Source: Dehalococcoidia bacterium
GTDB lineage: Bacteria > Chloroflexota > Dehalococcoidia > Lucifugimonadales > JAGWBF01
Assembly (NCBI GenBank): GCA_965248975.1
Contig: CBDFKU010000020.1
Location: forward strand, 152,952 to 216,951
Direction: 5' to 3'
DNA: 64,000 nt
Part shown: piece by piece, positions 1-64,000 of the stretch
How the letters are laid out: every line of letters begins with the position of its first letter
How positions within the stretch are numbered: position 1 is the first letter of the stretch
Notes under the pieces: model-generated
What the model saw: the letters and a program-made list of their open reading frames with translations, nothing else
What the model was told of the DNA's origin: nothing
Database searches by the model: none
Position numbers and translations under genes: made by a program

Positions 1-2
1 TG

Positions 3-1235
3 ACCGAGGTACACTACACCCGGCCAAACGGGGCGGATCGCTGGCTGGACGTGGCGGTGACGCCATTGCCTTCGGATGACGAGACCCTGGTCATAGTTAA
101 CGACGTCACCGAGCGCAAAGAGATACGTGAGAGGGTCCAGGAGAACGCCAGACTGGCCTCCATCGGCGAGCTGGCGGCGGGAGTGGCCCACGAGCTGAAC
201 AACCCATTGGCCGGAGTGCTAGGGTTCGCCCAGCTTCTCATGGCCAAGGCGGCCAATGCTTCCACAAAGGACGACCTGGCCAAGATTTACGAGCAAGCGC
301 AGCGGGCGACCAAGGTGGTGCAGAACCTGCTGTCCTTTGCCCGGGAGCACAAGCCCGAGCGACGGTACGTCAACGTCAATACCGCCATCGAGAAGGCCGT
401 GGCGCTCAAGCTGTACGACTTCTCCGTCAGCAACATACATCTGAGCCTGGACATCCCCCGCGACATCCCCAAAACCATGGCCGACGAGCACCAGCTCCAG
501 CAGGTGTTCCTGAACATCCTGGTAAACGCCGAGCATGCGATGAAAGAGGCTAATGGCGAGGGGAGCCTCCGCGTAACTGCCCAGCAGACTGGGGAGAAGA
601 TTCACATAACCTTTACCGACGATGGCCCCGGCATAGCCCCCGACCTACTGAAGAAGATCTTTAATCCCTTCTTCACCACCAAAGAGGTCGGCAAGGGCAC
701 CGGTCTTGGGCTAAGCATCTGCTATGGAATAATGCAGGAGCACGGCGGTACCATCTGGGCAGAGAGCGAGATTGGCCAGGGCTCCACGTTCCACATCGAG
801 CTACCCATCCTGGCTCCCGATAACGGCACTATCGCGGCGGTGTTAACTGACGTCACTCCCTCGGTCCCGACGCAGCGGTTCCTGGTCGTGGACGACGAGC
901 CGGTGGTCCGGGACCTTCTCTTCCAGGTGCTTTCGGCCGACGGCCATACTGTAGACCTGGCGTCGGGAGGTCAGGAGGCCTGGGACATGATTCGGGAGGA
1001 GCGATACAGCTGTATCGTAGCGGATTTGAGGATGCCCGGCGTAAGCGGCCAGGACCTTTACAGGCGCATAAGGGAAGCAGATTCACGATTGGCCGAGAAA
1101 GTTATCTTCATCACTGGAGACATGGCGAGGCCCGACGTCCGGGCGTTTCTGGAGAGCACGGGGAACCCGGTGATGGGCAAGCCCTTCGATCTGAGTGAGC
1201 TCCGGTGGCACGTGAGCAAGTTGTCAGAGCAATAA
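3..1235 (+). CDS. Hybrid sensor histidine kinase (PAS end, HisKA, HATPase_c, C-terminal receiver); 5' end cut by window edge
   Basis: Frame is open from nt 3 (..[21 protein letters not shown].. precedes the listed Met). H-box [12 protein letters not shown]; ATP-lid motifs DDGPGI and [13 protein letters not shown]; then REC-like [20 protein letters not shown]. Confidence 0.85.
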
Positions 1236-1259
1236 TCGGGTAGGGAGGTCTCTGGGGGT

Positions 1260-1892
1260 ATGAGTAAAATTCGAGTTTTCTTAGTTGACGACCACCCGGT
1301 GGTCAGAGAAGGTATACATCAGCTTCTGGAGCTGGACGAGCGGATCAGCGTTGTGGGGGAGGCAGGTGACGCCGAAGAGGCGGTTGAGGAGATCGGGGTC
1401 AGTATCCCTCAGGTGGTCCTGATGGACATCAAGCTGCCGGGGGCTGACGGTATCGAGGCCACACGGCGGTTGAAAGACCGCGTCCCCGAGTCCAGGGTGG
1501 TCATACTGAGCTCCTTCGGGGACCAATATCTGACCCAGGCCATCGAAGCAGGCGCCTGCGGGTACATCCTGAAGACGGCCTCTCAACCCGAGCTGGTGTT
1601 GGCGGTGGTGCAGGCGGCCAACGGCCAGTCGCCGGTGGACCCTTGCCTCAGTGGCGACCTGTTCGCCCAGGTCGCCAAACTGGCGAAGGGTGCACAGAGC
1701 GGTGGACTGTCCACGCGACAGCATGAGATTCTGGTTATGGCGGCCAACGGCTCATCGTCCAGGGACATCGAAGGCCATCTCTTCGTTAGCGAGGCCACGG
1801 TAAAGCGGGAGTTTCGGAATATTTTCGATGCCCTGGGAGTGAACGACCGCGTCCAGGCGGTGGCGGAGGCTTACAGGCGAAAGATCATCTAG
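1260..1892 (+). CDS. NarL/FixJ-type response regulator (REC + LuxR-type HTH)
   Basis: Receiver motifs VFLVDDHPVVREG..VLMDIKLPGADG; C-terminal LSTRQHEILVMAANGSSSRDIEGHLFVSEATVKREFRNIF; gggagg SD upstream. Confidence 0.9.
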   Translation: MSKIRVFLVDDHPVVREGIHQLLELDERISVVGEAGDAEEAVEEIGVSIPQVVLMDIKLPGADGIEATRRLKDRVPESRVVILSSFGDQYLTQAIEAGACGYILKTASQPELVLAVVQAANGQSPVDPCLSGDLFAQVAKLAKGAQSGGLSTRQHEILVMAANGSSSRDIEGHLFVSEATVKREFRNIFDALGVNDRVQAVAEAYRRKII

Positions 1893-1914
1893 CGAACCAG
1901 GTTCCAGGCCGGCG

Positions 1915-1956
1915 ATAAAGAGAGGAGGCCCTCAAACGAGGGCCTCCTCTCTTTAT
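1915..1956 (+). terminator. Intrinsic terminator-like hairpin after the NarL-type regulator
   Basis: ataaagagaggaggccctc / aaac / gagggcctcctctctttat: 19-bp perfect stem, 4-nt loop, T-rich tail. Confidence 0.75.
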
Positions 1957-2126
1957 GCCTTGATACACTCTTTCTCCACAATCTCCGTCATGGTGATCGT
2001 GCCAGGTTATAGACTCTCAGCCCCGGTTATACCAACTATAGCGTCTCCATCTGGCGGGCGGCTCACTGAGCGCACCTTTAGGGTCATCCAGAGTGATCCC
2101 CAGGTATCGCCAACCTTAATACCCCC

Positions 2127-2139
2127 GGAACTTAGCAGG
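2127..2139 (+). promoter_or_regulatory. Copy A of conserved 13-mer GGAACTTAGCAGG (candidate operator or -35-like element)
   Basis: Identical 13-mer recurs at 3684-3696. Lies 93 nt upstream of the CheY-like gene. Confidence 0.4.
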
Positions 2140-2231
2140 AGTCCGATGGGTTGCGACAATAGATTCAACGATAAAGATGGCGAGGGGGGCAGAGGCCGAG
2201 TAAAGGAACGAGGCTCCCAGGAACTCTCAAA

Positions 2232-2672
2232 ATGATGACTGACACCAAACCTCAAATTCTGATAGTGGACGATGAGGAGCTCATCGGAGAGCTGGTGATG
2301 AGATGGCTCACCGGAGTCGGCTACGGATGCGCCAGCACCCAGGACGCGGAAAACGCCATGACCCTCATGTCACACACGGATTTCGATCTCATGCTCCTCG
2401 ACGTGAGGATGCCGGGCAAGTCGGGGCTGGAGCTTCTTCCAGAGGTGAAGAGTCGATACCCCGGCACACCGGTCGTGATGATGACCGGAGCCGTGGACAA
2501 GAACATCGCCGCCCAGGCCATAGAGCGGGGGGCTTATGAGTACCTTATCAAGCCTTTCGATCTCATGGACCTGGCCAAAGCGGTCCAGGACGCGCTGCGC
2601 AGCCGGTTGGCTGCCTCCCAAGAAGGGAAAGGTCGGCGGGTCTTCAGGGACACAGTGGCGATAGAAGCCTAG
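2232..2672 (+). CDS. Single-domain CheY-like response regulator
   Basis: ILIVDDEE..LMLLDVRMPGKSG..VVMMTG..YEYLIKPF; no output domain. Confidence 0.9.
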   Translation: MMTDTKPQILIVDDEELIGELVMRWLTGVGYGCASTQDAENAMTLMSHTDFDLMLLDVRMPGKSGLELLPEVKSRYPGTPVVMMTGAVDKNIAAQAIERGAYEYLIKPFDLMDLAKAVQDALRSRLAASQEGKGRRVFRDTVAIEA

Positions 2673-2711
2673 GAATTCAGCACCCATTGGATCACGTGAA
2701 GGAGGAAGGAA

Positions 2712-2915
2712 ATGTGGTTGAAAGGATGTCCTAAGTGCGGTGGAGACCTCTACAAGGATCGGGACGTATATGGCGCTTTCGTCTCTTGCATCCAGTGCGG
2801 CATGCACAAGGACGTCGCGATCGAGCTTCCTAAGACCGCATTGGCCATGGGACTCAATCAGACGAGGAAAACTCTGGTCATCGCACGCGGCAAGGCGGAC
2901 GGAGTCAGGGTGTAA
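2712..2915 (+). CDS. Small zinc-ribbon protein (two CxxC pairs), function unknown
   Basis: CPKCGGDL..(17 aa)..CIQCG; aaggagg SD 6 nt upstream. Confidence 0.55.
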   Translation: MWLKGCPKCGGDLYKDRDVYGAFVSCIQCGMHKDVAIELPKTALAMGLNQTRKTLVIARGKADGVRV

Positions 2916-2961
2916 GGCATCCGGTCCGGCTGGGATGCACTAAAGAAAGGCAGGTGAAACC

Positions 2962-3393
2962 ATGACAACTCTACTCACTTCCCAGGTTGAAAGGATCGTC
3001 AGCGACGTGATGGCCGACTCGGCCGTAGAGCAGCCTTCGCCCCCGACCCAGAGGCTCAAGGAGCTGGGCAGGAACGTCGAAGCAATCGGGAGGATCATCG
3101 AGAGCCTGGCCGGTGGCCTCGGCGACCAGGGGCTTACCGGCGGATACGGTGCGACTGAGTGGCAGACGTCGACCATCGGCGACCTGAAGCCACGGTCGTT
3201 GGAAGTCCTGTCGTTGATGGCCCAGGGCCACAGCAACTGGGGAATCGCCGAGGCCCTGGCGCTTCAGCCCAAGACCGTTGAGAACCACATCAACTCTATT
3301 TACCAGACGCTGAATGTGTCCAACCACCGCACCAGCCATCCCCGCGTGCAGGCGGTGCTGAACTACATCGACTACACCTCGGGGAAACGATAG
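2962..3393 (+). CDS. LuxR-type HTH transcription regulator without receiver domain (LuxR solo)
   Basis: C-terminal SLEVLSLMAQGHSNWGIAEALALQPKTVENHINSIYQTLNV. The N-terminal ~80 aa has no recognisable domain. Confidence 0.75.
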   Translation: MTTLLTSQVERIVSDVMADSAVEQPSPPTQRLKELGRNVEAIGRIIESLAGGLGDQGLTGGYGATEWQTSTIGDLKPRSLEVLSLMAQGHSNWGIAEALALQPKTVENHINSIYQTLNVSNHRTSHPRVQAVLNYIDYTSGKR

Positions 3394-3683
3394 CGCCGAG
3401 CGCTTGCATCGAATATCTGTCCGGCAAATCAGCCGGGGCACCGTTGCCTTCAAGGCCGGCGGCGTGGCAGTGCCCCTCGCTGCAGGATCCGGCCCGCCCG
3501 TCACCGACCCCCTGCTCTTTGACAGCTGAATAACCGCGCCGCACATCGAAACGCATTGGGTCCCGGTGGTCGAGGTCTTTTCCTAAAAGGGAAGTCATAG
3601 TCCGGAACGCCTAATCGCGTTTCATGGAGGTCAGATCGTGGGTCATCGAGATGATCCATCAGTGTCAAAATGTCGAGACCGGG

Positions 3684-3700
3684 GGAACTTAGCAGGTTCC
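3684..3700 (+). promoter_or_regulatory. Copy B of GGAACTTAGCAGG, here forming the palindrome GGAAC-N7-GTTCC upstream of arlB1
   Basis: ggaacttagcaggttcc. Same 13-mer as 2127-2139. Lies about 200 nt upstream of the first archaellin. Confidence 0.4.
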
Positions 3701-3893
3701 GGGAAAGCTGGAACAATAAATGACAAGGATATTCCGCAGGTTCGTGGAAACCAGGAAAGGAGTGGCTTATGAGGTGATTCTTTCATGCCCGAGTGGGGGG
3801 CCGCAACACCCCGCCTAAGGGAATCACCGATCCAGAACCGTTCCAAGAGAAATAACAGACCAAGAGCAGATACAAAACAGGAGGAAAAATACA

Positions 3894-4493
3894 ATGGCAA
3901 ACCGTATATCCAGCTTTATAAGGACGGCTCCCAGGGTCTGGAAGCAGTCCAGGGGTATCACAGGACTTGAGACGGCCATCGTGCTGATAGCCTTCGTAGT
4001 GGTCTCCTCGGTGTTCGCCTTCGCGGCCTTGTCCACGGGCCTCTTCTCCGCCGACAAGTCCAAGGACACGATAAACGCGGGCCTGTCGGAAGCCAGGGGT
4101 ACCCTGGAAGTCCGGGGCACGATCATAGCCAAGGCCAACGGTGGCAAGACCGCCATCGACGAGATCTCGTTCCAGGTGGCCAACGCCGCGGGTGGCGAGG
4201 CCGTCGACATCACACCGGATGAGACCCTCATAACTTATAGCGACGTAGACCAGCTGGTCACCCTCACCAGCGCCGACTGGTCGGCCACGGGACTGGGCAA
4301 CGCCGACACAGACAAGCTGGTCGAGCCCGGCGAGATGTACGAGATCAAGCTCACCGGCTTGGAAGCCAAGCTTGTCACCGACCTGCCCAAGGACAAGCCC
4401 TTTACCCTGCAGGTCAAGCCTCCCCAGGGTGCGGTCGTCAACATCCAGCGCAGGACCCCCGTTGTGTTGGAAACTTTCAACGATCTAGGGTAA
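3894..4493 (+). CDS. arlB: Archaellin (archaeal flagellin) paralog 1
   Basis: Basic leader ..KQSRG then ITGLETAIVLIAFVVVSSVFAFAALSTGLFS (class III signal peptide plus hydrophobic helix). ~200 aa, first of three tandem paralogs upstream of arlFGHIJ-like genes. Strong aggagg SD. Confidence 0.85.
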   Translation: MANRISSFIRTAPRVWKQSRGITGLETAIVLIAFVVVSSVFAFAALSTGLFSADKSKDTINAGLSEARGTLEVRGTIIAKANGGKTAIDEISFQVANAAGGEAVDITPDETLITYSDVDQLVTLTSADWSATGLGNADTDKLVEPGEMYEIKLTGLEAKLVTDLPKDKPFTLQVKPPQGAVVNIQRRTPVVLETFNDLG

Positions 4494-4517
4494 AGGTATC
4501 TGCTCGGGTCCTTCGAA

Positions 4518-4545
4518 CTTCAGGCTTCGACGACGAAGCCTGAAG
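4518..4545 (+). promoter_or_regulatory. Perfect 12-bp stem / 4-nt loop hairpin between arlB1 and arlB2 (attenuator or mRNA-stability element)
   Basis: cttcaggcttcg acga cgaagcctgaag; no U-tract follows. Confidence 0.5.
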
Positions 4546-4597
4546 CCGGAGACCTGGGGGCGAAACACGACACATAACTTTGTAGAGAGAGATTAGA

Positions 4598-5197
4598 TTG
4601 AGACATTTACTGAAAGCCAGGATCCGACCATTTAAGAACCAGCGTGGCATTACAGGACTTGAGACGGCCATCGTGCTGATCGCCTTCGTGGTGGTCTCCT
4701 CGGTCTTCGCCTTCGCCGCGCTGTCAACGGGTCTCTTCTCCGCCGACAAGTCCAAGGACACCATCAACGCGGGCCTATCGGAAGCCAGGGGTACCCTGGA
4801 GATCCGGGGCTCCGTGATAGCGAAGGAACACGCCTCTGGTGATGTCATCGACGAGATCATTTTCCAGGTCGCCAACGCCGCGGGTGGTGAGGCCGTCGAC
4901 CTGACCCCCGGTGAGACCCTGATCACATACACCGATTTTGATCAGACGACAACGCTCGCCAAGACCTGGACAACGGGTGGATTCACGGTGACCGCCCTGG
5001 GCAACGCCGACACCGATAAGCTGGTGGAACCCGGCGAGATGTACGAAATAAAGGTCATAGGCCTGAAGAGCAAGCTTGCCACCGACCTAGTAAAGGACAA
5101 GTCCTTTACCCTCGAGGTGAAGCCTCCCCAGGGTGCGGTGGTCCACATCGATCGCAGGACTCCGGTGGTCCTGGAAACCTACATGGACCTCGGATAA
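4598..5197 (+). CDS. arlB: Archaellin paralog 2 (TTG start)
   Basis: ..KNQRG|ITGLETAIVLIAFVVV.. N- and C-terminal thirds are near-identical to paralogs 1 and 3. Confidence 0.85.
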   Translation: MRHLLKARIRPFKNQRGITGLETAIVLIAFVVVSSVFAFAALSTGLFSADKSKDTINAGLSEARGTLEIRGSVIAKEHASGDVIDEIIFQVANAAGGEAVDLTPGETLITYTDFDQTTTLAKTWTTGGFTVTALGNADTDKLVEPGEMYEIKVIGLKSKLATDLVKDKSFTLEVKPPQGAVVHIDRRTPVVLETYMDLG

Positions 5198-5277
5198 GAA
5201 CCATCAGCCGAAGGCGATCTAAGGATAGATAGCAAAATGCGAGAGGAGCTAGTGAAATGAGCTACAGAGAGAAAAAG

Positions 5278-5858
5278 ATGGGGGGGGGCTGTGGCGCGAC
5301 CAGCGCGGCATCACCGGACTTGAGACGGCCATTGTGCTGATAGCCTTCGTGGTGGTCTCCTCGGTGTTTGCCTTCGCGGCCTTGTCCACGGGCCTCTTCT
5401 CCGCCGACAAGTCCAAGGACACCATCAACGCGGGCCTATCGGAAGCCAGAGGCACCCTGGAGGTGCGAGGGTCCATAGTCGCCAAGTTAAACAGCACCGG
5501 TGATGTCGTCGACGAGATTATCTTCCAGGTAGCCAACGCCGCGGGCGGCGAGGCCGTCGATCTGACCCCCGGCGAGACACTGATCACCTATACCGATTTC
5601 GATCAGACGACGACCCTTGCGACGACCTGGACAACGGGTGGATTCACCGTGACTGCGCTCGGCAATGCCGACAGTGACAAACTGGTAGAACCCGGCGAGA
5701 TGTACGAGGTTAAGGTCATAGGCCTGGAGAGCAAGCTTGGCACCGACCTGAAAAAGGACAAGCGCTTTACCCTCGAAGTGAAGCCCCCTCAGGGTGCGGT
5801 GGTCAACATCCAGCGCAGGACCCCGGTGGTCCTCGAAACCTACATGGACCTCGGATAG
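5278..5858 (+). CDS. arlB: Archaellin paralog 3, start disrupted by the G9 tract (uninterrupted ORF only from GTG 5334, which lacks the signal peptide)
   Basis: The archaellin frame is open back to 5256 and reads ..GGGLWRDQRGITGLETAIV.. with no ATG/GTG/TTG before 5334. The ATG at 5278 aligns with the TTG start context of arlB2 (tagagagaga..). G10 or G7 would give MGG(G)LWRDQRG|ITGLE. Confidence 0.75.
5280..5288 (+). repeat. G9 homopolymer immediately after the arlB3 ATG
   Basis: aaaaagATGGGGGGGGGCTGTGG. The ATG at 5278 is out of frame with the archaellin ORF at this tract length. Confidence 0.95.
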
Positions 5859-5916
5859 TGTAAACCCAGGCGACTCAAGGCGCCAGCTGAATCGGCCACC
5901 AACGAAGGCCCCTGTC

Positions 5917-5965
5917 GAGCCGGCCCGGGACCAGCTAACGAGGCCCGCCGGTCCCGGGTCGGCTC
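5917..5965 (+). terminator. Long GC hairpin after the archaellin genes (terminator/processing-like, no T-tract)
   Basis: gagccggcccgggacc ..17 nt.. ggtcccgggtcggctc (16 bp, one G-U). Confidence 0.4.
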
Positions 5966-5995
5966 ATCGATACCCGAAGCATATGGAGGACGGCA

Positions 5996-6544
5996 ATGCC
6001 CACCGAAGAGAAAAGGATAGAGGGCCTGGAAAATGAGCTCAAGGTTCTGAAGGGACAAGTCAAGCAGACCTTGGTCGACCTCCGGGCCTACATGCTGCGG
6101 GAGTCCTCTCCTTTGCGAGAATCAGGTGGATTCGACAGGCCGCCCCAAGTGCCAAGGAGCGAAGTCAGCGTCAACAACACCGACTCGGGTAGTGGGGCCG
6201 GGCAACCCAACCAACAGCCGGCCGCTCCGGTACCGGCCGCTCCTCCACCCCCACCGGTCGCCCAGCAGCCTCAATATGCAGCTGCACCGCCTCCTCCGCC
6301 CCAGGTGGTCTATCAGCCGGCCCCGCCACCCATGGCTTCGCCACCGCCGGGTTACTCACAATACCACCCTGGGGAGCCTCAGCGGGAGCCTCAGCGCGAA
6401 TCGAGAGAGTCTCAGCGCGAGTCACGAGAGGCAGAGCGTGAGTCTCGGGGACCTCGACCTCCGCAGGACGAGTCGGAGAGGCCTCAGAGGCGGGACCGGC
6501 GACAACGTGGGGAACAGTATTCAGAGAACGAATCCACCCGGTAG
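5996..6544 (+). CDS. Archaellum-operon protein, N-terminal part: coiled coil plus Pro-rich and RE/RS-rich low complexity (ArlX/ArlD position)
   Basis: MPTEEKRIEGLENELKVLKGQVKQTLVDLRAY, then PAAPVPAAPPPPPVAQQP.., then REPQRESRESQRESREAERESRG. Ends at a TAG that is in frame with the next ORF. Confidence 0.5.
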   Translation: MPTEEKRIEGLENELKVLKGQVKQTLVDLRAYMLRESSPLRESGGFDRPPQVPRSEVSVNNTDSGSGAGQPNQQPAAPVPAAPPPPPVAQQPQYAAAPPPPPQVVYQPAPPPMASPPPGYSQYHPGEPQREPQRESRESQRESREAERESRGPRPPQDESERPQRRDRRQRGEQYSENESTR

Positions 6545-6550
6545 GACCGC

Positions 6551-7120
6551 GTGGGATATGATCGGCAGGAATCCCGCTCGGTCAGACGGGATCGAAAAGA
6601 CTCCAGGCCAGAGCGCCGCCGGGATGATGATCCCCGCCAGGCCTCACAGTCCCGGCGGATGGAGGGGGATAAACACCAGATGGAGTATGAGGAAGACTTC
6701 GAGGACATTAACGACCACTGGGACGAGTATCGACCCGAGCAGATGCCAATGTCCAGGGATCAGGTGATGGGTCCGGACAACCCTAACGTGAACATGATCT
6801 CAAACCTGGTACGGTGGGCGTTCAAGGCCAGAAGCCGCATGAGTCACGAAGCCCTCATGGACTACCTGCGACTCTATATGGCTTCCGGCAAGTATTCCGA
6901 GGAACTGAGAGATATGATCGGCTACATCTGTGACATTGTGGGAGAGAATCCGACCTACGAGCCGGATCCTTCCCAGGAATGCGTAGACCTGATTCACCAG
7001 CTTCACGGCATCCTGGCAGGGGACAGTCATATCTCGCACCGGATGCCTCCGAAGATATCTCATAACGGACACTCTGGTGGCCAGGATCGAAAAGGACTGT
7101 ATACCAATGGGAGGGGTTGA
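6551..7120 (+). CDS. Archaellum-operon protein, C-terminal part (same frame as 5996-6544); tentative ArlD/E-like C-terminal domain
   Basis: The charged RD/RE-rich linker continues across the TAG. The C-terminal NMISNLVRWAFKARSRMSHEALMDYLRLYMASGKYSEELRDMIGYI resembles, from memory only, the W..F...L.YY..GWIS pattern of FlaD/E. No convincing SD before GTG 6551. Confidence 0.4.
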   Translation: MGYDRQESRSVRRDRKDSRPERRRDDDPRQASQSRRMEGDKHQMEYEEDFEDINDHWDEYRPEQMPMSRDQVMGPDNPNVNMISNLVRWAFKARSRMSHEALMDYLRLYMASGKYSEELRDMIGYICDIVGENPTYEPDPSQECVDLIHQLHGILAGDSHISHRMPPKISHNGHSGGQDRKGLYTNGRG

Positions 7121-7602
7121 GCGTGGAGAAGACTATTACGACTGCCCTGCTGGTTATAGCGGGCATCATAGCCGCCGTGGCACTGATCAACGCAGTGCTT
7201 CCGGCCGCCAATAAAGGCTCTGGAGCGCTGCTGATGGCCAACGCGGCCTCAGCGGACCGCATCAAGACTGACGTGGAGATTGTGTTCGCTTCCGGCAACG
7301 CCACCGGCGACGAGATCAACTTCTGGGTGAAGAACGTGGGGAGCAACGTCATCAAGCCCATAGACGAATCGGATGTGTTCGTTACTACGCCCACCATCAT
7401 CAGTCGCATCCCTTACAACGCCTCGTGTACGGCGGGCTCTGCGCCCTGCTGGAAGCATGCCCTGGAAGGCGGAGCCACCGCCTGGACCTTGTCGGCAACG
7501 GTCAAAGTCAGCGTGTATCTCAGCAGCGGGACTGCCGGGCTTCATAAGATAAAAATAGCCGTTTACAACTCGGTCAGTGCTGAGAAAGAGTTCAGTATCT
7601 AG
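7117..7602 (+). CDS. ArlF/ArlG-family archaellum protein (N-terminal TM helix + beta-rich domain)
   Basis: TITTALLVIAGIIAAVALINAVL followed by a beta-rich soluble domain. TTG start overlaps the upstream stop (TTGA), with gggagggg SD. Confidence 0.6.
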   Translation: MSVEKTITTALLVIAGIIAAVALINAVLPAANKGSGALLMANAASADRIKTDVEIVFASGNATGDEINFWVKNVGSNVIKPIDESDVFVTTPTIISRIPYNASCTAGSAPCWKHALEGGATAWTLSATVKVSVYLSSGTAGLHKIKIAVYNSVSAEKEFSI

Positions 7603-7707
7603 GGACCCGCCATCGCGGCGACGGGGGTCCTGGGGTGCCATACGAGTGAACGTGGAGGTCGAGTCTTTTTCAATGGGAAGCGAGGATGAACGCCGGAGGC
7701 CGACAGG

Positions 7708-8240
7708 ATGAGTGCGGTAATTTCAGGGGGATTGATCATCTCACTGTTCATACTGGTGGCGATGCTAATCTCCAGCACTTTCCTGACCACCAGCGACACC
7801 CAGGCCACCTCGCTCAAGGAAATCTCGAAACTACGGATCGACCAGATAGGCGGCGACATATCTATTACTTCTACCATCGCTGCCAACTCGGGAGACGGGA
7901 CCAACGTGACACTAGCCGTAAATAACCCCGGATCCATCGGATATGGAGACTTCTCGCAGGTGGACGTGGTAATCGATTACACCAACACCACCGGCGATCA
8001 AGAGGTAAGGCGTCTGACCTATGTTTGCAGGCAGCTATGCGGAAACTCGGCGGATCCCGGAGACAACCAGTGGACCGTCACCAGCCTGGTCCCCGATGGT
8101 TACAGCCCCAAGATGTGGAACCCCGACGAGGTGGCAAACATGACCTTGAACTCGTTCCCACGGTCAAGAGTGGGACGTCAGGAACGGTAGCCGTAGCCGT
8201 CCCGGGCGGGGTCTCGGACTCGGCCTACTACACCAACTAG
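7708..8240 (+). CDS. Second ArlF/ArlG-family protein; probable frameshift near 8143-8155 (uninterrupted ORF stops at 8190)
   Basis: N-terminal TM helix GGLIISLFILVAMLISSTFL. After ..EVANMTL, the adjacent frame reads ELVPTVKSGTSGTVAVAVPGGVSDSAYYTN*. This parallels the C-terminus of the neighbouring paralog (..LSSGTAGLHKIKIAVYNSVSAEKEFSI*). The listed frame ends in the atypical NSFPRSRVGRQER. Confidence 0.55.
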
Positions 8241-8284
8241 GCACACGGCACCGGTTATCAAACTAGTGGGAGGAGGGATAGAGG

Positions 8285-8998
8285 ATGGTTGCGGAGCCAA
8301 AAGCACTGGCGACTTCTATTTCCACGGGCAGCAACGAGATAGACAAGAAGATGGGGGGCGGAATACCCATAGGCTCCCTGACCCTGGTCGAAGGGGTCTC
8401 CGACGCCGGCAAGAGCGTGCTCACCCAGCACCTTGCTCACGAAGCGGTTACCGGCGGATTTGAGGTCGCCTACTACACCACCGAGAACACCGTCAAGAGC
8501 CTGCTCACCCAGATGGGCTCCCTTAACCTGGACGTGACTGACTACTTCCTGATGGACCGGCTCCGGATCTACCCGTTGCAGATTTCCCAAAACGATGAGA
8601 GTGGGACCGCTTTCAAGAACCTGGCCACGCACATAGATACCATTCCTCGGGCGTTCAATGTCGTAGTCATCGACTCGGTCACCAACCTGGTGACCCACAG
8701 CACAGAATCCACCATCATGGACTTCTTCATTGCTTGTAAAGACATATGTGACAACGACAGAAGCGTCTTCATGGTGGTCCACTCCTACGCATTCGACGAG
8801 CGGATGCTCATCCGTGTCAGGTCTCTGTGCGACGCCCATCTCAAGCTCCGGCTTGAGGAGATCGGCGAGAGGCTGGTCAAGATGATGGAAGTGAGCAAGG
8901 TGCGCAACGCCGAACGGACCACGGGAAACATCATCAGCTTCGACGTTGAGCCCGGGTTGGGTATGAGAATCATTCCTGTGACGAAGGCGAAAGCATAA
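8285..8998 (+). CDS. arlH: ArlH/FlaH, KaiC/RecA-like archaellum ATPase
   Basis: STGSNEIDKKMGGGIPIGSLTLVEGVSDAGKSVL (Walker A). ~237 aa, directly upstream of arlI. Confidence 0.8.
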   Translation: MVAEPKALATSISTGSNEIDKKMGGGIPIGSLTLVEGVSDAGKSVLTQHLAHEAVTGGFEVAYYTTENTVKSLLTQMGSLNLDVTDYFLMDRLRIYPLQISQNDESGTAFKNLATHIDTIPRAFNVVVIDSVTNLVTHSTESTIMDFFIACKDICDNDRSVFMVVHSYAFDERMLIRVRSLCDAHLKLRLEEIGERLVKMMEVSKVRNAERTTGNIISFDVEPGLGMRIIPVTKAKA

Positions 8999-9000
8999 AG

Positions 9001-10722
9001 ATGGCAAAGCCACTTCTACCATTCGAAGTTCAGTCGGAGCATAGCCACAAGGGCGACGATTCCAAGTGCCCTGTGTTCCGCATGCTTCCCAAGGAGCTCA
9101 GAAAGGAGTCAAAGAATAAGGCCCACCTGAGGGAGTACCTGCACGCCCTGCCCATAGACAAGTTGGGTGTGCCCCAGTTCCACAAGACCCTGGACCGCAA
9201 GCTGGGGGAACTGCAGAACCCTAACCTCATATATCCCTCGGGCAAAGAGAACTTTATCCACATCTATCCCAATCCCGGCGATGCGCGGAACCACTACATA
9301 GCCATCGAGCCGGGCATGTCCGAGGACCTTGCCGGCATCAATGATGATGTGGAGATCCGGCTGGTGGACTTCGTCGGCGACCTTGACGATGGCACCATCG
9401 ACGGTAAAGAGCGAGCCCAGCTCCTACTGAAGAGCTTGGACAAGGTCTGCACGGTCAGCAAGGATGGCGCCAAGCCTCAGAAAGGCACCAGCAAGGACGG
9501 CAAAGGAAAGGTGGTCCTGACTCCTAAGCAGTACGAGGCCCTGAGATATCTGATGGTCAGGGACAAGGAAGGTATGGGCCCCCTCGAACCCATGATAACC
9601 GACCCATACATCGAGGACATAAGCTGCAGCGGGGTGGGATCCCTGTTCGTAGAGCACAAGATCTTCAAGGGTCTCAAGGCCACCGTAGCCTTCGACTCCA
9701 TCGAGGAGCTGGACAGCTTCGTCATTCGGATGTCGGAGAAGATCGGCAAGCCGGTGACCTTCCGGGACCCCATCGTGGACGCTACCCTTCCCGATGGCTC
9801 CCGAATCAATATTGTCTTCGGGGGAGACCTGTCCAAGCGCGGCAGCAACTTTACCATCCGGAAGTTCATGGCCAGCCCCATGAGCATCCTGCAGCTCGTG
9901 GCGTCAGGCGGCCTCACCTACGAGATGGCGGCGTACTTCTCCCTGACCCTGGGCCACGGTATGAACATGTTCGTCTCCGGGGAGACGGCCTCGGGTAAGA
10001 CCACCCTGATGAACGCCCTTACCACCTTCATCGCACCCACCGGCAAGATCGTCAGCATCGAGGATACCCCCGAGCTCCAGGTTCCTCACCCCAACTGGAT
10101 CAGGGAGGTGGTGCGGGGCAGCACAAAGGCCTCATCGAACTCGGCGGTGACAATGTTCGACCTGCTGAAGGCCGCCCTGAGGCAGCGGCCGAACGAGATC
10201 ATCATCGGGGAGATCCGGGGGGAGGAAGGGGCCATCGCCTTCCAGGCTATGCAGACAGGCCACGCGTGCATGGCCACCTTCCACGCCGCGTCGGTTGAGA
10301 AGCTGATCCAGAGGCTCACTGGCAACCCCATCAACGTGCCCAAGACCTATGTCGACAACCTGAACCTGGTGGCCATCCAGAGCATGGTCAGGCTTCCCAA
10401 CGGCAAAGAAGGCAGAAGGATCCTGAGCGTGAACGAGATCGTGGGGTACGACTCCTCCAGCGACTCCTTCTCCTTCATCGAGGTGTTCCGGTGGAACCCC
10501 GCCGATGACGCCTTCGAGTTCAGCGGCTACATGAACAGCTATCTCCTGGAGGAGCGCATCGCCATGCAGAGGGGGATACCCCCTCATAAGAAAAGGACCA
10601 TCTACGACGAGCTAACCAGGCGGGCCAACATTCTTAAGAAGTTACAGGAACAGGGGAAAAACGACTTCTATGAACTCTACCAAGTCCTCTCGAAAGCGTA
10701 TAGAGAAGGAGTCCTCCGATAG
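9001..10722 (+). CDS. arlI: ArlI/FlaI, archaellum assembly/motor ATPase (secretion ATPase superfamily)
   Basis: Walker A VSGETASGKTTLMNAL; IVSIEDTPEL; RQRPNEIIIGEIRGEE; TGHACMATFHA. 573 aa. Confidence 0.85.
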   Translation: MAKPLLPFEVQSEHSHKGDDSKCPVFRMLPKELRKESKNKAHLREYLHALPIDKLGVPQFHKTLDRKLGELQNPNLIYPSGKENFIHIYPNPGDARNHYIAIEPGMSEDLAGINDDVEIRLVDFVGDLDDGTIDGKERAQLLLKSLDKVCTVSKDGAKPQKGTSKDGKGKVVLTPKQYEALRYLMVRDKEGMGPLEPMITDPYIEDISCSGVGSLFVEHKIFKGLKATVAFDSIEELDSFVIRMSEKIGKPVTFRDPIVDATLPDGSRINIVFGGDLSKRGSNFTIRKFMASPMSILQLVASGGLTYEMAAYFSLTLGHGMNMFVSGETASGKTTLMNALTTFIAPTGKIVSIEDTPELQVPHPNWIREVVRGSTKASSNSAVTMFDLLKAALRQRPNEIIIGEIRGEEGAIAFQAMQTGHACMATFHAASVEKLIQRLTGNPINVPKTYVDNLNLVAIQSMVRLPNGKEGRRILSVNEIVGYDSSSDSFSFIEVFRWNPADDAFEFSGYMNSYLLEERIAMQRGIPPHKKRTIYDELTRRANILKKLQEQGKNDFYELYQVLSKAYREGVLR

Positions 10723-12153
10723 CGTCGTACTGAGCTTCGACTTGTTCTCCAGCCTTACCTACATGTCGGCGCTAGCTATCGGGGAGACTCCAAGGGACGT
10801 GATTTTCCAGCACGTCATCCAGCAGCCGTACAAGACTGCTTCGTACTTCAAGCAGGTATACCTGCTGACGAAGAGGTTGGGGTTCGAGTACGGCCGCAGC
10901 TTCCAGCTGGTGTCCAAGAAGGCCGGGGCCTACACGGTGAAGAGCTTGCTCCTGAGGTTCGCGGGCTCCATATCCTCCGGAGAGTCCGAGCAGGAGTTCC
11001 TGGCCCAGGAGGCCAGGGTGGAGCGCGAGCAATACATCGACCAGTACCAGAGGAGCCTGGAAAGCCTTCAAAAGTGGGGCGACGCCTACGCCGCTCTCCT
11101 TGTATCGGTGTCCTTGATCGTGGTGGTGTCGATGATCTCGACGATGCTTTATGACATCGGCAACACCTTCGTCATGATGCTTACGGGGACGATGTTCTGT
11201 ATGTCCCTGGGGGGGCGTGGATCATCTACAAGTCAGCTCCATACGAATTGAAAGCCTATAAAAACCATAGGGGTCCCAAAGAAAGACGGAGATCCGCCCA
11301 GTTGCTGATGATCTTTGGGCCTCTGGGCGCTCTGATGGCCTTGTACCTGGCAGCTACCTCGGGGATCGGCCTTGCCTTCCTTGCCTTCGGCCTTTCCTTG
11401 CTGCCCGCGGGAATCTACGCATATATCGACGACATGAAGGTATCTCAGCTGGACCAAGAGGCCTCCAAGTTCCTGCGGTCCATGGGCAACGTCGCCGAGT
11501 CCCTTGGCACTACCCTGTCCTCGGCCATGACGAAGATCGACCGGCGTTCCCTTGGAAGCCTTGAGCCCTACGTGAAGAGGCTCCAGTCCCGCCTCCGCAG
11601 CCGAATAACACCGAACCTATGCTGGGACAGGTTCATGGACGAGACGGGCAGCGAGCTGATCCATCGCTCCACCAGGATGTTCGTGGACGGCGTGAGCCTG
11701 GGCGGCAGCCCGGAGAGAGTGGGCGCGGTCGCCTCGGACTACGCGATGAGCATCGCCCTGTTGAGGGCGAGGCGGCACGTAACGGCCTTACCCTTCGCCT
11801 ACCTGACCATCCCCCTTCATGGAGCCATGACAGGGCTGCTGATCTTCGTCCTGGAGATAATGGTTGCCTTCAACGGTAAGCTCAACACTGCCACCGAGGA
11901 GCTGTTAGCACAAGGTGGGAATTCAGCCGCGTCGATCCCCAACCTTCACGTTTTCAACCCCCAGGACATGTCACAGACCAGCCTCATCACCATGGGCGCG
12001 GTCATAGTGCTCACGGTGGCCAACACCCTGGCGCCCAAATTCGCGACTGGAGGGCACCGGCTGAAGCTGGCGTTCTACGGCAGCATCATGTGCACCCTCA
12101 CTGGGATAAACCTGATCATCATCCCTCCAGTCGCCGCGATGGTTCTCAAGTAA
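10670..12153 (+). CDS. arlJ: ArlJ/FlaJ polytopic membrane platform protein, interrupted by a frameshift at a G7 tract (listed as ORFs 10670-11251 and 11248-12153)
   Basis: Two T2SF-like halves. The second frame is open upstream and reads ..AWIIYKSAPYELKAYKN.. Joined at the tract, this continues the hydrophobic helix MMLTGTMFCMSLGG. The second ORF has only a TTG with no SD. Confidence 0.75.
11209..11215 (+). repeat. G7 homopolymer at the arlJ frame break
   Basis: ccctGGGGGGGcgtgg. One extra G (or two fewer) fuses the two halves. Confidence 0.9.
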
Positions 12154-12208
12154 ACCATGGCAGTTTCGGGCCGGAAAGACCCTTAAGTAAGTCCGAGGAG
12201 GATACGGC

Positions 12209-12697
12209 ATGGCGTTCATGAGCAAGTTCAAGAACAAGAAGGGCTCCAAAGACGAGCTAGATGATGAGATGCCAGATCTGGATTCAGATCTGGACGATGA
12301 CTCCGATGAGGAGGAAGAGAAGGAAAGCGACGTCGGAAGGTTCAAGCTCAACACCGTAAAGCTGAAAAAGAACCCAGATGACTCCGCCAAGACCGAAGAC
12401 GAGGAAGAAGACGCCGAAGCAGACGACGAAGCCGATGAGGCCGACGAAGATGAAGACGACGATGAGTCGGCCGAAAATGCATCCGTCGGTGAGGCAGAGA
12501 GCCCAGACGACTCGTTGATGGACCTCTTCGAGGTTGAAGAGGTGGTAGACCACCATCTCATCTCAATGGCTTCATGGGCGGATGAAGTGGAGGCGACGGA
12601 GTTGGCCGAGGAGCTGGATGCACTGGTCGACGAGATGCGCGAACGGTGGGGAGACGAAGACGATTACGAGCCAGAGGAAGAAAGACGGATATCATGA
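12209..12697 (+). CDS. Extremely acidic (D/E-rich) 162-aa protein of unknown function, last gene of the archaellum cluster
   Basis: DELDDEMPDLDSDLDDDSDEEEEKE..EDEEEDAEADDEADEADEDEDDDE..; gaggagg SD. No domain recognised. Confidence 0.5.
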   Translation: MAFMSKFKNKKGSKDELDDEMPDLDSDLDDDSDEEEEKESDVGRFKLNTVKLKKNPDDSAKTEDEEEDAEADDEADEADEDEDDDESAENASVGEAESPDDSLMDLFEVEEVVDHHLISMASWADEVEATELAEELDALVDEMRERWGDEDDYEPEEERRIS

Positions 12698-12761
12698 CGG
12701 CGACGTCGGATCGGTTCAGTGAGGGGACCAAGACTATGGTGAGGGAGGTCGGGAGCTAGAT

Positions 12762-14327
12762 ATGGGTATGATCACGGGTAGCCAGGGGGAACTTACTATG
12801 CCGCAAGGGATGAGCGTCGGCTCGAAAATGGGCACCCTTGGCCGTGGGATGGGACGATACAAGCTGACCGTCTTCTTTGCCATTACCGCGGCGCTGGTTA
12901 TCGCTGTCGGCTCGGTAATAGTGAATCATGTCATACGCGACCTCCCCGTCGACAACGTGGTGAGGATAGCGGAAGAGAACGCGACGCTGGAGGTTCAACG
13001 GATCGAGTCTTTGATGCGGGCGGCGGGCAGTAACGACCTTCAGGAGTCCCTGCCGGCGGACCTTGAGTCTTTGATCGACTCCAGCAGCGGTGTCCTTGGT
13101 CGCTTGCAGGGTTTGGATATCGTGAAGTTCAATCTGCTGAACACCGACGGAGCTCTTTTGTGGAGCGCCAGACAGGGCCAGGCCGGACTCTCTGACGAGC
13201 AGGTTTACCTGTTTCAGGGCGCCCTGGCCGGACAGACCCGATCGCGGTTGGTCGACGGCCGATTCCTGGTCGACATGAACGGCGTTGAGCAAAGGGTCGA
13301 CGTGGCCGAAACCTATATACCCGTCACGAACGCATCCTCGGGAGAAATTGTCGGCGTCCTGGAGGTCCACAGCGACGTGACCAGAGAGGCTGCCCTTCAG
13401 GTGGACGGCGCGAAGTCGGCCCTTCGTATCACAATGGGGACCATGGCTGGCCTGGTGCTGGTCCTCCTCGGCTTCGTGGTGGTGGCCGACGTAATGATCT
13501 CCCGGTCCAGCCGGCGTGAGCTGTCCCTGGTGGAGGAAGCCAACCGTAACCTGGAAGAACGGGCTAGAGAGCGAGCTCAGGAGTTGGAGCGTGCTAACCA
13601 GCAGCTAGTCGAAGCCCAGGACCAGCTGGTACGCACCGAGAGGTTGGTAGCCATCGGACAGCTCTCCGGCAGCGTAGCCCACGATCTGAGGAATCCCCTG
13701 GGGGCCATCAACAATGCCATCTATTACCTGCGCAGGAGGCTGAACAACAGCGAGGCAGTCCGTTCCAATCCCAGGATCGGGCAGTTTCTGCAGATCATCG
13801 AGGACGAGGTACAGCACTCCAACCAGATAATCACGGATCTGATGAACTTCGCGCGGGCCAAGGCTCCCTCCCTTTCTCCGACGAATCTCGAGACGGTGAT
13901 CGAAGACACCATCTCCACCATCGCGTTGAGGGAGGATGTCAGGATCACCCGGCTGTTTGAGTCAGACCTACCGGCGGTTCCGGCCGACGCCGACCAGCTG
14001 CTGCGGGTTTTCATGAACCTGATCGTCAACGCTCAGGACGCGATGCCCGACGGTGGCGAGCTGACCATCAACGCCAACGTTGTGGGTAACTACGTCGAAG
14101 TGGGCTTCAGGGACAGGGGCATGGGAATACCCAATGAAGACATGAAGAAGATATTCGACCCCCTGTTTACGACAAAGACGCAGGGTACCGGTTTGGGACT
14201 GGCCATCTGCCAGCAGATCATTTCAAAGCATGGCGGGACCATCGACGTATCCGGCGGGTACGGCCAGGGCGCCACCTTCACCGTTAAGCTGCCCCGATTA
14301 ATCGAAAGATCGGACGGAGGAATGTAA
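12762..14327 (+). CDS. Membrane sensor histidine kinase (TM - extracytoplasmic domain - TM - coiled coil - HisKA - HATPase_c)
   Basis: TM segments LTVFFAITAALVIAVGSVIV and MGTMAGLVLVLLGFVVVADV; H-box SGSVAHDLRNPL; DRGMGI; GTGLGLAICQ. Confidence 0.9.
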   Translation: MGMITGSQGELTMPQGMSVGSKMGTLGRGMGRYKLTVFFAITAALVIAVGSVIVNHVIRDLPVDNVVRIAEENATLEVQRIESLMRAAGSNDLQESLPADLESLIDSSSGVLGRLQGLDIVKFNLLNTDGALLWSARQGQAGLSDEQVYLFQGALAGQTRSRLVDGRFLVDMNGVEQRVDVAETYIPVTNASSGEIVGVLEVHSDVTREAALQVDGAKSALRITMGTMAGLVLVLLGFVVVADVMISRSSRRELSLVEEANRNLEERARERAQELERANQQLVEAQDQLVRTERLVAIGQLSGSVAHDLRNPLGAINNAIYYLRRRLNNSEAVRSNPRIGQFLQIIEDEVQHSNQIITDLMNFARAKAPSLSPTNLETVIEDTISTIALREDVRITRLFESDLPAVPADADQLLRVFMNLIVNAQDAMPDGGELTINANVVGNYVEVGFRDRGMGIPNEDMKKIFDPLFTTKTQGTGLGLAICQQIISKHGGTIDVSGGYGQGATFTVKLPRLIERSDGGM

Positions 14328-15049
14328 TGACGGAACACCAGGGCAGGATCATGGTTGTCGACGACGATCTGGGTATGAGGGTCACCCTCGAGGGCGTCAT
14401 CGAAGATGAAGGTTACGAGGTCGTTGCGGTGGAGGATGGATACCAGGCTATCGAGATGGTTAGGCAAACGGAATTCGCCCTTATCTTCATGGATATCAAG
14501 ATGCCGGGGTTGAACGGAGTCGAGACCTACAGGGAGATCAGAAAGATAAGCCCGGACTCCGTCGTGGTCATGATGACCGGTTTCTCCGTGGAAGACCTTG
14601 TCAAAGAGTCCCTGGAAGTCGGGGCCTACTCCGTGATCTACAAGCCCTTCGACATGGCCCAGGTGATCGAGATCGTCGAAGCCGTTCTGGAGACCACGTG
14701 CGTGTTGGTGGTAGACGATCGTGCGGCCGACCGGATAACCCTGCAGGGCATCCTCGAGGACGAGGGATACGACGTGTTCGTGGCGCAACACGGAAGCCAG
14801 GCCGTTTCCATGGTACGGGAGAAACACTACAGGGTGATCCTGATGGACATAAAAATGCCCGGCATGGACGGAATCTCCGCCTTCGAGGAGATCCGGAAGA
14901 TCGACCCGCAGGTGAAAGTCATTTTCGTCACCGGGTACGCCATGGACGACGCTGTGAAAGGAGCCCTCAAGAGGGGCGCCTACTCCCTGGTTATCAAGCC
15001 GGTCCGGCCGGAAGAGATGCTGACCCTGATGAAGGCAATCACGCAATAG
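14327..15049 (+). CDS. Tandem double-receiver response regulator (REC-REC, no output domain)
   Basis: IMVVDDD..IFMDIKMPGLNG..YKPF and VLVVDDR..ILMDIKMPGMDG..IKPV. Start overlaps the kinase stop (TAATG). Confidence 0.9.
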   Translation: MTEHQGRIMVVDDDLGMRVTLEGVIEDEGYEVVAVEDGYQAIEMVRQTEFALIFMDIKMPGLNGVETYREIRKISPDSVVVMMTGFSVEDLVKESLEVGAYSVIYKPFDMAQVIEIVEAVLETTCVLVVDDRAADRITLQGILEDEGYDVFVAQHGSQAVSMVREKHYRVILMDIKMPGMDGISAFEEIRKIDPQVKVIFVTGYAMDDAVKGALKRGAYSLVIKPVRPEEMLTLMKAITQ

Positions 15050-15059
15050 GAGACAAGAT

Positions 15060-17009
15060 ATGGCTTATCTGGCAAATATTCTTGTGGTGGATGATGAGAA
15101 GGGCACGCTGGACACCCTTGTCGGCGTCCTTGAGGGAGAAGGCCACCGGGCAGTCGGGTTCCAGAGTGGGGCGGAGGCCATCAGGAGCCTGGTGGCTGAG
15201 GAAGCCAGCGCAGACATAGACATCGTCATATCTGACCTGAAGCTGCCCGATATGAGCGGTCTTGAGATACTGATGGCGCTCAAGAAAATCAAGCCCGATG
15301 CAGCCTTCATTCTGATGACCGGCTACGCCACCGTCGAGACGGCCATCGAAGCGGTGAACAAAGGCGCCTTCACTTATCACATGAAGCCCCTGGACCTGGA
15401 CGCCCTGGGCAACAGCATCCGCAACGCGGTGCGGCACCAGGAGCTTCTGGCGGAGAACAAGAAGCTCCTGGACAGGCTGCAGCGGATGAACAAAGAGCTC
15501 ACTATATCCAACCGGGAGCTGCAGAACGCTGCCGAGCGGGTCCGCCTGTCGGAAATCAAGTACCGGACTGTAGTGGAGCAGGCAGGTGACGGCATCTTCA
15601 TAGTGGATCCAGAGAATGGAAACTTCGTTGAGGTCAATCCCAGGATGGAGGCCTTGACCGGTTATTGTCGGGAGGAGCTGCTCAATCTGATCATGCCGAT
15701 GCTCCATCCCGAGTCCGAGCAGACCGCCGGCATGGGACTGCTGGGGCGGACGTTGGAGCACGGACATGGGGGTGCGGATTATCTCTCCTTCCAGCAGAAA
15801 AACGGGGACCGGATTCCGGTGGACCTGAACACCAACCTAGTGGAGTACGAGGGCAGGAGCGTGGTCCTGGGGATCGCCAGGGACGTGACCGAGCGAAAGA
15901 CCGTGGAAGAGCGCGTCCGGGAGACCAGTCGACTGGTCTCCGTCGGAGACCTGGCGGCCGGGGTCGCCCATGAGATCAACAACCCACTCACCATCATTCT
16001 AGGATTTTCCCAGCTGCTGATGGCCAGGGAGCTCCCCGATCAGGTCGGATCCCACGTGGAGAGGATCTACACCGAGGCCCAGAGAGCGGCGAAGATCGTT
16101 CAGAACCTGATCTCCTTCGCCTGGAGGCGCCGGCCCGAGAAACAGTACATGGACGTGACCGCGGTCCTGCAGCGGGCACTGGAGCTGAAATCCTATGACT
16201 TCAAGGTAAACAACATCGAGGTCTCTGCTCTATGGGACCGTGACTTGCCCCTTACCATGGTCGACGAGTACCAGATGACCCAGTCCATTATCAACATCAT
16301 GAACAACGCCGAGCAGGCCATGTACGAGGCCCACCAGGGCGGAAGGCTCACCATTCGTGCCAGCAGGTCCGATGATAGGATTAAGGTCACCATCGCCGAC
16401 GATGGGCCCGGCATCCTCGTCGAGCATCTGCGAAAGATATTCGATCCCTTCTTCACTACCAGGGAAGTGGGCTCGGGGACCGGCCTCGGTCTGAGCATAT
16501 GCTACGGAGTGATCCGGCAGCACGGCGGAACGATCTGGGCCGAGAGCGTTCCCGACGGCGGCACCACGGTCTGCATCACGCTGCCTATATCCAGAGCCAG
16601 ATCCTGGGAAGATTCGGAGTCCGGTGAGGAATTCGTATCGACCAAACACCTGTTGGTCGTAGAGGACGAGCCCCACCTGCGGGACCTCTTGGCCGATGCC
16701 CTGGCCATCGAGCGCTACATGGTGGACATGGCGGAGGATGAGCTGGAGGCTCGACGTAAGCTAGGAAAGCATCCATACGACTGCGTGGTGTTGGACCTGA
16801 AGGCGTCGAAAGATGGTGGCTGGCGCCGTTGCCGGCTTATCGAGGACTGTGACAGGGATATGGCCGGCAGAGTGATCTTCGTGGCCGGAAACGAGGATGG
16901 GGCCTGGGCCGAGGCCACAGGGAATCCGATGGTGAGGGAGCCCTTCAGCATAGAAGAGCTACGACGCCAAATCCTCGGACCGAGGGAGATGGCGCCGGCT
17001 TACCGGTAG
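15060..17009 (+). CDS. Hybrid histidine kinase REC-PAS-HisKA-HATPase_c-REC
   Basis: [21 protein letters not shown]; PAS region; H-box [12 protein letters not shown]; DDGPGI; [13 protein letters not shown]; C-terminal [14 protein letters not shown]. Paralog of the kinase at 3-1235. Confidence 0.9.
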
Positions 17010-17061
17010 ACGGGCGTCATAGAGAACACGGCCGATGAAAGATCGATAGGAGACCCCGGTA

Positions 17062-19086
17062 ATGAACCACAAAGCCAACATACTGGTTGCTGACGACGAA
17101 GCAGGGATGAGGGACACCTTGGCCGCCATCCTCGAGGACGAGGGCTATGGGGTGATCGTCTGCGGAGGAGGCCGTGCCGCCCTGAAACACCTGGAGGAGA
17201 CCACCATAGACGTGGTCATATCGGACCTGAACCTGCCCGACATCAGTGGCCTGGAAATCCTAATGGCCCTGAAGCACGTCCATCCCGATGCGCCATTTAT
17301 CCTTATCACGGGCCATGCCACTGTCGAAACCGCGGTAGAAGCGATGAACAAGGGGGCCTTTGCCTACCATGTGAAGCCCTTCGATCCGGGTGCGATTCAC
17401 AACAGCGTCCGAAACGCCCTGAAGCAGCGGCGTTTGCAGATGGAGAATAAGGACCTGCTGGAGATGCTGAGCCGGTCCAACGAGGAGCTGAAGGCCGCCC
17501 GGGACGCGGCCATCGAGGCGTCAAGGACCAAGTCGGAGTTCCTCTCCACCATGAGCCACGAGATTCGCACCCCCTTGAACTCCATCCTGGGGATGGCGGA
17601 CCTCCTTTCCACTACCCGGCTGAGTCCCGAGCAGTACGAATACGTCCGGGTTTTCCGGACCTCCGGTGAGACGCTGCTGGTGCTGATTAACGACATCCTG
17701 GACCTGTCCAGGGTCGAGGCGGGACAGGTGGTCCTGGAAGAGATCGAGTTCGATCTGGTCGAGCTGATCGATGACGTCGCCGAGTTCCTTGTTGTCAGTG
17801 CCCATGAGAGGGGTCTGGAGCTGAACTGTCGCGTCGCCCCCGACGTTCCGGCCACGGTAAAGGGTGACCCGGTCCGCTTACGCCAGGTCCTAACCAACCT
17901 CATAGGCAACGCCATCAAGTTCACCGAGGACGGGGAAGTGAATGTGGATGCCAGCCTTCGTGCCGGCACGGACGGGACCGACTACCTTCAGTTTCAGGTA
18001 ATTGACACGGGGATTGGCATTCCCGAAGAGAAGCTGGACATCATCTTCGACAGCTTTACCCAGGCCGACGCTTCGACGACGCGGCAACACGGAGGTACTG
18101 GGCTGGGCCTGGCCATATGCTGCCGGTTGGTGGAGCTAATGGGAGGGCGTATCTGGGTCGAAAGCAAGGAGGGTAGGGGCAGTCGATTCTCCTTCACCGT
18201 AAGCGTTGACGTCGACGAGGAGAGTCGGGTTGTCCCGGCACGCGACGCTGACCTGGAAGGCCTCGACACCCTCGTGGTTGACGACAACTCCACCGGTCGC
18301 GCCAACCTGAAAGAGATGCTGGGGTCCTGGGGCGCCTCGGTGATTGAAGCGGAGGACGGCTACCAGGCGCTCGTTCTCGCCAACCGGTCCCAGGTAGGGC
18401 CGGAAGAACGCCAGGTTGTGCTGTTAGACAGCCAGATGCCCGGCATGGATGGGTTCGTGGTGGCCGAAGAGCTAAGTACCAGCCTGGGTTCCCTGGATAG
18501 GGTCGTCATGATGCTCAAGTCGGACCACCTTACCGGCGACCTGGCCAGATGTCGCCAGATGGGGATCTCGAACTACGTGGTCAAGCCGGTGAGGCGGTCT
18601 CAGCTGCTCAAAGCCATCAAGGCGGCCGTCAATGGAACGGTTGGGCAGGATGAGGAGGGACAACCGGCCGATCCCGCCATGGATGTCCCCGACACCGAAC
18701 GTCCGTTGCGCATCCTGTTGGTCGAAGACTCCAGGGACAACCGTCTGCTAATCCAAGCTTACCTGAAGAGGACAGCGTACAAAATGGACATGGCCGAGAA
18801 TGGTCAGGTCGCCTTCGACAAGTTCGTGGCCGGGGCCTACGACGTAGTGCTGATGGACATGCGGATGCCCATTGTGGACGGGTACACGGCCACCCAGATG
18901 ATAAGGAAGTGGGAACGGGAAGCCGGCGTGGCTTCGATCCCCATCATCGCCCTTACTGCTCATGCTCTTCAGGAGGACGCTCAGAAGAGCCTGGAAGCGG
19001 GATGCGATGCCCACGTGACCAAGCCGGTAAAGATGATGACCCTGATCGAGGCAATAAACGACCATACAAGGGGTGTGAGAGTATGA
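17062..19086 (+). CDS. Hybrid histidine kinase REC-HisKA-HATPase_c-REC-REC
   Basis: H-box LSTMSHEIRTPLNSI; DTGIGI; GGTGLGLAIC; two C-terminal receivers (VLLDSQMPGMDG and VLMDMRMPIVDG). Confidence 0.9.
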   Translation: MNHKANILVADDEAGMRDTLAAILEDEGYGVIVCGGGRAALKHLEETTIDVVISDLNLPDISGLEILMALKHVHPDAPFILITGHATVETAVEAMNKGAFAYHVKPFDPGAIHNSVRNALKQRRLQMENKDLLEMLSRSNEELKAARDAAIEASRTKSEFLSTMSHEIRTPLNSILGMADLLSTTRLSPEQYEYVRVFRTSGETLLVLINDILDLSRVEAGQVVLEEIEFDLVELIDDVAEFLVVSAHERGLELNCRVAPDVPATVKGDPVRLRQVLTNLIGNAIKFTEDGEVNVDASLRAGTDGTDYLQFQVIDTGIGIPEEKLDIIFDSFTQADASTTRQHGGTGLGLAICCRLVELMGGRIWVESKEGRGSRFSFTVSVDVDEESRVVPARDADLEGLDTLVVDDNSTGRANLKEMLGSWGASVIEAEDGYQALVLANRSQVGPEERQVVLLDSQMPGMDGFVVAEELSTSLGSLDRVVMMLKSDHLTGDLARCRQMGISNYVVKPVRRSQLLKAIKAAVNGTVGQDEEGQPADPAMDVPDTERPLRILLVEDSRDNRLLIQAYLKRTAYKMDMAENGQVAFDKFVAGAYDVVLMDMRMPIVDGYTATQMIRKWEREAGVASIPIIALTAHALQEDAQKSLEAGCDAHVTKPVKMMTLIEAINDHTRGVRV

Positions 19087-19409
19087 GTACGAGGTACGAC
19101 ACCATGGGCAATGGTCGGGTTCATGTAAATGTGGACCAAGACCTGCAGGACATTATTCCGGGGTTCCTGGAGCGCCGTGGAGAGGACGTGGCGTCCATCC
19201 TGGAAGGGCTCGAGCAGGGCGACTACGAGACGATCCGGTACCTGGGCCACAGTATGAAGGGTGCCGGAGGGGGATACGGGTTCGACGCCATCACAGAGAT
19301 GGGACGTGACCTGGAGCGGGCTGCGGGTAACCATGACCGCGATGAGATTCTCAAGTTGGCGGGGGAGCTTTCGGCCTACTTGGAGCTGGTCGAGCCGGTC
19401 TACGGATAG
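19083..19409 (+). CDS. Hpt (histidine phosphotransfer) protein
   Basis: ATG overlaps the stop of the upstream kinase. Contains YLGHSMKGAGGGYGF, the HxxKG phosphotransfer motif. Confidence 0.75.
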   Translation: MSTRYDTMGNGRVHVNVDQDLQDIIPGFLERRGEDVASILEGLEQGDYETIRYLGHSMKGAGGGYGFDAITEMGRDLERAAGNHDRDEILKLAGELSAYLELVEPVYG

Positions 19410-19479
19410 TGGGTGTAGCCCGCGGTCCGAGAGATCTAGTGACGGCCGAAGGAATGGCTGATTCTGGGAGGTGCAACCG

Positions 19480-20541
19480 ATGAGCGTATTGATAGTTGAC
19501 GATTCCCTCGATAATCGACTGCTCATCAGAAAATTCCTTGAGAGCGATTACCCTTGCATAGAGGCATCCAACGGTAACGCTGCCCTGGATGTCCTTGGCT
19601 CGGAGTCGGTGGACCTTGCGCTGCTCGACATCATGATGCCGGGCATGACCGGGTTGAGCCTGTTCCAGCACATAATGGACCTCTACCCCGAGGTAGCGGT
19701 GATCTTCGTTACCTCGGTGGACGATCTTCGCATAGCTGTAGAGCACCTGAAGAAGGGCGCCTACGAGTACATCGTCAAGCCCGTGACGCGAGAGCGCTTG
19801 CGAGGGGCCGTGGATGAGAGCTTGGAGAAACGGGCTTCTGTCCTTGAAGAAAAACAGCAGCAAATGCAGAGAGAGGAGCGGTTGGTCCGGCAGAACCAGG
19901 AGCTGGAGTCGCGCGCACGGGAGATCTCCTCCATCAATCGTTTGATCCAGGCCGACCTTACGCAAAGGTTCGACGAGGTCGAACCCTTGAGCGAGGGTGG
20001 GATTGCCTTTCAAAGTCATTGGCAAGGGACTCAGCTTGCGGAGGTTCCCTACGGCGTCCAGACTCCCTGGGGAGCCATGTCGGCGGAAGGGCCCAACGCC
20101 TCGATGAACCTCGAAGCCTACTCAGGCTCCCTGACCGATAACACGCCGGGGCTGGTCCCTATGCTGAGGTCCCTGGTTCAACAGTTCCGCCGGCGGGTCA
20201 ACGTCGAGCTATACGTAGAGGCCGACATCGAAGGTCGGATCAGAAACGACAACAGGTTGTCCTTCGGGGAGCTCCAGAAGGGGATGCGCCGTATCCTCGA
20301 AGAGGCCTTGGACAACGTGGTCAAGCATGCGCACGCAAAGTCCGCCATCGTAATGCTACGCCAGCGAGAGGACGGGCGCATCTGCCTCGACGTGATTGAC
20401 AATGGGCGTGGCTTCCTGGTCAATGGGGAGTCCGACACGATAGGATTGCTGGCCATGAAGCATTACAGCGCGGAGCTGGGTGGCGTGTTTCGCATCGCCA
20501 GCATACCGGGGCAGGGCACTATCGTTCGAGTAATCCTGTAA
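19480..20541 (+). CDS. Receiver + coiled coil + GHKL/HATPase_c protein lacking an obvious H-box
   Basis: VLIVDDS..ALLDIMMPGMTG..YIVKPV; C-terminal EEALDNVVKHAHA..VIDNGRGF..PGQGTIVRV (NarX/DegS-type ATPase). ATG 19480 preferred because gggagg lies 9 nt upstream. Confidence 0.75.
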   Translation: MSVLIVDDSLDNRLLIRKFLESDYPCIEASNGNAALDVLGSESVDLALLDIMMPGMTGLSLFQHIMDLYPEVAVIFVTSVDDLRIAVEHLKKGAYEYIVKPVTRERLRGAVDESLEKRASVLEEKQQQMQREERLVRQNQELESRAREISSINRLIQADLTQRFDEVEPLSEGGIAFQSHWQGTQLAEVPYGVQTPWGAMSAEGPNASMNLEAYSGSLTDNTPGLVPMLRSLVQQFRRRVNVELYVEADIEGRIRNDNRLSFGELQKGMRRILEEALDNVVKHAHAKSAIVMLRQREDGRICLDVIDNGRGFLVNGESDTIGLLAMKHYSAELGGVFRIASIPGQGTIVRVIL

Positions 20542-20590
20542 CGTCATATTCCTCCATGGTCACGGTTGGGAGCGGGCCACGGTCCCTCCC

Positions 20591-20620
20591 TTGACAAGGC
20601 GTATGCTGCCAACCTATAGT
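20591..20620 (+). promoter_or_regulatory. Sigma70-like promoter TTGACA-18-TATAGT
   Basis: ttgacaaggcgtatgctgccaacctatagt, 29 nt upstream of the gluconolactonase-like gene. Confidence 0.45.
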
Positions 20621-20648
20621 CGCTAAAACGACGGTTGGGAGGGTTGCG

Positions 20649-21554
20649 ATGCCCATCGAGCAGGTCGCCCAGGAGCTTGAGCGCATCCTATCGCCGAACC
20701 AGGAGATAGAGGTTCTGGGCAGCGGCTACTGGGGCCCGGGAGGACCCGCCGAAGGGCCCGTGTGGTGGCGCGAGGAGGGATATCTCCTCTTCACCGACAT
20801 CCGAGCGAGCAAAATCATGAAGTGGACGCCCGGCGAGGGCGTCTCTGTCTTTCGAGAGCCGACCAACCAGGCCAACGGCCTAACCCGCGATATCCAGGGC
20901 AGGTTGATAGCCTGTGAGCACGCCAGCCGCCGGGTCACCAGGACGGAGCCCGACGGCAGCATCACCGTCGTGGCCAACAACTATCGCGGCACCCGATTGG
21001 ACCAACCCAACGACGTGGTGGTGAAGTCCGACGGCAGCATATATTTCACCGACCCTTGGGTCCTCCCTAACCCCAAGGACCAGGTAGACCTGGACTTCGC
21101 GGGTGTATACCGAGTCTCGCCCGATCTGGGCACGATCAGCTTGCTGGTGGACGACTTCGTGCTCCCCAACGGGCTGGCCTTCTCCCCCGATGAGAAGGTC
21201 CTTTACGTGGACGACTCCCGCAGGATGCAGATCCGGGCCTTCGACGTGCAGTCCAACGGCACCCTGGGCCGGCACACGGACCGGGTGTTCTACCAATTCG
21301 AGAAGGTGCGCCCCGGAACCGCCGACGGCATGAAAGTGGACGAAGAGGGGAACGTCTACTCTACCGGACCGGGTGGTGTCTGGGTCATCGACCCGTCGGG
21401 GAAGCATCTGGGAACGATCCTGACGGGGGCCGAGCAGACCACCAACGTGGCCTTCGGCGGGGACGACCGCAAGACCCTGTTCATCACGACCCGGGACAAC
21501 TTCGGGCGAATACAGGTGAACATACCGGGGATATCCGTTCCGACGGACAGATAG
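20649..21554 (+). CDS. SMP-30/gluconolactonase/LRE-family protein
   Basis: GPAEGPVWW..LLFTDI..ANGLTRD..PNDVVV..DGSIYFTDP..PNGLAFSPDEKVLYV. Confidence 0.8.
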   Translation: MPIEQVAQELERILSPNQEIEVLGSGYWGPGGPAEGPVWWREEGYLLFTDIRASKIMKWTPGEGVSVFREPTNQANGLTRDIQGRLIACEHASRRVTRTEPDGSITVVANNYRGTRLDQPNDVVVKSDGSIYFTDPWVLPNPKDQVDLDFAGVYRVSPDLGTISLLVDDFVLPNGLAFSPDEKVLYVDDSRRMQIRAFDVQSNGTLGRHTDRVFYQFEKVRPGTADGMKVDEEGNVYSTGPGGVWVIDPSGKHLGTILTGAEQTTNVAFGGDDRKTLFITTRDNFGRIQVNIPGISVPTDR

Positions 21555-21571
21555 CCCGTGTAGGTCCCGGC

Positions 21572-22690
21572 CTAGGTCAGGTGGTAGATCCTGGCAGCGT
21601 TGCCGCCGGCGATCTTGCCCTTCTCCTCTTCAGTGCACTCGGACAGGATGTCTTCCAGTATCTCCTGGCTCCGGGGGAAGGTGGACTCCTGGTGAGGGTA
21701 GTCGGATCCCCATAGGATGTTGTCCACTCCGATAATGTCCCGGAACCGGATGCCCATGCCGTCCTCCTGGAAACCCAGGAATACATTCCGGTAGAAATAC
21801 TCGCTGGGCAGCATGTCTTCGTTGTACCGGTGCCAGTCCGGGCGTTGGATCCTCTGGTTGTAGGTGTAGTCCAGCCGGTCCAGGAAATGGGGCGCCCAGG
21901 AAAGCTCGTGCTCCACCGATCCCACCATCAGCTTGGGGTGTCGCTCGAACACCCCGCTGAATATAATGTCGCACAGGGACAGGCGCACCCAGTGGTCCAC
22001 GTTGCAGATGCCCGCCGGCTTGGGAGAGTCGAATCCTCCGTCGAACGCCGGGGCGGGCCGGTTGGTGCCGATGTGGAGGCTGAGGGGCATCCCCAGGTCC
22101 TCGGCCGTGGCCCAAAGGGGTTCGTACACGGGAGAGTCGTATCGCTTGTCTTCCTGGGGATACACGGAGATCATGGCCCCGAGGAACCCTCGCTTGGCGC
22201 AGCGCTCCATCTCCGCCTCCGCCGCCGGGATGTCGTCGGCGTTGACCATAGCGATGGGCTTGAGGCGCTTGGGGTCGGCGCTGCAGAACTCGGCGATCCA
22301 GTCGTTGTAGGCGCTGAAAACGGGGTTCAGGAGGTCGCTGTCGGGCACCCGGTACAGCAGGACGCCGGCTGTGGGATATAGGATGCTGACGTCGATCCCG
22401 TCCAAGTCCATGTCCTTAATGTGCTCTTCGGGTATGTATCCTCCAACCCGCACCTTGTCGTAGGTGTCCACGTTGCTAAGTTTGTCGGGTTCCTCGAACC
22501 GACGGCCCGCCTGGGACCCCGAAGTGACCGGGTTCACCATGACCTCGTCGCAGATCCACCAGTCGCCGCCGCTCTCCGTTCGCTCGATACGGGGACACCG
22601 GTCCAGATACTTGCCGTCCATCCTGCTTGTCCACAGGTCTATGGGCTCGTATATGTGGTCGTCCGAGGAGATAATTCTGTAGCCGGCCAT
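21572..22690 (-). CDS. Amidohydrolase-2 family metal-dependent hydrolase (ACMSD-like)
   Basis: MAGYRIISSDDHIYEP..; LSLHIG..; WGSDYPHQESTFP. Paralog of 32415 and 33563. Confidence 0.8.
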   Translation of the reverse strand: MAGYRIISSDDHIYEPIDLWTSRMDGKYLDRCPRIERTESGGDWWICDEVMVNPVTSGSQAGRRFEEPDKLSNVDTYDKVRVGGYIPEEHIKDMDLDGIDVSILYPTAGVLLYRVPDSDLLNPVFSAYNDWIAEFCSADPKRLKPIAMVNADDIPAAEAEMERCAKRGFLGAMISVYPQEDKRYDSPVYEPLWATAEDLGMPLSLHIGTNRPAPAFDGGFDSPKPAGICNVDHWVRLSLCDIIFSGVFERHPKLMVGSVEHELSWAPHFLDRLDYTYNQRIQRPDWHRYNEDMLPSEYFYRNVFLGFQEDGMGIRFRDIIGVDNILWGSDYPHQESTFPRSQEILEDILSECTEEEKGKIAGGNAARIYHLT

Positions 22691-22786
22691 TTCGCAGCTC
22701 CTTCGCCGTCGTCAGGAGGATTTCCTGAGACTGCGGGCGATTCATGTTTAAAATTATGCTCTGAGCGTCGATGAGTGTCAACATAT

Positions 22787-22838
22787 GCCCTCACCCCGTG
22801 CCTCTCTCCCTCATGGAGAGGGGTTGGAGGGTGAGGGC
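22787..22838. repeat. REP-like nested palindrome (outer GCCCTCACCC/GGGTGAGGGC, inner CCTCTCTCCC/GGAGAGGGG)
   Basis: gccctcaccccgtgcctctctccctcatggagaggggttggagggtgagggc. Related copies at 28971, 39096, 40501, 41538 and 41627. Confidence 0.8.
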
Positions 22839-22849
22839 TGTGATAGAAT
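22839..22849 (+). promoter_or_regulatory. Extended -10 element TGTGATAGAAT upstream of XDH-family paralog 1
   Basis: The same 12-mer CTGTGATAGAAT precedes the paralog at 30003-30014. Confidence 0.4.
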
Positions 22850-22880
22850 TTGTGCGATGCTAGGGATGGAGGTGAGGGCC

Positions 22881-25208
22881 ATGGGTTCCAATGTGGTGCT
22901 GTCGACACAGGAGTACCGGGTGGTGGGCACCAGGCCCATCCGCCATGATGGTACCGACAAGGTGACGGGACGAGCCCAGTACGGCGCCGACGTCAACCCG
23001 CCGGGCCTGCTCCACGGCAAGGTCCTGAGGAGCCCCCACGCTCACGCGCGCATCGTCTCCATCGACGTCAGCCAGGCCATGGCCCTGCCCGGTGTGAAGG
23101 CCGCAGTAACCTCGGCCGAGCTTCCACAGCCCGCCGGCAGGGCCGCCGACCTGGGCGAGGGAGCTCTGGTCAACCCCAGGTTCATGAGCAACAACTGCCT
23201 GGCGGGGGACAAGGCGCTGTACGTTGGGCATGCCATCGCCGCGGTGGCGGCCACAGACCCTCACGTCGCCGAAGAGGCCCTGTCCCTGATCGAAGTAGAG
23301 TACGATGTGCTGCCCCCTGTCCTGGATGTCCTCGACGCCATGAAAGAAGACTCCCCGGTCCTCCACGAGAGGCTGGCGACCATGACCACGCACACCATAA
23401 GGGCCGGCGGCCTTCGCTCCGAGGACGACACCGGGGAGGCCAGCAACGTGGCCAACCACATCCTCTTCGAGCTGGACGACCCGGAGAAGGGGTTTCGCGA
23501 GGCCGACTTAGTCGTAGAGCGGGAGTTCCGCACGGTGCCGGTGCACCAGGGCTACATCGAGCCCCAGTCGGCCACCGCCCTTTGGAGCACCGACGGCACC
23601 CTAACGATCTGGTGCAGCAGCCAGGGCCACTTCCAGATCAGGCAGCATACGGCCACCATCCTGGGCATTCCCGTCTCCCGGATCAGGGTGGTCCCCATGG
23701 AGATCGGCGGAGGGTTCGGAGGGAAGTTGGTCCCCTTCCTGGAACCAGTGGCATCCCTCCTGTCCAGGAAAACGGGCCACCCGGTGAAGATGACCATGAG
23801 CAGGTCCGAGGTGTTCGAGGCCAGCGGGCCCACCTCCGGGGCTTACCTGAAGGTGAAGATGGGCGCCACCAGCGAGGGGCGCATAACGGCGGCCGACGCC
23901 TACATGGTCTACGAAGCCGGTGCCTTCCCGGGATCACCGGTGCCCGGCGCGGCCAATTGCGTCTTCGGGCCCTACGACATCCCCAACTCCCACATCGAGG
24001 GCTTCGACGTGGTACTGAACAGGCCCAAGACCGCCGCCTACCGGGCTCCAGGCGCTCCCTCCGCCGCCTTCGCCACCGAGACGGTGGTGGACGAGATCTG
24101 CGAGGCGCTGGGCATGGACCCCCTGGGCTTCCGCACTCTCAACAGCGCCCAGGAGGGCACCCGGCGAGCGACGGGACAGAGGTTCCCTCGCATCGGCTGC
24201 CTGGAAACGCTTCGGGCGGCCCAGGAGCACCCGCACTACACCGCACCGCTGGAAGGGCCCAACCGAGGTAGGGGCGTCGCCGCGGGTTTCTGGACCAACA
24301 ACACCGGGCCGTCCAGCGCCACCGCTAGCGTCAACCCCGACGGTACCGTTAGCCTGGTGGAGGGCTCTCCCGACATCGGTGGTAGCAGGGCGGTGGCCGC
24401 CATGCACGTCGCCGAGGTGCTGGGGATCCGCGCCGAGGACGTCAGGCCCGCTATCGGCGATACCGACTCGGTGGGCTTCACGTCGACCACCGGCGGAAGC
24501 GGCGTGGCCTTCAAGACGGGCTGGGCCTGCTACGAGGCGGCCCAGGACGTCCGCAGCCAGATGGTCCAACGGGCCGCCCTGGTCTGGGATGTTCCATCCG
24601 ATGACGTGGAGTACGCAGATGGCGTCCTGTCCCACGCCTCGGACTCGGAGCTCCGGCTGACTTTCAAGGGGCTAGCGGCGATGCTGAACTCCACTGGCGG
24701 GCCCATCGTAGGCCGGGCCAACGTGGATCCCGGGGGAGTAGGTACCGCCTTCGCCGTTCACATCGTCGACGTGGAGGTGGACCCCGAGACCGGGAAGGTG
24801 GACATCCTGCGCTACACCGCCGTCCAGGACGCCGGCAAGGCCGTCCATCCCGACTACGTGGAGGGCCAGATGCAGGGCGGTGTGTCCCAGGGGGTCGGCT
24901 GGGCCCTCAACGAAGAGTACTTCCTGAACGAAGAGGGCGAGATGGTCAACTCCACCTTCCTCGACTACCGCATGCCCACCAGCCTGGACCTGCCCATGAT
25001 CGACACGGTGATTGTGGAGGTAGCCAACCCCGGACACCCTTATGGCGTCCGGGGAGTGGGGGAGGTCCCCCTGGTGCCCCCCATGGCCGCCGTAGCAAAC
25101 GCCATATACAACGCCGTCGGCGTCAGGATGAGGAAGCTTCCCATGTCTCCCGGAAATGTGCTGGAGGCACTGTGGGAAAAGCGGCCGAACGGTGAGGGCA
25201 GCCCGTAG
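22881..25208 (+). CDS. Xanthine dehydrogenase/aldehyde oxidase-family molybdopterin-binding large subunit, paralog 1
   Basis: Start moved to MGSNVVLSTQEYRVVGTRPIRHDG (ggaggtg SD), matching the start of the paralog at 30057. The upstream extension is a translated REP element. Confidence 0.85.
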   Translation: MGSNVVLSTQEYRVVGTRPIRHDGTDKVTGRAQYGADVNPPGLLHGKVLRSPHAHARIVSIDVSQAMALPGVKAAVTSAELPQPAGRAADLGEGALVNPRFMSNNCLAGDKALYVGHAIAAVAATDPHVAEEALSLIEVEYDVLPPVLDVLDAMKEDSPVLHERLATMTTHTIRAGGLRSEDDTGEASNVANHILFELDDPEKGFREADLVVEREFRTVPVHQGYIEPQSATALWSTDGTLTIWCSSQGHFQIRQHTATILGIPVSRIRVVPMEIGGGFGGKLVPFLEPVASLLSRKTGHPVKMTMSRSEVFEASGPTSGAYLKVKMGATSEGRITAADAYMVYEAGAFPGSPVPGAANCVFGPYDIPNSHIEGFDVVLNRPKTAAYRAPGAPSAAFATETVVDEICEALGMDPLGFRTLNSAQEGTRRATGQRFPRIGCLETLRAAQEHPHYTAPLEGPNRGRGVAAGFWTNNTGPSSATASVNPDGTVSLVEGSPDIGGSRAVAAMHVAEVLGIRAEDVRPAIGDTDSVGFTSTTGGSGVAFKTGWACYEAAQDVRSQMVQRAALVWDVPSDDVEYADGVLSHASDSELRLTFKGLAAMLNSTGGPIVGRANVDPGGVGTAFAVHIVDVEVDPETGKVDILRYTAVQDAGKAVHPDYVEGQMQGGVSQGVGWALNEEYFLNEEGEMVNSTFLDYRMPTSLDLPMIDTVIVEVANPGHPYGVRGVGEVPLVPPMAAVANAIYNAVGVRMRKLPMSPGNVLEALWEKRPNGEGSP

Positions 25209-25232
25209 TCTCAGGCTGTCCGGAGGGTACAC

Positions 25233-25703
25233 ATGATCTGGGAGGAGTTCCGGCGCAGCTCTCCCGAGTTGGCCGCCCTGGGCGAGGAGAGGTTCGAGCG
25301 CACCGGCCTGGTGCTGATAGCCACCCTCAGGAAGGATGGCTGGCCCCGGATTAGCCCGGTGGAGCCCCTCATCGCCGATGGGCAGCTCTATCTGGGAATG
25401 ATGTGGGAGTCCAGGAAGGCCCTTGACCTGCTGCGCGACCCTCGCTGCACGGTGCACAACACCATCACGAACAAGGATGCCAGCGAGGGGGAGTTCAAGG
25501 TGTACGGGCGGGCGGTGGACGTTCGGGACCCTGAGATCCGGCGGCGCTACGGCGGCGCCCTGTACCGGAAGTTGGGTTTCAAGCCCGAGGAGCCGGAGTA
25601 CCACCTGTTTTCGGTGGACATCGAGGGCGTCGCCTTCTCCATCCTCAGGAACAACGAGACCTGGGATCGCAAGGTTTGGAAGTCGGGAGGTGAAGGGCAA
25701 TGA
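25233..25703 (+). CDS. Pyridoxamine 5'-phosphate oxidase-family (split-barrel flavin/deazaflavin) protein
   Basis: LVLIATLRKDGWPRISPVEPLIADGQLYLGMMWESRKALDLLRDPRCTVH. Confidence 0.65.
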   Translation: MIWEEFRRSSPELAALGEERFERTGLVLIATLRKDGWPRISPVEPLIADGQLYLGMMWESRKALDLLRDPRCTVHNTITNKDASEGEFKVYGRAVDVRDPEIRRRYGGALYRKLGFKPEEPEYHLFSVDIEGVAFSILRNNETWDRKVWKSGGEGQ

Positions 25704-26509
25704 TCCGTTTCCTGAAATGGCTGCTCAGGCTGCTCACCTTTGGTCTGATCGGCAGGGAGCCCAGCCCAGCCCCCGACCCTGATGGGAGACATACCGCCCC
25801 GTCTTCGGGTTCCGCGCCATCGACGAAGGCGATAGTCAGCCTGCTGGTGTTCCCCGCCCTGGCCGAAGACGCACAGTTCGACACTACCGTAGAGGTGGAC
25901 GGCGACCGGTACTACACCTCTTCGCCCTGGGGGCTCTCCATGGCCAAGGTGAACGAAGCCATCAGGTTCGCCGAGGACTGGCTGGCGGCCGCCCTCGGGA
26001 CCAGGATCGCCTGGAACCCGGTGGTGCTGGTGAACTCCCGCAGAAACCTCTCCGAGTGGCGATCCCGGAACATCTCCCTGATCAGGGACGAAGTCGAGGA
26101 GCTGGGCCTGCCCTGGACTGACGACTACATCTACCTGGCCTTCGTGCGGGGGATGGGAGGGTACGCCGGCGGCATCCGCTACGAAAACGGCAACGCCGGC
26201 TACGCCATGGTGGGAGACATTTGCCTGGAAGCCGTCTGCGAGTACCCGGCGCCCACGTCCGGCTCCGTGATCCTGGACGGCTGGCCCGCCAACTCCTTCG
26301 GACTTGTCGGCCAGAGCGGTGCCTTCATCCACGAGGCGCTGCACGGCCTGGACCTGCCTCACCCCGACGGCTGGCCCGAGGGCGACCGACCCGAGTGGGA
26401 CGAGACGCTGATGGGCCACTGGTGGAACATGCCCGACTTCCGCAACACCCGGGGCCTGACCCAGAGGGAGGTTGACCGGGTGCTGCGGTGGACCGGTCCT
26501 TTAGAATAG
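25700..26509 (+). CDS. Hypothetical protein with N-terminal hydrophobic segment and HExxH zinc-metallopeptidase motif
   Basis: MIRFLKWLLRLLTFGLIG..; FIHEALHGLDLPHPDGWPEG. ATGA overlap with the upstream gene. Confidence 0.5.
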   Translation: MIRFLKWLLRLLTFGLIGREPSPAPDPDGRHTAPSSGSAPSTKAIVSLLVFPALAEDAQFDTTVEVDGDRYYTSSPWGLSMAKVNEAIRFAEDWLAAALGTRIAWNPVVLVNSRRNLSEWRSRNISLIRDEVEELGLPWTDDYIYLAFVRGMGGYAGGIRYENGNAGYAMVGDICLEAVCEYPAPTSGSVILDGWPANSFGLVGQSGAFIHEALHGLDLPHPDGWPEGDRPEWDETLMGHWWNMPDFRNTRGLTQREVDRVLRWTGPLE

Positions 26510-26533
26510 CGCCGCGGACACTACCCCTCTGAC

Positions 26534-27559
26534 ATGTTATGGTATTTCGCCCCTGCAGGCGTGTTACTCGTCTTTTTTGGCGCAATACTGGGCGTTTACC
26601 CTCTGTCTAGCGACGGAGACGATGTCCGAGCCATGTTACAGGTGACGGCCGGCGCATTGATCACGGTCTTCGCCCTGGCGCTGACGATATTGCTCGTCGG
26701 TGCCCAGCTCTTTGCTCGTTACAGTTACAGGTTGGTGGGGTCAAGGGTCTTCTTCCCCGGTACCTTCGCATACTTCATTGGTTTCATCATCATCGTGATT
26801 TACACCCTGGCGCTGGTGGCGGGATTCCATTTTGAGACGACTGCTAATGCCCCTATTGAGATCCAGGCAAAGATAAGTTTCGGTCTGGCGGGGCTCCTGC
26901 TTGCCTCTTTAGTCCCGTTCTTCTATTTCATCTTCAAGTATCGCCTGGATCCCGCACGTGTGATAGAGGGGCAACAGACCGAGGCAAAGAAGCCGAGCCA
27001 TAAACCCGATACAGCGAAAGACGATGATTTACCGGAGGGGGCTAATAACATTTTCCTGATAGCCAGTAGCGCCTACGCCCTCCGGGACTATGATACTGTC
27101 AACAAGGCGATGCAGGCTCTCGCCGACGTTGCCAGAACTGCCTATGAGGGAGGGCGATTCTCCCAAGGCAAGAAGGTCTTCGAGAAGATGCGTGACTTCG
27201 CTGTAATGGTAGTGGACGATTTCGGTTTGATTAGGACAATCATGGACATCTTGGAGCAAACGGGGAAGCAGGTCGTAAGGACTAAGGCCCCCATACCACG
27301 TAAAGATGCAGATGAGCCTGCTGGCGCTTTGGTTAACGTAGGCCTCAGAGCCCTCCCGACGGACGAGGACGTTTCCAGTTGGGTCGCCAACGCCCTGGGG
27401 AATCTCGGAAGCGAGAATCCCTCGCATCAGGGGGATGCGCGTGCTTCCATAGTGGAATTCTTAAAAACACTGCGCAAAGAGGCGGTAAAAACCGGCAGGG
27501 AGCGTACTCGACGTTTGTGTGAAGGAAGCCTCGTGAGGGTTTGGCCTACGGCCTCGTGA
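26534..27559 (+). CDS. Membrane protein (about 4 N-terminal TM helices + soluble C-terminal domain), unknown function
   Basis: Hydrophobic stretches GVLLVFFGAILGV, LITVFALALTILLVGAQLF, FAYFIGFIIIVIYTLALVAGF, FGLAGLLLASLVPFFYFIF. Visibly lower GC than the flanks. Confidence 0.55.
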   Translation: MLWYFAPAGVLLVFFGAILGVYPLSSDGDDVRAMLQVTAGALITVFALALTILLVGAQLFARYSYRLVGSRVFFPGTFAYFIGFIIIVIYTLALVAGFHFETTANAPIEIQAKISFGLAGLLLASLVPFFYFIFKYRLDPARVIEGQQTEAKKPSHKPDTAKDDDLPEGANNIFLIASSAYALRDYDTVNKAMQALADVARTAYEGGRFSQGKKVFEKMRDFAVMVVDDFGLIRTIMDILEQTGKQVVRTKAPIPRKDADEPAGALVNVGLRALPTDEDVSSWVANALGNLGSENPSHQGDARASIVEFLKTLRKEAVKTGRERTRRLCEGSLVRVWPTAS

Positions 27560-27683
27560 CGTCGGTTTGCCCGACCACCGAGGTCTCATATTGTAGACCC
27601 AACACATGAAGACCCTGTCATCGGCAACTGGTAAAGAGCTAGTCGAGCAAACGGCGATGTCCTCTTGGGACTGAGCTCGCGTG

Positions 27684-28847
27684 TTATTCGTCTATGTGAT
27701 AAAGCCGGGCCGGGTTGTCCCACAGGACCTTCCTCTTGGTCTCGGCAGAGAGATCGGGGCTGTCCACGATCTTCTCCAGCACGTTGGGGAACGTCGCGTC
27801 CTCTGGGTGGGGGAAGTCGGTGGCCGTGATGATGTTGTCGTTCCCCTGAAAGTCCGTCACGTACTTGAGCCCGGGCTCGTCGGGCTCCGATGAGATGAAG
27901 CACTGGCGCTTCCAGTAAAGGGACGGCGGATGCGGCGTGTCCACGTTATCGCCCAGCCGCTCCCACCGGTCGTCCAGCCACCACACCCAGAAGGGGACCC
28001 AGCTGGCGGAGGACTCCAGGAAGATGACCTTTAGGTCCGGGAACCTCTCCAGGGGTCCTGAGGCCATGGCCAGGAAGCTGATCATGTTCTCCAACGGAAA
28101 TGCGCAGGCCTGGCCCAGGGCCAGGTGGCCCACCTCCAGGGTGCCGGCGGGCATAAATCCGTTGCCGTTGGACTGGTGCAGGCCCAATGGGACGCCCAGC
28201 TCTGATATCTCTCGCCAGAGACGGTCCATGTTCGCGTCGGCCAGCGAGGTGCCCTGCTCCATCTGGGGCATCAGGGTGAGGGCCTTGAACCCCAGCTCCC
28301 TGACGCACCGTCGGGCCTCCAGGGCCGCCGTTTCCGGATCCCTGGTGTCCAGGCGGCCGACGCCGACGAGCCGTCCCTGGCCGCCCTCGCAGAAGTCGTA
28401 GAGCCAGTTGTTGTACGCACGGCATAGGGCCGCCGCAACCCTGGGGTCCATGCCGGGGACCCCGGTGATGAACAGGCCGGCCGTGGGGTAGATCACCAGG
28501 TAGTCGATCCCCGTCATATCCAGGTAGTCCACGTATGACTGGGGAGAGAAGCTGCTGTCGATCCAGTGGGAATAGGCTTCGGTGTAGTCCCTGGACACCC
28601 CGTCCTTCCCCAGTATGTACTTCACCCGTCCTACGTCTTTCTTCCTGCCCTCGCGACGGAGCGCCTGTCCCATGGGCATCCTGAAACCGTTCATCAGGAC
28701 CTTCAGGGTGAAGGTGGGAGGATCGCCCTCGATGAGCTCGTGGTAGACCGGGTAGTACTGGAACTCGGGCTCCACGTAGCGTTCCCACAGGTCTTTGGGC
28801 TCCATGGCGTGGCTGTCGGCGTCGATGATCTTGTAGCCCTTGAACAT
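27684..28847 (-). CDS. Amidohydrolase-2 family hydrolase
   Basis: MFKGYKIIDADSHAMEP.. (gggaga SD; the listed ORF extends to 28886); LGLHQS..; ATDFPHPE. Confidence 0.75.
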   Translation of the reverse strand: MFKGYKIIDADSHAMEPKDLWERYVEPEFQYYPVYHELIEGDPPTFTLKVLMNGFRMPMGQALRREGRKKDVGRVKYILGKDGVSRDYTEAYSHWIDSSFSPQSYVDYLDMTGIDYLVIYPTAGLFITGVPGMDPRVAAALCRAYNNWLYDFCEGGQGRLVGVGRLDTRDPETAALEARRCVRELGFKALTLMPQMEQGTSLADANMDRLWREISELGVPLGLHQSNGNGFMPAGTLEVGHLALGQACAFPLENMISFLAMASGPLERFPDLKVIFLESSASWVPFWVWWLDDRWERLGDNVDTPHPPSLYWKRQCFISSEPDEPGLKYVTDFQGNDNIITATDFPHPEDATFPNVLEKIVDSPDLSAETKRKVLWDNPARLYHIDE

Positions 28848-28970
28848 GGCGGCGTCTCCCAAGCGGCGGTCCGGGGTTGGCACCAATATAGTTTGGGCCT
28901 AAGGCATTGTCAACGACCGTCCACAAGTGGCTTGATGGATGAAGGTGCGGTCACTACAATTGCTTTCATG

Positions 28971-29003
28971 CCCTCTCCTTGTCCTGTCAAAGGAGGAGAG
29001 GGG
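28971..29003. repeat. Degenerate REP-like palindrome in divergent intergenic region
   Basis: ccctctccttgtcctgtcaaaggaggagaggg. Confidence 0.45.
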
Positions 29004-29039
29004 GATACCTAGGATTCGGCCCAACGAAGGAGACCGGCC

Positions 29040-29957
29040 ATGAAGGTGGGATTGTTCGTGTTCACGACGGCGGACTCGGTGGACCCCGGCGTGCTTGCCA
29101 GGCGCGCCGAGGAGCTGGGGTTCGAGTCCTTTTGGGTGCCGGAGCACCCCATCATCCCGGTGCACTTCGCCACGCCAACAGCCGACGGAGGCCCCCTGCC
29201 TTCTGTCTACAACAAGATACTGGACCCATTCGTCGCCCTGGCCCGGGCCTCGGCCACCACCAGCACCATTGGGCTGGGGACCGCCATCTGCCTGGTTCCC
29301 GAGAGGGACCCCATCGTGCTAGCCAAGGAGGTCGCTACCCTGGACCATCTCTCGGGCGGCCGGTTCTTATTCGGCATCGGCGCGGGCTGGATCCGAGAGG
29401 AGACGGAGATCATGGGGGCCGATTTTTCCCATCGCTGGACCCAGACCAGGGAAGCCATCATGGCGATGAAGGAGCTGTGGACCAAGGACGAATCGGAGTA
29501 CCACGGGAAGTACTATGACTTCCCACCCGTGCGGTCTTTCCCCAAGCCGATACAGGTGCCCCATCCTCCGATCATCCTGGGAGGAGATGGATGGGCCCGT
29601 AACCGGAAGGCCGGAGAAGACCCTGCCCTGGCCCGTGGACGCGCCCCAGCCGTATTCCGGCGCATCGTGGAGTGGGGCGACGGCTGGATGCCCGGAGGCG
29701 CCTCCCTGGACGACATCAGGGAGGGCCGGGCGATCCTGGACCGGCTAGCCGGCGAGGCCGGAAGGGATCCCGCTTCCCTGGGAATCATGGCCTTCTGCCC
29801 GGGAACCCTGTTTGGGAGGAACGAGTTCAAGAACAGGCAGGGTATCGGGGAGCTGGAGGCAGCTGGAGCGGACCGGGTGAGCCTCTGGCTGAACAACGAC
29901 ACCGACGAGAAGGCAGCCCTAGCGGAGATGGAGGACATCGCCCGCGACGTGCTGTGA
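29040..29957 (+). CDS. Luciferase-like (LLM class, probably F420-dependent) oxidoreductase
   Basis: MKVGLFVF..AEELGFESFWVPEHP..TIGLGTAICLVPERDPIVLAKEVATLDHLSGGRFLFGIGAGW. Confidence 0.8.
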   Translation: MKVGLFVFTTADSVDPGVLARRAEELGFESFWVPEHPIIPVHFATPTADGGPLPSVYNKILDPFVALARASATTSTIGLGTAICLVPERDPIVLAKEVATLDHLSGGRFLFGIGAGWIREETEIMGADFSHRWTQTREAIMAMKELWTKDESEYHGKYYDFPPVRSFPKPIQVPHPPIILGGDGWARNRKAGEDPALARGRAPAVFRRIVEWGDGWMPGGASLDDIREGRAILDRLAGEAGRDPASLGIMAFCPGTLFGRNEFKNRQGIGELEAAGADRVSLWLNNDTDEKAALAEMEDIARDVL

Positions 29958-30003
29958 CGCCAGGGCTATATCGGACACGGTTTCCCGGTTAGTATTCGGG
30001 ACC

Positions 30004-30014
30004 TGTGATAGAAT
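30004..30014 (+). promoter_or_regulatory. Extended -10 element TGTGATAGAAT upstream of XDH-family paralog 2
   Basis: cctgtgatagaatcg, 43 nt upstream of ATG 30057. Confidence 0.4.
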
Positions 30015-30056
30015 CGTGATATCCCTCTAGGTCAACCACCAGGAGGTGTCCAGCCG

Positions 30057-32375
30057 ATGGCTTCTAACGTGGTTCTGTCCACTCTCGAGTACAACGTAGT
30101 AGGCAGCCGGCCCGTCCGCCACGATGGCGCCGATAAGGTCACCGGCCGGGCGCGGTACGGCGCCGACATTCACCCGCCCGACCTCCTCCACGGCAGGATA
30201 CTGCGCAGCCCCCACGCCCACGCACGCATCGTGTCCATCGACGCCAGCCGTGCGCTGGCCCTGCCGGGGGTGAAGGCCGTGGTCACTTCGGCGGAGCTGC
30301 AGCGGCCTCCAGGCAGGGCGGCCGACGTCACGGAGGGGTCCCTGACCAACTGGAGCTTCCTCAGCGACAACTGCCTAGCCGGAGACAAAGTGCTGTACGT
30401 GGGCCACGCCGTGGCGGCGGTGGCTGCCACCAGCCCCCACATCGCCGAGGAGGCCCTGGCCCTAATCGACGTGGAGTACGAGGTCCTCGCGCCGCTTCTG
30501 GACGTTCTGGAGGCCATGGAGGAGGACGCTCCCTTACTTCACGAGAGGCTGGCGACCCTGTCCAACCCCAACATGAGGTGGGCGGGAGGCTTGCGCTCCG
30601 AAGAGGACACCGAGAAGGCCAGCAACGTGGCCAACCGCTTCGTGTTCCAGGAAGGCGACCTGGAGGCCGGGTTCGGGGAGGCCGACGTGGTGGTCGAGAA
30701 GGAGTTTCGTACCGCTTCGGTGCACCAGGGGTACATCGAGCCCCACACAGCGACCGCCCACTGGGGCCCCGACGGCCACGTGACCATCTGGTGCAGCAGC
30801 CAAGGCCACTTCGGCATAAGAGACCAGACGGCCAAGATGGTAGGCATTCCGTCCTCCAGGGTCAAGGTGATTCCCATGGAGATCGGCGGCGGCTTCGGAG
30901 GCAAGACATCGGTGTACCTGGAGCCGGTGGCGGCCCTGCTGTCCCGGAAGACGGGACATCCGGTGAAGCTCACCATGACCCGGTCCGAGGTGTTCGAAGG
31001 GACGGGACCCACATCGGGATGTTACATGAAGGTCAAGGTGGGCGCAAACAAGGCCGGGCGCATCACCGCCGCCTACGCCTACCTGGTGTACGAGGCGGGC
31101 GCCTACCCGGGCTCCCCCGTCAATCCCGCGGCCCAGTGCGTCTTTGGCCCCTACGACCTGGCCAACTACTACGTCGAGGGGCTGGACGTGGTGCTCAACA
31201 AGCCCAAGACAGGGGCCTATCGGGCGCCGGGCGCTCCTACCGCGGCCTTTGCCGCCGAGACGGTCATTGACGAGATCTGCGAGGCGTTGGGCATGGACCG
31301 CATGGAGTTCCGGCTGATCAACGCCGCCAAGGAGGGCACCCGCCGCATCGGGGGCCCCAGGTTCGTGCGCATAGGATGTGTGGAGACCCTGCGGGCCGCC
31401 GCCGATCACGAACACTACTCGGCTCCTCTGAAGGGTCCGAACCGGGGCCGGGGCATCGCCGCCGGTTTCTGGTTCAACGACACCGGCCCATCCAGCGCCG
31501 CCGCCAGCGTCAACCCCGACGGCACCGTCAGCCTGGTGGAGGGTTCCCCCGACATCGGCGGCAGCCGAACGGCTGTGGCCATGCAGCTGGCCGAGGTCCT
31601 GGGCATCCCCGTGGAGAATGTGAGACCCGTTGTGGCCGACACCGATTCAGTGGGGTACACCTCCACCACCGGAGGGAGCAGTGTCGCCTTCAAGACCGGC
31701 TGGGCCTGCTACAAGGTAGCCCATGACCTCAAACGCCAGCTCGTGCAGCGGGCCGCCCACATATGGGACACGTCGGTGGGGGAGGTGGATTACAGCGACG
31801 GAGTCCTCTCTCATCGGTCGGATCCCGAGCTGAGGTTCACCTTCAAGGAGCTGGCCGGCATGCTCAACTCCACCGGCGGGCCCATCTCTGGACGGGCGAC
31901 CATCGACGAGCGGGGCATCGGCAACACCTTCGCGGTCCACATGGTCGATGTGGAGGTGGACCCCGAGACGGGAAAGGTCGACATCCTACGCTACACCGCC
32001 CTTCAGGACGCCGGCAAGGCCATACACCCGAGCTACGTGGAGGGCCAGATGCAGGGCGGGGTGGTCCAGGGCATCGGCTGGGCGCTGAACGAAGAGTACA
32101 CCTTTAGCGGGAACGGGGAAATGACCAACTCCAGCTTCCTGGACTATCGCATGCCCACCAGCCTCGACCTGCCCATGGTCGATACCGTCATCGTCGAAGT
32201 GCCCAACCCGGGCCACCCCTTTGGCGTCCGGGGGGCCGGAGAGATCCCCCTCGTCCCTCCCATGGCTGCCATAGCCAACGCCATCTATGACGCCGTGGGG
32301 GTCAGGATGGACGTGCTGCCCATGTCACCCGGCAACATCCTGGAGGCTCTGTGGGCCAAGCAGGGCAAGTCCTAA
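30057..32375 (+). CDS. Xanthine dehydrogenase/aldehyde oxidase-family molybdopterin-binding large subunit, paralog 2
   Basis: Collinear high similarity to 22881-25208 along the whole length (MASNVVLSTLEYNVVGSRPVRHDG.. to ..LPMSPGNILEALW). Confidence 0.85.
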   Translation: MASNVVLSTLEYNVVGSRPVRHDGADKVTGRARYGADIHPPDLLHGRILRSPHAHARIVSIDASRALALPGVKAVVTSAELQRPPGRAADVTEGSLTNWSFLSDNCLAGDKVLYVGHAVAAVAATSPHIAEEALALIDVEYEVLAPLLDVLEAMEEDAPLLHERLATLSNPNMRWAGGLRSEEDTEKASNVANRFVFQEGDLEAGFGEADVVVEKEFRTASVHQGYIEPHTATAHWGPDGHVTIWCSSQGHFGIRDQTAKMVGIPSSRVKVIPMEIGGGFGGKTSVYLEPVAALLSRKTGHPVKLTMTRSEVFEGTGPTSGCYMKVKVGANKAGRITAAYAYLVYEAGAYPGSPVNPAAQCVFGPYDLANYYVEGLDVVLNKPKTGAYRAPGAPTAAFAAETVIDEICEALGMDRMEFRLINAAKEGTRRIGGPRFVRIGCVETLRAAADHEHYSAPLKGPNRGRGIAAGFWFNDTGPSSAAASVNPDGTVSLVEGSPDIGGSRTAVAMQLAEVLGIPVENVRPVVADTDSVGYTSTTGGSSVAFKTGWACYKVAHDLKRQLVQRAAHIWDTSVGEVDYSDGVLSHRSDPELRFTFKELAGMLNSTGGPISGRATIDERGIGNTFAVHMVDVEVDPETGKVDILRYTALQDAGKAIHPSYVEGQMQGGVVQGIGWALNEEYTFSGNGEMTNSSFLDYRMPTSLDLPMVDTVIVEVPNPGHPFGVRGAGEIPLVPPMAAIANAIYDAVGVRMDVLPMSPGNILEALWAKQGKS

Positions 32376-32414
32376 AGCCATTGCTGAAGCGATACCCTGA
32401 GGTAGCGGAGGCGA

Positions 32415-33536
32415 GTGGTGCCCGATCATAGGATAATATCCTCGGATAACCACGTTGTAGAGCCTCCGGAGCTGTGGCAGTCCCGCGTCGAGTCCAGGTT
32501 CAAGGACCGAGCGCCGCGGCTCGTCAGGGAGGCCGACGGTGACTGGTGGCACTGCGACGGTCGGAAGCTGCTCATGGGGTTCGGGTTCGCCGGGGCCCAG
32601 ACTGGTAAGAGGTTCGAGGAAGTGGCCCAGATGTCCAACGAGGACCTGTTCGACGATGTCCGTCCGGGCGCCTACATCCCCGAGGAGCAGGTAAAGGACA
32701 TGGACATCGATGGCGTGGACGTGAGTATCCTCTACCCTAGCCTGGGCCTCCAGCTCTTCAGCGTAGAGGACACCGAGCTTGTCAACGCGGTCTTCAGGGC
32801 CTACAACGACTGGCTGGCCGAGTTCTGCCAGGCCTCACCCAAACGCCTGGCCGGCATCGCCATGATCAACCTGGACGACGTGCAGACCGGCATCAAGGAG
32901 CTGGAGCGCTGCAGGGACAAAGGCCTCATAGGAGCCATGATCTCCGTGTACCCTCCTGAAGGCAGGAAATACAACTCGCCCGAGTACGAGCCCCTGTGGG
33001 CGGCGGCCCAGGACCTGGATGTGCCTCTGAGCCTCCACGCCGCCACCAACCGCATCGGCTCCGGCGAAGGAGTGCTGACCGGCGACAGGGGAATGACCAT
33101 CCTGATAAACATGGACCACTACGTTCGCATGTCCCTAACCGACATGATCCTCACCGGCGTCTTCGAGCGGTATCCGAGGCTGCAGGTTGGTGCCGTGGAG
33201 CACGAGGCGTCCTGGGCGGCCCACTTCCTGGACCGGATCGACTACAACTACGCTCAGCGGGCCCGCACCGACAACACCTACTGGTTCAAGGAAGGCATGT
33301 TGCCCAGCGACTACTTCCACCGCAACGTTTTCGTCGGATTCCAGGAGGACGACCTGGGCATCCAGCTTCGCCACATCATAGGGGTCGAGAACCTCCAGTG
33401 GGGCTCCGACTATCCCCACCATGAGTCGACCTTTCCCAGAAGCCAGGAGATCCTAGAGGACATCCTCGTGGACTGCACTGAGCAGGAGAAGGCGGCCATC
33501 GTCGGGGGCAACGCCGCCAGGGTGTACCGACTCTGA
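32415..33536 (+). CDS. Amidohydrolase-2 family hydrolase
   Basis: HRIISSDNHVVEPPELW..; LSLHAATN; WGSDYPHHESTFP. Confidence 0.8.
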   Translation: MVPDHRIISSDNHVVEPPELWQSRVESRFKDRAPRLVREADGDWWHCDGRKLLMGFGFAGAQTGKRFEEVAQMSNEDLFDDVRPGAYIPEEQVKDMDIDGVDVSILYPSLGLQLFSVEDTELVNAVFRAYNDWLAEFCQASPKRLAGIAMINLDDVQTGIKELERCRDKGLIGAMISVYPPEGRKYNSPEYEPLWAAAQDLDVPLSLHAATNRIGSGEGVLTGDRGMTILINMDHYVRMSLTDMILTGVFERYPRLQVGAVEHEASWAAHFLDRIDYNYAQRARTDNTYWFKEGMLPSDYFHRNVFVGFQEDDLGIQLRHIIGVENLQWGSDYPHHESTFPRSQEILEDILVDCTEQEKAAIVGGNAARVYRL

Positions 33537-33562
33537 TCAACACTGACACCAGGAGGTTGCAA

Positions 33563-34684
33563 ATGGCCGGGTACCGGGTTATATCGTCCGACAGTCACGT
33601 CGTCGAACCTCCCGATTTATGGACCACCAGGACCGAACCCAAGTACAGGGACCAGGCACCCTATGTGGCCGCAGAGGACGACGGCGACTGGTGGTACTGC
33701 GAGGGCGAGAAGATCATCGGTCAGCACAATGGGACGGCTACGGGGGTACGCTTCGAGGAAGGCCATGACATGGTCTCTCAAAAATCCCTCTGGGAAGACG
33801 TCCAGCTTGGTGGATACATCCCCGAGGAGCACGTCAAAGACATGGACGCCGATGGAGTGGACGCGGGACTGATCTACCCTTCCGTCGGCCTCGCGCTGTT
33901 CAGAAGCGTGCGAGATAGCGGCCTGCTGACGGCCCTCTTCCGGACCTACAACGACTGGCTGGCAGAGTTCTGCCAGGTCTCACCCAAGCGGCTCAAGGGC
34001 ATCGCCATGATCGATATCGACGACATAGGGTTTGGTGTGGACGAGTTGGAGCGTTGCGCCCGGTCGGGCCTGGCCGGGGCCATGATCAGCGTTTACCCCG
34101 TCCAGGAGAGGGCGTATTATCTGTCGGACTATGAGCGCTTGTGGGCCGCTGCCGAGGACCTGGACATGCCTCTGAGCTTGCACCTGGCTACCAACCGCCC
34201 GGGACCGAGCCAGACCTTCTGGGGCCCCAACGCCCAACCCCATGCTTTCCTATGCAACGCCGACCATTGGCCCCGGATGTCGCTGTTCCACATGATCTTC
34301 AGCGGCGTGTTCGAGCGGCATCCGAAGCTCCAAGTGGGTGTGGTGGAGACCGACCTGTCCTGGGTCCCTCACTTCATGAAACAATTGGACTACAACTACA
34401 CCCAGAGAACCCACGGGGAGGACGCCTACCGCTTCAAGGAGTCGGCCCTTCCTAGCGACTACTTCCGCCGCAATGTGTTCCTCAGCTTCCAGGAAGACGG
34501 TCTGGGCGTCAGGCTGCGGGACCTCATCGGCGTGGATAGCCTGCTATGGGGCTCGGACTACCCCCACGCTGAGGGTACTTTTCCCCGAAGTCGCCAGATC
34601 ATCGAGGAAATTCTCGCCGATTGTACCGAGGAGGAGAAGGCCAAGATATCCGGCGGCAACGCCGTCAGGGTGTACCGACTCTGA
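33563..34684 (+). CDS. Amidohydrolase-2 family hydrolase
   Basis: MAGYRVISSDSHVVEPPDLW (aggagg 6 nt before ATG 33563); LSLHLATN; WGSDYPHAEGTFP. Confidence 0.8.
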   Translation: MAGYRVISSDSHVVEPPDLWTTRTEPKYRDQAPYVAAEDDGDWWYCEGEKIIGQHNGTATGVRFEEGHDMVSQKSLWEDVQLGGYIPEEHVKDMDADGVDAGLIYPSVGLALFRSVRDSGLLTALFRTYNDWLAEFCQVSPKRLKGIAMIDIDDIGFGVDELERCARSGLAGAMISVYPVQERAYYLSDYERLWAAAEDLDMPLSLHLATNRPGPSQTFWGPNAQPHAFLCNADHWPRMSLFHMIFSGVFERHPKLQVGVVETDLSWVPHFMKQLDYNYTQRTHGEDAYRFKESALPSDYFRRNVFLSFQEDGLGVRLRDLIGVDSLLWGSDYPHAEGTFPRSRQIIEEILADCTEEEKAKISGGNAVRVYRL

Positions 34685-34706
34685 TCAGAAGAGGGCACGA
34701 GCATCC

Positions 34707-35675
34707 ATGAAGTATGGGTTTAATTTACCCCATCGCGGTGAGATGGCTCACCCTGACAACTTGATCGTCATAGTCAGAAGAGCCGAGGAGCTGGGATACC
34801 ACTCGGTTCATTTCGGCGACCACGTTCTGATGCCCACAGGGGTGGCCTCCCAGTACCCCTATACGGAAGACGGAGTGTTCCCTGCCGCCGATCCTGGCGA
34901 GCATTTGGAGCACCTGAACGTGTTGTCCTTCATAGCTGCGCAGACCCAGAGGATACAGCTGGTCACCGGCGTTACCATCGTCCCGTATCGAAATCCACTG
35001 GTGGCGGCAAAGTCCCTTGCTACCCTGGATGTGCTGTCCAAGGGTCGCCTGGTGGTGGGTGTCGGGACGGGGTGGATGCGCGAGGAGTTCGAGGCCCTCG
35101 GCACGCCACCCTTCGAGGAGCGGGGTGCGGTAACCGACGAGTACATTAGCGCCTTCAAGGAGCTGTGGATGAGCGACAGGCCCAGGTTCGAAGGCAAATA
35201 CTGCCGGTTCTCCGACATCGCCTTCGACCCGAAACCGGTGCAGAAGCCCCACCCGCCGATATGGGTTGGTGGGGAGAGTCCCAGGGCCCTTCGAAGAACG
35301 GCGCAGCTGGGCAACGGCTGGTATCCTGTCGGGTCGAACCCCCGTTTTCCACTTAACGGACCGGGACAGTTGGAGGCGGCCCTGGAACGCCTTACCTCCC
35401 ATGTCCGTCGGGCCGGGAGAGACCCCGGGGAGATCGAGGTTATCTACGTACCTTCGATTGCCGACGGGTTCGAGCTCATGGAAGGCGACGGTGCTTCCGG
35501 ATCGGCACACGCGCCCTTCCGGGGCAGTGCAGAGGAGACGGCGGCGCGCATCCGCGAATACGAAGAGGTAGGAGTCGACCGCATCATGCTGGACTTCTTC
35601 CACACCAGCTCAACCGTGGAGGAAGGCTTGGCGAAGATGGAGACCCTGGCCACCAGGGTCTGGCCCCTGGTGTGA
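34707..35675 (+). CDS. Luciferase-like (LLM class, probably F420-dependent) oxidoreductase
   Basis: Start at MKYGFNLPHRG.. The listed longer ORF overlaps the upstream gene in another frame. AEELGYHSVHFGDHV..; GRLVVGVGTGW; HPPIWVGG. Confidence 0.8.
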   Translation: MKYGFNLPHRGEMAHPDNLIVIVRRAEELGYHSVHFGDHVLMPTGVASQYPYTEDGVFPAADPGEHLEHLNVLSFIAAQTQRIQLVTGVTIVPYRNPLVAAKSLATLDVLSKGRLVVGVGTGWMREEFEALGTPPFEERGAVTDEYISAFKELWMSDRPRFEGKYCRFSDIAFDPKPVQKPHPPIWVGGESPRALRRTAQLGNGWYPVGSNPRFPLNGPGQLEAALERLTSHVRRAGRDPGEIEVIYVPSIADGFELMEGDGASGSAHAPFRGSAEETAARIREYEEVGVDRIMLDFFHTSSTVEEGLAKMETLATRVWPLV

Positions 35676-35682
35676 CCGGGGC

Positions 35683-36687
35683 TCAGTAGCCTGCGACCTT
35701 GTCCACCTCGTTTATCAGCCGCTCTCCCTTGAGGAACCGCCTCAGGTTCTCGCAGAAGAGGTCCACAGTGGCCGATGTCTGGTCGTCGGTCACCCCCGAA
35801 ACGTGGGGCGACAGGAACACGTTGGGCAGGTCCCGGAGAGGGCTGTCGGCGGGCAGCGGCTCGACGTCGAAGGCGTCCAGGCCGGCGCCGGCGATGCGGC
35901 CCCCTCGAAGGGCGTCGATCAGGTCGGCCTCCACCACGATGGCGCCACGGCTGATGTTTATCAGATAGGCCGTTGGCTTCATCATCCCTAGCTCCCGCAC
36001 CCCTATGAGGCCCCTGGTCTCTGGGGTGAGAGACATGGTCACCACCACGAAGTCGCTTTCCCTCAATAGCTCGTCCATCTGCGCCGAGGGCAGCAGCAGG
36101 TCCACGTTTCCCACCGACTGCTGACGTCGGGTGGCTGAGCGCCTGGTGGCCAGGACCCGCATCCCCAGGACCTTGCAGAGCTGGGCCAGCTCGCCGCCGG
36201 CACCCCCCATGCCCAGGATGCCTACCGTCTTGCCCACCAGGTACCCCGGGACCAGGCCTCGACGGTCCCACTCTTTGCTGCCCTGCTGGGACAGGATTCG
36301 GGGCATCTCCTTGACGAACATCAGGATCAAGGTGAGGGCGAACTCGGCCATGCCCCGAGACGGCACACCGTGGTTGACGGTCAGAAGGACGGGACGCTCC
36401 CATACCGGTGTGCCGGGCAGCGAGTCGACTCCTGCGCTGATGATCTGGATCCAGCGCAGGTTGGGCGCCCTGTCGGCCAGGTCGATGGGCAGCGGCATGC
36501 TCATGACCACCTGGCACCGGTCCAGCAGCCCGTCCAACTCAGGATCGGCTCCGGTCTTGGGGAGGTGGCGCTTCGCCATGACCCGGTAGTCGATCAAGTG
36601 GACCTTTACTCCCTCCGCCACGTCCTCTATTTGCTGGACCTGCTCCGGCGTGAGGGACCATCCTACGACGATGTCTAGCTTTTCCAT
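35683..36687 (-). CDS. D-isomer-specific 2-hydroxyacid dehydrogenase family, NAD-binding
   Basis: GKTVGILGMGGAGGELAQLCKVLGMRVLA; INISRGAIVVE; SPHVSG. Confidence 0.8.
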   Translation of the reverse strand: MEKLDIVVGWSLTPEQVQQIEDVAEGVKVHLIDYRVMAKRHLPKTGADPELDGLLDRCQVVMSMPLPIDLADRAPNLRWIQIISAGVDSLPGTPVWERPVLLTVNHGVPSRGMAEFALTLILMFVKEMPRILSQQGSKEWDRRGLVPGYLVGKTVGILGMGGAGGELAQLCKVLGMRVLATRRSATRRQQSVGNVDLLLPSAQMDELLRESDFVVVTMSLTPETRGLIGVRELGMMKPTAYLINISRGAIVVEADLIDALRGGRIAGAGLDAFDVEPLPADSPLRDLPNVFLSPHVSGVTDDQTSATVDLFCENLRRFLKGERLINEVDKVAGY

Positions 36688-36693
36688 GGGTGG

Positions 36694-37128
36694 TTAGACG
36701 GCGCCGATCTGTTGCATCAGCCCCAGCATGTCCACCACCGCCCAGTGCTCCACCGCCTTGCCGTCCTTGACCCGGACGATATCGATCACCTCTAGAGAGA
36801 CCTGCTTCCCAGTGGCCGGCACCCCCATGAAATCGCCCTTGTGGGTGCCATGGACGGTCTTGCGAGTCACTACCTTGTCGTCTTCAGCGATCTGGTCGTG
36901 GATGGTGGCCTGCAGGTCGGGGAAGGCCTGCAGCATCCGGCCCATGCCCTCCCTCATGCCGTCCCGGGTGGGCGAAAAGCCCGCGATGGCGCTGCGGTTT
37001 ATGAAGTCCGGGCTGTGAAGGTCGTCGATGGCGCCCAGGTTGTGTTTGTTCTGGACCTCCTCCACCAGGTTGCGGACGAAGTCCTTGTTGGCCTGTGACA
37101 CGGGTATCCTCCTACGTCTGGTTCGCAT
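36694..37128 (-). CDS. SnoaL-like ester cyclase family protein
   Basis: NKDFVRNLVEEV..; THKGDFMGVPATGKQVSLEVIDIVRVKDGKAVEHW. Confidence 0.7.
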   Translation of the reverse strand: MRTRRRRIPVSQANKDFVRNLVEEVQNKHNLGAIDDLHSPDFINRSAIAGFSPTRDGMREGMGRMLQAFPDLQATIHDQIAEDDKVVTRKTVHGTHKGDFMGVPATGKQVSLEVIDIVRVKDGKAVEHWAVVDMLGLMQQIGAV

Positions 37129-37191
37129 GAATGATACCCTCGGTCCGATGCTCTGGCAAGGCCTGCTCGGTCATAGTCGAGGTCCCCGGAC

Positions 37192-37202
37192 CATGATAGA
37201 AT
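37192..37202 (+). promoter_or_regulatory. Extended -10 element (caTGaTAGAAT) upstream of the dienelactone hydrolase gene
   Basis: Same TGATAGAAT core as at 22841, 30006 and 44521. Confidence 0.35.
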
Positions 37203-37251
37203 GTGTCGGTCCGGCGCAAGGCGCCAAAACTTCTAGGAAAAGGGGTGTGCC

Positions 37252-37980
37252 ATGCCGCCCAGTTGGGTAGACATGAACGTCGGTGGACAGACCATGGAGG
37301 GCTACCTGACCCAGCCCGAGGCCGCAGGGAAGTATCCGGCCGTGCTGGTGATCCAGGAGGTTTGGGGAGTGAACTCCCATATCCAGAGCGTGGCTGATAG
37401 ACTTCCGTCCCGGGGCTATGTCGGCCTTGCCCCGGCCGTCTTCCACCGTGAAGGGCGCATGACCATCGGGCTGCACGAGGAGCTGCCGAGCGCCATCGAT
37501 CGCATGAGCAAGTGCACTGCCGACGGTATCCTGGCTGACCTAAGGGCGGCGGTGGACTACCTGAAGGCCCAGCCTTTCGTGCAGGGCGACCGCATAGGCA
37601 TCGTGGGGTTCTGTTTCGGCGGTAGGATCAGCTACCTGGCCGCGGCCAACATTCGCGACATCTCTGCCTCGGTGGTCTATTACGGAGGAGCCATTCCAGC
37701 ACCATTCATCGGCGGAGGACCTTCGCCCCTGGAGCAGACGGCCAACATCAGTGCGCCCGTGCTGGGTCTGTTTGGCGAGGAGGATGCTAACCCCACCCCG
37801 GCGGACGTGGCCAACATCGAGGCCGAGCTGAAGAAACACGGCAAGACCTACGAGTTCCACGTGTACCCCGGCTGCGGTCACGGCTTCCACTGCGACGCGA
37901 GAGACAGCTACAGGCGGCAGGCGGCCCTAGACGCCTGGGACAAGACAATGGCCTGGTTCGACAAGCATCTCAAGGGATAG
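37252..37980 (+). CDS. Dienelactone hydrolase family protein
   Basis: YPAVLVIQEVWGVNSHIQSVADRL..; GIVGFCFGG; YPGCGHGF. Confidence 0.8.
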   Translation: MPPSWVDMNVGGQTMEGYLTQPEAAGKYPAVLVIQEVWGVNSHIQSVADRLPSRGYVGLAPAVFHREGRMTIGLHEELPSAIDRMSKCTADGILADLRAAVDYLKAQPFVQGDRIGIVGFCFGGRISYLAAANIRDISASVVYYGGAIPAPFIGGGPSPLEQTANISAPVLGLFGEEDANPTPADVANIEAELKKHGKTYEFHVYPGCGHGFHCDARDSYRRQAALDAWDKTMAWFDKHLKG

Positions 37981-38065
37981 AGGGGCATGGGCAAAACCCT
38001 GACGCCAGTCTGCGGAACATGAGTCATCCCGAATTTGGGAAGGAGGACGGCGTCCTTGTACCGCC

Positions 38066-38095
38066 CTCGTCGTTCCGGCGAAAGCCGGAACCCAG
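38066..38095. repeat. Left terminal inverted repeat / hairpin of GIY-YIG element
   Basis: ctcgtcgTTCCGGCgaaaGCCGGAAcccag. The reverse complement of 38382-38411 matches at 27 of 30 positions. Confidence 0.8.
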
Positions 38096-38096
38096 G

Positions 38097-38381
38097 ATGG
38101 CAGCCCTGCGTGTACCTCCTCGCGAGCAGGCGGAATGGCACTTGTACGTAGGCGTGACCTCCAACCTGACTCAGCGCGTCTGGCAACACAGGAATGATCT
38201 GGTCGAAGGGTTCACTAGACGTTACAAAGTGCATAGGTTGGTTTAGTATGAAGTGCACGGCACGATAGAGAGTGCCATCGCGCGGGAGAAGGCGATTAAG
38301 GAATGGAAACGCGGGTGGAAAATCGTGTTGCTCGAGATTTCGAACCCAGAATGGCGGGACCTGTATGAAGAGCTAGGCTAG
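38097..38381 (+). pseudogene. GIY-YIG nuclease-family (UPF0213-type) gene, decayed: one frameshift and one in-frame TAG
   Basis: One frame reads WQPCVYLLASRRNGT and the next reads LYVGVTSNLTQRVWQHRNDLVEGFTRRYKVHRLV. A TAG (38244-38246) follows, then in frame YEVHGTIESAIAREKAIKEWKRGWKIVLLEISNPEWRDLYEELG*. Confidence 0.75.
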
Positions 38382-38411
38382 CTGGATTCCGGCTTCCGCC
38401 GGAATGACGAG
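38382..38411. repeat. Right terminal inverted repeat / hairpin of GIY-YIG element
   Basis: ctggaTTCCGGCttccGCCGGAAtgacgag. Confidence 0.8.
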
Positions 38412-38488
38412 CCTTGGCCGCCTGGCTAGGCCCCACGTGTCATATTTACATGTTTTGCGAGCCGGTTGCTTCGGAACGCTGGCGATTC

Positions 38489-39025
38489 TCAGGGCGCCCC
38501 GGCCATGCCTCGCTCGACCATCATCCGTTGTATGAAGGGCATCAGGCCGCCGGCCTTGAGGATCTGCATGGGCGGGCTGTCCTCGGGCCAGGGCTCGGCC
38601 TGAAGGGTCGCCCCTTGAGTGACGTTCTTCACCTCGCCGGTGATCAGGTTTACCTCGGCCCTATCTCCCTCTTCGAAGGCGTCGCTGACTCCCTTGCACC
38701 ACAGGGTGGGCAACGCCACGTTGATGGCGTTGCGTAGGAAGATGCGAGAGGTGGATTCGGCCAGAATGGCGGCGATCCCGTTGAGTTGGATCGCCCTGGC
38801 GCCGTTGCGGCTGGACCCGCAGCCGAAGTTGCGCCCGGCCACGATGATGTCACCGTCCTGTACCTCGTCGGTCCAGCCGGGGCGGTTGGCCGAGAAGCAG
38901 AACTTGGCACCCTCCTCCTCGCTAAGCCTGCGGGCCAGCACCACGCTTCCTGGCATCATCAGGTCGGTGCTGACACTGTCCCCGAACTTCCATACCCTGC
39001 CCGAGTAAGTCATCTCTGCGGCCAT
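38489..39025 (-). CDS. Aconitase-family small subunit (LeuD / homoaconitase small subunit-like)
   Basis: GRVWKFGDSVSTDLMMPG..; AGRNFGCGSSR. Confidence 0.8.
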   Translation of the reverse strand: MAAEMTYSGRVWKFGDSVSTDLMMPGSVVLARRLSEEEGAKFCFSANRPGWTDEVQDGDIIVAGRNFGCGSSRNGARAIQLNGIAAILAESTSRIFLRNAINVALPTLWCKGVSDAFEEGDRAEVNLITGEVKNVTQGATLQAEPWPEDSPPMQILKAGGLMPFIQRMMVERGMAGAP

Positions 39026-39095
39026 GGCTGCTCTACCTTCCTGTCGAATTCGGTTATTCTAGACGGCACCACCTTTTACAGGAACGGCACCTGCC

Positions 39096-39138
39096 AGCTC
39101 ACCCCTCCCCATAGGGAGAAGGGCCAGGCGTGAGAGCT
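39096..39138. repeat. REP-like nested palindrome (degenerate)
   Basis: agctcacccctccccatagggagaagggccaggcgtgagagct. Confidence 0.55.
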
Positions 39139-39143
39139 CCCGT

Positions 39144-40400
39144 CTATAGGAACTTCCTGGGATCGCTGATATATCCGTTGACCGCGGAGGCCGCCACTAC
39201 CGCCGGGTTGGACAGGTAGACGAAGGCCTCGGAGCTTCCCTGGCGGCCCTGGAAGTTGCGGTTGGTAGAGGAGATGGACACCTCGCCGTCGCCCAGCACG
39301 CCCATGTGTCCCCCGTAGCAGGGCCCGCAGGTGGAGTGCTCTATGTTGGCGCCGGCGTCGGCGTAGATCTCCCACAGGCCCGCCTTCAGGACGTCGTTCC
39401 ACACATTCTGAGAGGCGGGGCTGCACAGCAGCCGGACCCCCGGAGCTACCTTTCGTCCCTTGAGGATGCGGGCCGCGATCTCGAAGTCCTCCAGCCGGGC
39501 GTTGGTGCAGGAGCCAATGAGGGCCTGGTCGACTTTGATCCGCTCATGCTCCAGGTCGCTGATGGAGCGCACGTTGCCGGGGTCGTGTGGGCAGGCCACC
39601 TGGGGTTCGAGGTCGGTAACGTCCAGGACGTACTCCTCGGAGTAGTCGGCGTCGGGGTCGGGCGACACATGCTGGTAAGGTCGTTTCGCCCGGCCCTCCA
39701 GGAACTCGTCGGTCTTCTCGTCGGCCTCGAAGATGGCGAACTTGGCGCCCAGCTCGACGCCCATGTTGGAGATGGTCCAGCGGCTGGAGAGGCTGAGGTC
39801 GTGGGCCACCGGGCCCAGGTACTCTATGGACTTGTACAGGCCCACCTCGGTGCCCCATGTGCCCGCTACCTTGAGCACGACGTCCTTGCCGAAGATGAAG
39901 TTGTCCAGGCCGGCGTACTTGCCCACCAGCTCGATCTTAATGGTCTCCGGCACTCGGAACCAGTACTCCCCGAAGATGAGGCACAGGAGGCTGTCCATGG
40001 CGGCGTTGGTGACGCAGGCATTGAACACCCCGCCGCTGGTGGAGTGGGAGTCGGGCATGGGGATCAGGTCGCCGGGCACGATCATGCCGTTTTCCGGGAA
40101 GACCTGGTGGGAAATGCCGTGGTTGCCGTACTCGAAGAAGTTGTTGATGCCATACTGCTTGGCCCACTTGCGGAGCTGGACCATGTTGTTGGCGGCGGAC
40201 ACGCTGGAGGGCGGTGCCAGATGGTCGTCGACCACCCACACTTTGTCCGGGTCGGCCAGTTTTTTCACTCCCAGCTTCTCCAGGTTGGCGCCGGGCAGGC
40301 CTGCGGTGCCGTCCACCCGGCACCAGACGAACTCCCCGGGCTTGACCTCTTTGCGGTCGGCGTGGGCCGCCAGGATCTTCTCAGCGATGGTCATACCCAT
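39144..40400 (-). CDS. Aconitase-family large subunit (LeuC / homoaconitase large subunit-like)
   Basis: Start at MGMTIAEKILAAHA (aggagg SD). Cys-ligand contexts GSCTNARLED and STCGPCYGGHMG. Confidence 0.8.
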   Translation of the reverse strand: MGMTIAEKILAAHADRKEVKPGEFVWCRVDGTAGLPGANLEKLGVKKLADPDKVWVVDDHLAPPSSVSAANNMVQLRKWAKQYGINNFFEYGNHGISHQVFPENGMIVPGDLIPMPDSHSTSGGVFNACVTNAAMDSLLCLIFGEYWFRVPETIKIELVGKYAGLDNFIFGKDVVLKVAGTWGTEVGLYKSIEYLGPVAHDLSLSSRWTISNMGVELGAKFAIFEADEKTDEFLEGRAKRPYQHVSPDPDADYSEEYVLDVTDLEPQVACPHDPGNVRSISDLEHERIKVDQALIGSCTNARLEDFEIAARILKGRKVAPGVRLLCSPASQNVWNDVLKAGLWEIYADAGANIEHSTCGPCYGGHMGVLGDGEVSISSTNRNFQGRQGSSEAFVYLSNPAVVAASAVNGYISDPRKFL

Positions 40401-40500
40401 GGCACGGCCTCCTTGCATATAGTCCGTCGACTCGACCCAGGAACCGACGCGTCCGACATGATGTCGTGGTGTCCCAGTCGCTTGCCACGGCCTCATTCGA

Positions 40501-40535
40501 CCCCTCTCCCTTAGGGAGAGGGGTTGGCGGTGAGG
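40501..40535. repeat. REP-like palindrome (inner CCCCTCTCC-CTTA-GGAGAGGGG plus right outer arm)
   Basis: cccctctcccttagggagaggggttggcggtgaggg. Confidence 0.7.
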
Positions 40536-40541
40536 GACGCC

Positions 40542-41510
40542 CTACATCTTGCGGTTGGCCACCGCCCCGGGGGTGTAGGTCCCGATGGACTCGGCGTACT
40601 TGTCGAACTCCTCCGGTGGAAGGTACTTCTCTTCCCACTCGCGCACCTCGGGGAAGCCCACCAGGTCGAAGCGGTGGGGTGGCGCCGGATGCTTCCAGGA
40701 GAAATTATCCTCCCAGGCCTGCCACTCCCTGATGGCCTCCACGTCCCGCTGCTTCACGTCGTGGAGGTATTCCCAGTTGATCCGGTAGGTGATCATCTTC
40801 GCCAGACCGGGGTAGAATGCGCAGGATATCCCCATCCTCTCCATTTCGGCATGGCGGGGAGCGTCGGGTATCGCCGACAAGGTGAACATGATGGGAGGCC
40901 CGATCTCCTCCACACACCTGCGGACCTCATCCATCGATTGGAGGGCCTCCACGTAGGCGATGTCTGCTCCGGCCCTCCGATAGGCGTGGGAGCGGCGAAT
41001 GGCCTCGTCCAGGGTTCCGCCGACGGCGCCCCGGGCGTCGGTGCGGGCTATGATGATGAAGTCCTCGTCCAACTCGTTGCGGGCGTCCACAGCGGCCCTG
41101 TACTTGCCCTCGGCCTCCTCCATGGAGACGACCTGCTTTCCAGCCACGAAGCCGCACCGCTTGGGGGCAACCTGATCCTCAATGTGTATGCCGGCCACTC
41201 CGGCACGGATGAAGGATTGGACCGTGCGGCGCACGTTGATAGCGTTACCGTAGCCCGTGTCCGAGTCGGAGACCAGGGGCACGTCGATCGCCTGGGCCAT
41301 GTAGCCCGCGTTCATCACCACCTCGGTCATGGTAGTGAGGCCGGCATCGGGCAGGCCCGTGAGGGCAGCGGCAGTTCCGGCGCCGGACATGTAGCAGGCC
41401 TGGAAGCCTACCTTGTCCAGGATCGTAGCCTCGAGGGCGTTGGAGCCCCCCGCCAGGACGAATATCTCGGGGCTCATGAAAAGCTGGCGTAGTCTGGTGG
41501 TCATCTTCAT
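40542..41510 (-). CDS. Isocitrate lyase/PEP mutase-family enzyme (methylisocitrate lyase / carboxyvinyl-carboxyphosphonate phosphorylmutase / oxaloacetate decarboxylase-like)
   Basis: Start at MKMTTRLRQL. YMSGAG..; VPLVSDSDTGYGN; GIHIEDQVAPKRCGF; IIARTDA. Confidence 0.8.
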   Translation of the reverse strand: MKMTTRLRQLFMSPEIFVLAGGSNALEATILDKVGFQACYMSGAGTAAALTGLPDAGLTTMTEVVMNAGYMAQAIDVPLVSDSDTGYGNAINVRRTVQSFIRAGVAGIHIEDQVAPKRCGFVAGKQVVSMEEAEGKYRAAVDARNELDEDFIIIARTDARGAVGGTLDEAIRRSHAYRRAGADIAYVEALQSMDEVRRCVEEIGPPIMFTLSAIPDAPRHAEMERMGISCAFYPGLAKMITYRINWEYLHDVKQRDVEAIREWQAWEDNFSWKHPAPPHRFDLVGFPEVREWEEKYLPPEEFDKYAESIGTYTPGAVANRKM

Positions 41511-41537
41511 GGAGCAGGTCCTCCTTTTCGGCGTTCT

Positions 41538-41574
41538 GCCCTCACCCCTGACCCCTCTCCCATCGGGAGAGGGG
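41538..41574. repeat. REP-like palindrome (left outer arm + inner hairpin)
   Basis: gccctcacccctgacccctctcccatcgggagagggg. Confidence 0.7.
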
Positions 41575-41626
41575 AACATTATGAAGGCGATGGAATTCCC
41601 CCGCTAACTGGTCAAGATGACGCCTG

Positions 41627-41659
41627 CATCACCCCTCTCCCTTCGGGAGGGGGGTGATG
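41627..41659. repeat. REP-like palindrome variant
   Basis: catcacccctctcccttcgggaggggggtgatg. Confidence 0.65.
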
Positions 41660-41662
41660 GCG

Positions 41663-42364
41663 CTAGGCGTTGACTTTCTCCGTCACCTCGCCGTTGCGCA
41701 CCGTGGCCAGGAAGTCGCAGGCCTGGTCCGCTGATATCACGTCGCAATACTTGAACTGCATGTCGAACAGAGACGCCTTGTGAGACATCTCTATGCGGTC
41801 GAAGACGCACTCCTCGACGACCGAGATCTTGAAGGCATACCCGGCCCCGTCGATGGCCGTGGCCCGCACGCACCCGCTCGTGCTGTTGCCGATGAGTATC
41901 AGGCTGTCTACCTTCTTGTTCAGGAGCGTGTAGATGAGCCCGGTCTGGAAGAACACGCTGGCCCGCTGCTTCTCGATGAGCAAGTCCCCATCCTCCATCC
42001 CTACCTCCGGCTGGATCTCCGATTGGGGGCTCAGCTCGCTGTACTGGAACTTGGGGTCCTTGGCCCTGGGCAGGTCGTGGATGGCTCGGAAGACGTGTCT
42101 GCTGTAAACCACCGGGACCCCCGCCTCGCGGGCCGCGGCCAGGACCCTCTGCTGGTGCGGGATCGCGGCCCATGCGAAATTGCCGCAGGAGCCGGGGTAT
42201 TTGTCCAGCTGCTCGTCGATGGGACGGTCCTCGCCCACGGCACCCACATTCATGTCGATGATGACCAGGGCCGGCCTGTCCCCGAATCCGGTAAGCGGCC
42301 TCGGCGGTCGGGCCGCCAGCACCTTCTTGTCGTTCTCCGTCAGGGCGTCCTCCCAGACTCGCAT
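41663..42364 (-). CDS. Isochorismatase-family cysteine hydrolase
   Basis: PALVIIDMNVG..; LILIGNSTSGCVRATAIDG. Confidence 0.8.
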   Translation of the reverse strand: MRVWEDALTENDKKVLAARPPRPLTGFGDRPALVIIDMNVGAVGEDRPIDEQLDKYPGSCGNFAWAAIPHQQRVLAAAREAGVPVVYSRHVFRAIHDLPRAKDPKFQYSELSPQSEIQPEVGMEDGDLLIEKQRASVFFQTGLIYTLLNKKVDSLILIGNSTSGCVRATAIDGAGYAFKISVVEECVFDRIEMSHKASLFDMQFKYCDVISADQACDFLATVRNGEVTEKVNA

Positions 42365-42498
42365 GGCACCCTCCTTCTAAAGTGATACGGCTGAAGTGAT
42401 ACGGGCTGACGTGATGCGGGGCCGATCGGGACGGTCCGCCTACCGGCGCCCGAGACCCCCATATTATAGCAGACCCGACGGCGAGGTCTACTGCCTCG

Positions 42499-42526
42499 TT
42501 GACACGCCGTTATCTCGGAGTAAAAT
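42499..42526 (+). promoter_or_regulatory. Sigma70-like promoter TTGACA-16-TAAAAT
   Basis: ttgacacgccgttatctcggagtaaaat, upstream of the alpha/beta hydrolase gene. Confidence 0.5.
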
Positions 42527-42569
42527 TGGCTTGTGGACTGAATAGCAGACTTGGAAGCCGGAGGTACGA

Positions 42570-43421
42570 ATGGCTGATCCCAAGACGAAGGACGTGACCC
42601 TCAGCAGCGGCTTGAAGATGCGCTGCTACCGGTGGGACGGGAGTGGGCCCAACCTGGTGCTGCTCCATCCATCGTCGGGCTACGGACGGATGTGGGACAA
42701 GACGGCCGACGCCCTGGGTGGCCAGTTCCAGGTGTTTGCCCCGGACCAGCGGGGCCACGGCGATACCGACCGCCCCGACGGCGGCTACGCCGCCGAGGAC
42801 TACGCTCAGGACCTCCACCAGTTCATCCATGAGCTGGGGCTGAGCAAGGTCATTGTGGCCGGACACTCCCTGGGGGGCCGGGTGGCGCAGGTCTTCGCCG
42901 CGAAAAATCCTGAGCAGTGCGAGGCCGTCGTCCTGGTGGGCGGGCCCCACTTCAGCAATTTCTTCCCGAAACGGGATCTGGTCGAAGGCGTCCTGCAGAA
43001 CGCCGAGCGGATGCGCGCCTCCAAGACCGAGTTCCCCAACGACGAGAAGGCCATGGAGTACCTGCGAACCTTCCGGCCGGGCGACTCGGAGGAGAACCTG
43101 CGCCACCGCATCGAGCACAACACCAGGGCCCTCCTGGACGGAGGCATCGCCTTCAAGTACGACAACGTTCGAGTAGCCCAAGGGCTAACCCACATCGCTG
43201 ATGACCTGCGGGGATACGCCCGCAAGGTCACCTGCCCTGTGGCCATCATTAGGGGCGCCTACAGCACCCACCTGGCCGCCGAAGACGCGATAAAGGTGGC
43301 CCGGTTCTGGAGACACGGCCGCATCGTCGAGGTGGAGGGTGACTACGCCCTGGAGTTGGAGAACCCTCAAGGCCTGGCCAATGCCATACTGGGGTTTGCC
43401 CGTGTGGCCGTTCCAGCCTGA
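42570..43421 (+). CDS. Alpha/beta-fold hydrolase
   Basis: LVLLHPSSG..; nucleophile elbow VAGHSLGG. Confidence 0.8.
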   Translation: MADPKTKDVTLSSGLKMRCYRWDGSGPNLVLLHPSSGYGRMWDKTADALGGQFQVFAPDQRGHGDTDRPDGGYAAEDYAQDLHQFIHELGLSKVIVAGHSLGGRVAQVFAAKNPEQCEAVVLVGGPHFSNFFPKRDLVEGVLQNAERMRASKTEFPNDEKAMEYLRTFRPGDSEENLRHRIEHNTRALLDGGIAFKYDNVRVAQGLTHIADDLRGYARKVTCPVAIIRGAYSTHLAAEDAIKVARFWRHGRIVEVEGDYALELENPQGLANAILGFARVAVPA

Positions 43422-43538
43422 CGGCTCTTCGCGGCATCAGTGTTGCCGACGATGCACCACTGCGGTACTATACTGGGAAGGCCGGACAGTCCCCTACGAT
43501 CCAGAGCCGGCTAACGTTGAAAGAGGAGGTAACGCCAG

Positions 43539-44417
43539 ATGACCACCGTAGGTAGCGGGAAATATATCTACACCCTGGTCCAGGATTGGGCCAAGCTGCC
43601 CCAAGGCGAATCCTTCGGCACCGTCAGCGCCGTTGCCACCGATTCCCAGGATCGGGTTTACGTGTTCCAGCGCAAAGATCCGCCGGTCCAGGTGTTCGGC
43701 CGCGATGGCAACCACCTCAGCTCCTGGGGGACGGGCCAGATAAAGGACCCCCACGGCTTCGCCATAGTCGACGACGTCGTCTACTGCACCGACAGAGAGG
43801 ACTCGGTGGCCCTCAAGTTCACCCTCGACGGCCAGCTGCTCCAGACCCTGGGCCAGCGCGGCGTCCATTCCGACACCGGTTGCGAGAACCCCGGCGATCT
43901 GGTGCCAAAGGCCTCCGGCCCCTTCAACTACCCCACCGAGATGGCGCCCGGCCGGGCGGGCCACCTGTTCGTCACCGACGGCTACCGCAACGCCCGGGTG
44001 CACGAGTTCCAACCCGACGGCCAGTTACGGCACTCCTGGGGGCGGCCGGGCAAGAAGGCGCCCTATGAGTTCCACCTGCCCCACAGTCTTGTTGTGGGAC
44101 CCAGGGACATGCTGTACGTATGTGACCGGGAGAACAGTAGGGTCCAGGTCTTCTCCTTCGAAGGCTCTTTCTTGGGCATTTGGTCCGACATGCAGCGCCC
44201 CCAGGACATTTCCATCGATAAGGACGGCATCTTCTACACCTGCGAACGGGACGAGGGAGGGAAACCTCCCCAGGTGAGCGTTCTGGACCAGCAGGGTAAG
44301 GTGCTGGCCCGCTGGCCCTCCCGGGGCGCCCACGGCCTTTGGGTGGACTCCCACGGCGACATCTACCTGGCGCTGACCGGGGAGAAGAGCGTGGACAAGT
44401 ACGCCCGGCAGGGTTAG
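43539..44417 (+). CDS. NHL-repeat beta-propeller protein (peptidyl-alpha-hydroxyglycine amidating lyase-like)
   Basis: Repeated ..P.G.AVD..G.VYV.DR.N.RVQVF.. units (VYVFQRKDPPVQVF, LFVTDGYRNARVHEF, LYVCDRENSRVQVF). Confidence 0.7.
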   Translation: MTTVGSGKYIYTLVQDWAKLPQGESFGTVSAVATDSQDRVYVFQRKDPPVQVFGRDGNHLSSWGTGQIKDPHGFAIVDDVVYCTDREDSVALKFTLDGQLLQTLGQRGVHSDTGCENPGDLVPKASGPFNYPTEMAPGRAGHLFVTDGYRNARVHEFQPDGQLRHSWGRPGKKAPYEFHLPHSLVVGPRDMLYVCDRENSRVQVFSFEGSFLGIWSDMQRPQDISIDKDGIFYTCERDEGGKPPQVSVLDQQGKVLARWPSRGAHGLWVDSHGDIYLALTGEKSVDKYARQG

Positions 44418-44499
44418 GCCGCTCCCTGTTCGGGAGGCTCACGGGCTCGTGAAGGATGAAGGGGGCCTCGCCGGTGGGAGGTTTGTAGGGGCGGTCAGC

Positions 44500-44529
44500 T
44501 TGACACTCCAATGTGGCCGATGATAGAAT
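44500..44529 (+). promoter_or_regulatory. Sigma70-like promoter TTGACA-18-(TGa)TAGAAT, about 240 nt upstream of citrate synthase
   Basis: ttgacactccaatgtggccgatgatagaat. Confidence 0.5.
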
Positions 44530-44770
44530 CGGCCTGATACTCTCAGCCCAGTGCACGCGGCGTAACCCACTGGCTGAGAGGTGATAACTGCAGGTGTGGC
44601 GGCCGCATATTGGATCGGGGTTCGCCCCAAGTCGTTGCTGTTTTGCCTGATTGATGGAGCGGCCATCCGTGCACCTCCCTTTCCCAGGGCTTACCGAACA
44701 CTTTACATGCGGAGTGCGCCCACCGTCCCGTTAGGCGTCCCTCAGGTGAAACGAGGAAGGAGGAGCGTCC

Positions 44771-45913
44771 ATGGCAGACCAGAAGGTCGAGCTCAAGCGA
44801 GGCTTGAGGGATGTCTACATAGACACCACTGAAGCCAGCTTCGTCGACGGCCAGGCGGGTAAGCTCCTCTATCGCGGCTATAACATCCACGACCTCGCCG
44901 AGAAGTCTACATTCGAGGAAGTGGTCTATCTCCTCCTGTACGGAAGCCTGCCCACCAAAAAGCAGTTGGACGAGCTGGACGGCGTACTTCGTTCCAGCAG
45001 GGGCGTTCCCGACGAGGTGATCCAGGTCCTCGCCCTGGTGAAGGGCAGCCATCCAATGGACGCGTTGCGCACCGGGGTTTCGGCCCTGGCCGCTTTCGAC
45101 GCGGAGGTGAACGATAAGTCCATCGAGGCCACGATCCGAAAGGGTGTGCGCCTCACCGCCCAGGCAGCCACCATCGTTGCAGCTCACCACAGGCTCAGGA
45201 ACGGCCTGGACCCGATTCCGCCCAACTCCAGCCTAAACCACGCCGGCAACTTCCTGTATATGTTGGACGGAAACGTACCGGACGCCGAGACCCAGCGACT
45301 TATGGACGTGGACTTCATCCTCCATGCAGAGCATAGCTCCAACGCCTCCGCATTCGGAGCTCGAGTCACGGCTTCCACTCTTTCTGACCTGCACTCGGCC
45401 GTGGTCACCGGGATAGGTGTCCTGAAGGGACCCTCCCACGGCGGCGCGGCCGAAGAGGTCATGAAGATGGCCAATGACATCGGGAACCCCGAGAACGCCG
45501 AGGACTATGCCAGCAAGCTGCTCAGCAGCGGCGGCAGGATCATGGGCTTCGGGCACAGGGTGTACAAGGCCGAGGATCCCCGGGCCCGGCACCTGCGGGA
45601 CCGCTCCCGGGAGCTGGGCGAGAAGAGGGGCCAGCCCCAGTGGTTTCAGATACTGAGATACCTGGAGGAGAAGACCATGGTGCCCTACAGAGAGAAGGGC
45701 ATCTTCGTCAACGTGGACTTCTTCGCCGGTTCCATATACCATCTGCTGAACATTCCGGAGGACATATTCATATCCATCTTCGCTCTGGGGAGGATACCCG
45801 GCTGGACCCTCCAGTGCATGGAGCAATACAAGGACAACATCCTCCTCAGGCCCCTCCTGGACTACAAGGGGCCCATGGACCTGGATTATGTGCCCATCGA
45901 GAACCGCGGCTGA
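44771..45913 (+). CDS. Citrate (or 2-methylcitrate) synthase
   Basis: GPSHGGAAEEVMKM; GFGHRVYKAEDPRA; VNVDFFAG. Confidence 0.85.
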   Translation: MADQKVELKRGLRDVYIDTTEASFVDGQAGKLLYRGYNIHDLAEKSTFEEVVYLLLYGSLPTKKQLDELDGVLRSSRGVPDEVIQVLALVKGSHPMDALRTGVSALAAFDAEVNDKSIEATIRKGVRLTAQAATIVAAHHRLRNGLDPIPPNSSLNHAGNFLYMLDGNVPDAETQRLMDVDFILHAEHSSNASAFGARVTASTLSDLHSAVVTGIGVLKGPSHGGAAEEVMKMANDIGNPENAEDYASKLLSSGGRIMGFGHRVYKAEDPRARHLRDRSRELGEKRGQPQWFQILRYLEEKTMVPYREKGIFVNVDFFAGSIYHLLNIPEDIFISIFALGRIPGWTLQCMEQYKDNILLRPLLDYKGPMDLDYVPIENRG

Positions 45914-45954
45914 TGGGCTGAGGCTCGGAGTCCGGCCGTCACTGGCACGTTGAT

Positions 45955-45986
45955 CAGGGGGGTTGTCTGACCCCCCTGTATTTTTT
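45955..45986 (+). terminator. Rho-independent terminator after citrate synthase
   Basis: cagggggg ttgtctga cccccctg tatttttt. Confidence 0.8.
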
Positions 45987-46003
45987 CGCTGGCGGTACAG
46001 CGC

Positions 46004-47257
46004 TTGGACCTACAGGCGGAAATACGGCGGCGGATAGTCGAGCGAGGCCCCATCCCCTTCGTCGAGTTCATGGATCTGGCGTTGTACTGGCCCGACGGAG
46101 GGTACTACTCCAGCCCTGATGTGATCGGGGCGCGGGGGGACTTCTATACCGCCCCTACGGCCCATCCCGCCTTCGGCGCCCTGTTAAGCCTCCAGGTGTG
46201 CCAGATGTGGCGGATTCTGGATGAGCCGTCCCGTTTCTGGGTGGTGGAGATGGGAGCCGGCGGTGGCCTGCTGTGCCACGATCTGATGGCGTACAGCTCA
46301 CACCTGCCCCAGGAGTTTCGAAGCTCTCTCCGCTATCTTTGCGTAGACCGGCTGGGTCGCACCGGTGCGGAGGATAATCTTCCCACGGAAGCCAGGCGGG
46401 CGGTGAGTCGCCTGGTCGCCAACGGCGCGCCGCTAGCTGGGATAACCGGCTGCTTCCTCTCCAACGAGCTTCTCGACTCCCTCCCGGTCCACAGGGTCAC
46501 GGTCAGGGACGGCGCGTTTCAGGAGATATACGTCACCCTCGAGGAAAACCGCTTCGTCGAGGTCCTGGGCCCGCCTTCCACTCCGGCCCTGGAGCGGCGC
46601 CTGGGCTCGCTGGGCGTGACCCTGGCCGAGGGCTCCATAGCAGAGATTAACCTGGCCATGGAGCCCTGGCTGGAAGAGGTGTCACAGGCGTTGCAGCGTG
46701 GTTTCCTGCTGACGGTGGACTACGGCGACCTCGCTGCCGAGCTGTACTCCCCGCGCCGACGGAGAGGCACCCTTTCCTGCTTCCACGGCCACACCCAGAC
46801 CGACGACCCCTACCGACGGGTGGGCGCCCAGGACATGACCTCCCATGTCGACTTCACTACGCTGGTGGAGGCTGGTAAGGCCCGGGGCCAGGAGCCTCTG
46901 GGCGGCTGTACGCAGGGGGAGTTCCTGGGAAACCTCGGGCTGACGAAGCTGATGGGACGGCTGATGAGGATGGGCCTGGGACAGAGGGAGACGGACGCTA
47001 ATAGGATGGGGATGCTCGATATTGCTAGGTCCGGCGGCATGGGAGACTTCAAAGTACTCGCTCAGGGCAAGGGTGTAGGACAACTACCTCCGTTATGGGG
47101 TTTCACACCTTCCCGGGAGCTGGAAGAGGTGCTGGAGACCCTGCCCGTACCACTGCTGAGCCCCCTGCACGCGCCCCTGCTAGAGGGACGCTACCCCCAT
47201 CTGACCCAGGGCTGGGACGACCTCTGGCCCGGCGAGAGTGGGGAGGCAGCGCACTGA
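46004..47257 (+). CDS. MidA/NDUFAF7-like class I SAM-dependent methyltransferase (DUF185)
   Basis: GPIPFVEFMDLALYWPDGGYY; VVEMGAGGG; FLSNELLDSLP; TSHVDFT. TTG start. Confidence 0.7.
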   Translation: MDLQAEIRRRIVERGPIPFVEFMDLALYWPDGGYYSSPDVIGARGDFYTAPTAHPAFGALLSLQVCQMWRILDEPSRFWVVEMGAGGGLLCHDLMAYSSHLPQEFRSSLRYLCVDRLGRTGAEDNLPTEARRAVSRLVANGAPLAGITGCFLSNELLDSLPVHRVTVRDGAFQEIYVTLEENRFVEVLGPPSTPALERRLGSLGVTLAEGSIAEINLAMEPWLEEVSQALQRGFLLTVDYGDLAAELYSPRRRRGTLSCFHGHTQTDDPYRRVGAQDMTSHVDFTTLVEAGKARGQEPLGGCTQGEFLGNLGLTKLMGRLMRMGLGQRETDANRMGMLDIARSGGMGDFKVLAQGKGVGQLPPLWGFTPSRELEEVLETLPVPLLSPLHAPLLEGRYPHLTQGWDDLWPGESGEAAH

Positions 47258-47265
47258 GGGGGCCG

Positions 47266-47496
47266 TCAACCCCAGGGTTTCAGCTCTTCCCCTTCTTCCA
47301 GGGGAAGGAACATGCGAAAGGTGATGACTGGCCCGTACACGAAGGAGGCCACGATCGCCAGAACTTGGAGGAATAGCCCGGCGAAACCGACCCATAGACC
47401 GAGGACGATGGATCCGGCTAAAAGTGCCGTCATGTCGTAGATATCCACCAGACCCGCCGATGACCGTTCCTTCTGCATCTGTACGCGCCTTTGCAT
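47266..47496 (-). CDS. Small membrane protein, unknown function
   Basis: Two hydrophobic helices (ALLAGSIVLGLWVGFAGLFLQVLAIVASFVYGPVI). Coding status unverified. Confidence 0.35.
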   Translation of the reverse strand: MQRRVQMQKERSSAGLVDIYDMTALLAGSIVLGLWVGFAGLFLQVLAIVASFVYGPVITFRMFLPLEEGEELKPWG

Positions 47497-47532
47497 AGGT
47501 ACCTCCCTACTCTATGTGCTCCGCCACCGGCA

Positions 47533-48099
47533 TTAAGCCTCGCCGCCGTTAAGGCCCAACTGCGCCGAAATCGGTTTCAGACTCTCGATGACGAAGTTTA
47601 CGTGCTCTTCTAGGTCCACTCCCAGATCCTCGGCGCCCAGCGAGATGTCTTCCCGCTTCACGTCCTTGGCGAAGGCCTTGTCCTTCATCTTCTTGAACAC
47701 GGACTTTGGAGTGACGTCGTCCAGGCTTTTGGTCGGCCTGACCAGAGCCACCGCCCTGACGAACCCCGAGAGCTCGTCGACGGCGAAAAGGGTGCGCTCC
47801 ATCAGGCTTTCTCGGCGAAGGCCGGTGTGGTCGCCGTGGGTCAGGACGGCGCGGATGATGGGTTCCGGATAGCCCCGCTCCCTCAGAACTTCGGCACCGT
47901 AGGTGGGGTGCTGCTCTGGTGTGGGAACGATTTCCCAGTCGAAATCGTGGAGCAGCCCGGCGATGCCCCACTGCTCTTCGTCCTCGTCGTATTTTCGGGC
48001 GTAGGCCACCATGGCGGCTTCTACGGCAAGCAGATGCTTCATCAACGTTTCGGTCTTGACGAACTCCTCGAGGATTTGTAGGGTCCCCTCTCTATCCAT
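47533..48099 (-). CDS. HD-domain phosphohydrolase
   Basis: HLLAVEAAM..; GLLHDFDWE; LTHGDHTG. Confidence 0.75.
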   Translation of the reverse strand: MDREGTLQILEEFVKTETLMKHLLAVEAAMVAYARKYDEDEEQWGIAGLLHDFDWEIVPTPEQHPTYGAEVLRERGYPEPIIRAVLTHGDHTGLRRESLMERTLFAVDELSGFVRAVALVRPTKSLDDVTPKSVFKKMKDKAFAKDVKREDISLGAEDLGVDLEEHVNFVIESLKPISAQLGLNGGEA

Positions 48100-48964
48100 C
48101 GGGGCCCTCCCCCTCTAGTTCCGGTTCCTCGAGTCCGGCTCCGCCGATCGCGTTGGACCCGTTGGCGTCGGCTTTCGGGGAGCACCTGCGGGCCGTGGTG
48201 ATGAACCCGGTGTGGGCCACCATCCGGTGGGCCGGCCGCACGCTGCGGTGGGTCACGCTCCAGGGTCGCAGGAGCACCTCCACCGTCTCGATCAGCTGGA
48301 ACCGCGTGTCGGACGTGAGGGCCTCCACCAGCTGGTGGACCTGTAGGATAGTGGGCAGGAAGCTGAGGAAGATACCGCCCATGGCCAGGGACCGGGCCAC
48401 CCCCGGCACGGCCTGCCAGGGCTCGGGCAGGTCCAGGACTACCCGGTCCACGTTCCTCTCTTCGATACCCTGATATACGTCGCCCATCTTCAAGGTATGA
48501 TTGCACGCGCCGGGCACCAGGGTGCGCAGGTTCTCCATGCCCCGGGCGGCCATGTCCTCACGGACCTCGTAAGTCGTGACACGGCCCCTCTCGCCGACGG
48601 CCCTGAGCAGAGCGGCCGTCAAAGCCCCGGAGCCCAGGCCGGCCTCCACCACCGTGGCGCCCGGAAATATGTCGGCCGTTACCAGGATGTTGCCCAGGTC
48701 CTTGGGATAGACCACCTGGGCGCCCCTGGGCATCTCAAGGACGTAGTCACCCAGGGTCGGCTTCACGGCCAGCAGGCTCTGGCCGCGGCTCGTGCGCAGC
48801 CATTCTCCCTGTTCCTTCCCGATTATCTCCCGATGGGCCAGGGTGCCCACGTGGGTGTGGAAAGTGCCCTCGTCCCGGAGCGTCAGAAGATACCTCCTGC
48901 CCTTGCGGTCAATGAGGAGGGCTAGGTCACCCTCTCGGAAATCACCCGTTGAGTTGGTAACCAT
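48092..48964 (-). CDS. trmI: tRNA (adenine-N1)-methyltransferase, TrmI/GCD14 family
   Basis: VVEAGLGSGALTAALLRAVG..; VVLDLPEPW. 8-nt overlap with the HD gene. Confidence 0.8.
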   Translation of the reverse strand: MVTNSTGDFREGDLALLIDRKGRRYLLTLRDEGTFHTHVGTLAHREIIGKEQGEWLRTSRGQSLLAVKPTLGDYVLEMPRGAQVVYPKDLGNILVTADIFPGATVVEAGLGSGALTAALLRAVGERGRVTTYEVREDMAARGMENLRTLVPGACNHTLKMGDVYQGIEERNVDRVVLDLPEPWQAVPGVARSLAMGGIFLSFLPTILQVHQLVEALTSDTRFQLIETVEVLLRPWSVTHRSVRPAHRMVAHTGFITTARRCSPKADANGSNAIGGAGLEEPELEGEGPDG

Positions 48965-49081
48965 GGCGGGCCTGAGCGGGCTCCTTTGGGTGGATTTCGC
49001 CTGACAATTGCGCCGTCGTGGCCAATTCTACCTTCGGAGACTCTCTCAACATCGAAGCTGCGGCCAAGCTCGTTCCATCCC

Positions 49082-49546
49082 TTAGCCCAGCTTCTCCACC
49101 TCGGCCAGGATGTCCGCCGGATCGGGCAGAGAGCCGGCGGCGTATTCCTCGCGGAATCGGATCACGCCGTCCTTGTCCACGATGACTACCGCCCGGTTAG
49201 GCGTACTCCGGTCGGCGTTCCAGAGGTCGTAGGCCTTGGTCATCCCCCCCTGGGGATGGTAATCGGCCAAGAGAGGATAGGGAATGTTGCCCAGACCGTT
49301 GGCGAACGCTCGGTGGGAGTGCTGGCTGTCAGCGCTTATGCCCAGAACCTGGGCACGCTTCTCCTCGAACCGGGCATTGAACTGCCGGAACGAGGAGACC
49401 TGGTGGGTTCAACCACCGGTGAAGTCGAAGACGTAGAACGAGAGGACAACGTGCTTCTGGCCCTTGTACTGGCCCAGGGTTATCTGCTCGCCTGACTGGG
49501 ATGGTAGCTTGAAATCGGGGGCTCGATCCCCCACCTGTGCCGCCAT
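49082..49546 (-). CDS. Peroxiredoxin (AhpC/TSA-Bcp type) with in-frame TGA at the peroxidatic Cys position: candidate selenocysteine peroxiredoxin
   Basis: The minus strand from ATG 49546 (aaaggagg SD) reads MAAQVGDRAPDFKLPSQSGEQITLGQYKGQKHVVLSFYVFDFTGG-TGA-THQVSSFRQFNARFEEKRAQVLGISADS.. It continues in frame into the listed ORF 49082-49270. The TGA (49409-49411) aligns with Cys of FTGVCTTE in the neighbouring paralog. Confidence 0.7.
49361..49397 (-). promoter_or_regulatory. Bacterial SECIS-like stem-loop starting 11 nt 3' of the in-frame UGA
   Basis: mRNA sense: UGA-ACCCACCAGGU-CUCCUCG-UU-CCGG-CAGUUCAAUGC-CCGG-UU-CGAGGAG. 7-bp and 4-bp stems; the apical loop contains GUU. Confidence 0.55.
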
Positions 49547-49601
49547 ATGTGTGCCTCCTTTAGCTTTGATCGTAGAGAGAAAACTGCCCTCGGATGGGTA
49601 A

Positions 49602-50078
49602 TTAGCTGCCGAGCTGGCTCACCGCCTGCCGGACCTCGTCGTAGTTGGGCTCCTCGGCCGGACTCGGGGCCACCCACTTGTACCGGATCACTCCCTCCTT
49701 GTCCACCACGAACACGGCGCGGTTCGCTGCGACGTACCCGCCCAGCCCCGCCAGGTCCGGGAAGCCGACGCCGTAAGCGTTCACCGCTTTCCGCTCATAG
49801 TCGCTGAGAAGGGGAAAGTTTAGGTTGTTCTGGTCGGACCAGGCCTTCTGGGAGAAGGGCGAGTCGACGCTGATGCCCAACACCTGGGCGTTGAGGGAGT
49901 TGAACTGGTCGGACCGGTCGCGGAAGGTGCACATCTCGGTGGTGCAAACCCCGGTGAATGCCCCGGGGAAGAAAGCCAGGACTACGTTCTTGCCCTTGAA
50001 CTCACTCAGGCTGCGCTGCTGAAGCCCGGAGTCGAACAGAGTGAAGTTAGGAGCCTGCTGACCCGTTTCGGCCGCCAT
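49602..50078 (-). CDS. Peroxiredoxin (AhpC/TSA-Bcp type), Cys form
   Basis: Start at MAAETGQQAPNF (aaggagg SD). FPGAFTGVCTTEMCTF; VLGISVDSPFS. Confidence 0.85.
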   Translation of the reverse strand: MAAETGQQAPNFTLFDSGLQQRSLSEFKGKNVVLAFFPGAFTGVCTTEMCTFRDRSDQFNSLNAQVLGISVDSPFSQKAWSDQNNLNFPLLSDYERKAVNAYGVGFPDLAGLGGYVAANRAVFVVDKEGVIRYKWVAPSPAEEPNYDEVRQAVSQLGS

Positions 50079-50222
50079 CGTCGTACCTCCTTGTGGATGA
50101 TCCGGGGGTCGGAATTCGGGACGCCCGCCTACACCGGGAACAAGGCAGCCACCATTATAACCCATCCGCAGGGGAGGTACTACAGGAACGGTACGGAAAT
50201 GGAGACCTTGCGGAGATTCGGC

Positions 50223-50603
50223 TTAGTCAGTGCCGTAAGGATTATCGATGGCGAAGAGCCACGTTCCGTCGGGCTGGCGGCGGGCCACCTCGGCGCTCAG
50301 GCCGTCCACCTCGGTGGGCTGGCCGTCGGAGCCGGTACCCTTCATCACCCACTTGTGGCACGATAGCACCACTTCGTCGGTGGCCAGGACCTTCTTGGCT
50401 AACACCGTGAGCTTTGGCTTGACTGTGAGGATCTCGGCGTAGGCACGACGGATAGCCTCCGTTCCGGAGACTGCCTGCCCGGGCCCGGGCACGAACTGGG
50501 CCCAGGGCTCGTATAGGGCGACCAGGTCCTCCAGGCCGGCGGGACCCCGCTCGAAGGCCTCACGAAATAGCGAGTACAACTCTTCTGGGTTGTGGGCAGG
50601 CAT
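50223..50603 (-). CDS. SnoaL-like/NTF2-fold (DUF4440-like) protein
   Basis: Size and pattern (..GTEAIRRAYAEIL.., ..RRQPDGTWLFAIDNP) are typical of NTF2-like folds. Confidence 0.55.
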   Translation of the reverse strand: MPAHNPEELYSLFREAFERGPAGLEDLVALYEPWAQFVPGPGQAVSGTEAIRRAYAEILTVKPKLTVLAKKVLATDEVVLSCHKWVMKGTGSDGQPTEVDGLSAEVARRQPDGTWLFAIDNPYGTD

Positions 50604-50609
50604 AGCGCT

Positions 50610-50813
50610 CTAGCCCCCGCCCACGGGCTTGACGATCTCCAGGACGTCCCCTTCCTTGAGCAGCACCTCGGAGAACTTCTCCTTCTCCAGCACCTCGCCG
50701 TTGTAGCCCACGGCCACGTGCTGCAGGTTCACCCCGTGGTTCACCAGGAAGCTCACCAGGTCCAGCGATCTTTCCAGGTCCCGGGGCTTTCCGTTGACCA
50801 TCAGCTTTATCAT
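50610..50813 (-). CDS. thiS: Sulfur-carrier protein ThiS
   Basis: 67 aa ending ..VKPVGGG, adjacent to thiE/thiG. Confidence 0.85.
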   Translation of the reverse strand: MIKLMVNGKPRDLERSLDLVSFLVNHGVNLQHVAVGYNGEVLEKEKFSEVLLKEGDVLEIVKPVGGG

Positions 50814-51535
50814 GCTCTGCGCTCTTTCACCAGCCTGCGCCCCGACGTCTCCACCCCAGCGCCGTTCCCAACGGCAGGTCCAGGCTCCGACCGATCTGCG
50901 CGCCAGGCTAGGCCCAGGGCTTCCTTCAGCTCTCTGGAGGCCCTCTCGGGGTCGTCCGTTGTCAGGATTGCGCTGATGACCGCCGCTCCCGAGGCACCGG
51001 CATCGACGACCTGCCCTATGTTCGTGGCATCGATGCCTCCGATTCCCAAGAATGGGATGTCGGTACGGCTCGCCATCCGAGCGAGCATCTGGGGACCGGC
51101 GGGCTCCGCTCCCGGGTGAGAGCTGGTGGCGAACACTGCACCGGCCACCAGGAAGTCGGCGCCGGACAGCTCGGCGGCACGGGCGCCTTCGACGTTGTGC
51201 ACCGAACGGCCGATTAGGCAGCTGTCCCCGGACACGCTTCGTGCGGAAGCTACCGGGATTCCATCCTCACCCAGCTGGACTCCGTCGGCGCCGCAGGCTA
51301 GGGCCACGTCTACCCTGTCGTTGACGAAGAGGAGGGCTGACCCCTGAGTGATCTTCCGCAGCTTCTCGCCGAGACGGAGAAGGGGCCCTCCAGCCAGCTC
51401 TTTCTCCCTTAGCTGGACCAGGTCGACACCCCCCTCGACGGCCCGCGACACCCTGTCTATCAGGTCGTGGACATCGCGGCAAAGGCGGAGGTCGGTTACC
51501 AGGGCCAGGCAAGGGACCGGTAGGCTGGCCTTCAT
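50810..51535 (-). CDS. thiE: Thiamine-phosphate synthase ThiE
   Basis: VQLREKE..; FVNDRVDVALACGADGVQLG; IGGID. ATGA overlap with thiS. Confidence 0.85.
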   Translation of the reverse strand: MKASLPVPCLALVTDLRLCRDVHDLIDRVSRAVEGGVDLVQLREKELAGGPLLRLGEKLRKITQGSALLFVNDRVDVALACGADGVQLGEDGIPVASARSVSGDSCLIGRSVHNVEGARAAELSGADFLVAGAVFATSSHPGAEPAGPQMLARMASRTDIPFLGIGGIDATNIGQVVDAGASGAAVISAILTTDDPERASRELKEALGLAWRADRSEPGPAVGNGAGVETSGRRLVKERRA

Positions 51536-51540
51536 CGTAG

Positions 51541-52332
51541 CTACCTGGAGGCGGACATGGGCTGGGGCACGTCCTGGGTGGGGCTACTCGCCTCGGCATA
51601 CACCTTCGTCGGGATTCGGCCGGCCAGGTAGGCCATTCGCCCCGCTTCCACGCCCCTCTTGAAGGCTTGGGCCATCATCACCGGGTCCTGGGCCTGGGCG
51701 ATGGCCGTGTTCACCAGCACCGCGTCGGCCCCCATCTCCAGGGCCTGAGAGGCGTCGGAGGGCACGCCCAGACCGGCGTCCACCACCACGGGGACGTTGG
51801 CCTGCTCGACTATGATGCGTATCTCCTCGGCTGTGTGTATACCCCGGCCCGAGCCTATGGCCGAGCCCAGGGGCATGACGGTGGCGCAGCCGACCTCTTC
51901 CAGCCTTTTGGCCAGCACGGGATCGGCGTGGATGTAGGGCAGCACGATGAAGCCCTCCTTCACGAGCTGCTCCGCTGCCTGCAACGTGCCCACCGGATCG
52001 GGAAGGAGATACTTGGCGTCGGGTATCACCTCAAGCTTGACGAAGTTGGTGTTGCCCACGGACCGCCCCAGCTTGGCAATGAACAGCGCTTCCTCGACGG
52101 TACGGCAACCGGCGGTGTTGGGGAGGATCTGGTACTTGTTCCAGTCGAGGTAGTCCAGGATAGTCTTCTTGTTGGGGTCGTCCAGGTCCAGGCGGCGTAT
52201 GGCCACCGTGACCATCTCCGCGCCCGAGGCCTCGATGGACTGGACCATCTCCTCCATCGTGCGGTGGCGGCCGGTTCCCGCGATGAGCCTGGAACTGAAC
52301 TTCTTCCCGCCGATCTCCAGCAGGTCTTCCAT
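51541..52332 (-). CDS. thiG: Thiazole synthase ThiG
   Basis: Start at [21 protein letters not shown] (gaggagaggg SD). VLPY..D; [11 protein letters not shown]; VVVDAGLG. Confidence 0.9.
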
Positions 52333-52354
52333 GTGCCCTCTCCTCGTCATCCGC

Positions 52355-52500
52355 GGGAAACAAGAACCGCCAGGATGCACTCCTGGCGGCGGCCTCTAGG
52401 TCCAACCGACCCTTCCCTACGCCGGCATTACCCGGATCAGGTACGGCGGTCGGTGACGAATCGGCCACCCTCTCAGCCTGGCTTACCCAAGCTCCCGACA
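52355..52500 (-). promoter_or_regulatory. TPP (THI-box) riboswitch with terminator-type expression platform, leader of thiG-thiE-thiS
   Basis: Minus strand: ..GCCAGGCTGAGAGGGTGG..ACCTGATCCGGGTAATGCCGGCGTAGGGAAGGG.. (conserved CUGAGA and ACCUGAUCNGGNUAAUGCCNGCGNAGGGAA). Then the hairpin CCGCCAGGA-gtgca-TCCTGGCGG followed by ttcttgttt. Confidence 0.85.
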
Positions 52501-52570
52501 GATTTTGATTGCTATTTGGAGGTTTCTAACTGAATGTTAGCACGGCCCCCTACAAAAGTCAACGCGAGTT

Positions 52571-54301
52571 CTACCCCCTACCGTGACGCAGAAGCCTGCC
52601 CGGCAGGGCGCCCGTTGGTACGCCGTCTTCCTGGGTCACCTGGCCGTTGACCAATATCCAGCGATACCCCTGGGGCTTCTGGACCCGTCTCCAGTCACCG
52701 CCGGGGAGGTCGTGGGACACCTCCACAGGGCCCGGGTCCAGCTTGTCCAGGTCGTAGACCACCACGTCTGCAGGGACCCCCTCGCGGAGGGAGCCGCGGT
52801 CCTTGAGTCCGCCGACGAAGGCGGGCAGGTAGCTCAGTTTGAAGTGGGCGTCCTCCAGGCTTACCAGCCCCTCGTCCCGCACCAGCCAGGTCAGCAGCTG
52901 GGTCGAGCAGCTGCCGCCGTCCTGGAACTTGATGTGGGCGCCTCCGTCTGATGCGCCGTGGACGGTGTACGGGGAGCGGGTTATCTCCGCCATGTACTCG
53001 GGATTCTCCCGACCCAGGGGTGCCACGAACTCGGTCTCCAGGTTGTCCTCCACGACGATATCCAGGAGGGCGTCGACGATGTGCTTCCCTTCGTCGCGGG
53101 CTATCTGCTCCACCGTCTGTCCGACGTACGCCTCCATCTCCCGGTTGCCCACCTCCTTAACACGAAAGGCCGGCAGGGAGCCTGCGAAGAACCCGCCGTC
53201 GGGCAACATTCCGGCGTCCCACTCGGCTCGCAAAGCCTGCCGCAGCTCCGGGTCCCGCATCCTCGCCCTGCGCTCCTCGGGTGTGCCCAGGGTCACCTGC
53301 CGCCAACCGGGGCTGGCGTCGAAGAGGTTCCAGTCCTCGAAGGTCAGCTCGAAGTCGGCGCGCCGCAGGTTCCCCTGGCCGTACACCCTGATGTGCTTCT
53401 TGCCGCACTCTTCGAGCCAGCTCAGCGTCTGCTTATGGCGCTCGGGCTTGTCGTCCTTGGGCGATACCTCCTGGTATATCACCGGCCTGTTGGCCGTCGA
53501 AGCCAGCTTCTCGAAGAACCTGGTGGTGGCGTTGGGCATCGACTCGCCCGCTTCCTCGGTGGCGGCGCGGTAGGCCAACTCGATGGACCCCTCGCCACGC
53601 TGTCCGAGTACTCCGGCGAAAGCCAGAAGCTCCTCGTCGGTCATAAGGTCGGTGATCATGGGTGTGCCGTCATAGTCCATCTGTAAATTATTGGGGCCGT
53701 TGACCTGGGCGGACCATCCGCAGGCCCCGACGTCCAGGCCCTCGTTGACCAGGCGGCACATCTCCTTCAGCTCGGCCTCTGTAGGCCGCCTCGTCTTGGC
53801 CTCCTGGAAGCCCATCACCCAGGCGTAAATGGGAGACAGGGGAACGTAGCTGATGACGTTCACGCCCTTGGGGATGCGGTCGATGGTTTTGAGGAACTCG
53901 GGAAAGGTCACCCAGTCCCATAGCATTCCTGCCTTCATCGGCTCGAAGGGGATGGACTCGTTGCGGGTCATGGCCAGCATCGCCCGGTCCTGGTCTTCCA
54001 CGCGGCAAGGGGCGAAGCCGAAGCCGCAGTTGCCGATGACCATGGAGGTGGCGCCGTGCCAGCCGGATATGGTGCAGTAAGGGTCCCACTGTATCTGAGC
54101 GTCGTAGTGGGTGTGGAGGTCGACGAAACCCGGAGCGACGATGAGGCCCGAGGCATCCAGGACCCTTCCCGCGGGCTGGCCGGATAGCCCGCCGATTTTG
54201 GCAATCCTTCCGTCCTTGATGGCGACGTCGCCGACGTAGGCCGGGGTCCGGGTCCCGTCGACGATCAGGCCCCCTCGTATGATGATGTCGTACTCAGCCA
54301 T
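52571..54301 (-). CDS. N-acyl-D-amino-acid deacylase (D-aminoacylase) family amidohydrolase
   Basis: YDIIIRGGLIVDGT..IAKIG..VLDASGLIVAPGFVDLHTHYD. Confidence 0.8.
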   Translation of the reverse strand: MAEYDIIIRGGLIVDGTRTPAYVGDVAIKDGRIAKIGGLSGQPAGRVLDASGLIVAPGFVDLHTHYDAQIQWDPYCTISGWHGATSMVIGNCGFGFAPCRVEDQDRAMLAMTRNESIPFEPMKAGMLWDWVTFPEFLKTIDRIPKGVNVISYVPLSPIYAWVMGFQEAKTRRPTEAELKEMCRLVNEGLDVGACGWSAQVNGPNNLQMDYDGTPMITDLMTDEELLAFAGVLGQRGEGSIELAYRAATEEAGESMPNATTRFFEKLASTANRPVIYQEVSPKDDKPERHKQTLSWLEECGKKHIRVYGQGNLRRADFELTFEDWNLFDASPGWRQVTLGTPEERRARMRDPELRQALRAEWDAGMLPDGGFFAGSLPAFRVKEVGNREMEAYVGQTVEQIARDEGKHIVDALLDIVVEDNLETEFVAPLGRENPEYMAEITRSPYTVHGASDGGAHIKFQDGGSCSTQLLTWLVRDEGLVSLEDAHFKLSYLPAFVGGLKDRGSLREGVPADVVVYDLDKLDPGPVEVSHDLPGGDWRRVQKPQGYRWILVNGQVTQEDGVPTGALPGRLLRHGRG

Positions 54302-54472
54302 CGCTATCTCTCCCCATTCTGTCCCGATTCAGAAATGCTGCTCGCCAACAGCGTAGCAGCGGGTTGAGGGGATGTCAAACAAACCGCGCCATGGACCGGC
54401 CGCAGCTTCTTACGGCAACAGCAAGGTTGCCGACGCTGCGGTGAGTATGTATCATGGGTCTGGTCCCAGATC

Positions 54473-55588
54473 ATGTCAGGAGAGGGGGTCCCCAAGTTGC
54501 TTGAGCAGTTTCACGTCAAAGAAGAGGACGCCGTCCGAGTACGCGAAGACGCGCTGCGGACCACCGTCACCGCCATCCTCGAGAAGCAGGGCGTACCCCC
54601 CGAGGACGCCGCCTTGGGCGCCGACGCGCTGGTCACCGCCGACCTCCGGGGTGTCGAGACTCACGGTGTCTCCAACATGCTGCGGGTCTACGTCGCCGGC
54701 TACAATAGCGGTGAGATCAACCCCAGGCCGGACTGGAGGATCGTCCGGGAGACTCCGGCCACCGCCAACATCGACTCGGACCAGGGCCTGGGCATCATCG
54801 TCTGCCCCAAGGCGATGGACATCGCTATCGAGAAGGCCAAGAAGGTCGGCGTGGGTATGGTCACTGTATCCAACGGCCGTCACATGGGGATGGTCTCATA
54901 CCATGCCATGATGGCCCTCAAGCACGACATGATCGGCATCGCAATGACCGGATGCCCCCCCTCCGTACTGCCCACCTTTGGAGCGGAGCCCAGGACCGGC
55001 ACCAACCCGATAGCGATGGCCGCCCCGGCCGGTGAGGAGCCGCCCTTCGTTTACGACGCCGCCACCAGCGTCATCGCGGGCAACAAGATCTCCCTGGCCC
55101 GGAGGGTGGGGTCGCTGCTGTCGCCCGGTTGGATAGGCGACGACCAGGGCAACCCCATCATGGAGCCCGTGGAGCCGCCGCCCCCCGAGTCTTCTCCCTT
55201 CCGTCTGCTACACCTGGGCTCCACCCGGGAGTCGGGCTCCCACAAGGGCTACGGGCTGTCCTGCATGGTGGACATCCTCACCGGGGTGATGTCGGGCACT
55301 GGTTTCGGCATGGTGCCTGGAAGGCCCAACTTCAGTCACTTCGTCGGGGCTTACAGCATCGAGGCCTTCACCGAGGTCGACACCTTTAAGGGCCTGATGG
55401 ACGACTTCCTGCGGGCCCTTCGGACCACCCCGCCGGCGCCGGGCCACGACCGGGTGCTGTACGCCGGGCTGCCCGAAGCAGAAGCAACGGAGGACCGCCG
55501 CGCCAACGGAATTCCTTTCCACAAAGAGGTGATCGGCTGGTTTCAGGACATCTGCAACGAGATGTCCATACCCTACATCCTGGAATAA
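54473..55588 (+). CDS. Ldh_2-family (malate/L-lactate/ureidoglycolate dehydrogenase type 2) oxidoreductase
   Basis: LRGVETHGV..; GTNPIAMAAP; GSHKGYGLSCMVDILTG. Confidence 0.75.
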   Translation: MSGEGVPKLLEQFHVKEEDAVRVREDALRTTVTAILEKQGVPPEDAALGADALVTADLRGVETHGVSNMLRVYVAGYNSGEINPRPDWRIVRETPATANIDSDQGLGIIVCPKAMDIAIEKAKKVGVGMVTVSNGRHMGMVSYHAMMALKHDMIGIAMTGCPPSVLPTFGAEPRTGTNPIAMAAPAGEEPPFVYDAATSVIAGNKISLARRVGSLLSPGWIGDDQGNPIMEPVEPPPPESSPFRLLHLGSTRESGSHKGYGLSCMVDILTGVMSGTGFGMVPGRPNFSHFVGAYSIEAFTEVDTFKGLMDDFLRALRTTPPAPGHDRVLYAGLPEAEATEDRRANGIPFHKEVIGWFQDICNEMSIPYILE

Positions 55589-55684
55589 CGGCTGGAATAA
55601 CCGGCTGGAGAGATTCGTACCGGTCCTGAGCTTTTGACCTGGGCTTTTGATATGTAGCCCTTCAAGTACGGAGGAAGCGTCACA

Positions 55685-56911
55685 TTGGTCTCTAACAAAT
55701 ACGATGTGGCCATCGTCGGCGGCGGCATCATCGGCCTGGCCACGGCGCTGCAGCTCACTCGAAACTACCCTCGGTGCCGTGTCGCGGTAGTTGAGAAGGA
55801 GCGCGAGGTCGCCCTGCATCAGACGGGCCACAACAGTGGTGTGATCCACTCGGGCATCTACTACCGGACAGGCTCCCAGAAGGCCCAGTTCTGTGTCTCC
55901 GGAGTCAGAGATCTGGTCCAGTTCTGCCAGGAAAACGGCATCGAGTATCAGCGCTGCGGCAAGGTAATCGTCGCCACCGACGAGTCGGAGCTGGGCCGCC
56001 TGGAACAGCTCCAGGAGCGGGGGACGGCCAACGGCGTGGAAGGGCTGGAGACCATCGGCCCGGAAAGGCTCAAGGAGATCGAGCCCCACTGCCGGGGCAT
56101 TAAGGCCCTTTACGCCCCGGGCACCGGTATCGTGGACTACACGGCCGTTGCCAAGGCCTACGCCGAGAAGATTACGGTCGGGGGCGGAGAGGTCCTCACC
56201 GGAAGGGCTGTGACTCGCATACGCCGGTCCGCCGGCACCATCGCCCTGGAGACCAGCCGTGGCGATCTGGAGGCCGACTACCTCATAAACTGCGCCGGCC
56301 TGCACGCCGACCGGGTCGCTCGTATGATGGGGGTGGTTCCCGAGGTCCGGATCATCCCCTTTCGGGGCGAGTATTACACCCTGAGGCATGAGCGGCGGGA
56401 CCTTGTAAAGTCCTTGATCTACCCGGTGCCCAACCCCCGTTTTCCCTTCCTGGGTGTTCACTTCACAAGAAACGTCCACGGCGAGGTGGAGGCCGGTCCC
56501 AACGCGGTGCTTGCCCTGGCCCGGGAAGGGTATCGCAAGACCAACGTCAACCTGCCGGACACCCTGAGTACTCTGGGCTACCCCGGCTTCTGGGCGATGA
56601 CCTTGAAGCACTGGAAAACGGCGATCGGGGAATGGCATCGATCGATGATAAAGTCCGTCTTCCTACGGGACCTCCAGCGACTGCTGCCCGAGGTCCGTGG
56701 CGAGGACCTTGTGCCGGGAGGGTCGGGGGTCCGGGCCCAGGCCGTGGACCGGCGGGGAAGATTGCTGGACGACTTCAGCATCCAGCAGACCGAAGGGGCC
56801 ATCCACGTCCTCAACGCGCCTTCGCCGGGAGCTACATCGTCCCTCTCCATCGGGAGACACATCGTGGCCCTGGCTGCTCAGTCCTTCGATCTCGAGCCCT
56901 CCCGGGCTTAG
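55685..56911 (+). CDS. lhgO: L-2-hydroxyglutarate oxidase-like FAD-dependent oxidoreductase
   Basis: YDVAIVGGGIIGLATA..; HQTGHNSGVIHSGIYY; GSGVRAQAVD. TTG start. Confidence 0.75.
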   Translation: MVSNKYDVAIVGGGIIGLATALQLTRNYPRCRVAVVEKEREVALHQTGHNSGVIHSGIYYRTGSQKAQFCVSGVRDLVQFCQENGIEYQRCGKVIVATDESELGRLEQLQERGTANGVEGLETIGPERLKEIEPHCRGIKALYAPGTGIVDYTAVAKAYAEKITVGGGEVLTGRAVTRIRRSAGTIALETSRGDLEADYLINCAGLHADRVARMMGVVPEVRIIPFRGEYYTLRHERRDLVKSLIYPVPNPRFPFLGVHFTRNVHGEVEAGPNAVLALAREGYRKTNVNLPDTLSTLGYPGFWAMTLKHWKTAIGEWHRSMIKSVFLRDLQRLLPEVRGEDLVPGGSGVRAQAVDRRGRLLDDFSIQQTEGAIHVLNAPSPGATSSLSIGRHIVALAAQSFDLEPSRA

Positions 56912-56977
56912 ATCGGCCGGCCTATCCGAGACGATATCTCTCCGGTGCAAGGTCACTGTACGACGGTTCCGATTCCC

Positions 56978-57007
56978 TTGACCCGACGACAGGGTGACTA
57001 TTAGAAT
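56978..57007 (+). promoter_or_regulatory. Sigma70-like promoter TTGACC-18-TAGAAT
   Basis: ttgacccgacgacagggtgactattagaat, upstream of the cNMP-binding gene. Confidence 0.45.
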
Positions 57008-57045
57008 GGGCCCAACACGCCGGGAGTCGGAAGGGGGACGACAGC

Positions 57046-57522
57046 ATGGCGACCCCGGAGAGGAACCCGACCAGAGGATCCGCCGTCCTGGACCTCCTGC
57101 GCAGCGTGCCCTTGTTCCAGTTCTTGGGGCCACGGGAGCTAGTGGACGTAGCCGCACGCATGGGCCTCAGCACCTACGAGGCCGGGAAGGTAATCTTCAG
57201 CAAGGATGACCCCGGGACTACTCTGCAAATCATCGCGGGCGGCTCCGTCAGGTTATTCATTCCCGCGGAGAGCGGAGAGGAGGCGCCCCTGGCGGTACTG
57301 AAGGCCGGCGACTTCTTCGGCGAGCTGGCGCTTCTGGACGGCGGCTCCCGGACCGCCAGCGCCATGGCCATCGGCCGGACCGCTGTACTGACCCTGGAGC
57401 GGGACGAGTTCCTGCGCTTCGTCACCACCTACCCCCAGGCGGCGGCCGCCGTGTTTCGAGCCCTGGCCTCCCTTATCCGCAACCAGAACGAGCAGCTCTA
57501 CAGCAAGTTCTTCGAGCCATAG
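57046..57522 (+). CDS. Stand-alone cyclic-nucleotide-binding domain protein (no HTH)
   Basis: LLRSVPLFQFLGPREL..; GDFFGELALLDGGSRTASA. Confidence 0.8.
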   Translation: MATPERNPTRGSAVLDLLRSVPLFQFLGPRELVDVAARMGLSTYEAGKVIFSKDDPGTTLQIIAGGSVRLFIPAESGEEAPLAVLKAGDFFGELALLDGGSRTASAMAIGRTAVLTLERDEFLRFVTTYPQAAAAVFRALASLIRNQNEQLYSKFFEP

Positions 57523-57526
57523 ACGG

Positions 57527-58243
57527 CTAGGAGTTGGGTCCCTCCCGGGCCAGGGCCAGCCCCCATACGGACGCGGCCCCCGTGGCCTTCAAGGCCTTGG
57601 CGCAGGCGAACATGGTGCTTCCCGTGGTTACCACGTCGTCCACCAGGATGAAGCTCCGTCCCGCGACATCGCCGACGCAGGTGAAGCTCCCTTCCACATT
57701 TCGCGCCCGCTCCGCGTGGGACAAACCGACCTGGGGAGGAGTGTCCCTGGTCCTGGTCAGAGCAGCCTCCTCCACCGGCAAGCCGGTCCGCTTGCCGACC
57801 TCCCGGGCCAGCAAGGTCGACTGATTGTACCCCCGTCTGCGGAGGCGTTTCTTGTGCAACGGCACCGGCACCAGGGCGCCCATCGGGGGCTTCGGTTCCA
57901 AGCATCGGGCAAGCAGTCCCCCTAAAGTGGGGGCCGCGGCCCGAACGTTGCGGTACTTGAGGGAGTGGACCCCTTCACGAATCGCGCCTTGCATCAGGTA
58001 TGGCACCGTGATGCCCTCTAGCTGAGGAGGTCTGTGGGCGCATTCTATGCACACTCCGACCGTCGCCCCGGGCTGGGCACAAATACGACAGAAGGGCGGT
58101 TCAAGGCACGGCGCGGAGACGTTGCACGGAGGGCACAGGAAGCTGCCGTACCCGCCGCACCCGAAGCAGCGGGGCGGGAAAAGTGTGTCCAGGGCTGCCA
58201 TGCCGAGGCGGCGCAGCGCCATGTGCCCTCTCTCACCAACCAC
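57527..58243 (-). CDS. comF: ComF-family phosphoribosyltransferase-domain protein
   Basis: N-terminal Cys clusters (CFGCGG..CPPC..CRIC..C); PRTase motif FILVDDVVTTGST. The start could be the internal Met at 58222. Confidence 0.75.
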   Translation of the reverse strand: MVGERGHMALRRLGMAALDTLFPPRCFGCGGYGSFLCPPCNVSAPCLEPPFCRICAQPGATVGVCIECAHRPPQLEGITVPYLMQGAIREGVHSLKYRNVRAAAPTLGGLLARCLEPKPPMGALVPVPLHKKRLRRRGYNQSTLLAREVGKRTGLPVEEAALTRTRDTPPQVGLSHAERARNVEGSFTCVGDVAGRSFILVDDVVTTGSTMFACAKALKATGAASVWGLALAREGPNS

Positions 58244-58289
58244 GCCGTAAATCTACCCGTGTCCACGGCTCGAAGTCAATCTTTAGGAC

Positions 58290-58317
58290 TTGACATCCCT
58301 TCCGGCGACGGTATAAT
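58290..58317 (+). promoter_or_regulatory. Near-consensus sigma70 promoter TTGACA-16-TATAAT at the edge of the AT-rich islet
   Basis: aggacTTGACAtcccttccggcgacggTATAAT. Confidence 0.55.
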
Positions 58318-58458
58318 TTTCCAGGATTCTTTCACATACTAACAATCTTTAGAGCGGCAGGGTCTCCCTGCTCCTGGGCCGACCATCACGGTTCCGTCCT
58401 TCTAACGTGACCTTGGTCGGCATCTTCCATGACCTCACTTCAGAAACCCAACAAGGAC

Positions 58459-58497
58459 TTGACAATCAAACTTCGTACTATCCATAATTAATATGGA
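58459..58497 (+). promoter_or_regulatory. Second promoter TTGACA-18-CATAAT overlapped by the palindrome TCCATA-ATTAA-TATGGA (operator-like)
   Basis: aggacTTGACAatcaaacttcgtactatcCATAATtaatatgga. Shares the aggacttgaca context with the first promoter. Confidence 0.5.
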
Positions 58498-58658
58498 TTG
58501 GCTCTTAGATACTTGTGTCAAGGACAATTATCGTCTCTGGAGCTAGTGATATCCGGGTTCTATAAAATGGTTTCGTCGCAATAGATAATCGAAGCTTCTA
58601 GTCCGGTTTGGAATTAAGGGCATGCTTACGAACAAGTTTCGGAAGGAGATCGTCTTAG

Positions 58659-59153
58659 ATGGGAAGACGGCAGAAACGGCCCCTACGGGGGCTGACCGAC
58701 AATGAGAGAGCCGAGCTGAATAGGGTGGCGGCCTCTCCCGACGATCGCGTTGAGCGGATAAGGAGGGCGCGGGTGATCTTGGCGGTGGCGGAGGGGAAGT
58801 CCTTTACCCAGGCCGCCAGGACGGCCCGCATGCGCAGCAGCAGCGGGGTTGCTGCCATAGTGCAGCGATTCCATGATCGGGGCCTCGAGGCGCTGGATAC
58901 TCTGCCCGGCGCGGGTAGGCGGCCCATCTACAGCGCCGCCGAGCGGGAGATGATCATGGCGGAGGTCCAGAGTCAGATCGAGCGTATGCCCTTCTGGTCG
59001 CTGTCGGCCTTGCAGCAGGCCCTTCGCCAGTCGTCCAGCGCCGTGCCCAGAGTCAGCGCCAAGACCATCGGCCAACTGCTCCGTGAGGCAGGCTACGCAT
59101 GGGACGCCGCCTCCCACGGCTGGGTCCGCGAAGGGGTACAGGTCGCCGGCTAG
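58659..59153 (+). CDS. IS630-type transposase N-terminal HTH fragment (no DDE catalytic domain)
   Basis: LTDNERAELNRVAASPDDRVERIRRARVILAVAEGKSFTQAA..VQRFHDRGLEALDTLPGAGRRP. This is the typical IS630/Tc1 N-terminal HTH pair. The ORF stops after 164 aa. Confidence 0.6.
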   Translation: MGRRQKRPLRGLTDNERAELNRVAASPDDRVERIRRARVILAVAEGKSFTQAARTARMRSSSGVAAIVQRFHDRGLEALDTLPGAGRRPIYSAAEREMIMAEVQSQIERMPFWSLSALQQALRQSSSAVPRVSAKTIGQLLREAGYAWDAASHGWVREGVQVAG

Positions 59154-59205
59154 CTAGCTTCATCGCGGACCCAGGGCCGTCTTGGGGTCAGTCGCGTTTC
59201 TTGTG

Positions 59206-60102
59206 CTAAGGATCGACGTCGGGTTCCCCGATGCCCTGTCTTCGTTTCTTGAGGAACTCTTCCAGCTCCTTGACCATCTCCTCGGGCTTGGGCATGTCCG
59301 CCTTGAGCAGGGCGGAGGCGTCGTCGTATCGCTGTTCAAGCTTCCGGACGTACGCGCCTAACTGAGTATCCGTGTCGGCGGCTTTCTCCACCTCCTGTTC
59401 GAAGATGGCGGCCGCGGAATCCAACTCGTCCAGCTTCAGCGACAGGTCCAGGATGCTGTTCAGACTGCTGACCAACGCGTGGCTCACCTTGTAGTTGGGC
59501 GCTGCCTGCAGGTAGTGGGGGATGTGTCCCCAGATGCCAGCGTACTGCAGCCCTCTGGTCGTACAGGCCTCCATCAGGGCGGAAGTGATGCCCGTTGGCC
59601 CCTGGTAGTTGGACGAGGTGATGGCCAGCTCTTCCAGGGCCGATCCCAGCTCCGGACCGTTGGCGGAGCCGCTGATTCTCGCTGGCCTGGTGTGGGGAAC
59701 GGCGTCTAGGAGGGCTCCCAGGTTCATCACCGTATTTACTCCCCGAGTGACAGCTTCGTCCAGAATGACCCGACAAAAGGTTTTCCATTTCAGGTTGGGC
59801 TCCACCCCGAGGAACAGCATGAGGCCCTGTGAAGGGCCCTCCCCTGCTCCGTAGAAGAACTCGTTGGCCGGCCACCGCACAACCCGCTTACCGTCGCCGG
59901 TAAAGCTGGTCATGGGCCGGACCTCGGTAAAGTCGTAGAACTCCTCGGGGTCGATGCCGGCGAACTTCTTCGCCTGGAGCTTGCGGATCAAGTACTGGAG
60001 GCCCCCGGTGGCGCTTTCCCCGGCGTCAGGCCACCCACCGAAGGCCGTGATCAGGTACCTTGCCTGATCGGGGATTTTCGAGTGCACCGTCAGATATTCC
60101 AT
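59206..60102 (-). CDS. PAC2 (proteasome assembly chaperone 2-like) family protein
   Basis: ITAFGGWPDAGESATGGLQYL..; start at MEYLTVH preferred over the listed 60153. Confidence 0.65.
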   Translation of the reverse strand: MEYLTVHSKIPDQARYLITAFGGWPDAGESATGGLQYLIRKLQAKKFAGIDPEEFYDFTEVRPMTSFTGDGKRVVRWPANEFFYGAGEGPSQGLMLFLGVEPNLKWKTFCRVILDEAVTRGVNTVMNLGALLDAVPHTRPARISGSANGPELGSALEELAITSSNYQGPTGITSALMEACTTRGLQYAGIWGHIPHYLQAAPNYKVSHALVSSLNSILDLSLKLDELDSAAAIFEQEVEKAADTDTQLGAYVRKLEQRYDDASALLKADMPKPEEMVKELEEFLKKRRQGIGEPDVDP

Positions 60103-60330
60103 AATCAGCTCGTGCCTGAGTCGAATCGCGTAACAGCAGTCGGGATTATACACCCTTCGGCGTTAGCGAGATAACCGCATCGAGAGGACCAGGGTCCCGA
60201 TGCCTCGATTTTTACCGTGGAGCACGCAGAGAACGCTGAGAATTTATATTTTTCTCCGCGACCTCGGCGCTCTCAGCGGTGGTTTTCTAGAGGCCGCCTG
60301 TCGAGGCTCCGCATAGCAGAGCGTCCCGAG

Positions 60331-61773
60331 CTAAATCACCAGTATCTCCATGAATTCGTCCACCGGCATGGACTCCAGTCGCTGGCGGTCGAGGCAGAGG
60401 TCCATGATGGCCTCGGCCCGCCGGACCGGAAAACGGGACATAAGATTGGCACGAAACTTCCCTAGCAGCAACGGAATGCCCTCGTCGCGACGCCGGCGGT
60501 GGCCCAGGGGGTAATCCACTACCACCTTGTCCGTGGCGGAGCCGTCTTTGAAGCGGACCTGCACCGAGTTGGCGATGGATCGTTTTTCCGGGTCCAGGTA
60601 CTCCCTGCTGAACCGCGGGTCCTCCACCACCGTCATCTTGTCCCTGAGGGCGTCGATGCGAGGGTCGGCGGCTATCTCCGATTCGTAATGCGCCGACGTG
60701 ACCTCTCCAAAGATCAGACCGATGGCCACCATGTACTGCAGCGAGTGGTCACGATCGGCAGGATTGTAAAGGGGACCGGTCTTGTCGATGATGCGCACCG
60801 CCGACTCCTGGCTGCCTATGGTAACCGACTCGACTTCGTCCAGGCGGTCCTTCACCTCCCCATGTAGCTGGAGGGCGCACTCCACCCCGGTCTGGGCGTG
60901 GAACTCCGCAGGGAAGGAGACCTTGAAGAGCACGTTCTCCATGACATAGGAGCCGTAGGGACGTTCCTGGACCAGGGGCACCCCCCTGAGCAGGGCGTCG
61001 GAAAACCCCCACGTGCCGGCGGTTAAGGATGAAGGGTAGCCCATCTCTCCCGCCAGGGCCACCAGCCCCAGCCACACGGCTCGGCTGGCTGCGTCGGCAG
61101 CGGCCCACGACTTTCGGGACCCGGCATTGGGTGCGTGCCGGTATACCCGCAGGCTGCTACCGTCGATCCATGCGTTGGACACGGCATTGGATATCTCTTC
61201 CGCTCCTCCGCCCAGCAACCCCGTCGCCACCGCCGTCGAGGCCACCCTGACCAGCAGGATGTGGTCCATGCCCGCCCGGTTCAGGCTGTTTCCCAGGGAC
61301 AGGACGCCCTGGATCTCGTAAGCCTTGATCAGCGCGGTGAGGACGTCGCGCATTGTGAGCCTGCCACCGCCCTCGGCCCTGGCCCGCCGGTCTATGTAGT
61401 CGGCGCTGGCCAGGATGGAGCCCAGGTTGTCGGAGGGGTGTCCCCATTCGGAGGCCAAAAATGTGTCGTTGAAGTCCAGCCAGCGGACCATACAGCCGAT
61501 GTTGAATGCCCCCCAAACCGGATCCAGCTCGAACTGGGTGCCCGGGACGCGTACCCCAAGGGGTACCTGGGTTCCGGGTACGATAGGTCCGAGGAGCTTG
61601 GTGCACTCTGGGGCGCTCAATGCAAGCAGCCCGCAGCCCAGGGCGTCCATGAAAGCGTATCGCGCCGTGTCGTAGGCCAGGTCGCTATCGATGGCACCGT
61701 CGGCGACATAGCTGCCGATATCCACCAGGATCTGGTCCGTGTTGGGTCGGATGCTGGACTTGGTCGCGGTCAC
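60331..61773 (-). CDS. MmgE/PrpD-family dehydratase (2-methylcitrate dehydratase-like)
   Basis: GTG start with aaggagg SD 6 nt upstream gives about 480 aa. ..[14 protein letters not shown]..; [19 protein letters not shown]. Confidence 0.8.
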
Positions 61774-62491
61774 CGTATGCCTCCTTGCAGTTCGCTCTTG
61801 AGGTCCGTGGTTAGCATCGGCAGCATGGCCGCCGGCGCGATGCACTCGGGACCGGTGTTCTTGGGCGAGTTCACCAGGGCCGAGACCAGATGGGATTCCA
61901 TGGATTCCCCGGGGAAGGGTGCCAGGAGGGGCCTCAGTACCTCCTGGTCTTCGGTCATAGGGTCGAGCCACAGGGCCTCGGCCTCGTCGGGCAGAATTAC
62001 GGGCATCTGGTCATGGACGGGCTCTACGAGGGAGTTGGGGTCCGTGGTGATGATGGTGCACGACCGCACGATCTCTCCGGAGGGAGCCTTCCACCACTCC
62101 CACAGGCCGGCGAAGGCGAAGGGCTCGTGGGACCTCAGGGAGACGTACAGCGGCGCCTTCCCTTTCCCGCCCTTGCCCCACTCGAAGAACCCGTCCCCCA
62201 GGACAAGGCAGCGGCGCTTCCGGTAGGCTGTACGGAAGGCCGCCCTGCTCTCCAGGGTCTCGGCCTTGGCGTTGATCATCTTGTGCCCGCCGGACAGGTC
62301 CTTGGACCAGGACGGCACCAGGCCCCAACGCATGTACCGGGCTTGCCTTCGCCACCGCGGTTGGCGACCGTTAGCACCTCCTGAGTGGGAACCACGTTGT
62401 AGTTCGGCTCGTAATCCAGGTGCTCGGCCCGGAACCCGAACCGCAGTTGGAGGTCGTCCAGGCTCGACGTGAGAGTAAATCTGCCGCACAT
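61770..62491 (-). CDS. SOS-response-associated peptidase (SRAP/YedK, DUF159), interrupted by a frameshift near 62340-62350
   Basis: One frame reads [42 protein letters not shown]. Another reads [36 protein letters not shown].. One missing base at aag^cccgg restores K-A-R-Y-M. Confidence 0.7.
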
Positions 62492-62623
62492 GGTTCGCAG
62501 TAAGCGCCTCCTGGTTATGCCAGAAGCTCCGACGGGCCCATTGTGCCACATAGGGTAAACAGGTTCAAGGGAATCCTCCTGTCCGGTATTTTGGGGAGAA
62601 CCCCGAAGGGCCTGGCCCGTCTG

Positions 62624-62652
62624 TTGACTCGGGTTTGGGCAGTACCTATAAT
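62624..62652 (+). promoter_or_regulatory. Sigma70-like promoter TTGACT-17-TATAAT
   Basis: ttgactcgggtttgggcagtacctataat, 38 nt upstream of the CitE-like gene. Confidence 0.55.
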
Positions 62653-62689
62653 TGCCCCATTCCCCACTGCTTCGCCAAGGAGGCCACCT

Positions 62690-63613
62690 ATGCCCATTCG
62701 GACCTTTCTCTACACCCCCGGAAATGAGCCCCGGAAGGTCAGCAAGGTGGGTACCTTTGGCAACGACGCCGTCATCCTGGACCTGGAGGACGCCGTGGCC
62801 ATCGACGAGAAGGTTAGCGCCAGGGCCGCGGTGAGGGAGGCGATCCCATCGGTCAAGGCCAATGGATGCAAGGTCTTCGTCCGTATCAACCCCTTCGGCC
62901 AGAAGACGGACTTCTCGGTAGAGTACGGCGCCGACGATATACAGGCCATTGTGTGCCCCGAGTTGGATGGCATCGTGGCCCCCAAGGTGGAGTCGGCCGA
63001 CGAGTTGGTCCAGATGGACGCCCTGCTCCGGGAGCAAGAGCGGAGCCAGGGGATTCTCGAGGGTTCATTGATCATCGAGCCCATAATCGAAACCGCCCTG
63101 GGGCTGATGAACGCCTTCGACATCGCCCGCAGTGTCCCCAGAGTGCGATCCCTGCACTTCGGCGGTGGCGACTTCACCAGGGACATGAGCATAGAATGGT
63201 CCCGCGACGAGGCGGAGCTCAGCTACGTCCGCTCCAGGATCGCCGTGGTTTCCCGGGCGGCGGGGATCGAGCCGCCGACGGACACTGTGTGGGTGCGGCT
63301 GGACGACGATGAGGGCCTGGCCGAGTCGGCGTGGCGAGCAAGGCGGATGGGATTCCAGGGCAAAAGCTGCATTCATCCTCGGCAGATTCCCATAGTCAAC
63401 GGCGTTTTCTCCTACGTGTCCCCCGAAGAGCTGGCCCAGGCCAAGAGCATCCTGGAAGCGTGGGAAGAGGCCCAGGCCAGGGGCAGCGCCTCGATCCGGG
63501 TCAACGGCGAGTTCGTGGACTACCCCATCATCGAGAAGGCCCAGAAGGTGCTCAAGCGCCATGCCGAAGGCCAGAAGGACACGGCTTTGGAGGACAGAGT
63601 TGCCGCCGGCTGA
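62690..63613 (+). CDS. HpcH/HpaI aldolase - citrate lyase beta subunit (CitE)-like acyl-CoA lyase
   Basis: Start at MPIRTFLYTPGNEPRKV (aaggagg SD). ILDLEDAV; VRINP; IIETA; KSCIHPRQI. Confidence 0.8.
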   Translation: MPIRTFLYTPGNEPRKVSKVGTFGNDAVILDLEDAVAIDEKVSARAAVREAIPSVKANGCKVFVRINPFGQKTDFSVEYGADDIQAIVCPELDGIVAPKVESADELVQMDALLREQERSQGILEGSLIIEPIIETALGLMNAFDIARSVPRVRSLHFGGGDFTRDMSIEWSRDEAELSYVRSRIAVVSRAAGIEPPTDTVWVRLDDDEGLAESAWRARRMGFQGKSCIHPRQIPIVNGVFSYVSPEELAQAKSILEAWEEAQARGSASIRVNGEFVDYPIIEKAQKVLKRHAEGQKDTALEDRVAAG

Positions 63614-64000
63614 CGTCGACCCTCAAGGAGTTCCGGCCCTGCAGGGCCTAAGGGTCTTGGACCTGGCCACCTTCATCGCGGCCCCCTTCTGCGCCACTCT
63701 GATGAGCGAGTTCGGGGCCGAGGTCATCAAGGTGGAGATGCCGGGCCAGGGAGACCCTCTGCGCCAGTTGGGCGAGAAGCACAACGGCGTCGGCCTGATG
63801 TGGGCCCAAGAAGACCGCAACAAGAAGGGCATAACCTGCGACCTGAGGAACCCCCGGGGCCAGGAGATCATCAAGGAGCTGGTTAAGCAGTCCGACGTCC
63901 TGGTGGAGAACTTCAGGCCGGGTACCATCGAGCGGTGGAATCTGGGGTACGACGTCCTGGAAGAGGTGAACCCCCGGCTGGTAATGGTGCGCATCTCGGC
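63600..64000 (+). CDS. Family III CoA-transferase (CaiB/BaiF/Frc type), 3' end cut by window edge
   Basis: TTG start (ggagga SD) overlaps the citE-like stop. LQGLRVLDLATFIAAPFCATLMSEFGAEVIKVE..; DVLVENFRPGT. Not in the ORF track because no stop codon lies within the window. Confidence 0.75.
   Translation, partial: MPPADVDPQGVPALQGLRVLDLATFIAAPFCATLMSEFGAEVIKVEMPGQGDPLRQLGEKHNGVGLMWAQEDRNKKGITCDLRNPRGQEIIKELVKQSDVLVENFRPGTIERWNLGYDVLEEVNPRLVMVRIS

Follow-up and report, generated by a model that had tools for sequence, protein, structure and literature searches.

Two-component and LuxR/NarL-type genes around an arl2-type archaellum operon in a SAR202-like Dehalococcoidia bacterium

CheF is reported to be absent from Chloroflexota, and CheA to be present in 82 of 226 arl-bearing genomes, in two recent sources (PMC12488501; 10.64898/2026.05.11.724246). 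The cluster of Litorilinea aerophila, as presented there, includes a single receiver called cheY in the first source and discussed critically in the second. Histidine kinases, two-component systems and LuxR did not turn up in a term search of PMC12488501. Nor does the available text of either source describe kinases, Hpt, LuxR/NarL regulators, REC-ArlH fusions or the conserved acidic protein at these clusters or in connection with them.

Several described circuits offer points of comparison. In Haloferax volcanii, the kinase and two response regulators of QarABC decide motility through the transcription of motility and shape genes (PMC13464002). The RedCDEF 'four-component' circuit of Myxococcus xanthus consists of a membrane histidine kinase, a dual-receiver protein, a second kinase or kinase-like protein and a single-domain receiver (PMC2755868). 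At the motor itself, the phosphorylation state of ArlH modulates its interaction with ArlI, the known regulation being autophosphorylation (bioRxiv 10.1101/2021.03.19.436134); a literature search found no description of receiver-domain input to ArlH, either fused or neighbouring.

The window, as we term the whole 64 kb stretch of DNA analysed here, holds the arl2-type archaellum operon of a SAR202-like Dehalococcoidia bacterium together with signalling genes of three origins.

Gene content and transcription structure

Pfam searches place the operon within positions 1-20541, with signalling genes on both sides. This segment encodes 11 receiver domains, four HisKA kinases, one REC-GHKL protein, one Hpt and two GerE regulators, and no REC, HisKA/HATPase, GerE or Hpt match was found by Pfam in the other 43 kb (20.5-64 kb). 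Such clustering is not attributable to chance: all 11 REC domains, all four HisKA/HATPase kinases and both GerE regulators of the window fall within it. The first-pass annotation had described an archaellum operon inside a dense two-component gene set with no che genes in sight; the genes it listed were all recovered by Pfam at or near the positions it gave, the dense set is confined to this segment, and the CheA, CheW, MCP, CheB, CheR and CheF families matched no sizeable ORF of the window. Its pairing of the PAS hybrid kinases HK1 and HK3 as paralogs also held (46% identity over 379 aa, E 3e-113). The features are as follows.

3-1235, + strand: HK1, PAS-HisKA-HATPase_c-REC hybrid histidine kinase, 5'-truncated (Pfam)
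1260-1892, + strand: NarL-type response regulator, REC-GerE (Pfam), canonical acceptor Asp in the REC alignment
1915-1956, + strand: perfect 19-bp hairpin directly 3' of the NarL regulator gene, likely the HK1-NarL terminator
2232-2672, + strand: REC1, stand-alone receiver (Pfam), nearest solved relatives NtrC-type receivers (PDB)
2712-2915, + strand: Zn-ribbon protein, 67 aa, CPKC...CIQC (CxxC...CxxC)
2962-3393, + strand: LuxR solo, GerE-only protein (Pfam GerE; family alignment)
3692-3713 and 3736-3757, + strand: two 22-nt direct repeats, 140-200 nt upstream of arlB1, candidate operator
3894-4493, + strand: arlB1, archaellin (Pfam Arch_flagellin)
4598-5197, + strand: arlB2, archaellin (Pfam Arch_flagellin)
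5257-5858, + strand: arlB3, archaellin (Pfam Arch_flagellin), start codon and mature part in different frames
5996-7120, + strand: ArlC/D/E-position protein, N-terminal coiled coil and conserved C-terminal domain, gene split by an in-frame TAG
7117-7602 and 7708-8190, + strand: two ArlF/ArlG-type stator genes, weak Arch_flagellin matches, NCBIfam ArlG/ArlF under cutoff
8285-8998, + strand: arlH, KaiC-like ATPase (Pfam)
9001-10722, + strand: arlI, motor ATPase (Pfam T2SSE)
10670-12153, + strand: arlJ, platform protein, frameshifted (tblastn with the intact ArlJ of locus L002)
12209-12697, + strand: acidic 162-aa protein, 42% D+E, basic N-terminus, conserved C-terminal motif of ~45 aa
12762-14327, + strand: HK2, membrane HisKA-HATPase_c sensor kinase (Pfam), first gene of an HK, REC-REC, REC-HK operon family
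14327-15049, + strand: REC-REC dual receiver (Pfam), start overlapping the HK2 stop, both acceptor Asp kept
15060-17009, + strand: HK3, REC-PAS-HisKA-HATPase_c-REC hybrid kinase (Pfam), C-terminal REC without the conserved Thr and Lys
17062-19086, + strand: HK4, REC-HisKA-HATPase_c-REC-REC hybrid kinase (Pfam)
19083-19409, + strand: stand-alone Hpt, HSMKG motif (Pfam Hpt, 27.9 bits against a cutoff of 24.6), start overlapping the HK4 stop
19471-20541, + strand: REC-GHKL protein of REC, coiled coil and HATPase_c (Pfam), no recognisable HisKA

Among the motor genes, ArlI is 54-78% identical to the ArlI of 80 loci, and the L002 ortholog of ArlJ matches NCBIfam ArlJ/FlaJ. The ArlC/D/E-position protein has no direct Pfam or NCBIfam match; its gene is a single ORF in 67 loci, two of them archaeal, and the proteins of those intact genes match Arch_fla_DE weakly. 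The gene for the acidic protein, which belongs to no Pfam or NCBIfam family, closes the arl cluster in about 65 of 80 loci. A further ORF at 1960-2235 is probably not a gene, having no family match and overlapping a terminator-like hairpin.

Strong hairpins lie 3' of the NarL regulator gene, arlB1 (4500-4560, dG -37) and arlB3 (5907-5966, dG -41). The first of these has a dG of -45.7 kcal/mol (z -7.05; equally stable shuffles 0/200) and gives hairpin-type matches in Rfam; the HK1-NarL pair probably forms its own transcript, ending in this very strong structure. Between arlCDE and REC-GHKL, including the junction of arlJ with the kinases, neither a strong hairpin nor a predicted + strand terminator was found, and HK2 starts on the same strand 65 nt past the last arl gene, that of the acidic protein. 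We infer that the downstream block is probably co-transcribed with arlCDE through arlJ.

A NarL-family regulator upstream of the archaellins

The best-supported control point of the archaellum is the LuxR solo. The gene previously noted under that name does encode GerE only, and is, on alignment, a truncated, receiver-less ortholog of the NarL-family regulator accompanying Dehalococcoidia arl clusters: it is 46% identical to the full-length REC-GerE protein of L002, and aligns with only the C-terminal half of the arl-associated NarL-like family. This family adjoins arl in 42 of the 80 Dehalococcoidia loci, and lies directly 3' of the cluster in 11 further loci. Of the 46 loci with enough flank, 29 have a GerE regulator in the 3 kb preceding arlB. 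In a set of 24 Dehalococcoidales loci, termed Group A, the receiver of the family is degenerate, with Ser, Gly or Thr at the acceptor position. The Zn-ribbon protein has homologs at three other loci (L004, L008 and L012), in the first of which a homologous REC and Zn-ribbon pair adjoins the regulator. The 22-nt repeat is unique in the window even with two mismatches (0.03 matches expected), and was not found in other arl loci.

REC1, the Zn-ribbon protein and the LuxR solo form a trio directly 5' of the operon. The LuxR solo would bind the 500-nt region upstream of arlB1, where the 22-nt repeats are candidate sites, and its binding would set archaellin and motor expression. Without a receiver to be phosphorylated, the protein would rely for its activity on the products of neighbouring genes, which might be REC1 with the Zn-ribbon protein or the full-length NarL regulator at 1260-1892; the HK1-NarL unit could feed the same arlB1 promoter. 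REC1 itself had been called CheY-like, but is closer to NtrC-type receivers than to CheY.

The downstream kinase block and competing explanations

Comparison with relatives suggests that the flanking two-component genes, and not a chemotaxis system, control the archaellum. To the fuller explanation, in which LuxR/NarL transcriptional control is joined by a phosphorelay co-expressed with the motor and possibly acting on ArlH, we would assign an even chance. Under it, HK2, REC-REC, HK3, HK4, Hpt and REC-GHKL would be expressed along with the motor, their output being directed to the NarL/LuxR regulators or to the KaiC-like ArlH; comparative evidence favours the LuxR/NarL transcription factor and, at the motor, ArlH over ArlCDE.

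On sequence comparison, the block belongs, in enlarged form, to a widespread family of self-contained multi-component operons with the layout HK, REC-REC, REC-HK, REC and OmpR-type regulator. It possesses the parts for a putative His-Asp-His-Asp relay, with acceptor Asp in its receivers and a His-containing Hpt (47% identical to an Hpt upstream of arlB in L026), and lacks the usual OmpR-type output of the family. The operon found in L082/L083 is orthologous (HK 53% identical over its full length, REC-REC 68%, REC-HK 43% against HK4), and the gene next in line is a REC-ArlH fusion. The ArlH half of the L082 fusion is 48% identical to the ArlH of the window (E 2e-82), and the best full-length structural matches of the ATPase half are FlaH, higher-ranked RecA entries covering short stretches only. 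Such fusions number at least 324, mostly away from arl clusters; their ArlH domains fall within the radiation of ArlH from Chloroflexota archaella, from which the fusion family derives. ArlH is a candidate output because the orthologous operon of the nearest relatives encodes this fusion.

An unlikely, though still serious, alternative is that a general-purpose operon landed beside arl by rearrangement at a recombination-prone junction and controls something else, in which case the archaellum would have, at most, the LuxR-type regulator as a dedicated control gene. Relatives of the REC-REC operon fit this well: arl genes were found near none of 80 metagenomic relatives and none of the four closest, the family therefore having functions unrelated to archaella, and one member (L118) sits between smpB and purL. 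Similarly, the closest arl relatives, L001 and L002 (74-78% ArlI identity), both lack the downstream block. A XerD-like recombinase follows the arl cluster in L001, an IS and unrelated metabolism genes follow it in L002, which has no flank genes in common with the window, and the content common to all three is limited to a regulator-arl-acidic protein core. IS3, IS630, IS110 or a recombinase abut the arl clusters and triads of the closest relatives, and in SAR202-like loci whose arl genes stand in the same order the surroundings are of glycosylation type, with two-component genes absent for about 8 kb. This particular neighbourhood is accordingly not conserved in the closest relatives, and the nearest REC-REC operon homologs are without arl.

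Against a chance arrival stand the co-directional position of the block, 65 nt behind arl with no hairpin between, the remaining 43 kb of the window free of other two-component genes, and the REC-ArlH fusion carried by the orthologous operon. Furthermore, the same operon type is fixed 3' of arl in another lineage, in the 24 diverse loci of Group A, by an independent event. There, HK, REC-REC, REC-GAF-HK and an OmpR-type regulator lie straight 3' of arl, with a trailing REC still present in 17 of the loci whose downstream flank is long enough; the ArlI proteins are diverse (60-98% identical) and the non-signalling genes past the module vary. The REC-REC of the window is 68-72% identical to arl-less relatives versus 28-33% to Group A, the two grouped together in 0 of 100 bootstraps, and the triads beside arl in the window and in Group A are independent juxtapositions. 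Further lineages carry other two-component configurations at their arl clusters, for instance Hpt, REC-HK, REC and REC-GerE directly 5' of arlB in L026, and REC with REC-GerE upstream in L004 and L013. Of the 44 Dehalococcoidia loci sampled on both sides, 33 have a two-component or LuxR-type gene no more than 3 kb from arl, and two-component genes thin out with distance from the cluster, from 0.34 per kb in the first 3 kb to 0.105 per kb at 6-10 kb. The original proposal of phosphorelay control is partly supported: the recurrence of two-component neighbours, the absence of che genes from the window and the hairpin-free junction with the kinases speak for it, the differing neighbourhoods of the closest relatives and the lack of signs of a CheY-like switch do not.

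An archaellum operon in the course of being lost, with the nearby signalling genes being remnants or regulating nothing related to the motor, is improbable. Three lesions speak for it, which may be assembly errors or real decay: a G9 run (5280-5288) separates the ATG of arlB3 from a mature part in another frame, arlJ lacks one base within the G7 run at 11209-11215 (by tblastn with the intact ArlJ of L002), and the arlCDE-like gene, a single ORF in 67 loci, has an in-frame TAG at 6542-6544, so that 5996-7120 is not one ORF as had been annotated. If real, these would possibly leave no working motor to regulate. However, both frameshifts sit in the only two G runs of seven or more bases in the window, a typical signature of long-read homopolymer errors, and the names of related public contigs, in which genes are also split, indicate 3x-8x coverage. 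The TAG falls in a low-complexity linker with a GTG restart 7 nt on, the two halves of the gene are separately encoded in a few other loci, and the remaining arl genes, which share 51-80% identity with those of relatives, are intact.

Slightly less probable still is that phosphorylated REC1 and REC-REC, the stand-alone receivers first put forward as switch ligands, bind the ArlCDE-like protein as CheY would, replacing CheY-CheF and switching or stopping rotation: the absence of CheF from Chloroflexota, the occasional switching of swimming L. aerophila (PMC12488501), the presence of an ArlC/D/E-position protein, single-REC genes recurring by arl clusters and an N-terminal REC of REC-REC about equally close to archaeal/Thermotoga CheY and Spo0F are outweighed by the lack of CheA, CheW or MCP context in the window, a two-domain total of 140.5 bits for NCBIfam CheY_Halo where the cutoff is 200 bits, nearest solved relatives in NtrC (for REC1) and Spo0F, the occurrence of the family's REC-REC and single RECs in genomes and contexts without archaella, the role of such receivers as phosphotransfer intermediates in the analogous RedCDEF (PMC2755868), and fusion evidence that implicates solely ArlH; domain, structure and comparative searches found no evidence of a CheY-like switch at ArlCDE.

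Comparison with described systems

The explanation favoured here, transcriptional control by a LuxR/NarL regulator with a co-expressed phosphorelay, departs from the euryarchaeal CheY-CheF-ArlCDE pathway. The motor family is alike (ArlB, F, G, H, I and J with an ArlC/D/E-position protein), as is the encoding of receiver proteins beside motor genes, but the window is without CheA, CheW, MCP and CheF, its receivers fall below the CheY family threshold, and its kinases are of the classical HisKA sensor and hybrid types, the Hpt being a protein of its own. QarABC is similar in exerting two-component control over whether an archaellated cell moves (PMC13464002), yet is archaeal, is encoded away from the arl locus, and operates in H. 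volcanii alongside a full che system. The likeness to RedCDEF (PMC2755868) is one of gene-level architecture. Red controls development and not motility. Operons of the present family mostly close with a DNA-binding regulator of OmpR type, in place of which the window copy has two hybrid kinases, Hpt and REC-GHKL.

Nearer at hand, the Chloroflexota archaellum clusters described in PMC12488501 are of the same arl2 type, acquired horizontally, and come from the same phylum, with a receiver at the cluster and no CheF. The arl-associated regulators resemble NarL/LuxR proteins in combining REC with a GerE helix-turn-helix, as the canonical 1260-1892 product does, but form a distinct family whose receiver is degenerate in Group A and missing in the window copy, the LuxR solo. 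Finally, both the ArlH of the window and the ArlH half of the fusions belong to the family of ArlH (FlaH), the regulator of the ArlI ATPase.

Gene content of the archaellum locus

As assigned with Pfam, all plausible genes in the first 20,541 nt of the window lie on the forward strand.

Genes at window positions 1-20541 (position, strand, description)
3-1235, forward: 5'-truncated PAS-HisKA-HATPase_c-REC hybrid kinase, HK1 (Pfam)
1260-1892, forward: REC-GerE NarL-type regulator (Pfam)
2232-2672, forward: single receiver, REC1 (Pfam)
2712-2915, forward: 67-aa Zn-ribbon protein, CxxC...CxxC
2962-3393, forward: GerE-only protein, LuxR solo (Pfam)
3894-5858, forward: three archaellins (Pfam Arch_flagellin)
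5996-7120, forward: protein at the ArlC/D/E position
7117-8190, forward: two ArlF/G-type genes
8285-8998, forward: ArlH, KaiC-like (Pfam)
9001-10722, forward: ArlI, T2SSE (Pfam)
10670-12153, forward: ArlJ
12209-12697, forward: acidic 162-aa protein, no family
12762-14327, forward: membrane HisKA kinase, HK2 (Pfam)
14327-15049, forward: REC-REC protein (Pfam)
15060-17009, forward: REC-PAS-HisKA-HATPase_c-REC kinase, HK3 (Pfam)
17062-19086, forward: REC-HisKA-HATPase_c-REC-REC kinase, HK4 (Pfam)
19083-19409, forward: Hpt (Pfam)
19471-20541, forward: REC-HATPase_c (REC-GHKL) protein (Pfam)

The archaellin genes and the core motor genes for ArlH, ArlI and ArlJ identify this as an archaellum (arl) cluster. 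The three ArlB sequences score 75.8-98.7 bits against the Pfam Arch_flagellin family (cutoff 29.5), ArlH scores 76.1 bits against KaiC and ArlI 125.7 bits against T2SSE; ArlJ is 68-77% identical to that of L002, one of the two closest arl relatives, itself scoring 420 bits against the NCBIfam ArlJ/FlaJ model, under the equivalog cutoff of 570. The relatives of ArlI are found in Dehalococcoidia and SAR202 metagenome-assembled genomes, the best being 78% and 74% identical. For the protein at the ArlC/D/E position, Pfam and NCBIfam give no match even at an E value of 10; an iterative profile links it with proteins occupying that position in 70 loci, Archaeoglobus included. In 67 loci, including Archaeoglobus and another archaeon, an N-terminal coil and a C-terminal domain are encoded in one ORF, and the archaeal proteins score 16.8-19.5 bits against Arch_fla_DE, just below the cutoff of 21. 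Chloroflexota archaellum clusters are already known, and the filament of Litorilinea aerophila is functional (PMC12488501).

Some of these reading frames are disrupted. The gene at 5996-7120, taken by the first-pass annotation to encode one product, is split by an in-frame TAG (6542-6544) within a low-complexity linker. The ATG and the mature part of arlB3 lie in different frames, across a run of nine G at 5280-5288, and arlJ switches frame at a run of seven G at 11209-11215, where one base is missing by comparison with the gene for the closest relative's intact 502-aa ArlJ. These are the only two G runs of at least seven bases in the window, both are at frameshifts, and the related public contigs, whose names indicate 3x-8x long-read coverage, contain obviously split genes; homopolymer error is therefore a serious possibility for both frameshifts. 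Together with the TAG, they could reflect errors in long-read assembly, decay of the genes or a slipped-strand mechanism that turns motility on and off.

The cluster ends with an acidic protein (12209-12697) that falls into no Pfam or NCBIfam family. Its N-terminal peptide is basic (M-x-F-K-x-F-K...) and is followed by a low-complexity linker and, towards the C-terminus, a conserved motif (SL..LF..EE..P L..L...DV.A.EL..DL.E). Homologs directly follow the last arl gene in approximately 65 of the 80 loci compared (L001-L080), and the protein closes almost every Chloroflexota arl cluster, with or without two-component genes after it; no copy was detected in the two archaeal loci, nor in signalling operons lacking arl genes.

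The REC, kinase-core and GerE domains of the 64 kb window all lie within positions 1-20541, with none in the other 43 kb, and the clustering of signalling genes around the archaellum operon reported at first pass is thus confirmed as clearly non-random. The two PAS hybrid kinases are likewise paralogs, as had been proposed, with HK1 and HK3 sharing 46% identity over 379 aa (E 3e-113). An ORF at 1960-2235, inside the 339-nt gap between the NarL-type regulator gene and REC1, was rejected as a gene: it has a TTG start, matches no family and is directly 3' of a terminator-like hairpin. The remainder of the window (20649-64000) encodes the paralog-rich catabolism typical of SAR202, with four Amidohydro_2 proteins, two luciferase-like monooxygenases, two large molybdopterin dehydrogenase subunits, PrpD, citrate synthase, a PEP mutase/isocitrate lyase-like enzyme and ThiG/ThiE. 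The 64 kb as a whole are devoid of tRNA genes.

The hairpin following the NarL-type regulator gene (1915-1956) is a perfect 19-bp GC-rich stem (dG -45.7 kcal/mol, z -7), whose shape alone accounts for its matches to miRNA-precursor models on both strands. Strong hairpins are also predicted 3' of arlB1 (-37) and arlB3 (-41). From arlCDE through the REC-GHKL gene, neighbouring genes overlap or are separated by gaps of up to 65 nt containing weak structures only, and no forward-strand terminator is predicted. This arrangement fits a model in which HK1 and the NarL-type regulator would have their own transcript, the archaellins would be expressed from abundant transcripts and a single long transcript would carry motor and phosphorelay genes.

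No CheA, CheW or MCP is encoded by any sizeable ORF in the 64 kb, no CheF-like family was detected in the window, and no other chemotaxis families are present in its remaining 43 kb, bearing out the reported lack of che genes near the operon. The accompanying suggestion that the stand-alone receivers are CheY-like switch ligands fares poorly. REC1 is closest to NtrC-type receivers, while the first REC of the REC-REC protein is nearest to Spo0F, then to archaeal and Thermotoga CheY, and the REC-REC protein reaches 140.5 bits, summed over its two domains, against the NCBIfam CheY_Halo cutoff of 200. Because CheA, CheW and MCP are absent, the window cannot be assigned a Che pathway, and it likewise has no pairing of a CheY-family receiver with CheF. 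CheF is reported to be absent from Chloroflexota in the paper on the L. aerophila filament, which also notes a cheY-like gene and the need for another coupling component (PMC12488501); histidine kinases, two-component systems and LuxR regulators do not come up in a term search of that paper. A 2026 preprint disputes the CheY label for a lone receiver and reports, among 226 arl-bearing Chloroflexota genomes, F1-type CheA in 58 and ACF-type in 24 (10.64898/2026.05.11.724246). CheA is undetectable in about two thirds of archaellum-bearing Chloroflexota, and how bacteria steer or turn on an archaeal motor acquired in the absence of its CheF adaptor is a question raised both by the 2025 structural paper and by this 2026 chemosensory survey.

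Regulators and neighbourhoods of arl clusters

The 80 arl loci, with 10 kb on either side, were annotated by searching for matches to profiles of REC, the kinase core, GerE, Hpt and the arl proteins. A GerE regulator is present within 3 kb 5' of arlB in 29 of 46 loci and a two-component gene within 3 kb 3' of the cluster in 37 of 67, with one or the other found in 33 of the 44 loci for which both flanks were sampled. The density of two-component genes is 0.34 per kb within 3 kb of the cluster, 0.16 at 3-6 kb and 0.105 at 6-10 kb. Such genes recur beside the cluster in relatives, but the specific neighbourhood of the window is not conserved in the two nearest, L001 and L002, from which the downstream block is missing. 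In L001, the cluster is followed by a XerD-like recombinase; in L002, by an IS630-like element and then unrelated metabolism, with no flanking genes in common with the window. Synteny between the genes downstream in the window and those of L002, and with it a shared insertion site, was rejected, as similar-looking enzymes are just 28-34% identical.

Recombinases and IS elements (XerD-like, IS630-like, IS3 and IS110) border both arl clusters and signalling operons in the closest relatives (L001:5550-6518; L002:3564-4688 and 13543-14688; L081-L083 at approximately 6.4-8.2 kb; L170:4287-5249). In L002, the IS is present as two inverted copies, one inside the arlB region, the other separating arlJ from what remains of the acidic protein gene.

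One group (Group A) consists of 24 Dehalococcoidales loci with the gene order B-F-G-J-CDE-H-I-acidic protein, all of which have a membrane HK, a REC-REC protein, a REC-GAF-HK and an OmpR/KdpE-type regulator 3' of the cluster and, wherever the upstream flank was sampled, a divergent GerE regulator on the 5' side. These loci are diverse (ArlI 60-98% identical, median 72%; REC-REC 44-99%); a further single REC is kept in 17, and variable non-signalling genes lie beyond the module in 8-10. Other arrangements include a NarL-type regulator immediately 3' of the cluster in the 11 loci of Group B, Hpt, REC-HK, REC and REC-GerE genes directly 5' of arlB in L026, and REC and REC-GerE genes 5' of the cluster in L004 and L013. 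SAR202-like loci sharing the window's gene order have no two-component genes within approximately 8 kb, and are flanked by glmS, a pilin-like protein and glycosylation-type enzymes. In L003:13956-21724, and equivalently in L005-L009, the genes following arl encode GlmS, a 444-aa protein with a prokaryotic N-methylation motif, a GT1 glycosyltransferase, a phosphodiesterase and a GHMP kinase, a set that may be involved in archaellin glycosylation or be pilin-related.

The Zn-ribbon gene recurs approximately 8 kb from arl at the edges of L008 (21050-21304 (-)) and L012 (17075-17317 (-)), and thus two-component genes may lie just outside the sampled flank of SAR202-like loci that appear to have none. 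The pair formed by a stand-alone receiver and this small protein (REC1 and Zn-ribbon, window 2232-2915) is conserved next to the arl-associated regulator in L004:2333-3025 (-).

Alignment of all GerE proteins reveals one distinctive NarL-like family beside arl in 42 of the 80 loci. Its receiver retains the acceptor Asp in L002, L004, the L035 group and Group B, and is a pseudo-receiver in Group A, with Ser, Gly or Thr at that position (for example L047:505-1236 (-)). The 143-aa LuxR solo carries the family's helix-turn-helix beside arl, but matches only the C-terminal half of these proteins; no REC domain was detected in it, and a stop codon lies just 5' of its ATG. This alignment makes it a receiver-less ortholog of the cluster's most widely conserved regulatory neighbour. 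The lineages with a non-phosphorylatable regulator, Group A and the window, are the two with an HK, REC-REC, REC-HK operon after the cluster; as these are only two events, the co-occurrence may be coincidence.

The 500-nt region 5' of arlB1 contains two 22-nt direct repeats (GCAGGTTCnnGGAAAnCnGGAA) at 3692-3713 and 3736-3757, spaced by 44 nt, which are unique within the window and have no match in 84 loci. These are a possible binding site for the regulator. A sigma-70 consensus scan gave hits no more numerous than in shuffled sequence, and a search of positions 1-21000 for riboswitches and other RNA families returned only hairpin-like, sub-threshold matches.

Origins of the downstream signalling operon

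Window positions 12762-19086 encode, in order, a sensor HK, a dual receiver and REC-HisKA-HATPase kinases, and the same HK, REC-REC, REC-HK order is found in L081-L084 and in 80 metagenomic loci, many on short truncated contigs. The nearest REC-REC homologs (68-71% identity) belong to such operons, mostly bordered by IS elements and with no arl genes within 10 kb. None of the 80 metagenomic loci has arl genes, and wherever the contig is long enough the order is HK, REC-REC, REC-HK, REC, REC. L118 has a REC, PASx3-HK, REC-REC, REC-HK, REC and OmpR-type regulator operon between smpB and purL. The trailing single REC and OmpR-type regulator are common to L118 and Group A; the window has a second hybrid kinase, Hpt and REC-GHKL in their place. 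These comparisons show that the operon family is not archaellum-specific, and place the downstream block in a widespread, self-contained type of multi-component system, with an architecture resembling that of RedCDEF (PMC2755868).

The components of the His-Asp-His-Asp phosphorelay envisaged by the first-pass annotation are indeed present. HK1, HK3 and HK4 have C-terminal RECs, the Hpt protein scores 27.9 bits (Pfam cutoff 24.6) and has the conserved His in an HSMKG motif, and acceptor Asp residues are found in the NarL-type regulator and several stand-alone RECs. According to a receiver profile built from the window, all 11 of its REC domains retain the acceptor Asp, but the C-terminal REC of HK3 alone lacks the conserved Thr and Lys. 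Phosphotransfer among these proteins is putative.

The REC-REC protein of the window is 68-72% identical to those of close relatives lacking arl, 41-57% to those of metagenomic loci and 28-33% to those of Group A, which in turn have a median best identity of 47% to loci without arl. In a neighbour-joining tree, Group A is monophyletic in 100 of 100 bootstraps, the window groups with its arl-less close relatives in 100 of 100, and the window and Group A are grouped in none. The simplest reading of these relationships is that an operon of this type was placed after the arl cluster on at least two independent occasions, which would argue for a functional reason. Chance adjacency of archaellum operon and signalling genes is a substantial alternative. 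The idea that the two triads are orthologous remnants of one ancestral arrangement was rejected as the simplest reading because operons without arl are much closer to each than the triads are to one another; many independent losses from such an ancestor are a possible alternative.

Candidate routes from signalling to the motor

The operon of L082 and L083 is orthologous to that of the window, with an HK 53% identical to HK2 over its full length, a REC-REC protein at 68%, and a REC-HK sharing 43% identity with HK4 and 55% with the first REC of HK3. The gene that follows codes for a fusion of a receiver with an ArlH-type ATPase (L082:12070-13164), whose ATPase half is 48% identical to the window's stand-alone ArlH over its whole length (E 2e-82). 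The best full-length solved matches of this half are FlaH, higher-ranked RecA entries covering short stretches only. At least 324 database proteins belong to this large fusion family in Chloroflexota (including those of L082, L083 and L165-L171, and P0121-P0240), the named ones labelled 'response regulator [Chloroflexota/Dehalococcoidia]' or 'FlaH', and no published description was found in the literature searched. A tree built from ArlH domains recovers the fusions as monophyletic in 48 of 50 bootstraps and nested in the ArlH of Chloroflexota arl clusters, which are monophyletic without them in none of 50; two archaeal ArlH sequences lie apart from both in 50 of 50. This nesting indicates that the fusion arose from the archaellum's own ArlH after transfer into bacteria. 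The phosphorylation state of ArlH controls its interaction with ArlI (bioRxiv 10.1101/2021.03.19.436134). The fusions inspected have no arl cluster next to them; their settings are two-component operons, metabolic neighbourhoods or the vicinity of a gene for a PilB-like ATPase. This last gene (MshEN and T2SSE, split by a probable frameshift) follows the fusion in L170:11979-13577, which raises the possibility that bacterial type IV pilus motors have recruited regulators of the ArlH type.

Control of the motor by two-component systems rather than chemotaxis, as first proposed for this locus, is a reasonable idea, supported by the recurrent and partly independent association across Dehalococcoidia, but the details of the proposal have to be revised, and a che system may be encoded elsewhere in the genome. 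Best supported as a control point is a transcription factor of the LuxR/NarL family, receiver-less in the window. The downstream phosphorelay derives from a general signalling operon family, and its link to the archaellum is plausible, though not shared by the nearest relatives. Should it act on the motor, ArlH would be a stronger candidate than ArlCDE for its target. A more specific scenario, which we consider unlikely, is that the CheF-less Dehalococcoidia rewired the archaellum by feeding two-component phosphorelays into the motor via ArlH, through operon-adjacent receivers (the window and the 24 Dehalococcoidales loci) or REC-ArlH fusion, with the conserved acidic protein perhaps serving as a docking adaptor.

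Testable candidates are thus a dedicated LuxR/NarL-family regulator at most clusters, phosphorelay operons probably brought next to the cluster on two or more occasions, a large REC-ArlH fusion family derived from archaellum ArlH, and the unannotated acidic protein closing the cluster. Should none of these control the motor, the locus is an archaellum operon beside an ordinary signalling island; should any do so, it would show how a horizontally acquired machine plugs into its host's own signalling. Input through ArlH, if real, would represent a new kind of signal input to a rotary motor of the type IV filament class, unlike both CheY-FliM and CheY-CheF-ArlCDE.

Follow-up and report, generated by a model that had tools for sequence, protein, structure and literature searches.

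Organisation of the locus

The window—the whole 64-kb stretch of DNA analysed here—carries on its forward strand a series of genes in the order arlB1-arlB2-arlB3, arlC/D/E-like, arlG, arlF, arlH, arlI and arlJ, followed by a gene for a conserved acidic protein and bordered by signalling genes (Table 1). All the open reading frames described in an earlier note on this DNA were recovered, and the profile searches which that note had proposed returned matches above cut-off for archaellin, FlaH and ArlI models. The locus had been taken as intact; as assembled, arlB3, the ArlC/D/E-like gene and arlJ are interrupted.

Table 1: Features in and around the arl genes (positions within the window).
Feature	Position	Strand	Description
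Hybrid HK-REC	51-1235	+	Upstream signalling gene (Pfam)
REC-LuxR	1260-1892	+	Upstream signalling gene (Pfam)
Single REC	2232-2672	+	Upstream signalling gene (Pfam)
Zn-ribbon ORF	2712-2915	+	Upstream block (Pfam)
LuxR-type HTH protein	2962-3393	+	Upstream signalling gene (Pfam)
arlB1	3894-4493	+	Archaellin; class III signal peptide, predicted cleavage between RG and ITGLE
RNA hairpin arlB1/arlB2	4496-4566	+	Strong; 12-bp perfect core, no T-tract
arlB2	4598-5197	+	Archaellin; TTG start; Arch_flagellin 89.8 bits (cut-off 29.5)
arlB3	5257-5858	+	Archaellin; ATG 5257 (AGGAG before) out of frame with body
ArlC/D/E-like gene	5996-7120	+	ORFs 5996-6544 and 6551-7120 in one frame; in-frame TAG 6542-6544 between them, GTG at 6551
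arlG	7117-7602	+	Predicted stator component; small, TM helix and beta-rich domain
arlF	7708-8190	+	Predicted stator component; small, TM helix and beta-rich domain; Arch_flagellin 31.2 bits
arlH	8285-8998	+	KaiC-like ATPase; Walker A GVSDAGKS
arlI	9001-10722	+	Predicted motor and assembly ATPase; SGETASGKTT and IIIGEIRGEE present
arlJ	10670-12153	+	Predicted membrane platform; -1 frameshift at G7 run 11209-11215
Conserved acidic protein	12209-12697	+	Basic amphipathic motif at the N-terminus, disordered D/E-rich region, helical motif at the C-terminus
Membrane HK	12762-14327	+	Downstream phosphorelay gene (Pfam)
REC-REC	14327-15049	+	Downstream phosphorelay gene (Pfam)
REC-PAS-HK-REC	15060-17009	+	Downstream phosphorelay gene (Pfam)
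REC-HK-REC-REC	17062-19086	+	Downstream phosphorelay gene (Pfam)
REC-HATPase	19471-20541	+	Downstream phosphorelay gene (Pfam)

Against the Pfam Arch_flagellin model, arlB1—which has a GGAGG 9 nt 5′ of its ATG—scored 98.7 bits (cut-off 29.5); both arlB1 and arlB2 match the class III N-terminal domain TIGR02537, and arlB2 is 72% identical to arlB1 and 85% identical to a reconstructed arlB3. In the alignment with the mature archaellin chain 9i5h_C (E = 3e-39), which we take to be the Litorilinea archaellin structure, residue 22 of ArlB1, the Ile following RG, falls on the first residue of the chain. The Ile N-terminus agrees with the published account (PMC12488501). The earlier description of three tandem archaellin genes with an RG leader stands for the leader, as RG followed by ITGLETAIVLIAF is common to all three copies, but not for the arlB3 start: the G9 run at 5280-5288 lacks one G, causing a -1 frameshift, and there is no in-frame start ahead of GTG 5334, itself inside the mature N-terminus. 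With G10, the product would be MSYREKKMGGGLWRDQRG followed at the cleavage site by ITGLE. The intergenic hairpin that follows arlB1 (-41.5 kcal/mol; z = -4.6 relative to shuffled sequences) may act in transcript attenuation or stabilisation.

The ArlC/D/E-like protein has a coiled coil at its N-terminus and a conserved helical domain at its C-terminus, joined by a low-complexity linker rich in Pro, Gln, Arg and Glu, and itself has no match in Pfam, NCBIfam or PDB. The family HMM matches 70 of 82 sources, among them the syntenic Archaeoglobus gene, whose product scores 16.6 bits against Arch_fla_DE (cut-off 21) and matches FlaC_arch weakly; hhalign gave 65% probability (E = 6e-5). This sub-threshold chain of similarity weakly suggests the ArlC/D/E-like assignment. 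The gene had been placed at the ‘X’ position as ArlX, a membrane-anchored protein in Sulfolobus acidocaldarius; unlike that protein, its product has no N-terminal TM helix, and its relatives link weakly to ArlC/D/E families instead.

The two small TM and beta-rich proteins reported earlier are present and similar to Archaeoglobus ArlG and ArlF. ArlG scored 34.1 bits against Arch_flagellin (cut-off 29.5) and 33.3 bits against NCBIfam ArlG, short of the cut-off of 110; it matches Archaeoglobus ArlG by BLASTP (E = 9e-17) and has homologs in 62 loci. ArlF matches the product of the next Archaeoglobus gene after arlG (BLASTP E = 2e-07), which in turn matches FlaF_Ig-like weakly. The proposed KaiC-like ArlH was upheld by its motif and by NF004723 FlaH (268.3 bits, cut-off 194), with 202.7 bits against the ArlH equivalog (cut-off 215) and a match to PDB FlaH 4yds (E = 9e-31). 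Likewise, the secretion-superfamily ATPase proves to be ArlI, with both expected motifs and 654.9 bits against NF058587 (cut-off 550). Over its whole length, the long euryarchaeal N-terminus included, it shares 55% identity with Archaeoglobus ArlI; the C-terminal ATPase domain of S. acidocaldarius ArlI is highly similar (PDB FlaI 4ii7, 412 bits), but Sulfolobus FlaI aligns over residues 174-570 only, leaving the N-terminal ~170 residues of the window ArlI unaligned.

The polytopic protein with two T2SF-like halves is indeed ArlJ, although it is encoded not by one ORF but by two in different frames (10670-11251 and 11248-12153), joining at the G7 run. Its halves match NF004703 positions 28-193 and 226-520; with G8 they would form one 494-aa ArlJ with a single match of 428 bits (cut-off 570). 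The restored junction reads MSLGGAWIIYK, compared with SLGGTWIIFK in one related locus (L081) and SFFGAYIIYK in two others (L001 and L002). ArlG, ArlF and ArlJ all score under NCBIfam equivalog cut-offs.

Host and distribution

The window does contain the TPP riboswitch and ThiG that the earlier note listed among its bacterial-style features, together with the ComF-like gene, the LuxR-family regulators and a CDS with an internal TGA/SECIS-like element, and the flanks hold SAR202-style paralogue families. Sigma-70 promoter-like and terminator-like sites across 2600-12900 showed no enrichment over shuffles. For a housekeeping gene 33 kb away, encoding citrate synthase, the best named matches are in Dehalococcoidia and SAR202. 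The best 80 ArlI-encoding loci come nearly all from Dehalococcoidia, SAR202 or other Chloroflexota (identity up to 78%), and some of these loci lie on chromosomes that are complete (2.3-3.5 Mb); ArlI proteins from named SAR202 members share 64-67% identity with that of the window, and the closest relative overall, at 80% identity, belongs to a Chloroflexota assembly. Judged by sequence, the host is a bacterium, a SAR202-related member of the Dehalococcoidia (Chloroflexota). Codon usage, relatives and the marker gene bear out the suggestion of a horizontally acquired archaellum in a host plausibly from that phylum.

Alternative explanations

On sequence evidence, 3894-12153 is a true archaellum gene cluster rather than a pilus of the Tad or type IV kind, and the archaellin, ArlH and ArlI profile matches together with the bacterial host confirm the initial reading of an archaellum operon in a bacterial context. 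A Tad pilus (CpaF/TadBC/Flp) is likewise a type IV filament machine that bacteria derived from archaea and that uses a related ATPase, and ArlI shares its T2SSE fold with CpaF and TadA, scoring 162 bits against each; this is about one quarter of the ArlI model score. ArlI and ArlH exceed the cut-offs of curated archaellum models, with Tad and type IV pilus models far below, and the best PDB matches for window proteins are archaellin, FlaI and FlaH, neither CpaF nor pilins. Tad systems are without ArlH, ArlF/G and archaellins, all found here, and profile and PDB searches of the locus proteins found no Flp pilin, TadB/C or secretin. Best hits to components of Tad or type IV pili, with an 8285-8998 product unlike ArlH, had been named as counter-evidence; scores fell the other way (NF004723 268 bits; ArlI 655 bits against 162 for TadA). 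Profile scores thus rule out a pilus identity, to which we assign a negligible probability. A contig that is an archaeal/bacterial chimera, or wholly archaeal, is extremely improbable: GC is slightly lower in 1-20 kb (57-60%) than in 20-64 kb (61-66%), but the low-GC block also holds typical bacterial two-component genes, and GC3 is continuous across the locus. RSCU correlations among arl, two-component and remaining window genes are 0.96-0.97 (r = 0.97 for arl against other window genes), compared with 0.18 for Archaeoglobus arl genes, and dozens of independent Chloroflexota assemblies, closed chromosomes included, have the same operon and neighbours. We are highly confident of the identity and origin of the locus as an arl2-type archaellum cluster in a SAR202-related member of the Dehalococcoidia, a judgement that leaves aside its functional state.

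That state depends on the lesions, which interrupt three of the ten locus genes as assembled and none of ~45-52 others (Fisher p roughly 0.003-0.005), the ~50 other genes of the window showing no visible lesion. Relatives of the lesioned genes are intact single ORFs, save that the ArlC/D/E-like gene is so at 21 of 22 related loci; the closest relative has an IS3-family element inside its arl operon. Three gene-breaking defects leave two readings, a locus switched off recently or one with slight mis-assembly; genuine decay, a gene fission or an error of assembly could each explain the lesions. We lean towards a real arlJ lesion and a recently inactivated archaellum in this strain; in the model archaea examined, strains deleted for arlJ are not known to make archaella. 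The arlB3 start-frame error may be dispensable while arlB1 and arlB2 are intact, and the TAG, with a GTG 6 nt further on and AGGA upstream, may be tolerated as gene fission, since arlCDE genes occur fused or split. That the locus is intact and functional, and that errors of assembly or consensus calling account for both frameshifts and perhaps for the TAG, is a serious possibility that we stop short of calling probable, and for the arlJ lesion taken singly we rate poly-G error as plausible to the same degree. Each frameshift amounts to one missing G, and the runs concerned (G9 in arlB3, G7 in arlJ) are the two longest of G in the window, -1 shifts of this kind being the classic signature of homopolymer under-calling; the 545-kb contig suggests a long-read metagenome assembly; one extra G gives products equal in length to relatives, residue for residue; and all other arl genes retain their catalytic motifs. 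However, the TAG is not a homopolymer-type error, the other two 7-base homopolymers lie in frame inside intact genes, all 22 six-base runs are in frame wherever coding, no further gene in the window is broken, and across the 78 public loci where the ArlJ region is full-length, no ArlJ other than that of the window is split. Any other cause of the arlJ lesion is very unlikely. Equally doubtful is phase variation, in which the poly-G tracts would be contingency loci whose slipped-strand length changes switch arlB3 and arlJ, and hence motility: both tracts fall within arl genes and are off frame by one base, and one directly follows a start codon, yet the tracts show no conservation (the arlJ site reads CTCGGTGGAACG in the closest relative and just GGGG in L001 and L002), related loci have a G or C run of at least 7 roughly every 10-20 kb without favouring arl genes, and the archaellum literature, in a search not aimed at phase variation, yielded no phase-variable archaellum.

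Relation to known archaellum systems

Archaea-to-bacteria transfers of the archaellum were described between 2013 and 2025 (Hug 2013; Lim 2023 PMC10444878; Sivabalasarma 2025 PMC12488501), and archaellum loci occur in 243 of 3,780 Chloroflexota genomes and in cultured SAR202 strains (PMC12488501, PMC10444878). The bacterial archaellum is a known category, to which this locus adds one more case and no new kind. The earlier note was right to point to such loci in a few Chloroflexota and to suspect that the category might be known, as this literature describes the same phenomenon; its statement that the locus fits no described system fails, because these published loci match. Nor is B-X-G-F-H-I-J simply the crenarchaeal layout: G before F, found in S. 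acidocaldarius (arlB-X-G-F-H-I-J) as in the window, defines the arl2 type, which Archaeoglobus has too (PMC12488501). An Archaeoglobus locus (NZ_JACDNT010000032.1, L075) is collinear gene for gene, with arlB, arlB, a coiled-coil/ArlDE-like gene, arlG, arlF, arlH, arlI, arlJ and an acidic protein; it differs in its archaeal host, 46% GC and unrelated codon usage, and between its acidic protein and the Chloroflexota family no homology could be detected (hhalign probability 1%).

Litorilinea aerophila (PMC12488501) has, like the window, a Chloroflexota arl2 locus with arlB, arlCDE-like genes, arlG before arlF, and arlHIJ, with the signal peptidase outside the locus; as previously noted, a search of the genes of the 64-kb window found no prepilin peptidase (class III signal peptidase), nor did it find any che or flagellar gene. 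The Litorilinea host belongs to the Caldilineales, whereas ours is SAR202-like; the window locus lacks nearby pilN/pilO-LysM genes and has three arlB, a downstream acidic gene with a phosphorelay block, and three ORF-breaking lesions. Archaellum function has been demonstrated in Litorilinea only. ‘Candidatus Lucifugimonas marina’ (PMC10444878) shares the SAR202/Dehalococcoidia host and the arrangement of tandem flaB then flaGFHIJ, but has six tandem and six scattered flaB against three arlB here; no archaella were seen in its cultures (PMC10444878).

The locus probably belongs to the described bacterial archaellum clade, with an ancient horizontal transfer from arl2-bearing euryarchaea (Methanotecta) followed by inheritance within the Chloroflexota. 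By analogy with the systems of archaea and of Litorilinea, pre-archaellins would be cut after RG by a class III signal peptidase whose gene lies elsewhere; an ArlI hexamer on an ArlJ platform would power ATP-driven filament assembly and rotation, modulated by ArlH; ArlF and ArlG would form the stator; and the ArlCDE-like protein would make up the ring or switch on the cytoplasmic side. The two-component genes next to the locus probably govern its expression or its switching.

Neighbouring acidic protein and signalling genes

The acidic protein has no Pfam or NCBIfam match; its family HMM finds members in 56 of 82 sources, always on the same strand and directly downstream of arlJ or arlI. The order acidic protein, HK, REC-REC, REC-x-HK also directly follows the arl genes in 24 Dehalococcoidales loci, a synteny that suggests a functional link between the phosphorelay and arl genes, and this block of acidic protein, histidine kinase, double receiver and hybrid kinase beside arl genes looks undescribed. 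The upstream signalling genes may also be part of the archaellum system: a LuxR-family (GerE) gene lies upstream of arlB in 32 of 81 related loci, in varying orientation and architecture.

Archaellum genes

On profile evidence, the co-directional row of open reading frames at 3894-12153, all on the forward strand, encodes an archaellum and not a Tad or type IV pilus (Table). An earlier note, made from the sequence alone, had described an archaellum gene cluster in a bacterial context, and the ArlI, FlaH and archaellin models were all passed. Tad and type IV pilus systems were rejected: the ATPase reached 655 bits as ArlI, with the next-best NCBIfam families at ≤169 bits (TadA 162, PilB 54), and in PDB searches it scored 412 bits with FlaI and 162 bits with CpaF, while the platform protein matched ArlJ models only and the filament genes matched archaellins. 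The KaiC-like ATPase that the same note placed beside ArlI is indeed ArlH-like and adjoins arlI; its ArlH equivalog score (202.7 bits) falls just short of the cut-off of 215. The two halves of ArlJ each match NF004703, as does the reconstructed protein, at 428 bits, under the curated cut-off of 570.

Archaellum locus and other features of the window
Feature	Position	Strand	Evidence or description
arlB1	3894-4493	+	PF01917 Arch_flagellin 98.7 bits (cut-off 29.5); TIGR02537 (archaellin/type IV pilin N-terminal domain)
arlB2	4598-5197	+	PF01917 Arch_flagellin 89.8 bits (cut-off 29.5); TIGR02537
ArlC/D/E-like gene	5996-7120	+	N-terminal coiled coil, hypervariable low-complexity linker, conserved C-terminal helical domain
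arlG-like	7117-7602	+	Arch_flagellin 34.1 bits, just over cut-off 29.5; NCBIfam ArlG 33 vs 110
arlF-like	7708-8190	+	Arch_flagellin 31.2 bits, just over cut-off 29.5; NCBIfam ArlF 25 vs 110
arlH	8285-8998	+	NF004723 FlaH 268.3 bits (cut-off 194); PDB FlaH E = 9e-31
arlI	9001-10722	+	NF058587 654.9 bits (cut-off 550)
arlJ	10670-12153	+	ArlJ/FlaJ model NF004703, positions 28-520 of 525, E = 3e-128
Acidic protein	12209-12697	+	
HExxH protein	25700-26509		269 aa; IHEALHG
Membrane protein	26534-27559		341 aa; several N-terminal TM helices; atypically low GC3 (0.63)
TGA-containing peroxiredoxin	49082-49546	-	AhpC/TSA-like
Cys-type peroxiredoxin	49602-50165	-	
thiE	50810-51535		
thiG	51541-52380		
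TPP riboswitch	52397-52508	-	58.4 bits (gathering score 54.3)

The leader, RG followed by ITGLETAIVLIAFVVVSSVFAFAALSTG, is common to all three archaellin copies. In an alignment of arlB1 with 9i5h_C, an archaellin chain of solved structure (E = 3e-39), the Ile that follows RG (residue 22) pairs with the first residue of the mature chain (ITALETAIILIAF..), in agreement with the Litorilinea filament structure, whose first residue is reported to be the Ile that follows class III cleavage (Sivabalasarma et al., 2025, PMC12488501). The arlG- and arlF-like genes were named from their similarity to the two Archaeoglobus genes (BLASTP E = 9e-17 and 2e-07, respectively), with which synteny agrees, and arlG precedes arlF, which is the arl2 order; PDB sequence searches with the two proteins found no solved homologs.

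As the earlier note had also reported, no class III signal peptidase (PibD/ArlK/PilD) was found within the 64-kb window; in Chloroflexota this enzyme is reported to lie outside the arl locus (Sivabalasarma et al., 2025). Two other proteins of the window without family assignment, one with an HExxH motif and the other with several N-terminal TM helices, do not resemble a prepilin peptidase.

A strong hairpin lies 3′ of arlB1 (z = -4.6) and may determine the relative amounts of the archaellin transcripts. A GC-rich hairpin with a 16-bp stem (5917-5965; z = -2.0) lies between arlB3 and the ArlC/D/E-like gene.

Gene order and the ArlC/D/E-like gene

The order of the locus had been taken for the crenarchaeal layout, but it is not specific to that group: an Archaeoglobus locus (L075) has the same succession of arlB, arlB, a coiled-coil protein, arlG, arlF, arlH, arlI, arlJ and an acidic protein. 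The window ArlI aligns with that of Archaeoglobus end to end at 55% identity, long N-terminal extension included, whereas Sulfolobus FlaI aligns with it from residue 174 onward only.

The gene between the archaellins and arlG had been placed as the 'X' of that layout. ArlX is membrane-anchored; we saw no TM helix, N-terminal or other, in this protein, so an ArlX-like architecture is unsupported, and searches of Pfam, NCBIfam and PDB profiles gave nothing significant and no match to an ArlX model. Members of the family were found in 70 of 82 sources, the syntenic gene of Archaeoglobus among them, and it is through this gene that a link to ArlC/D/E appears: the Archaeoglobus protein scored 16.6 bits with Arch_fla_DE, under the cut-off of 21, and matched FlaC_arch weakly, and the Chloroflexota profile aligned to the same region of it (hhalign 65%, E = 6e-5). 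On this moderate support we name the gene ArlC/D/E-like.

Related loci vary in arrangement. Three of them (L014, L048 and L066) and about 20 other Dehalococcoidales loci have the order arlB(n)-arlG-(arlF)-arlJ-ArlCDE-like-arlH-arlI-acidic-HK-REC-REC-REC.HK, consistent with the 'variation in arlHIJ order' of the literature. One locus (L034) has the N- and C-parts of its ArlC/D/E-like gene in different frames at 7969-8993 and may hold another broken copy; another (L061) has two full-length ArlI paralogues in tandem at 6861-10353.

Host and origin

The host organism is bacterial, and the contig is no chimera. An ArlI scan with one genome per species gave 193 relatives, and the best 80 of these were examined: nearly all were Dehalococcoidia, SAR202 or other Chloroflexota at ≤78% identity, some on closed 2.3-3.5 Mb chromosomes, and only two were archaeal records (~55%). 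An exact-sequence look-up of the window ArlI in public assemblies gave no match, the next-closest ArlI being 80% identical; identity overall is 64-80% to the nearest Dehalococcoidia, SAR202 or other Chloroflexota versus 55% to archaeal proteins. For citrate synthase, encoded 33 kb away from the operon, the best named matches are in Dehalococcoidia and SAR202 (78-79%). In codon usage (RSCU), the arl genes correlate at r = 0.97 with the other window genes, versus 0.18 with Archaeoglobus arl genes, and GC3 is continuous across the locus. The operon is therefore in full adaptation to its host, which is what an early acquisition followed by inheritance inside the phylum would lead one to expect. 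ArlI relatives, citrate synthase and codon usage bear out the proposal of an archaellum in a bacterium, plausibly of the Chloroflexota; by its host and by the nearest relatives of its core proteins, the locus appears to belong with the Chloroflexota archaella.

The surroundings had been called bacterial in style. A TPP riboswitch before thiG/thiE and a ComF-like gene flank the operon, and LuxR-type and SECIS-like features are present; promoter and terminator sites, also invoked, showed no enrichment over shuffles in consensus scans of 2600-12900. The GC content steps from 57-60% in 1-20541 (signalling and archaellum genes, all on the forward strand) to 61-66% in 20649-64000 (metabolic genes), with the same codon usage on either side (RSCU r = 0.96-0.97). 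The stretch 20649-36687 holds SAR202-style paralogues (four Amidohydro_2, two luciferase-like monooxygenases and two CoxL-like molybdenum hydroxylases), together with an SGL lactonase and a SnoaL-like protein.

That such loci might already be known in Chloroflexota, as the earlier note suspected, is borne out by the literature. Archaellum genes were noted in Chloroflexota MAGs in 2013 (Hug, 2013); cultured SAR202 strains carry tandem flaB and flaGFHIJ, with archaella not seen in the cultures (Lim et al., 2023, PMC10444878); and archaellum loci were found in 243 of 3,780 Chloroflexota genomes, with swimming shown and a filament structure at 2.7 Å for Litorilinea aerophila (Sivabalasarma et al., 2025). 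The last study inferred transfer from arl2-bearing Methanotecta and described these archaella as having arlCDE and not arlX, arlG before arlF, a peptidase outside the locus and no CheF. The window locus appears to fit that description point by point. That a bacterium can carry archaeal motility machinery is thus already established, and this locus adds another member.

Three interrupted genes

The start codon of arlB3, an ATG at 5257 with AGGAG before it, is not in the reading frame of the rest of the gene, a G9 run at 5280-5288 being one G short, and there is no other in-frame start upstream of the mature N-terminus; this copy is redundant. The ArlC/D/E-like gene, a single open reading frame in 21 of 22 related loci, is divided by a TAG at 6542-6544 into two open reading frames of one frame. 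Because arlCDE genes are fused or split in archaea, and a GTG with AGGA upstream stands 6 nt after the TAG, this may be fission and not loss. The arlJ gene is not an intact open reading frame: its halves lie in different frames, with a -1 frameshift at a G7 run (11209-11215). Restored with G8, it encodes 494 aa, the same as in L081, the closest relative, and the junction reads MSLGGAWIIYK, versus SLGGTWIIFK in L081 and SFFGAYIIYK in two other related loci (L001 and L002). Of the 78 loci in which the ArlJ region is complete, the window is the only one where ArlJ is split. This frameshift alone, if real, is clearly disabling.

We lean towards a real lesion in arlJ. Broken genes are concentrated in the locus (3/10 versus 0/45-52 elsewhere in the window; Fisher test, p ~0.003-0.005). 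An assembly error is a serious contender: both frameshifts are -1 and fall in the window's two longest G runs, and a contig of 545 kb suggests long reads. Yet the TAG is not a homopolymer-type error, the other two 7-base runs are in frame in intact genes (Ldh_2 and the TGA-containing peroxiredoxin), as is every six-base run within coding sequence, and none of the ~50 other window genes is visibly broken. The closest relative also speaks against a purely technical origin: L081 (ENA ERZ26167216 ctg478878; ArlI 80%) carries an IS3-family element (rve and HTH_Tnp_1, reverse strand) at 6527-7701 within its own arl operon, between the ArlC/D/E-like gene, which reads through into the IS end, and arlG. 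Phase variation at the arlJ G run, the remaining reading, is very improbable; related loci do not conserve the G tracts, and comparison lends it no support.

Given the insertion in L081, decay of the arl operon in this lineage is plausible. With three lesions in one operon and an IS in that of its closest relative, the window locus may be a snapshot of loss, which, if true, would be in keeping with how patchily archaella are distributed across the phylum and with their not being seen in SAR202 cultures.

Signalling neighbourhood

The first 20 kb of the window, all on the forward strand and slightly lower in GC, is packed with signalling genes: upstream of the arl genes lie HK-REC, REC-LuxR and REC genes, a Zn-ribbon open reading frame and a LuxR-type HTH protein, and downstream lie the acidic protein, a membrane HK, REC-REC, REC-PAS-HK-REC, REC-HK-REC-REC and REC-HATPase. 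The acidic protein opens with an M(G/A)(L/F)(L/M)xK motif and a D/E-rich disordered stretch, has the C-terminal motif LxDIFEEExxVDxxLxDLAxxxxDVxAxELAxELR and found nothing significant in Pfam, NCBIfam or PDB profile searches. Its family occurs in 56 of 82 sources, always directly 3′ of the last arl gene, be that arlJ (SAR202-like loci) or arlI (Dehalococcoidales loci ordered B-G-(F)-J-CDE-H-I). The acidic protein after arlJ in Archaeoglobus was rejected as a homolog: a first hhalign match was circular, since that sequence was in the alignment, and its removal left 1%, so the two are alike in position and composition only.

The succession of acidic protein, HK, REC-REC and REC-x-HK is shared by the window and about 24 Dehalococcoidales loci and was not found in the window's closest SAR202-like relatives; we found no published description of such an acidic-protein and phosphorelay neighbourhood. 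As CheF is absent from bacteria, the block is, judged by synteny only, a reasonable candidate for a control input to the archaellum. More tentatively, the Dehalococcoidia archaellum locus might include an adaptor-like acidic protein and a dedicated phosphorelay that could replace the CheF/Che link and couple environmental signals to expression or rotation. Control of the archaellum in CheF-less bacteria is an open question raised in papers of 2025-2026, and the acidic protein with its kinase, double-receiver and hybrid-kinase block is a concrete and testable candidate for it.

Other features of the window

The TPP riboswitch lies upstream of thiG and thiE. Nearby, an AhpC/TSA-like peroxiredoxin gene has an in-frame TGA at the expected peroxidatic Cys (..FYVFDFTGG-TGA-THQVSSF..), and a stable hairpin, GUCUCCUCG...CGAGGAGA, begins 12 nt 3′ of the TGA (z = -3.8); the gene probably encodes a selenocysteine-containing peroxiredoxin and has a bacterial SECIS. 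A C7 run within it (49244-49250) was considered as a third homopolymer lesion and dismissed, since it is in frame. A Cys-type peroxiredoxin gene adjoins the TGA-containing one.

Follow-up and report, generated by a model that had tools for sequence, protein, structure and literature searches.

A predicted AhpE-type selenocysteine peroxiredoxin encoded across an in-frame UGA in a Dehalococcoidia-like bacterium

Overview

The minus strand of the 64-kb stretch of DNA analysed here (the window) carries a peroxiredoxin gene whose reading frame is interrupted once, by a UGA at the codon for the catalytic residue. Very probably, this is a genuine selenoprotein gene. It belongs to a Dehalococcoidia-like (Chloroflexota) bacterium, and its product would be an AhpE-type one-selenocysteine peroxiredoxin (Sec-Prx), with UGA46 read as selenocysteine (Sec). 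The first-pass annotation had proposed a selenoprotein at this locus from the letters of the window, and that proposal is now strongly supported by a TGA in 80/80 loci (the best 80 of 233 relatives), by the dN/dS ratios of the flanking codons and by covariation in a hairpin that follows the UGA.

Structure of the gene and position of the in-frame UGA

The Sec-Prx coding sequence (49546..49082, minus strand), identified from its translation, Pfam matches and orthologs, is composed of 154 sense codons, with Sec at codon 46, followed by a TAA stop codon. The start codon is the ATG at 49546..49544 and the stop codon occupies 49084..49082. A Shine-Dalgarno sequence, AGGAGG, can be read directly at 49559..49554 on the same strand, 7 nt 5' of the ATG. 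An AhpC/TSA-type frame of this length, starting at ATG 49546 behind a good Shine-Dalgarno sequence, had been described in the first-pass annotation, and all of its coordinates hold.

The UGA (49411..49409, minus strand) is the sole in-frame stop codon before the TAA and lies in the context FDFTGG-*-THQVSSF. The predicted Sec46 aligns with the peroxidatic cysteine (Cp), Cys45, of AhpE and completes a T43-G-G-U46 (TxxU) motif. Sequence and alignment also bear out the earlier observation that the UGA occupies the site of the Cys in the FTGVCTTE motif of the adjacent paralog.

The list of open reading frames represents the Sec-Prx locus by two pieces, one of 45 aa (49409..49546) and one of 62 aa (49082..49270). 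An antisense frame of 169 aa (48986-49495, plus strand) overlies the gene, with a GC3 of 0.62 as against ~0.8 in the neighbouring genes. This frame is probably spurious; a naive gene caller might output it instead of the split selenoprotein gene.

Coding potential is 0.28 and 0.31 on the two sides of the TGA, close to the mean of 0.32 for real genes, and when all in-frame TGAs of the 64-kb window were ranked by codon usage, this one came first on both sides. No second selenoprotein was found in the window by either a GC3-based screen or the codon-usage screen. The candidates from the GC3 screen were rejected as antisense or low-complexity frames, and the other TGA candidates from the codon-usage screen as antisense to long ORFs. 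A promoter and terminator scan around the genes yielded nothing useful.

Protein family and active site

For the protein searches, Cys was placed at codon 46 of the window sequence. The Pfam AhpC-TSA family (PF00578) matches residues 5-131, across the TGA, with a score of 122 bits against a cutoff of 26 (E=1.9e-35), and the Redoxin family also matches (E=3.1e-21). The best match among solved structures is Mycobacterium tuberculosis AhpE (Rv2238c; E=1.8e-23), which is 36% identical over 138 residues in an alignment that contains a single gap of one residue. The top seven PDB matches are all AhpE, with scores of 83.5-86.2 bits, and the next match scores 71.3 bits.

Two further Sec-Prx residues, Thr43 and Arg118, align with the other two catalytic residues of AhpE. 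The Thr43 codon of the TxxU motif lies at 49418..49420 (minus strand), and Thr is found at this -3 position in all 81 sequences compared (the window plus the best 80 of 233 relatives). Arg118 (codon 49193..49195, minus strand) lies in the segment NRAVVIVD and corresponds to the conserved peroxiredoxin active-site Arg; it is invariant in two alignments and aligns with the Arg of NRGTFVVD in AhpE. The window Sec-Prx contains no Cys whatsoever, and most of its orthologs contain a single Cys at a non-equivalent position.

AhpE is a 1-Cys, mycoredoxin-dependent peroxiredoxin, and mycothiol and mycoredoxin form an actinobacterial system. Sec-Prx resembles AhpE (PDB 1xxu, 1xvw, 4x0x) in its length of 153-154 aa, in its conserved Thr and Arg and in lacking a resolving Cys. 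It differs in having Sec in place of Cys, and Val in place of the Pro at -7. Cys homologs of Sec-Prx carry the JGI name 'mycoredoxin-dependent peroxiredoxin'.

The -7 substitution involves Val39 (codon 49430-49432, minus strand), which replaces the Pro of the PxxxTxxC/U motif. Val or Ile takes the place of this canonical Pro in 71/81 Sec-Prx sequences (the window plus the best 80 of 233), a set that includes every Chloroflexota member and in this respect sets the Chloroflexota clade apart from the known Sec-peroxiredoxins. The Pro is kept in just 10 of the 81, all of them non-Chloroflexota. Two homologs with Cys at the Sec site, P0010 and P0011, carry Ile and Val at the same position, so the loss of Pro is specific to the clade and not to Sec.

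Peroxiredoxins with a TxxU motif are an established selenoprotein family (PMC13188914, PMC1794560, PMC1088965), known since 2001-2005, abundant and experimentally founded. The window gene shares with this family (PF00578, TxxU) the AhpC/TSA domain, Sec in place of the peroxidatic Cys, a hairpin directly 3' of the UGA and the existence of widespread Cys homologs. As an example of such proteins, the first-pass annotation had named PrxU from Eubacterium acidaminophilum (described by Sohling et al. 2001, as cited in PMC13188914). Both are peroxiredoxins with a UGA-decoded Sec at the peroxidatic position, but the window protein has more in common with 1-Cys peroxiredoxins of the AhpE type than with PrxU. 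The published description makes PrxU dependent on thioredoxin, and the window protein lacks a second Cys; the NCBIfam model for PrxU (NF040737) has 233 positions, compared with the 154 aa of the window protein. None of the curated NCBIfam models reaches its cutoff on Sec-Prx. Sec-Prx reaches 63.6 bits with the PrxU model (cutoff 270) and 26.9 bits with the Prx-SUH model (NF045827; cutoff 298), and is therefore an equivalog of neither.

Conservation of the UGA and selection on its flanks

A profile search of one genome per bacterial or archaeal species recovered 233 confirmed relatives, of which the best 80 were kept as loci. Each of these 80 comes from a different species-level genome, and their proteins are 42-73% identical to that of the window. 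They belong mostly to Dehalococcoidia/SAR202 metagenome-assembled genomes (MAGs), many of them closed chromosomes, with a few from Deltaproteobacteria, Binatia and Verrucomicrobiia. TGA is present at the homologous codon in 80/80 of these best 80 of 233, and the flanking reading frames are intact, with no other disruptions. The TGA is seen both in long-read chromosome-level MAGs and in several short-read contigs.

Before the TGA (codons 1-45), the Nei-Gojobori estimate of dN/dS is ~0.16-0.18; after it (codons 47-154), the estimate is ~0.24-0.28. Such low values on either side of the TGA show that purifying selection preserves both halves as protein-coding sequence.

Where the predicted Sec is replaced, it is replaced by Cys. 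A Cys is found at this site in P0010 (FSFTGGCTDQ), P0011, P0031 and many more-distant homologs, and Cys is the sole alternative seen; no TGG (Trp) or Gly codon occurs at the site among the homologs. Alignment with Sec and Cys peroxiredoxins, which had been proposed as a check on the first reading, sets the TGA on Cys45 of AhpE and on the Cys of distant homologs. TGA and Cys codons alternate at the predicted Sec position, as is typical of selenoproteins.

A conserved SECIS-like hairpin downstream of the UGA

The prototype of the bacterial selenocysteine insertion sequence (SECIS) is that of Escherichia coli fdhF. In the window, a SECIS-like hairpin occupies 49398..49360 (minus strand) and begins 10 nt 3' of the UGA; it is supported by folding, by conservation in 80/80 genes, by covariation and by synonymous randomisation. 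The lower stem contains 8 bp (49398-49391 with 49367-49360) and is separated by a UU/UU internal loop from an upper stem of 4-6 bp, which starts from the pairing of 49388-49385 with 49373-49370. The apical loop, GUUCAA (49382-49377), has G as its first base. The hairpin drawn in the first-pass annotation (CUCCUCG-UU-CCGG / loop / CCGG-UU-CGAGGAG, 11 nt downstream of the TGA) is reproduced by the minimum free energy (MFE) fold, which adds a U-A pair below it and two pairs above.

The 81-nt segment 49420-49340 folds with -42.7 kcal/mol (z=-4.67), and none of 200 dinucleotide shuffles is as stable. Because the hairpin sits inside coding sequence, the relevant null is randomisation of synonymous codons with the protein kept, and against this null the window hairpin has z=-4.24. 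Under the same randomisation, z averages -3.1 over the 80 Sec genes. The Cys paralogs that share these loci lack the hairpin, and 16 of them average -0.65.

A hairpin is found at the same distance from the UGA in 80/80 testable genes (the window plus 79 orthologs from the best 80 of 233). The spacer between UGA and hairpin measures 10-11 nt in 66 of these 80 genes and the apical loop begins 24-29 nt after the UGA in 79 of them; loop length ranges from 3 to 9 nt, and folding energy averages -18.7 kcal/mol (n=80). A lack of conservation of the hairpin among TGA-containing homologs had been named at the outset as a finding that would count against a selenoprotein. The opposite was observed, since the hairpin is present in all 80 testable TGA genes and covaries at synonymous sites.

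Covariation was scored over 55 distinct sequences in a gapless codon alignment. Two pairs of the lower stem, 18:48 and 21:45, show compensatory change, and both join third-codon (synonymous) positions. In these lower-stem changes, Ser TCC/Glu GAG becomes TCT/GAA in 7 of the 55 sequences and Ser TCG/Phe TTC becomes TCA/TTT in 12. The observed score was reached by none of 500 shuffles and lies above all slid controls. The RNAalifold consensus of the same gapless alignment contains only four pairs of the lower stem, a partial recovery that reflects shifts in the register of the upper stem between clades; the column-wise covariation signal is clean for the lower stem alone.

The bacterial SECIS consensus has been described previously (PMC1088965, PMC13582414). 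Like elements of the fdhF type, the window hairpin follows the UGA closely within coding sequence, and its lower and upper stems are divided by an internal loop and capped by a small apical loop. The consensus includes a G as the first or second base of the apical loop (PMC13582414); the window copy has it as the first loop base, and it occurs in 46 of 80 MFE folds, that of the window (GUUCAA) included. The element departs from known bacterial SECIS in that the window hairpin lacks sequence similarity to them, with no SECIS-type Rfam match on 49300-49460 even at E<=10, and in that ~40% of the orthologs lack a loop G at position 1 or 2. In several of the folds without this G, a G is instead the loop-closing base.

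The homologs with Cys offer a view of the same element after replacement of the UGA. In the Cys-form ortholog P0010 (L088 521-979), which has TGC at the Cp codon, the hairpin is intact (-22.3 kcal/mol), and in the more diverged Cys form P0011 (L089) its lower stem has been lost. The P0010 hairpin is apparently a 'fossil SECIS', and the two genes together show the pattern expected after a recent switch from Sec to Cys. A study of hydrogenases reported the same among its Cys relatives (PMC13582414).

Decoding of the UGA

Genes for the Sec machinery were sought around the locus. Neither the 64-kb window nor 85 related loci yielded selA, selB or selD in tblastn searches with E. coli SelA, SelB and SelD, and with ARAGORN the window gave no tRNA at all and the 85 loci gave no tRNA-Sec; this search covered the window and ~0.5 Mb of orthologous flanks, in genomes of ~3 Mb, so that absence from it is uninformative. 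One SelB-like tblastn match, in locus L025, was rejected as a 401-aa EF-Tu adjoining nusG. Selenoproteins of Chloroflexi were counted as early as 2006 (PMC1794560), and in BSepDB, which takes in only species with a Sec pathway, two of the ten bacteria richest in selenoproteins are Dehalococcoidia MAGs, one with 49 genes and the other with 46 (PMC13326102).

Of the alternatives to Sec, the one that survives best accepts the recoding and questions the amino acid. The hairpin and SelB could recode the UGA yet deliver Cys through a non-canonical tRNA; alternatively, the UGA could be subject to low-level near-cognate readthrough without selenium. Transfer of Cys to UGA by a non-canonical tRNA has a precedent (Vargas-Rodriguez et al. 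2018, as cited in PMC13582414). The sequence tests applied here do not separate Sec from Cys at a SECIS-directed UGA, and the empty machinery search in the window and flanks fits such a reading as well. However, systems of this kind are rare, Dehalococcoidia genomes with the full Sec pathway encode up to 46-49 selenoproteins (PMC13326102) and a catalytic redox position that alternates between Sec and Cys is the usual hallmark of a selenoprotein (PMC1088965). We consider it improbable that the UGA is read in this way.

A pseudogene, in which a peroxiredoxin has acquired a nonsense mutation at its catalytic Cys codon, is suggested by the one TGA that breaks the frame and by public gene calls that give only fragments for the inspected orthologs. 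This reading is hard to reconcile with a TGA at the identical codon in 80/80 divergent genomes (best 80 of 233) without further disruptions, with dN/dS well under 1 on both sides of it and with a downstream hairpin conserved through synonymous-site covariation. Decay among the orthologs had been anticipated as a possible refutation of the selenoprotein; all of the best 80 of 233 keep the TGA between intact flanks with dN/dS of 0.16-0.28, and we regard a pseudogene as extremely unlikely.

Another possibility is that a TGC or TGT was turned into TGA by faulty sequencing or assembly, and the Cys-form ortholog P0010 (L088) does have TGC at this codon yet keeps the hairpin. The same TGA would then have to have arisen by error in 80 independent assemblies (best 80 of 233), which include long-read chromosome-level MAGs together with several short-read contigs. 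The agreement of these assemblies effectively excludes a read error.

Finally, a genome-wide reassignment of UGA (translation table 4 or 25), with Trp or Gly at codon 46 as several ENA gene calls that print W might suggest, is extremely unlikely. Of the 58 long ORFs of the window, 21 end in TGA, among them those for citrate synthase and ThiE; the homologs have TGA or Cys at the site and never TGG or a Gly codon, and the W of one such call, P0001, is TGA in the DNA. The number of ORFs ended by TGA identifies the code of this genome as the standard one.

Proposed mechanism

Decoding of UGA46 as Sec remains the preferred reading. On this model, a ribosome that arrives at UGA46 would meet the hairpin 10-11 nt downstream acting as a bacterial SECIS, and the hairpin would recruit SelB-GTP-Sec-tRNA(Sec), leading to insertion of Sec in place of termination. 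The Sec46 selenolate, positioned and activated by Thr43 and Arg118, would then attack a peroxide and be converted to a selenenic acid. Since the window protein lacks any Cys, recycling would fall to an external thiol partner, which is predicted to reduce the selenenic acid as for 1-Cys AhpE. The sequences establish the gene, its conserved UGA and hairpin, selection on both halves and the alternation with Cys. We infer from known families that decoding depends on SelB and that the protein has peroxidase chemistry with a reductant of this kind, and the genome is predicted to encode the Sec machinery.

Genomic context

The Sec-Prx gene is the sixth gene of a same-strand series that follows a TPP riboswitch in the order thiG, thiE, thiS, a small gene, the Cys-Prx paralog, Sec-Prx, a TrmI/GCD14-like methyltransferase and an HD-domain protein. 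The riboswitch (RF00059; 52397-52508, minus strand) scores 58.4 bits, above the gathering score, and lies directly upstream of thiG (51541-52380, minus strand), followed by thiE (50810-51535, minus strand) and thiS (50610-50813, minus strand). Orthologs of the small gene between thiS and Cys-Prx match SnoaL/DUF4440 weakly.

The Cys paralog is a BCP/PrxQ-like peroxiredoxin of 158 aa (49602..50078, minus strand) that is 41% identical to Sec-Prx and ends 55 nt before the Sec-Prx start. Its active-site segment, FTGVCTTEMC, contains two Cys four residues apart. The ORF list gives this protein as 187 aa (49602-50165, minus strand), from an upstream ATG. The orthologs have 158 aa, so the real start is probably the ATG at 50078 (MAAETGQQ...).

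Downstream of Sec-Prx lie the TrmI/GCD14-like methyltransferase gene (48092..48964, minus strand) and the HD-domain gene (47533..48099, minus strand), both conserved neighbours assigned with Pfam. The same arrangement, from Cys-Prx through Sec-Prx and TrmI to HD, is found again in related genomes. Among the best 80 of the 233 relatives, a TrmI-like gene is located downstream of Sec-Prx in at least 53 loci, the Cys paralog precedes Sec-Prx in 28, and 27 loci contain the HD gene. The link of Sec-Prx to the TrmI-like gene is more conserved than that to the Cys paralog, for no functional reason that is apparent.

Annotation of Sec-Prx genes and significance

The prediction that standard gene callers would miss this gene is borne out in public annotation. 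In all four orthologous loci inspected, the gene is split into a 45-aa fragment and a second fragment of 87 or 103 aa. Protein searches likewise return many shortened products of 87-104 aa that start just after the TGA; those of 100-103 aa come partly from NCBI records, in keeping with the failure of every NCBIfam model to reach its cutoff.

Full-length calls from ENA metagenomes (P0001-P0009, P0012, P0013, P0015) print Trp at the Sec codon. The DNA was read for one of them, P0001 (L090 70-534), and its codon is TGA. The Trp calls fit a gene prediction that applied translation table 4 to short contigs, and they represent full-length but wrong proteins.

The practical value of the Sec-Prx case lies in annotation. 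It provides a clean, deeply sampled example of a peroxiredoxin that switches between Sec and Cys and has its SECIS in the coding region, and it leaves the current understanding of selenoprotein biology unchanged. As a consequence of split or Trp-read calls, proteome-based analyses miss an antioxidant selenoenzyme that dozens of Dehalococcoidia/SAR202 species have. The replacement of Pro by Val or Ile, the tight linkage to the TrmI-like gene and the scores below every NCBIfam cutoff raise the speculative and rather doubtful idea that the Chloroflexota sequences form a distinct AhpE-like '1-Sec' subfamily. If this were true, annotated proteomes of a lineage abundant in the ocean and the subsurface may systematically lack the subfamily.
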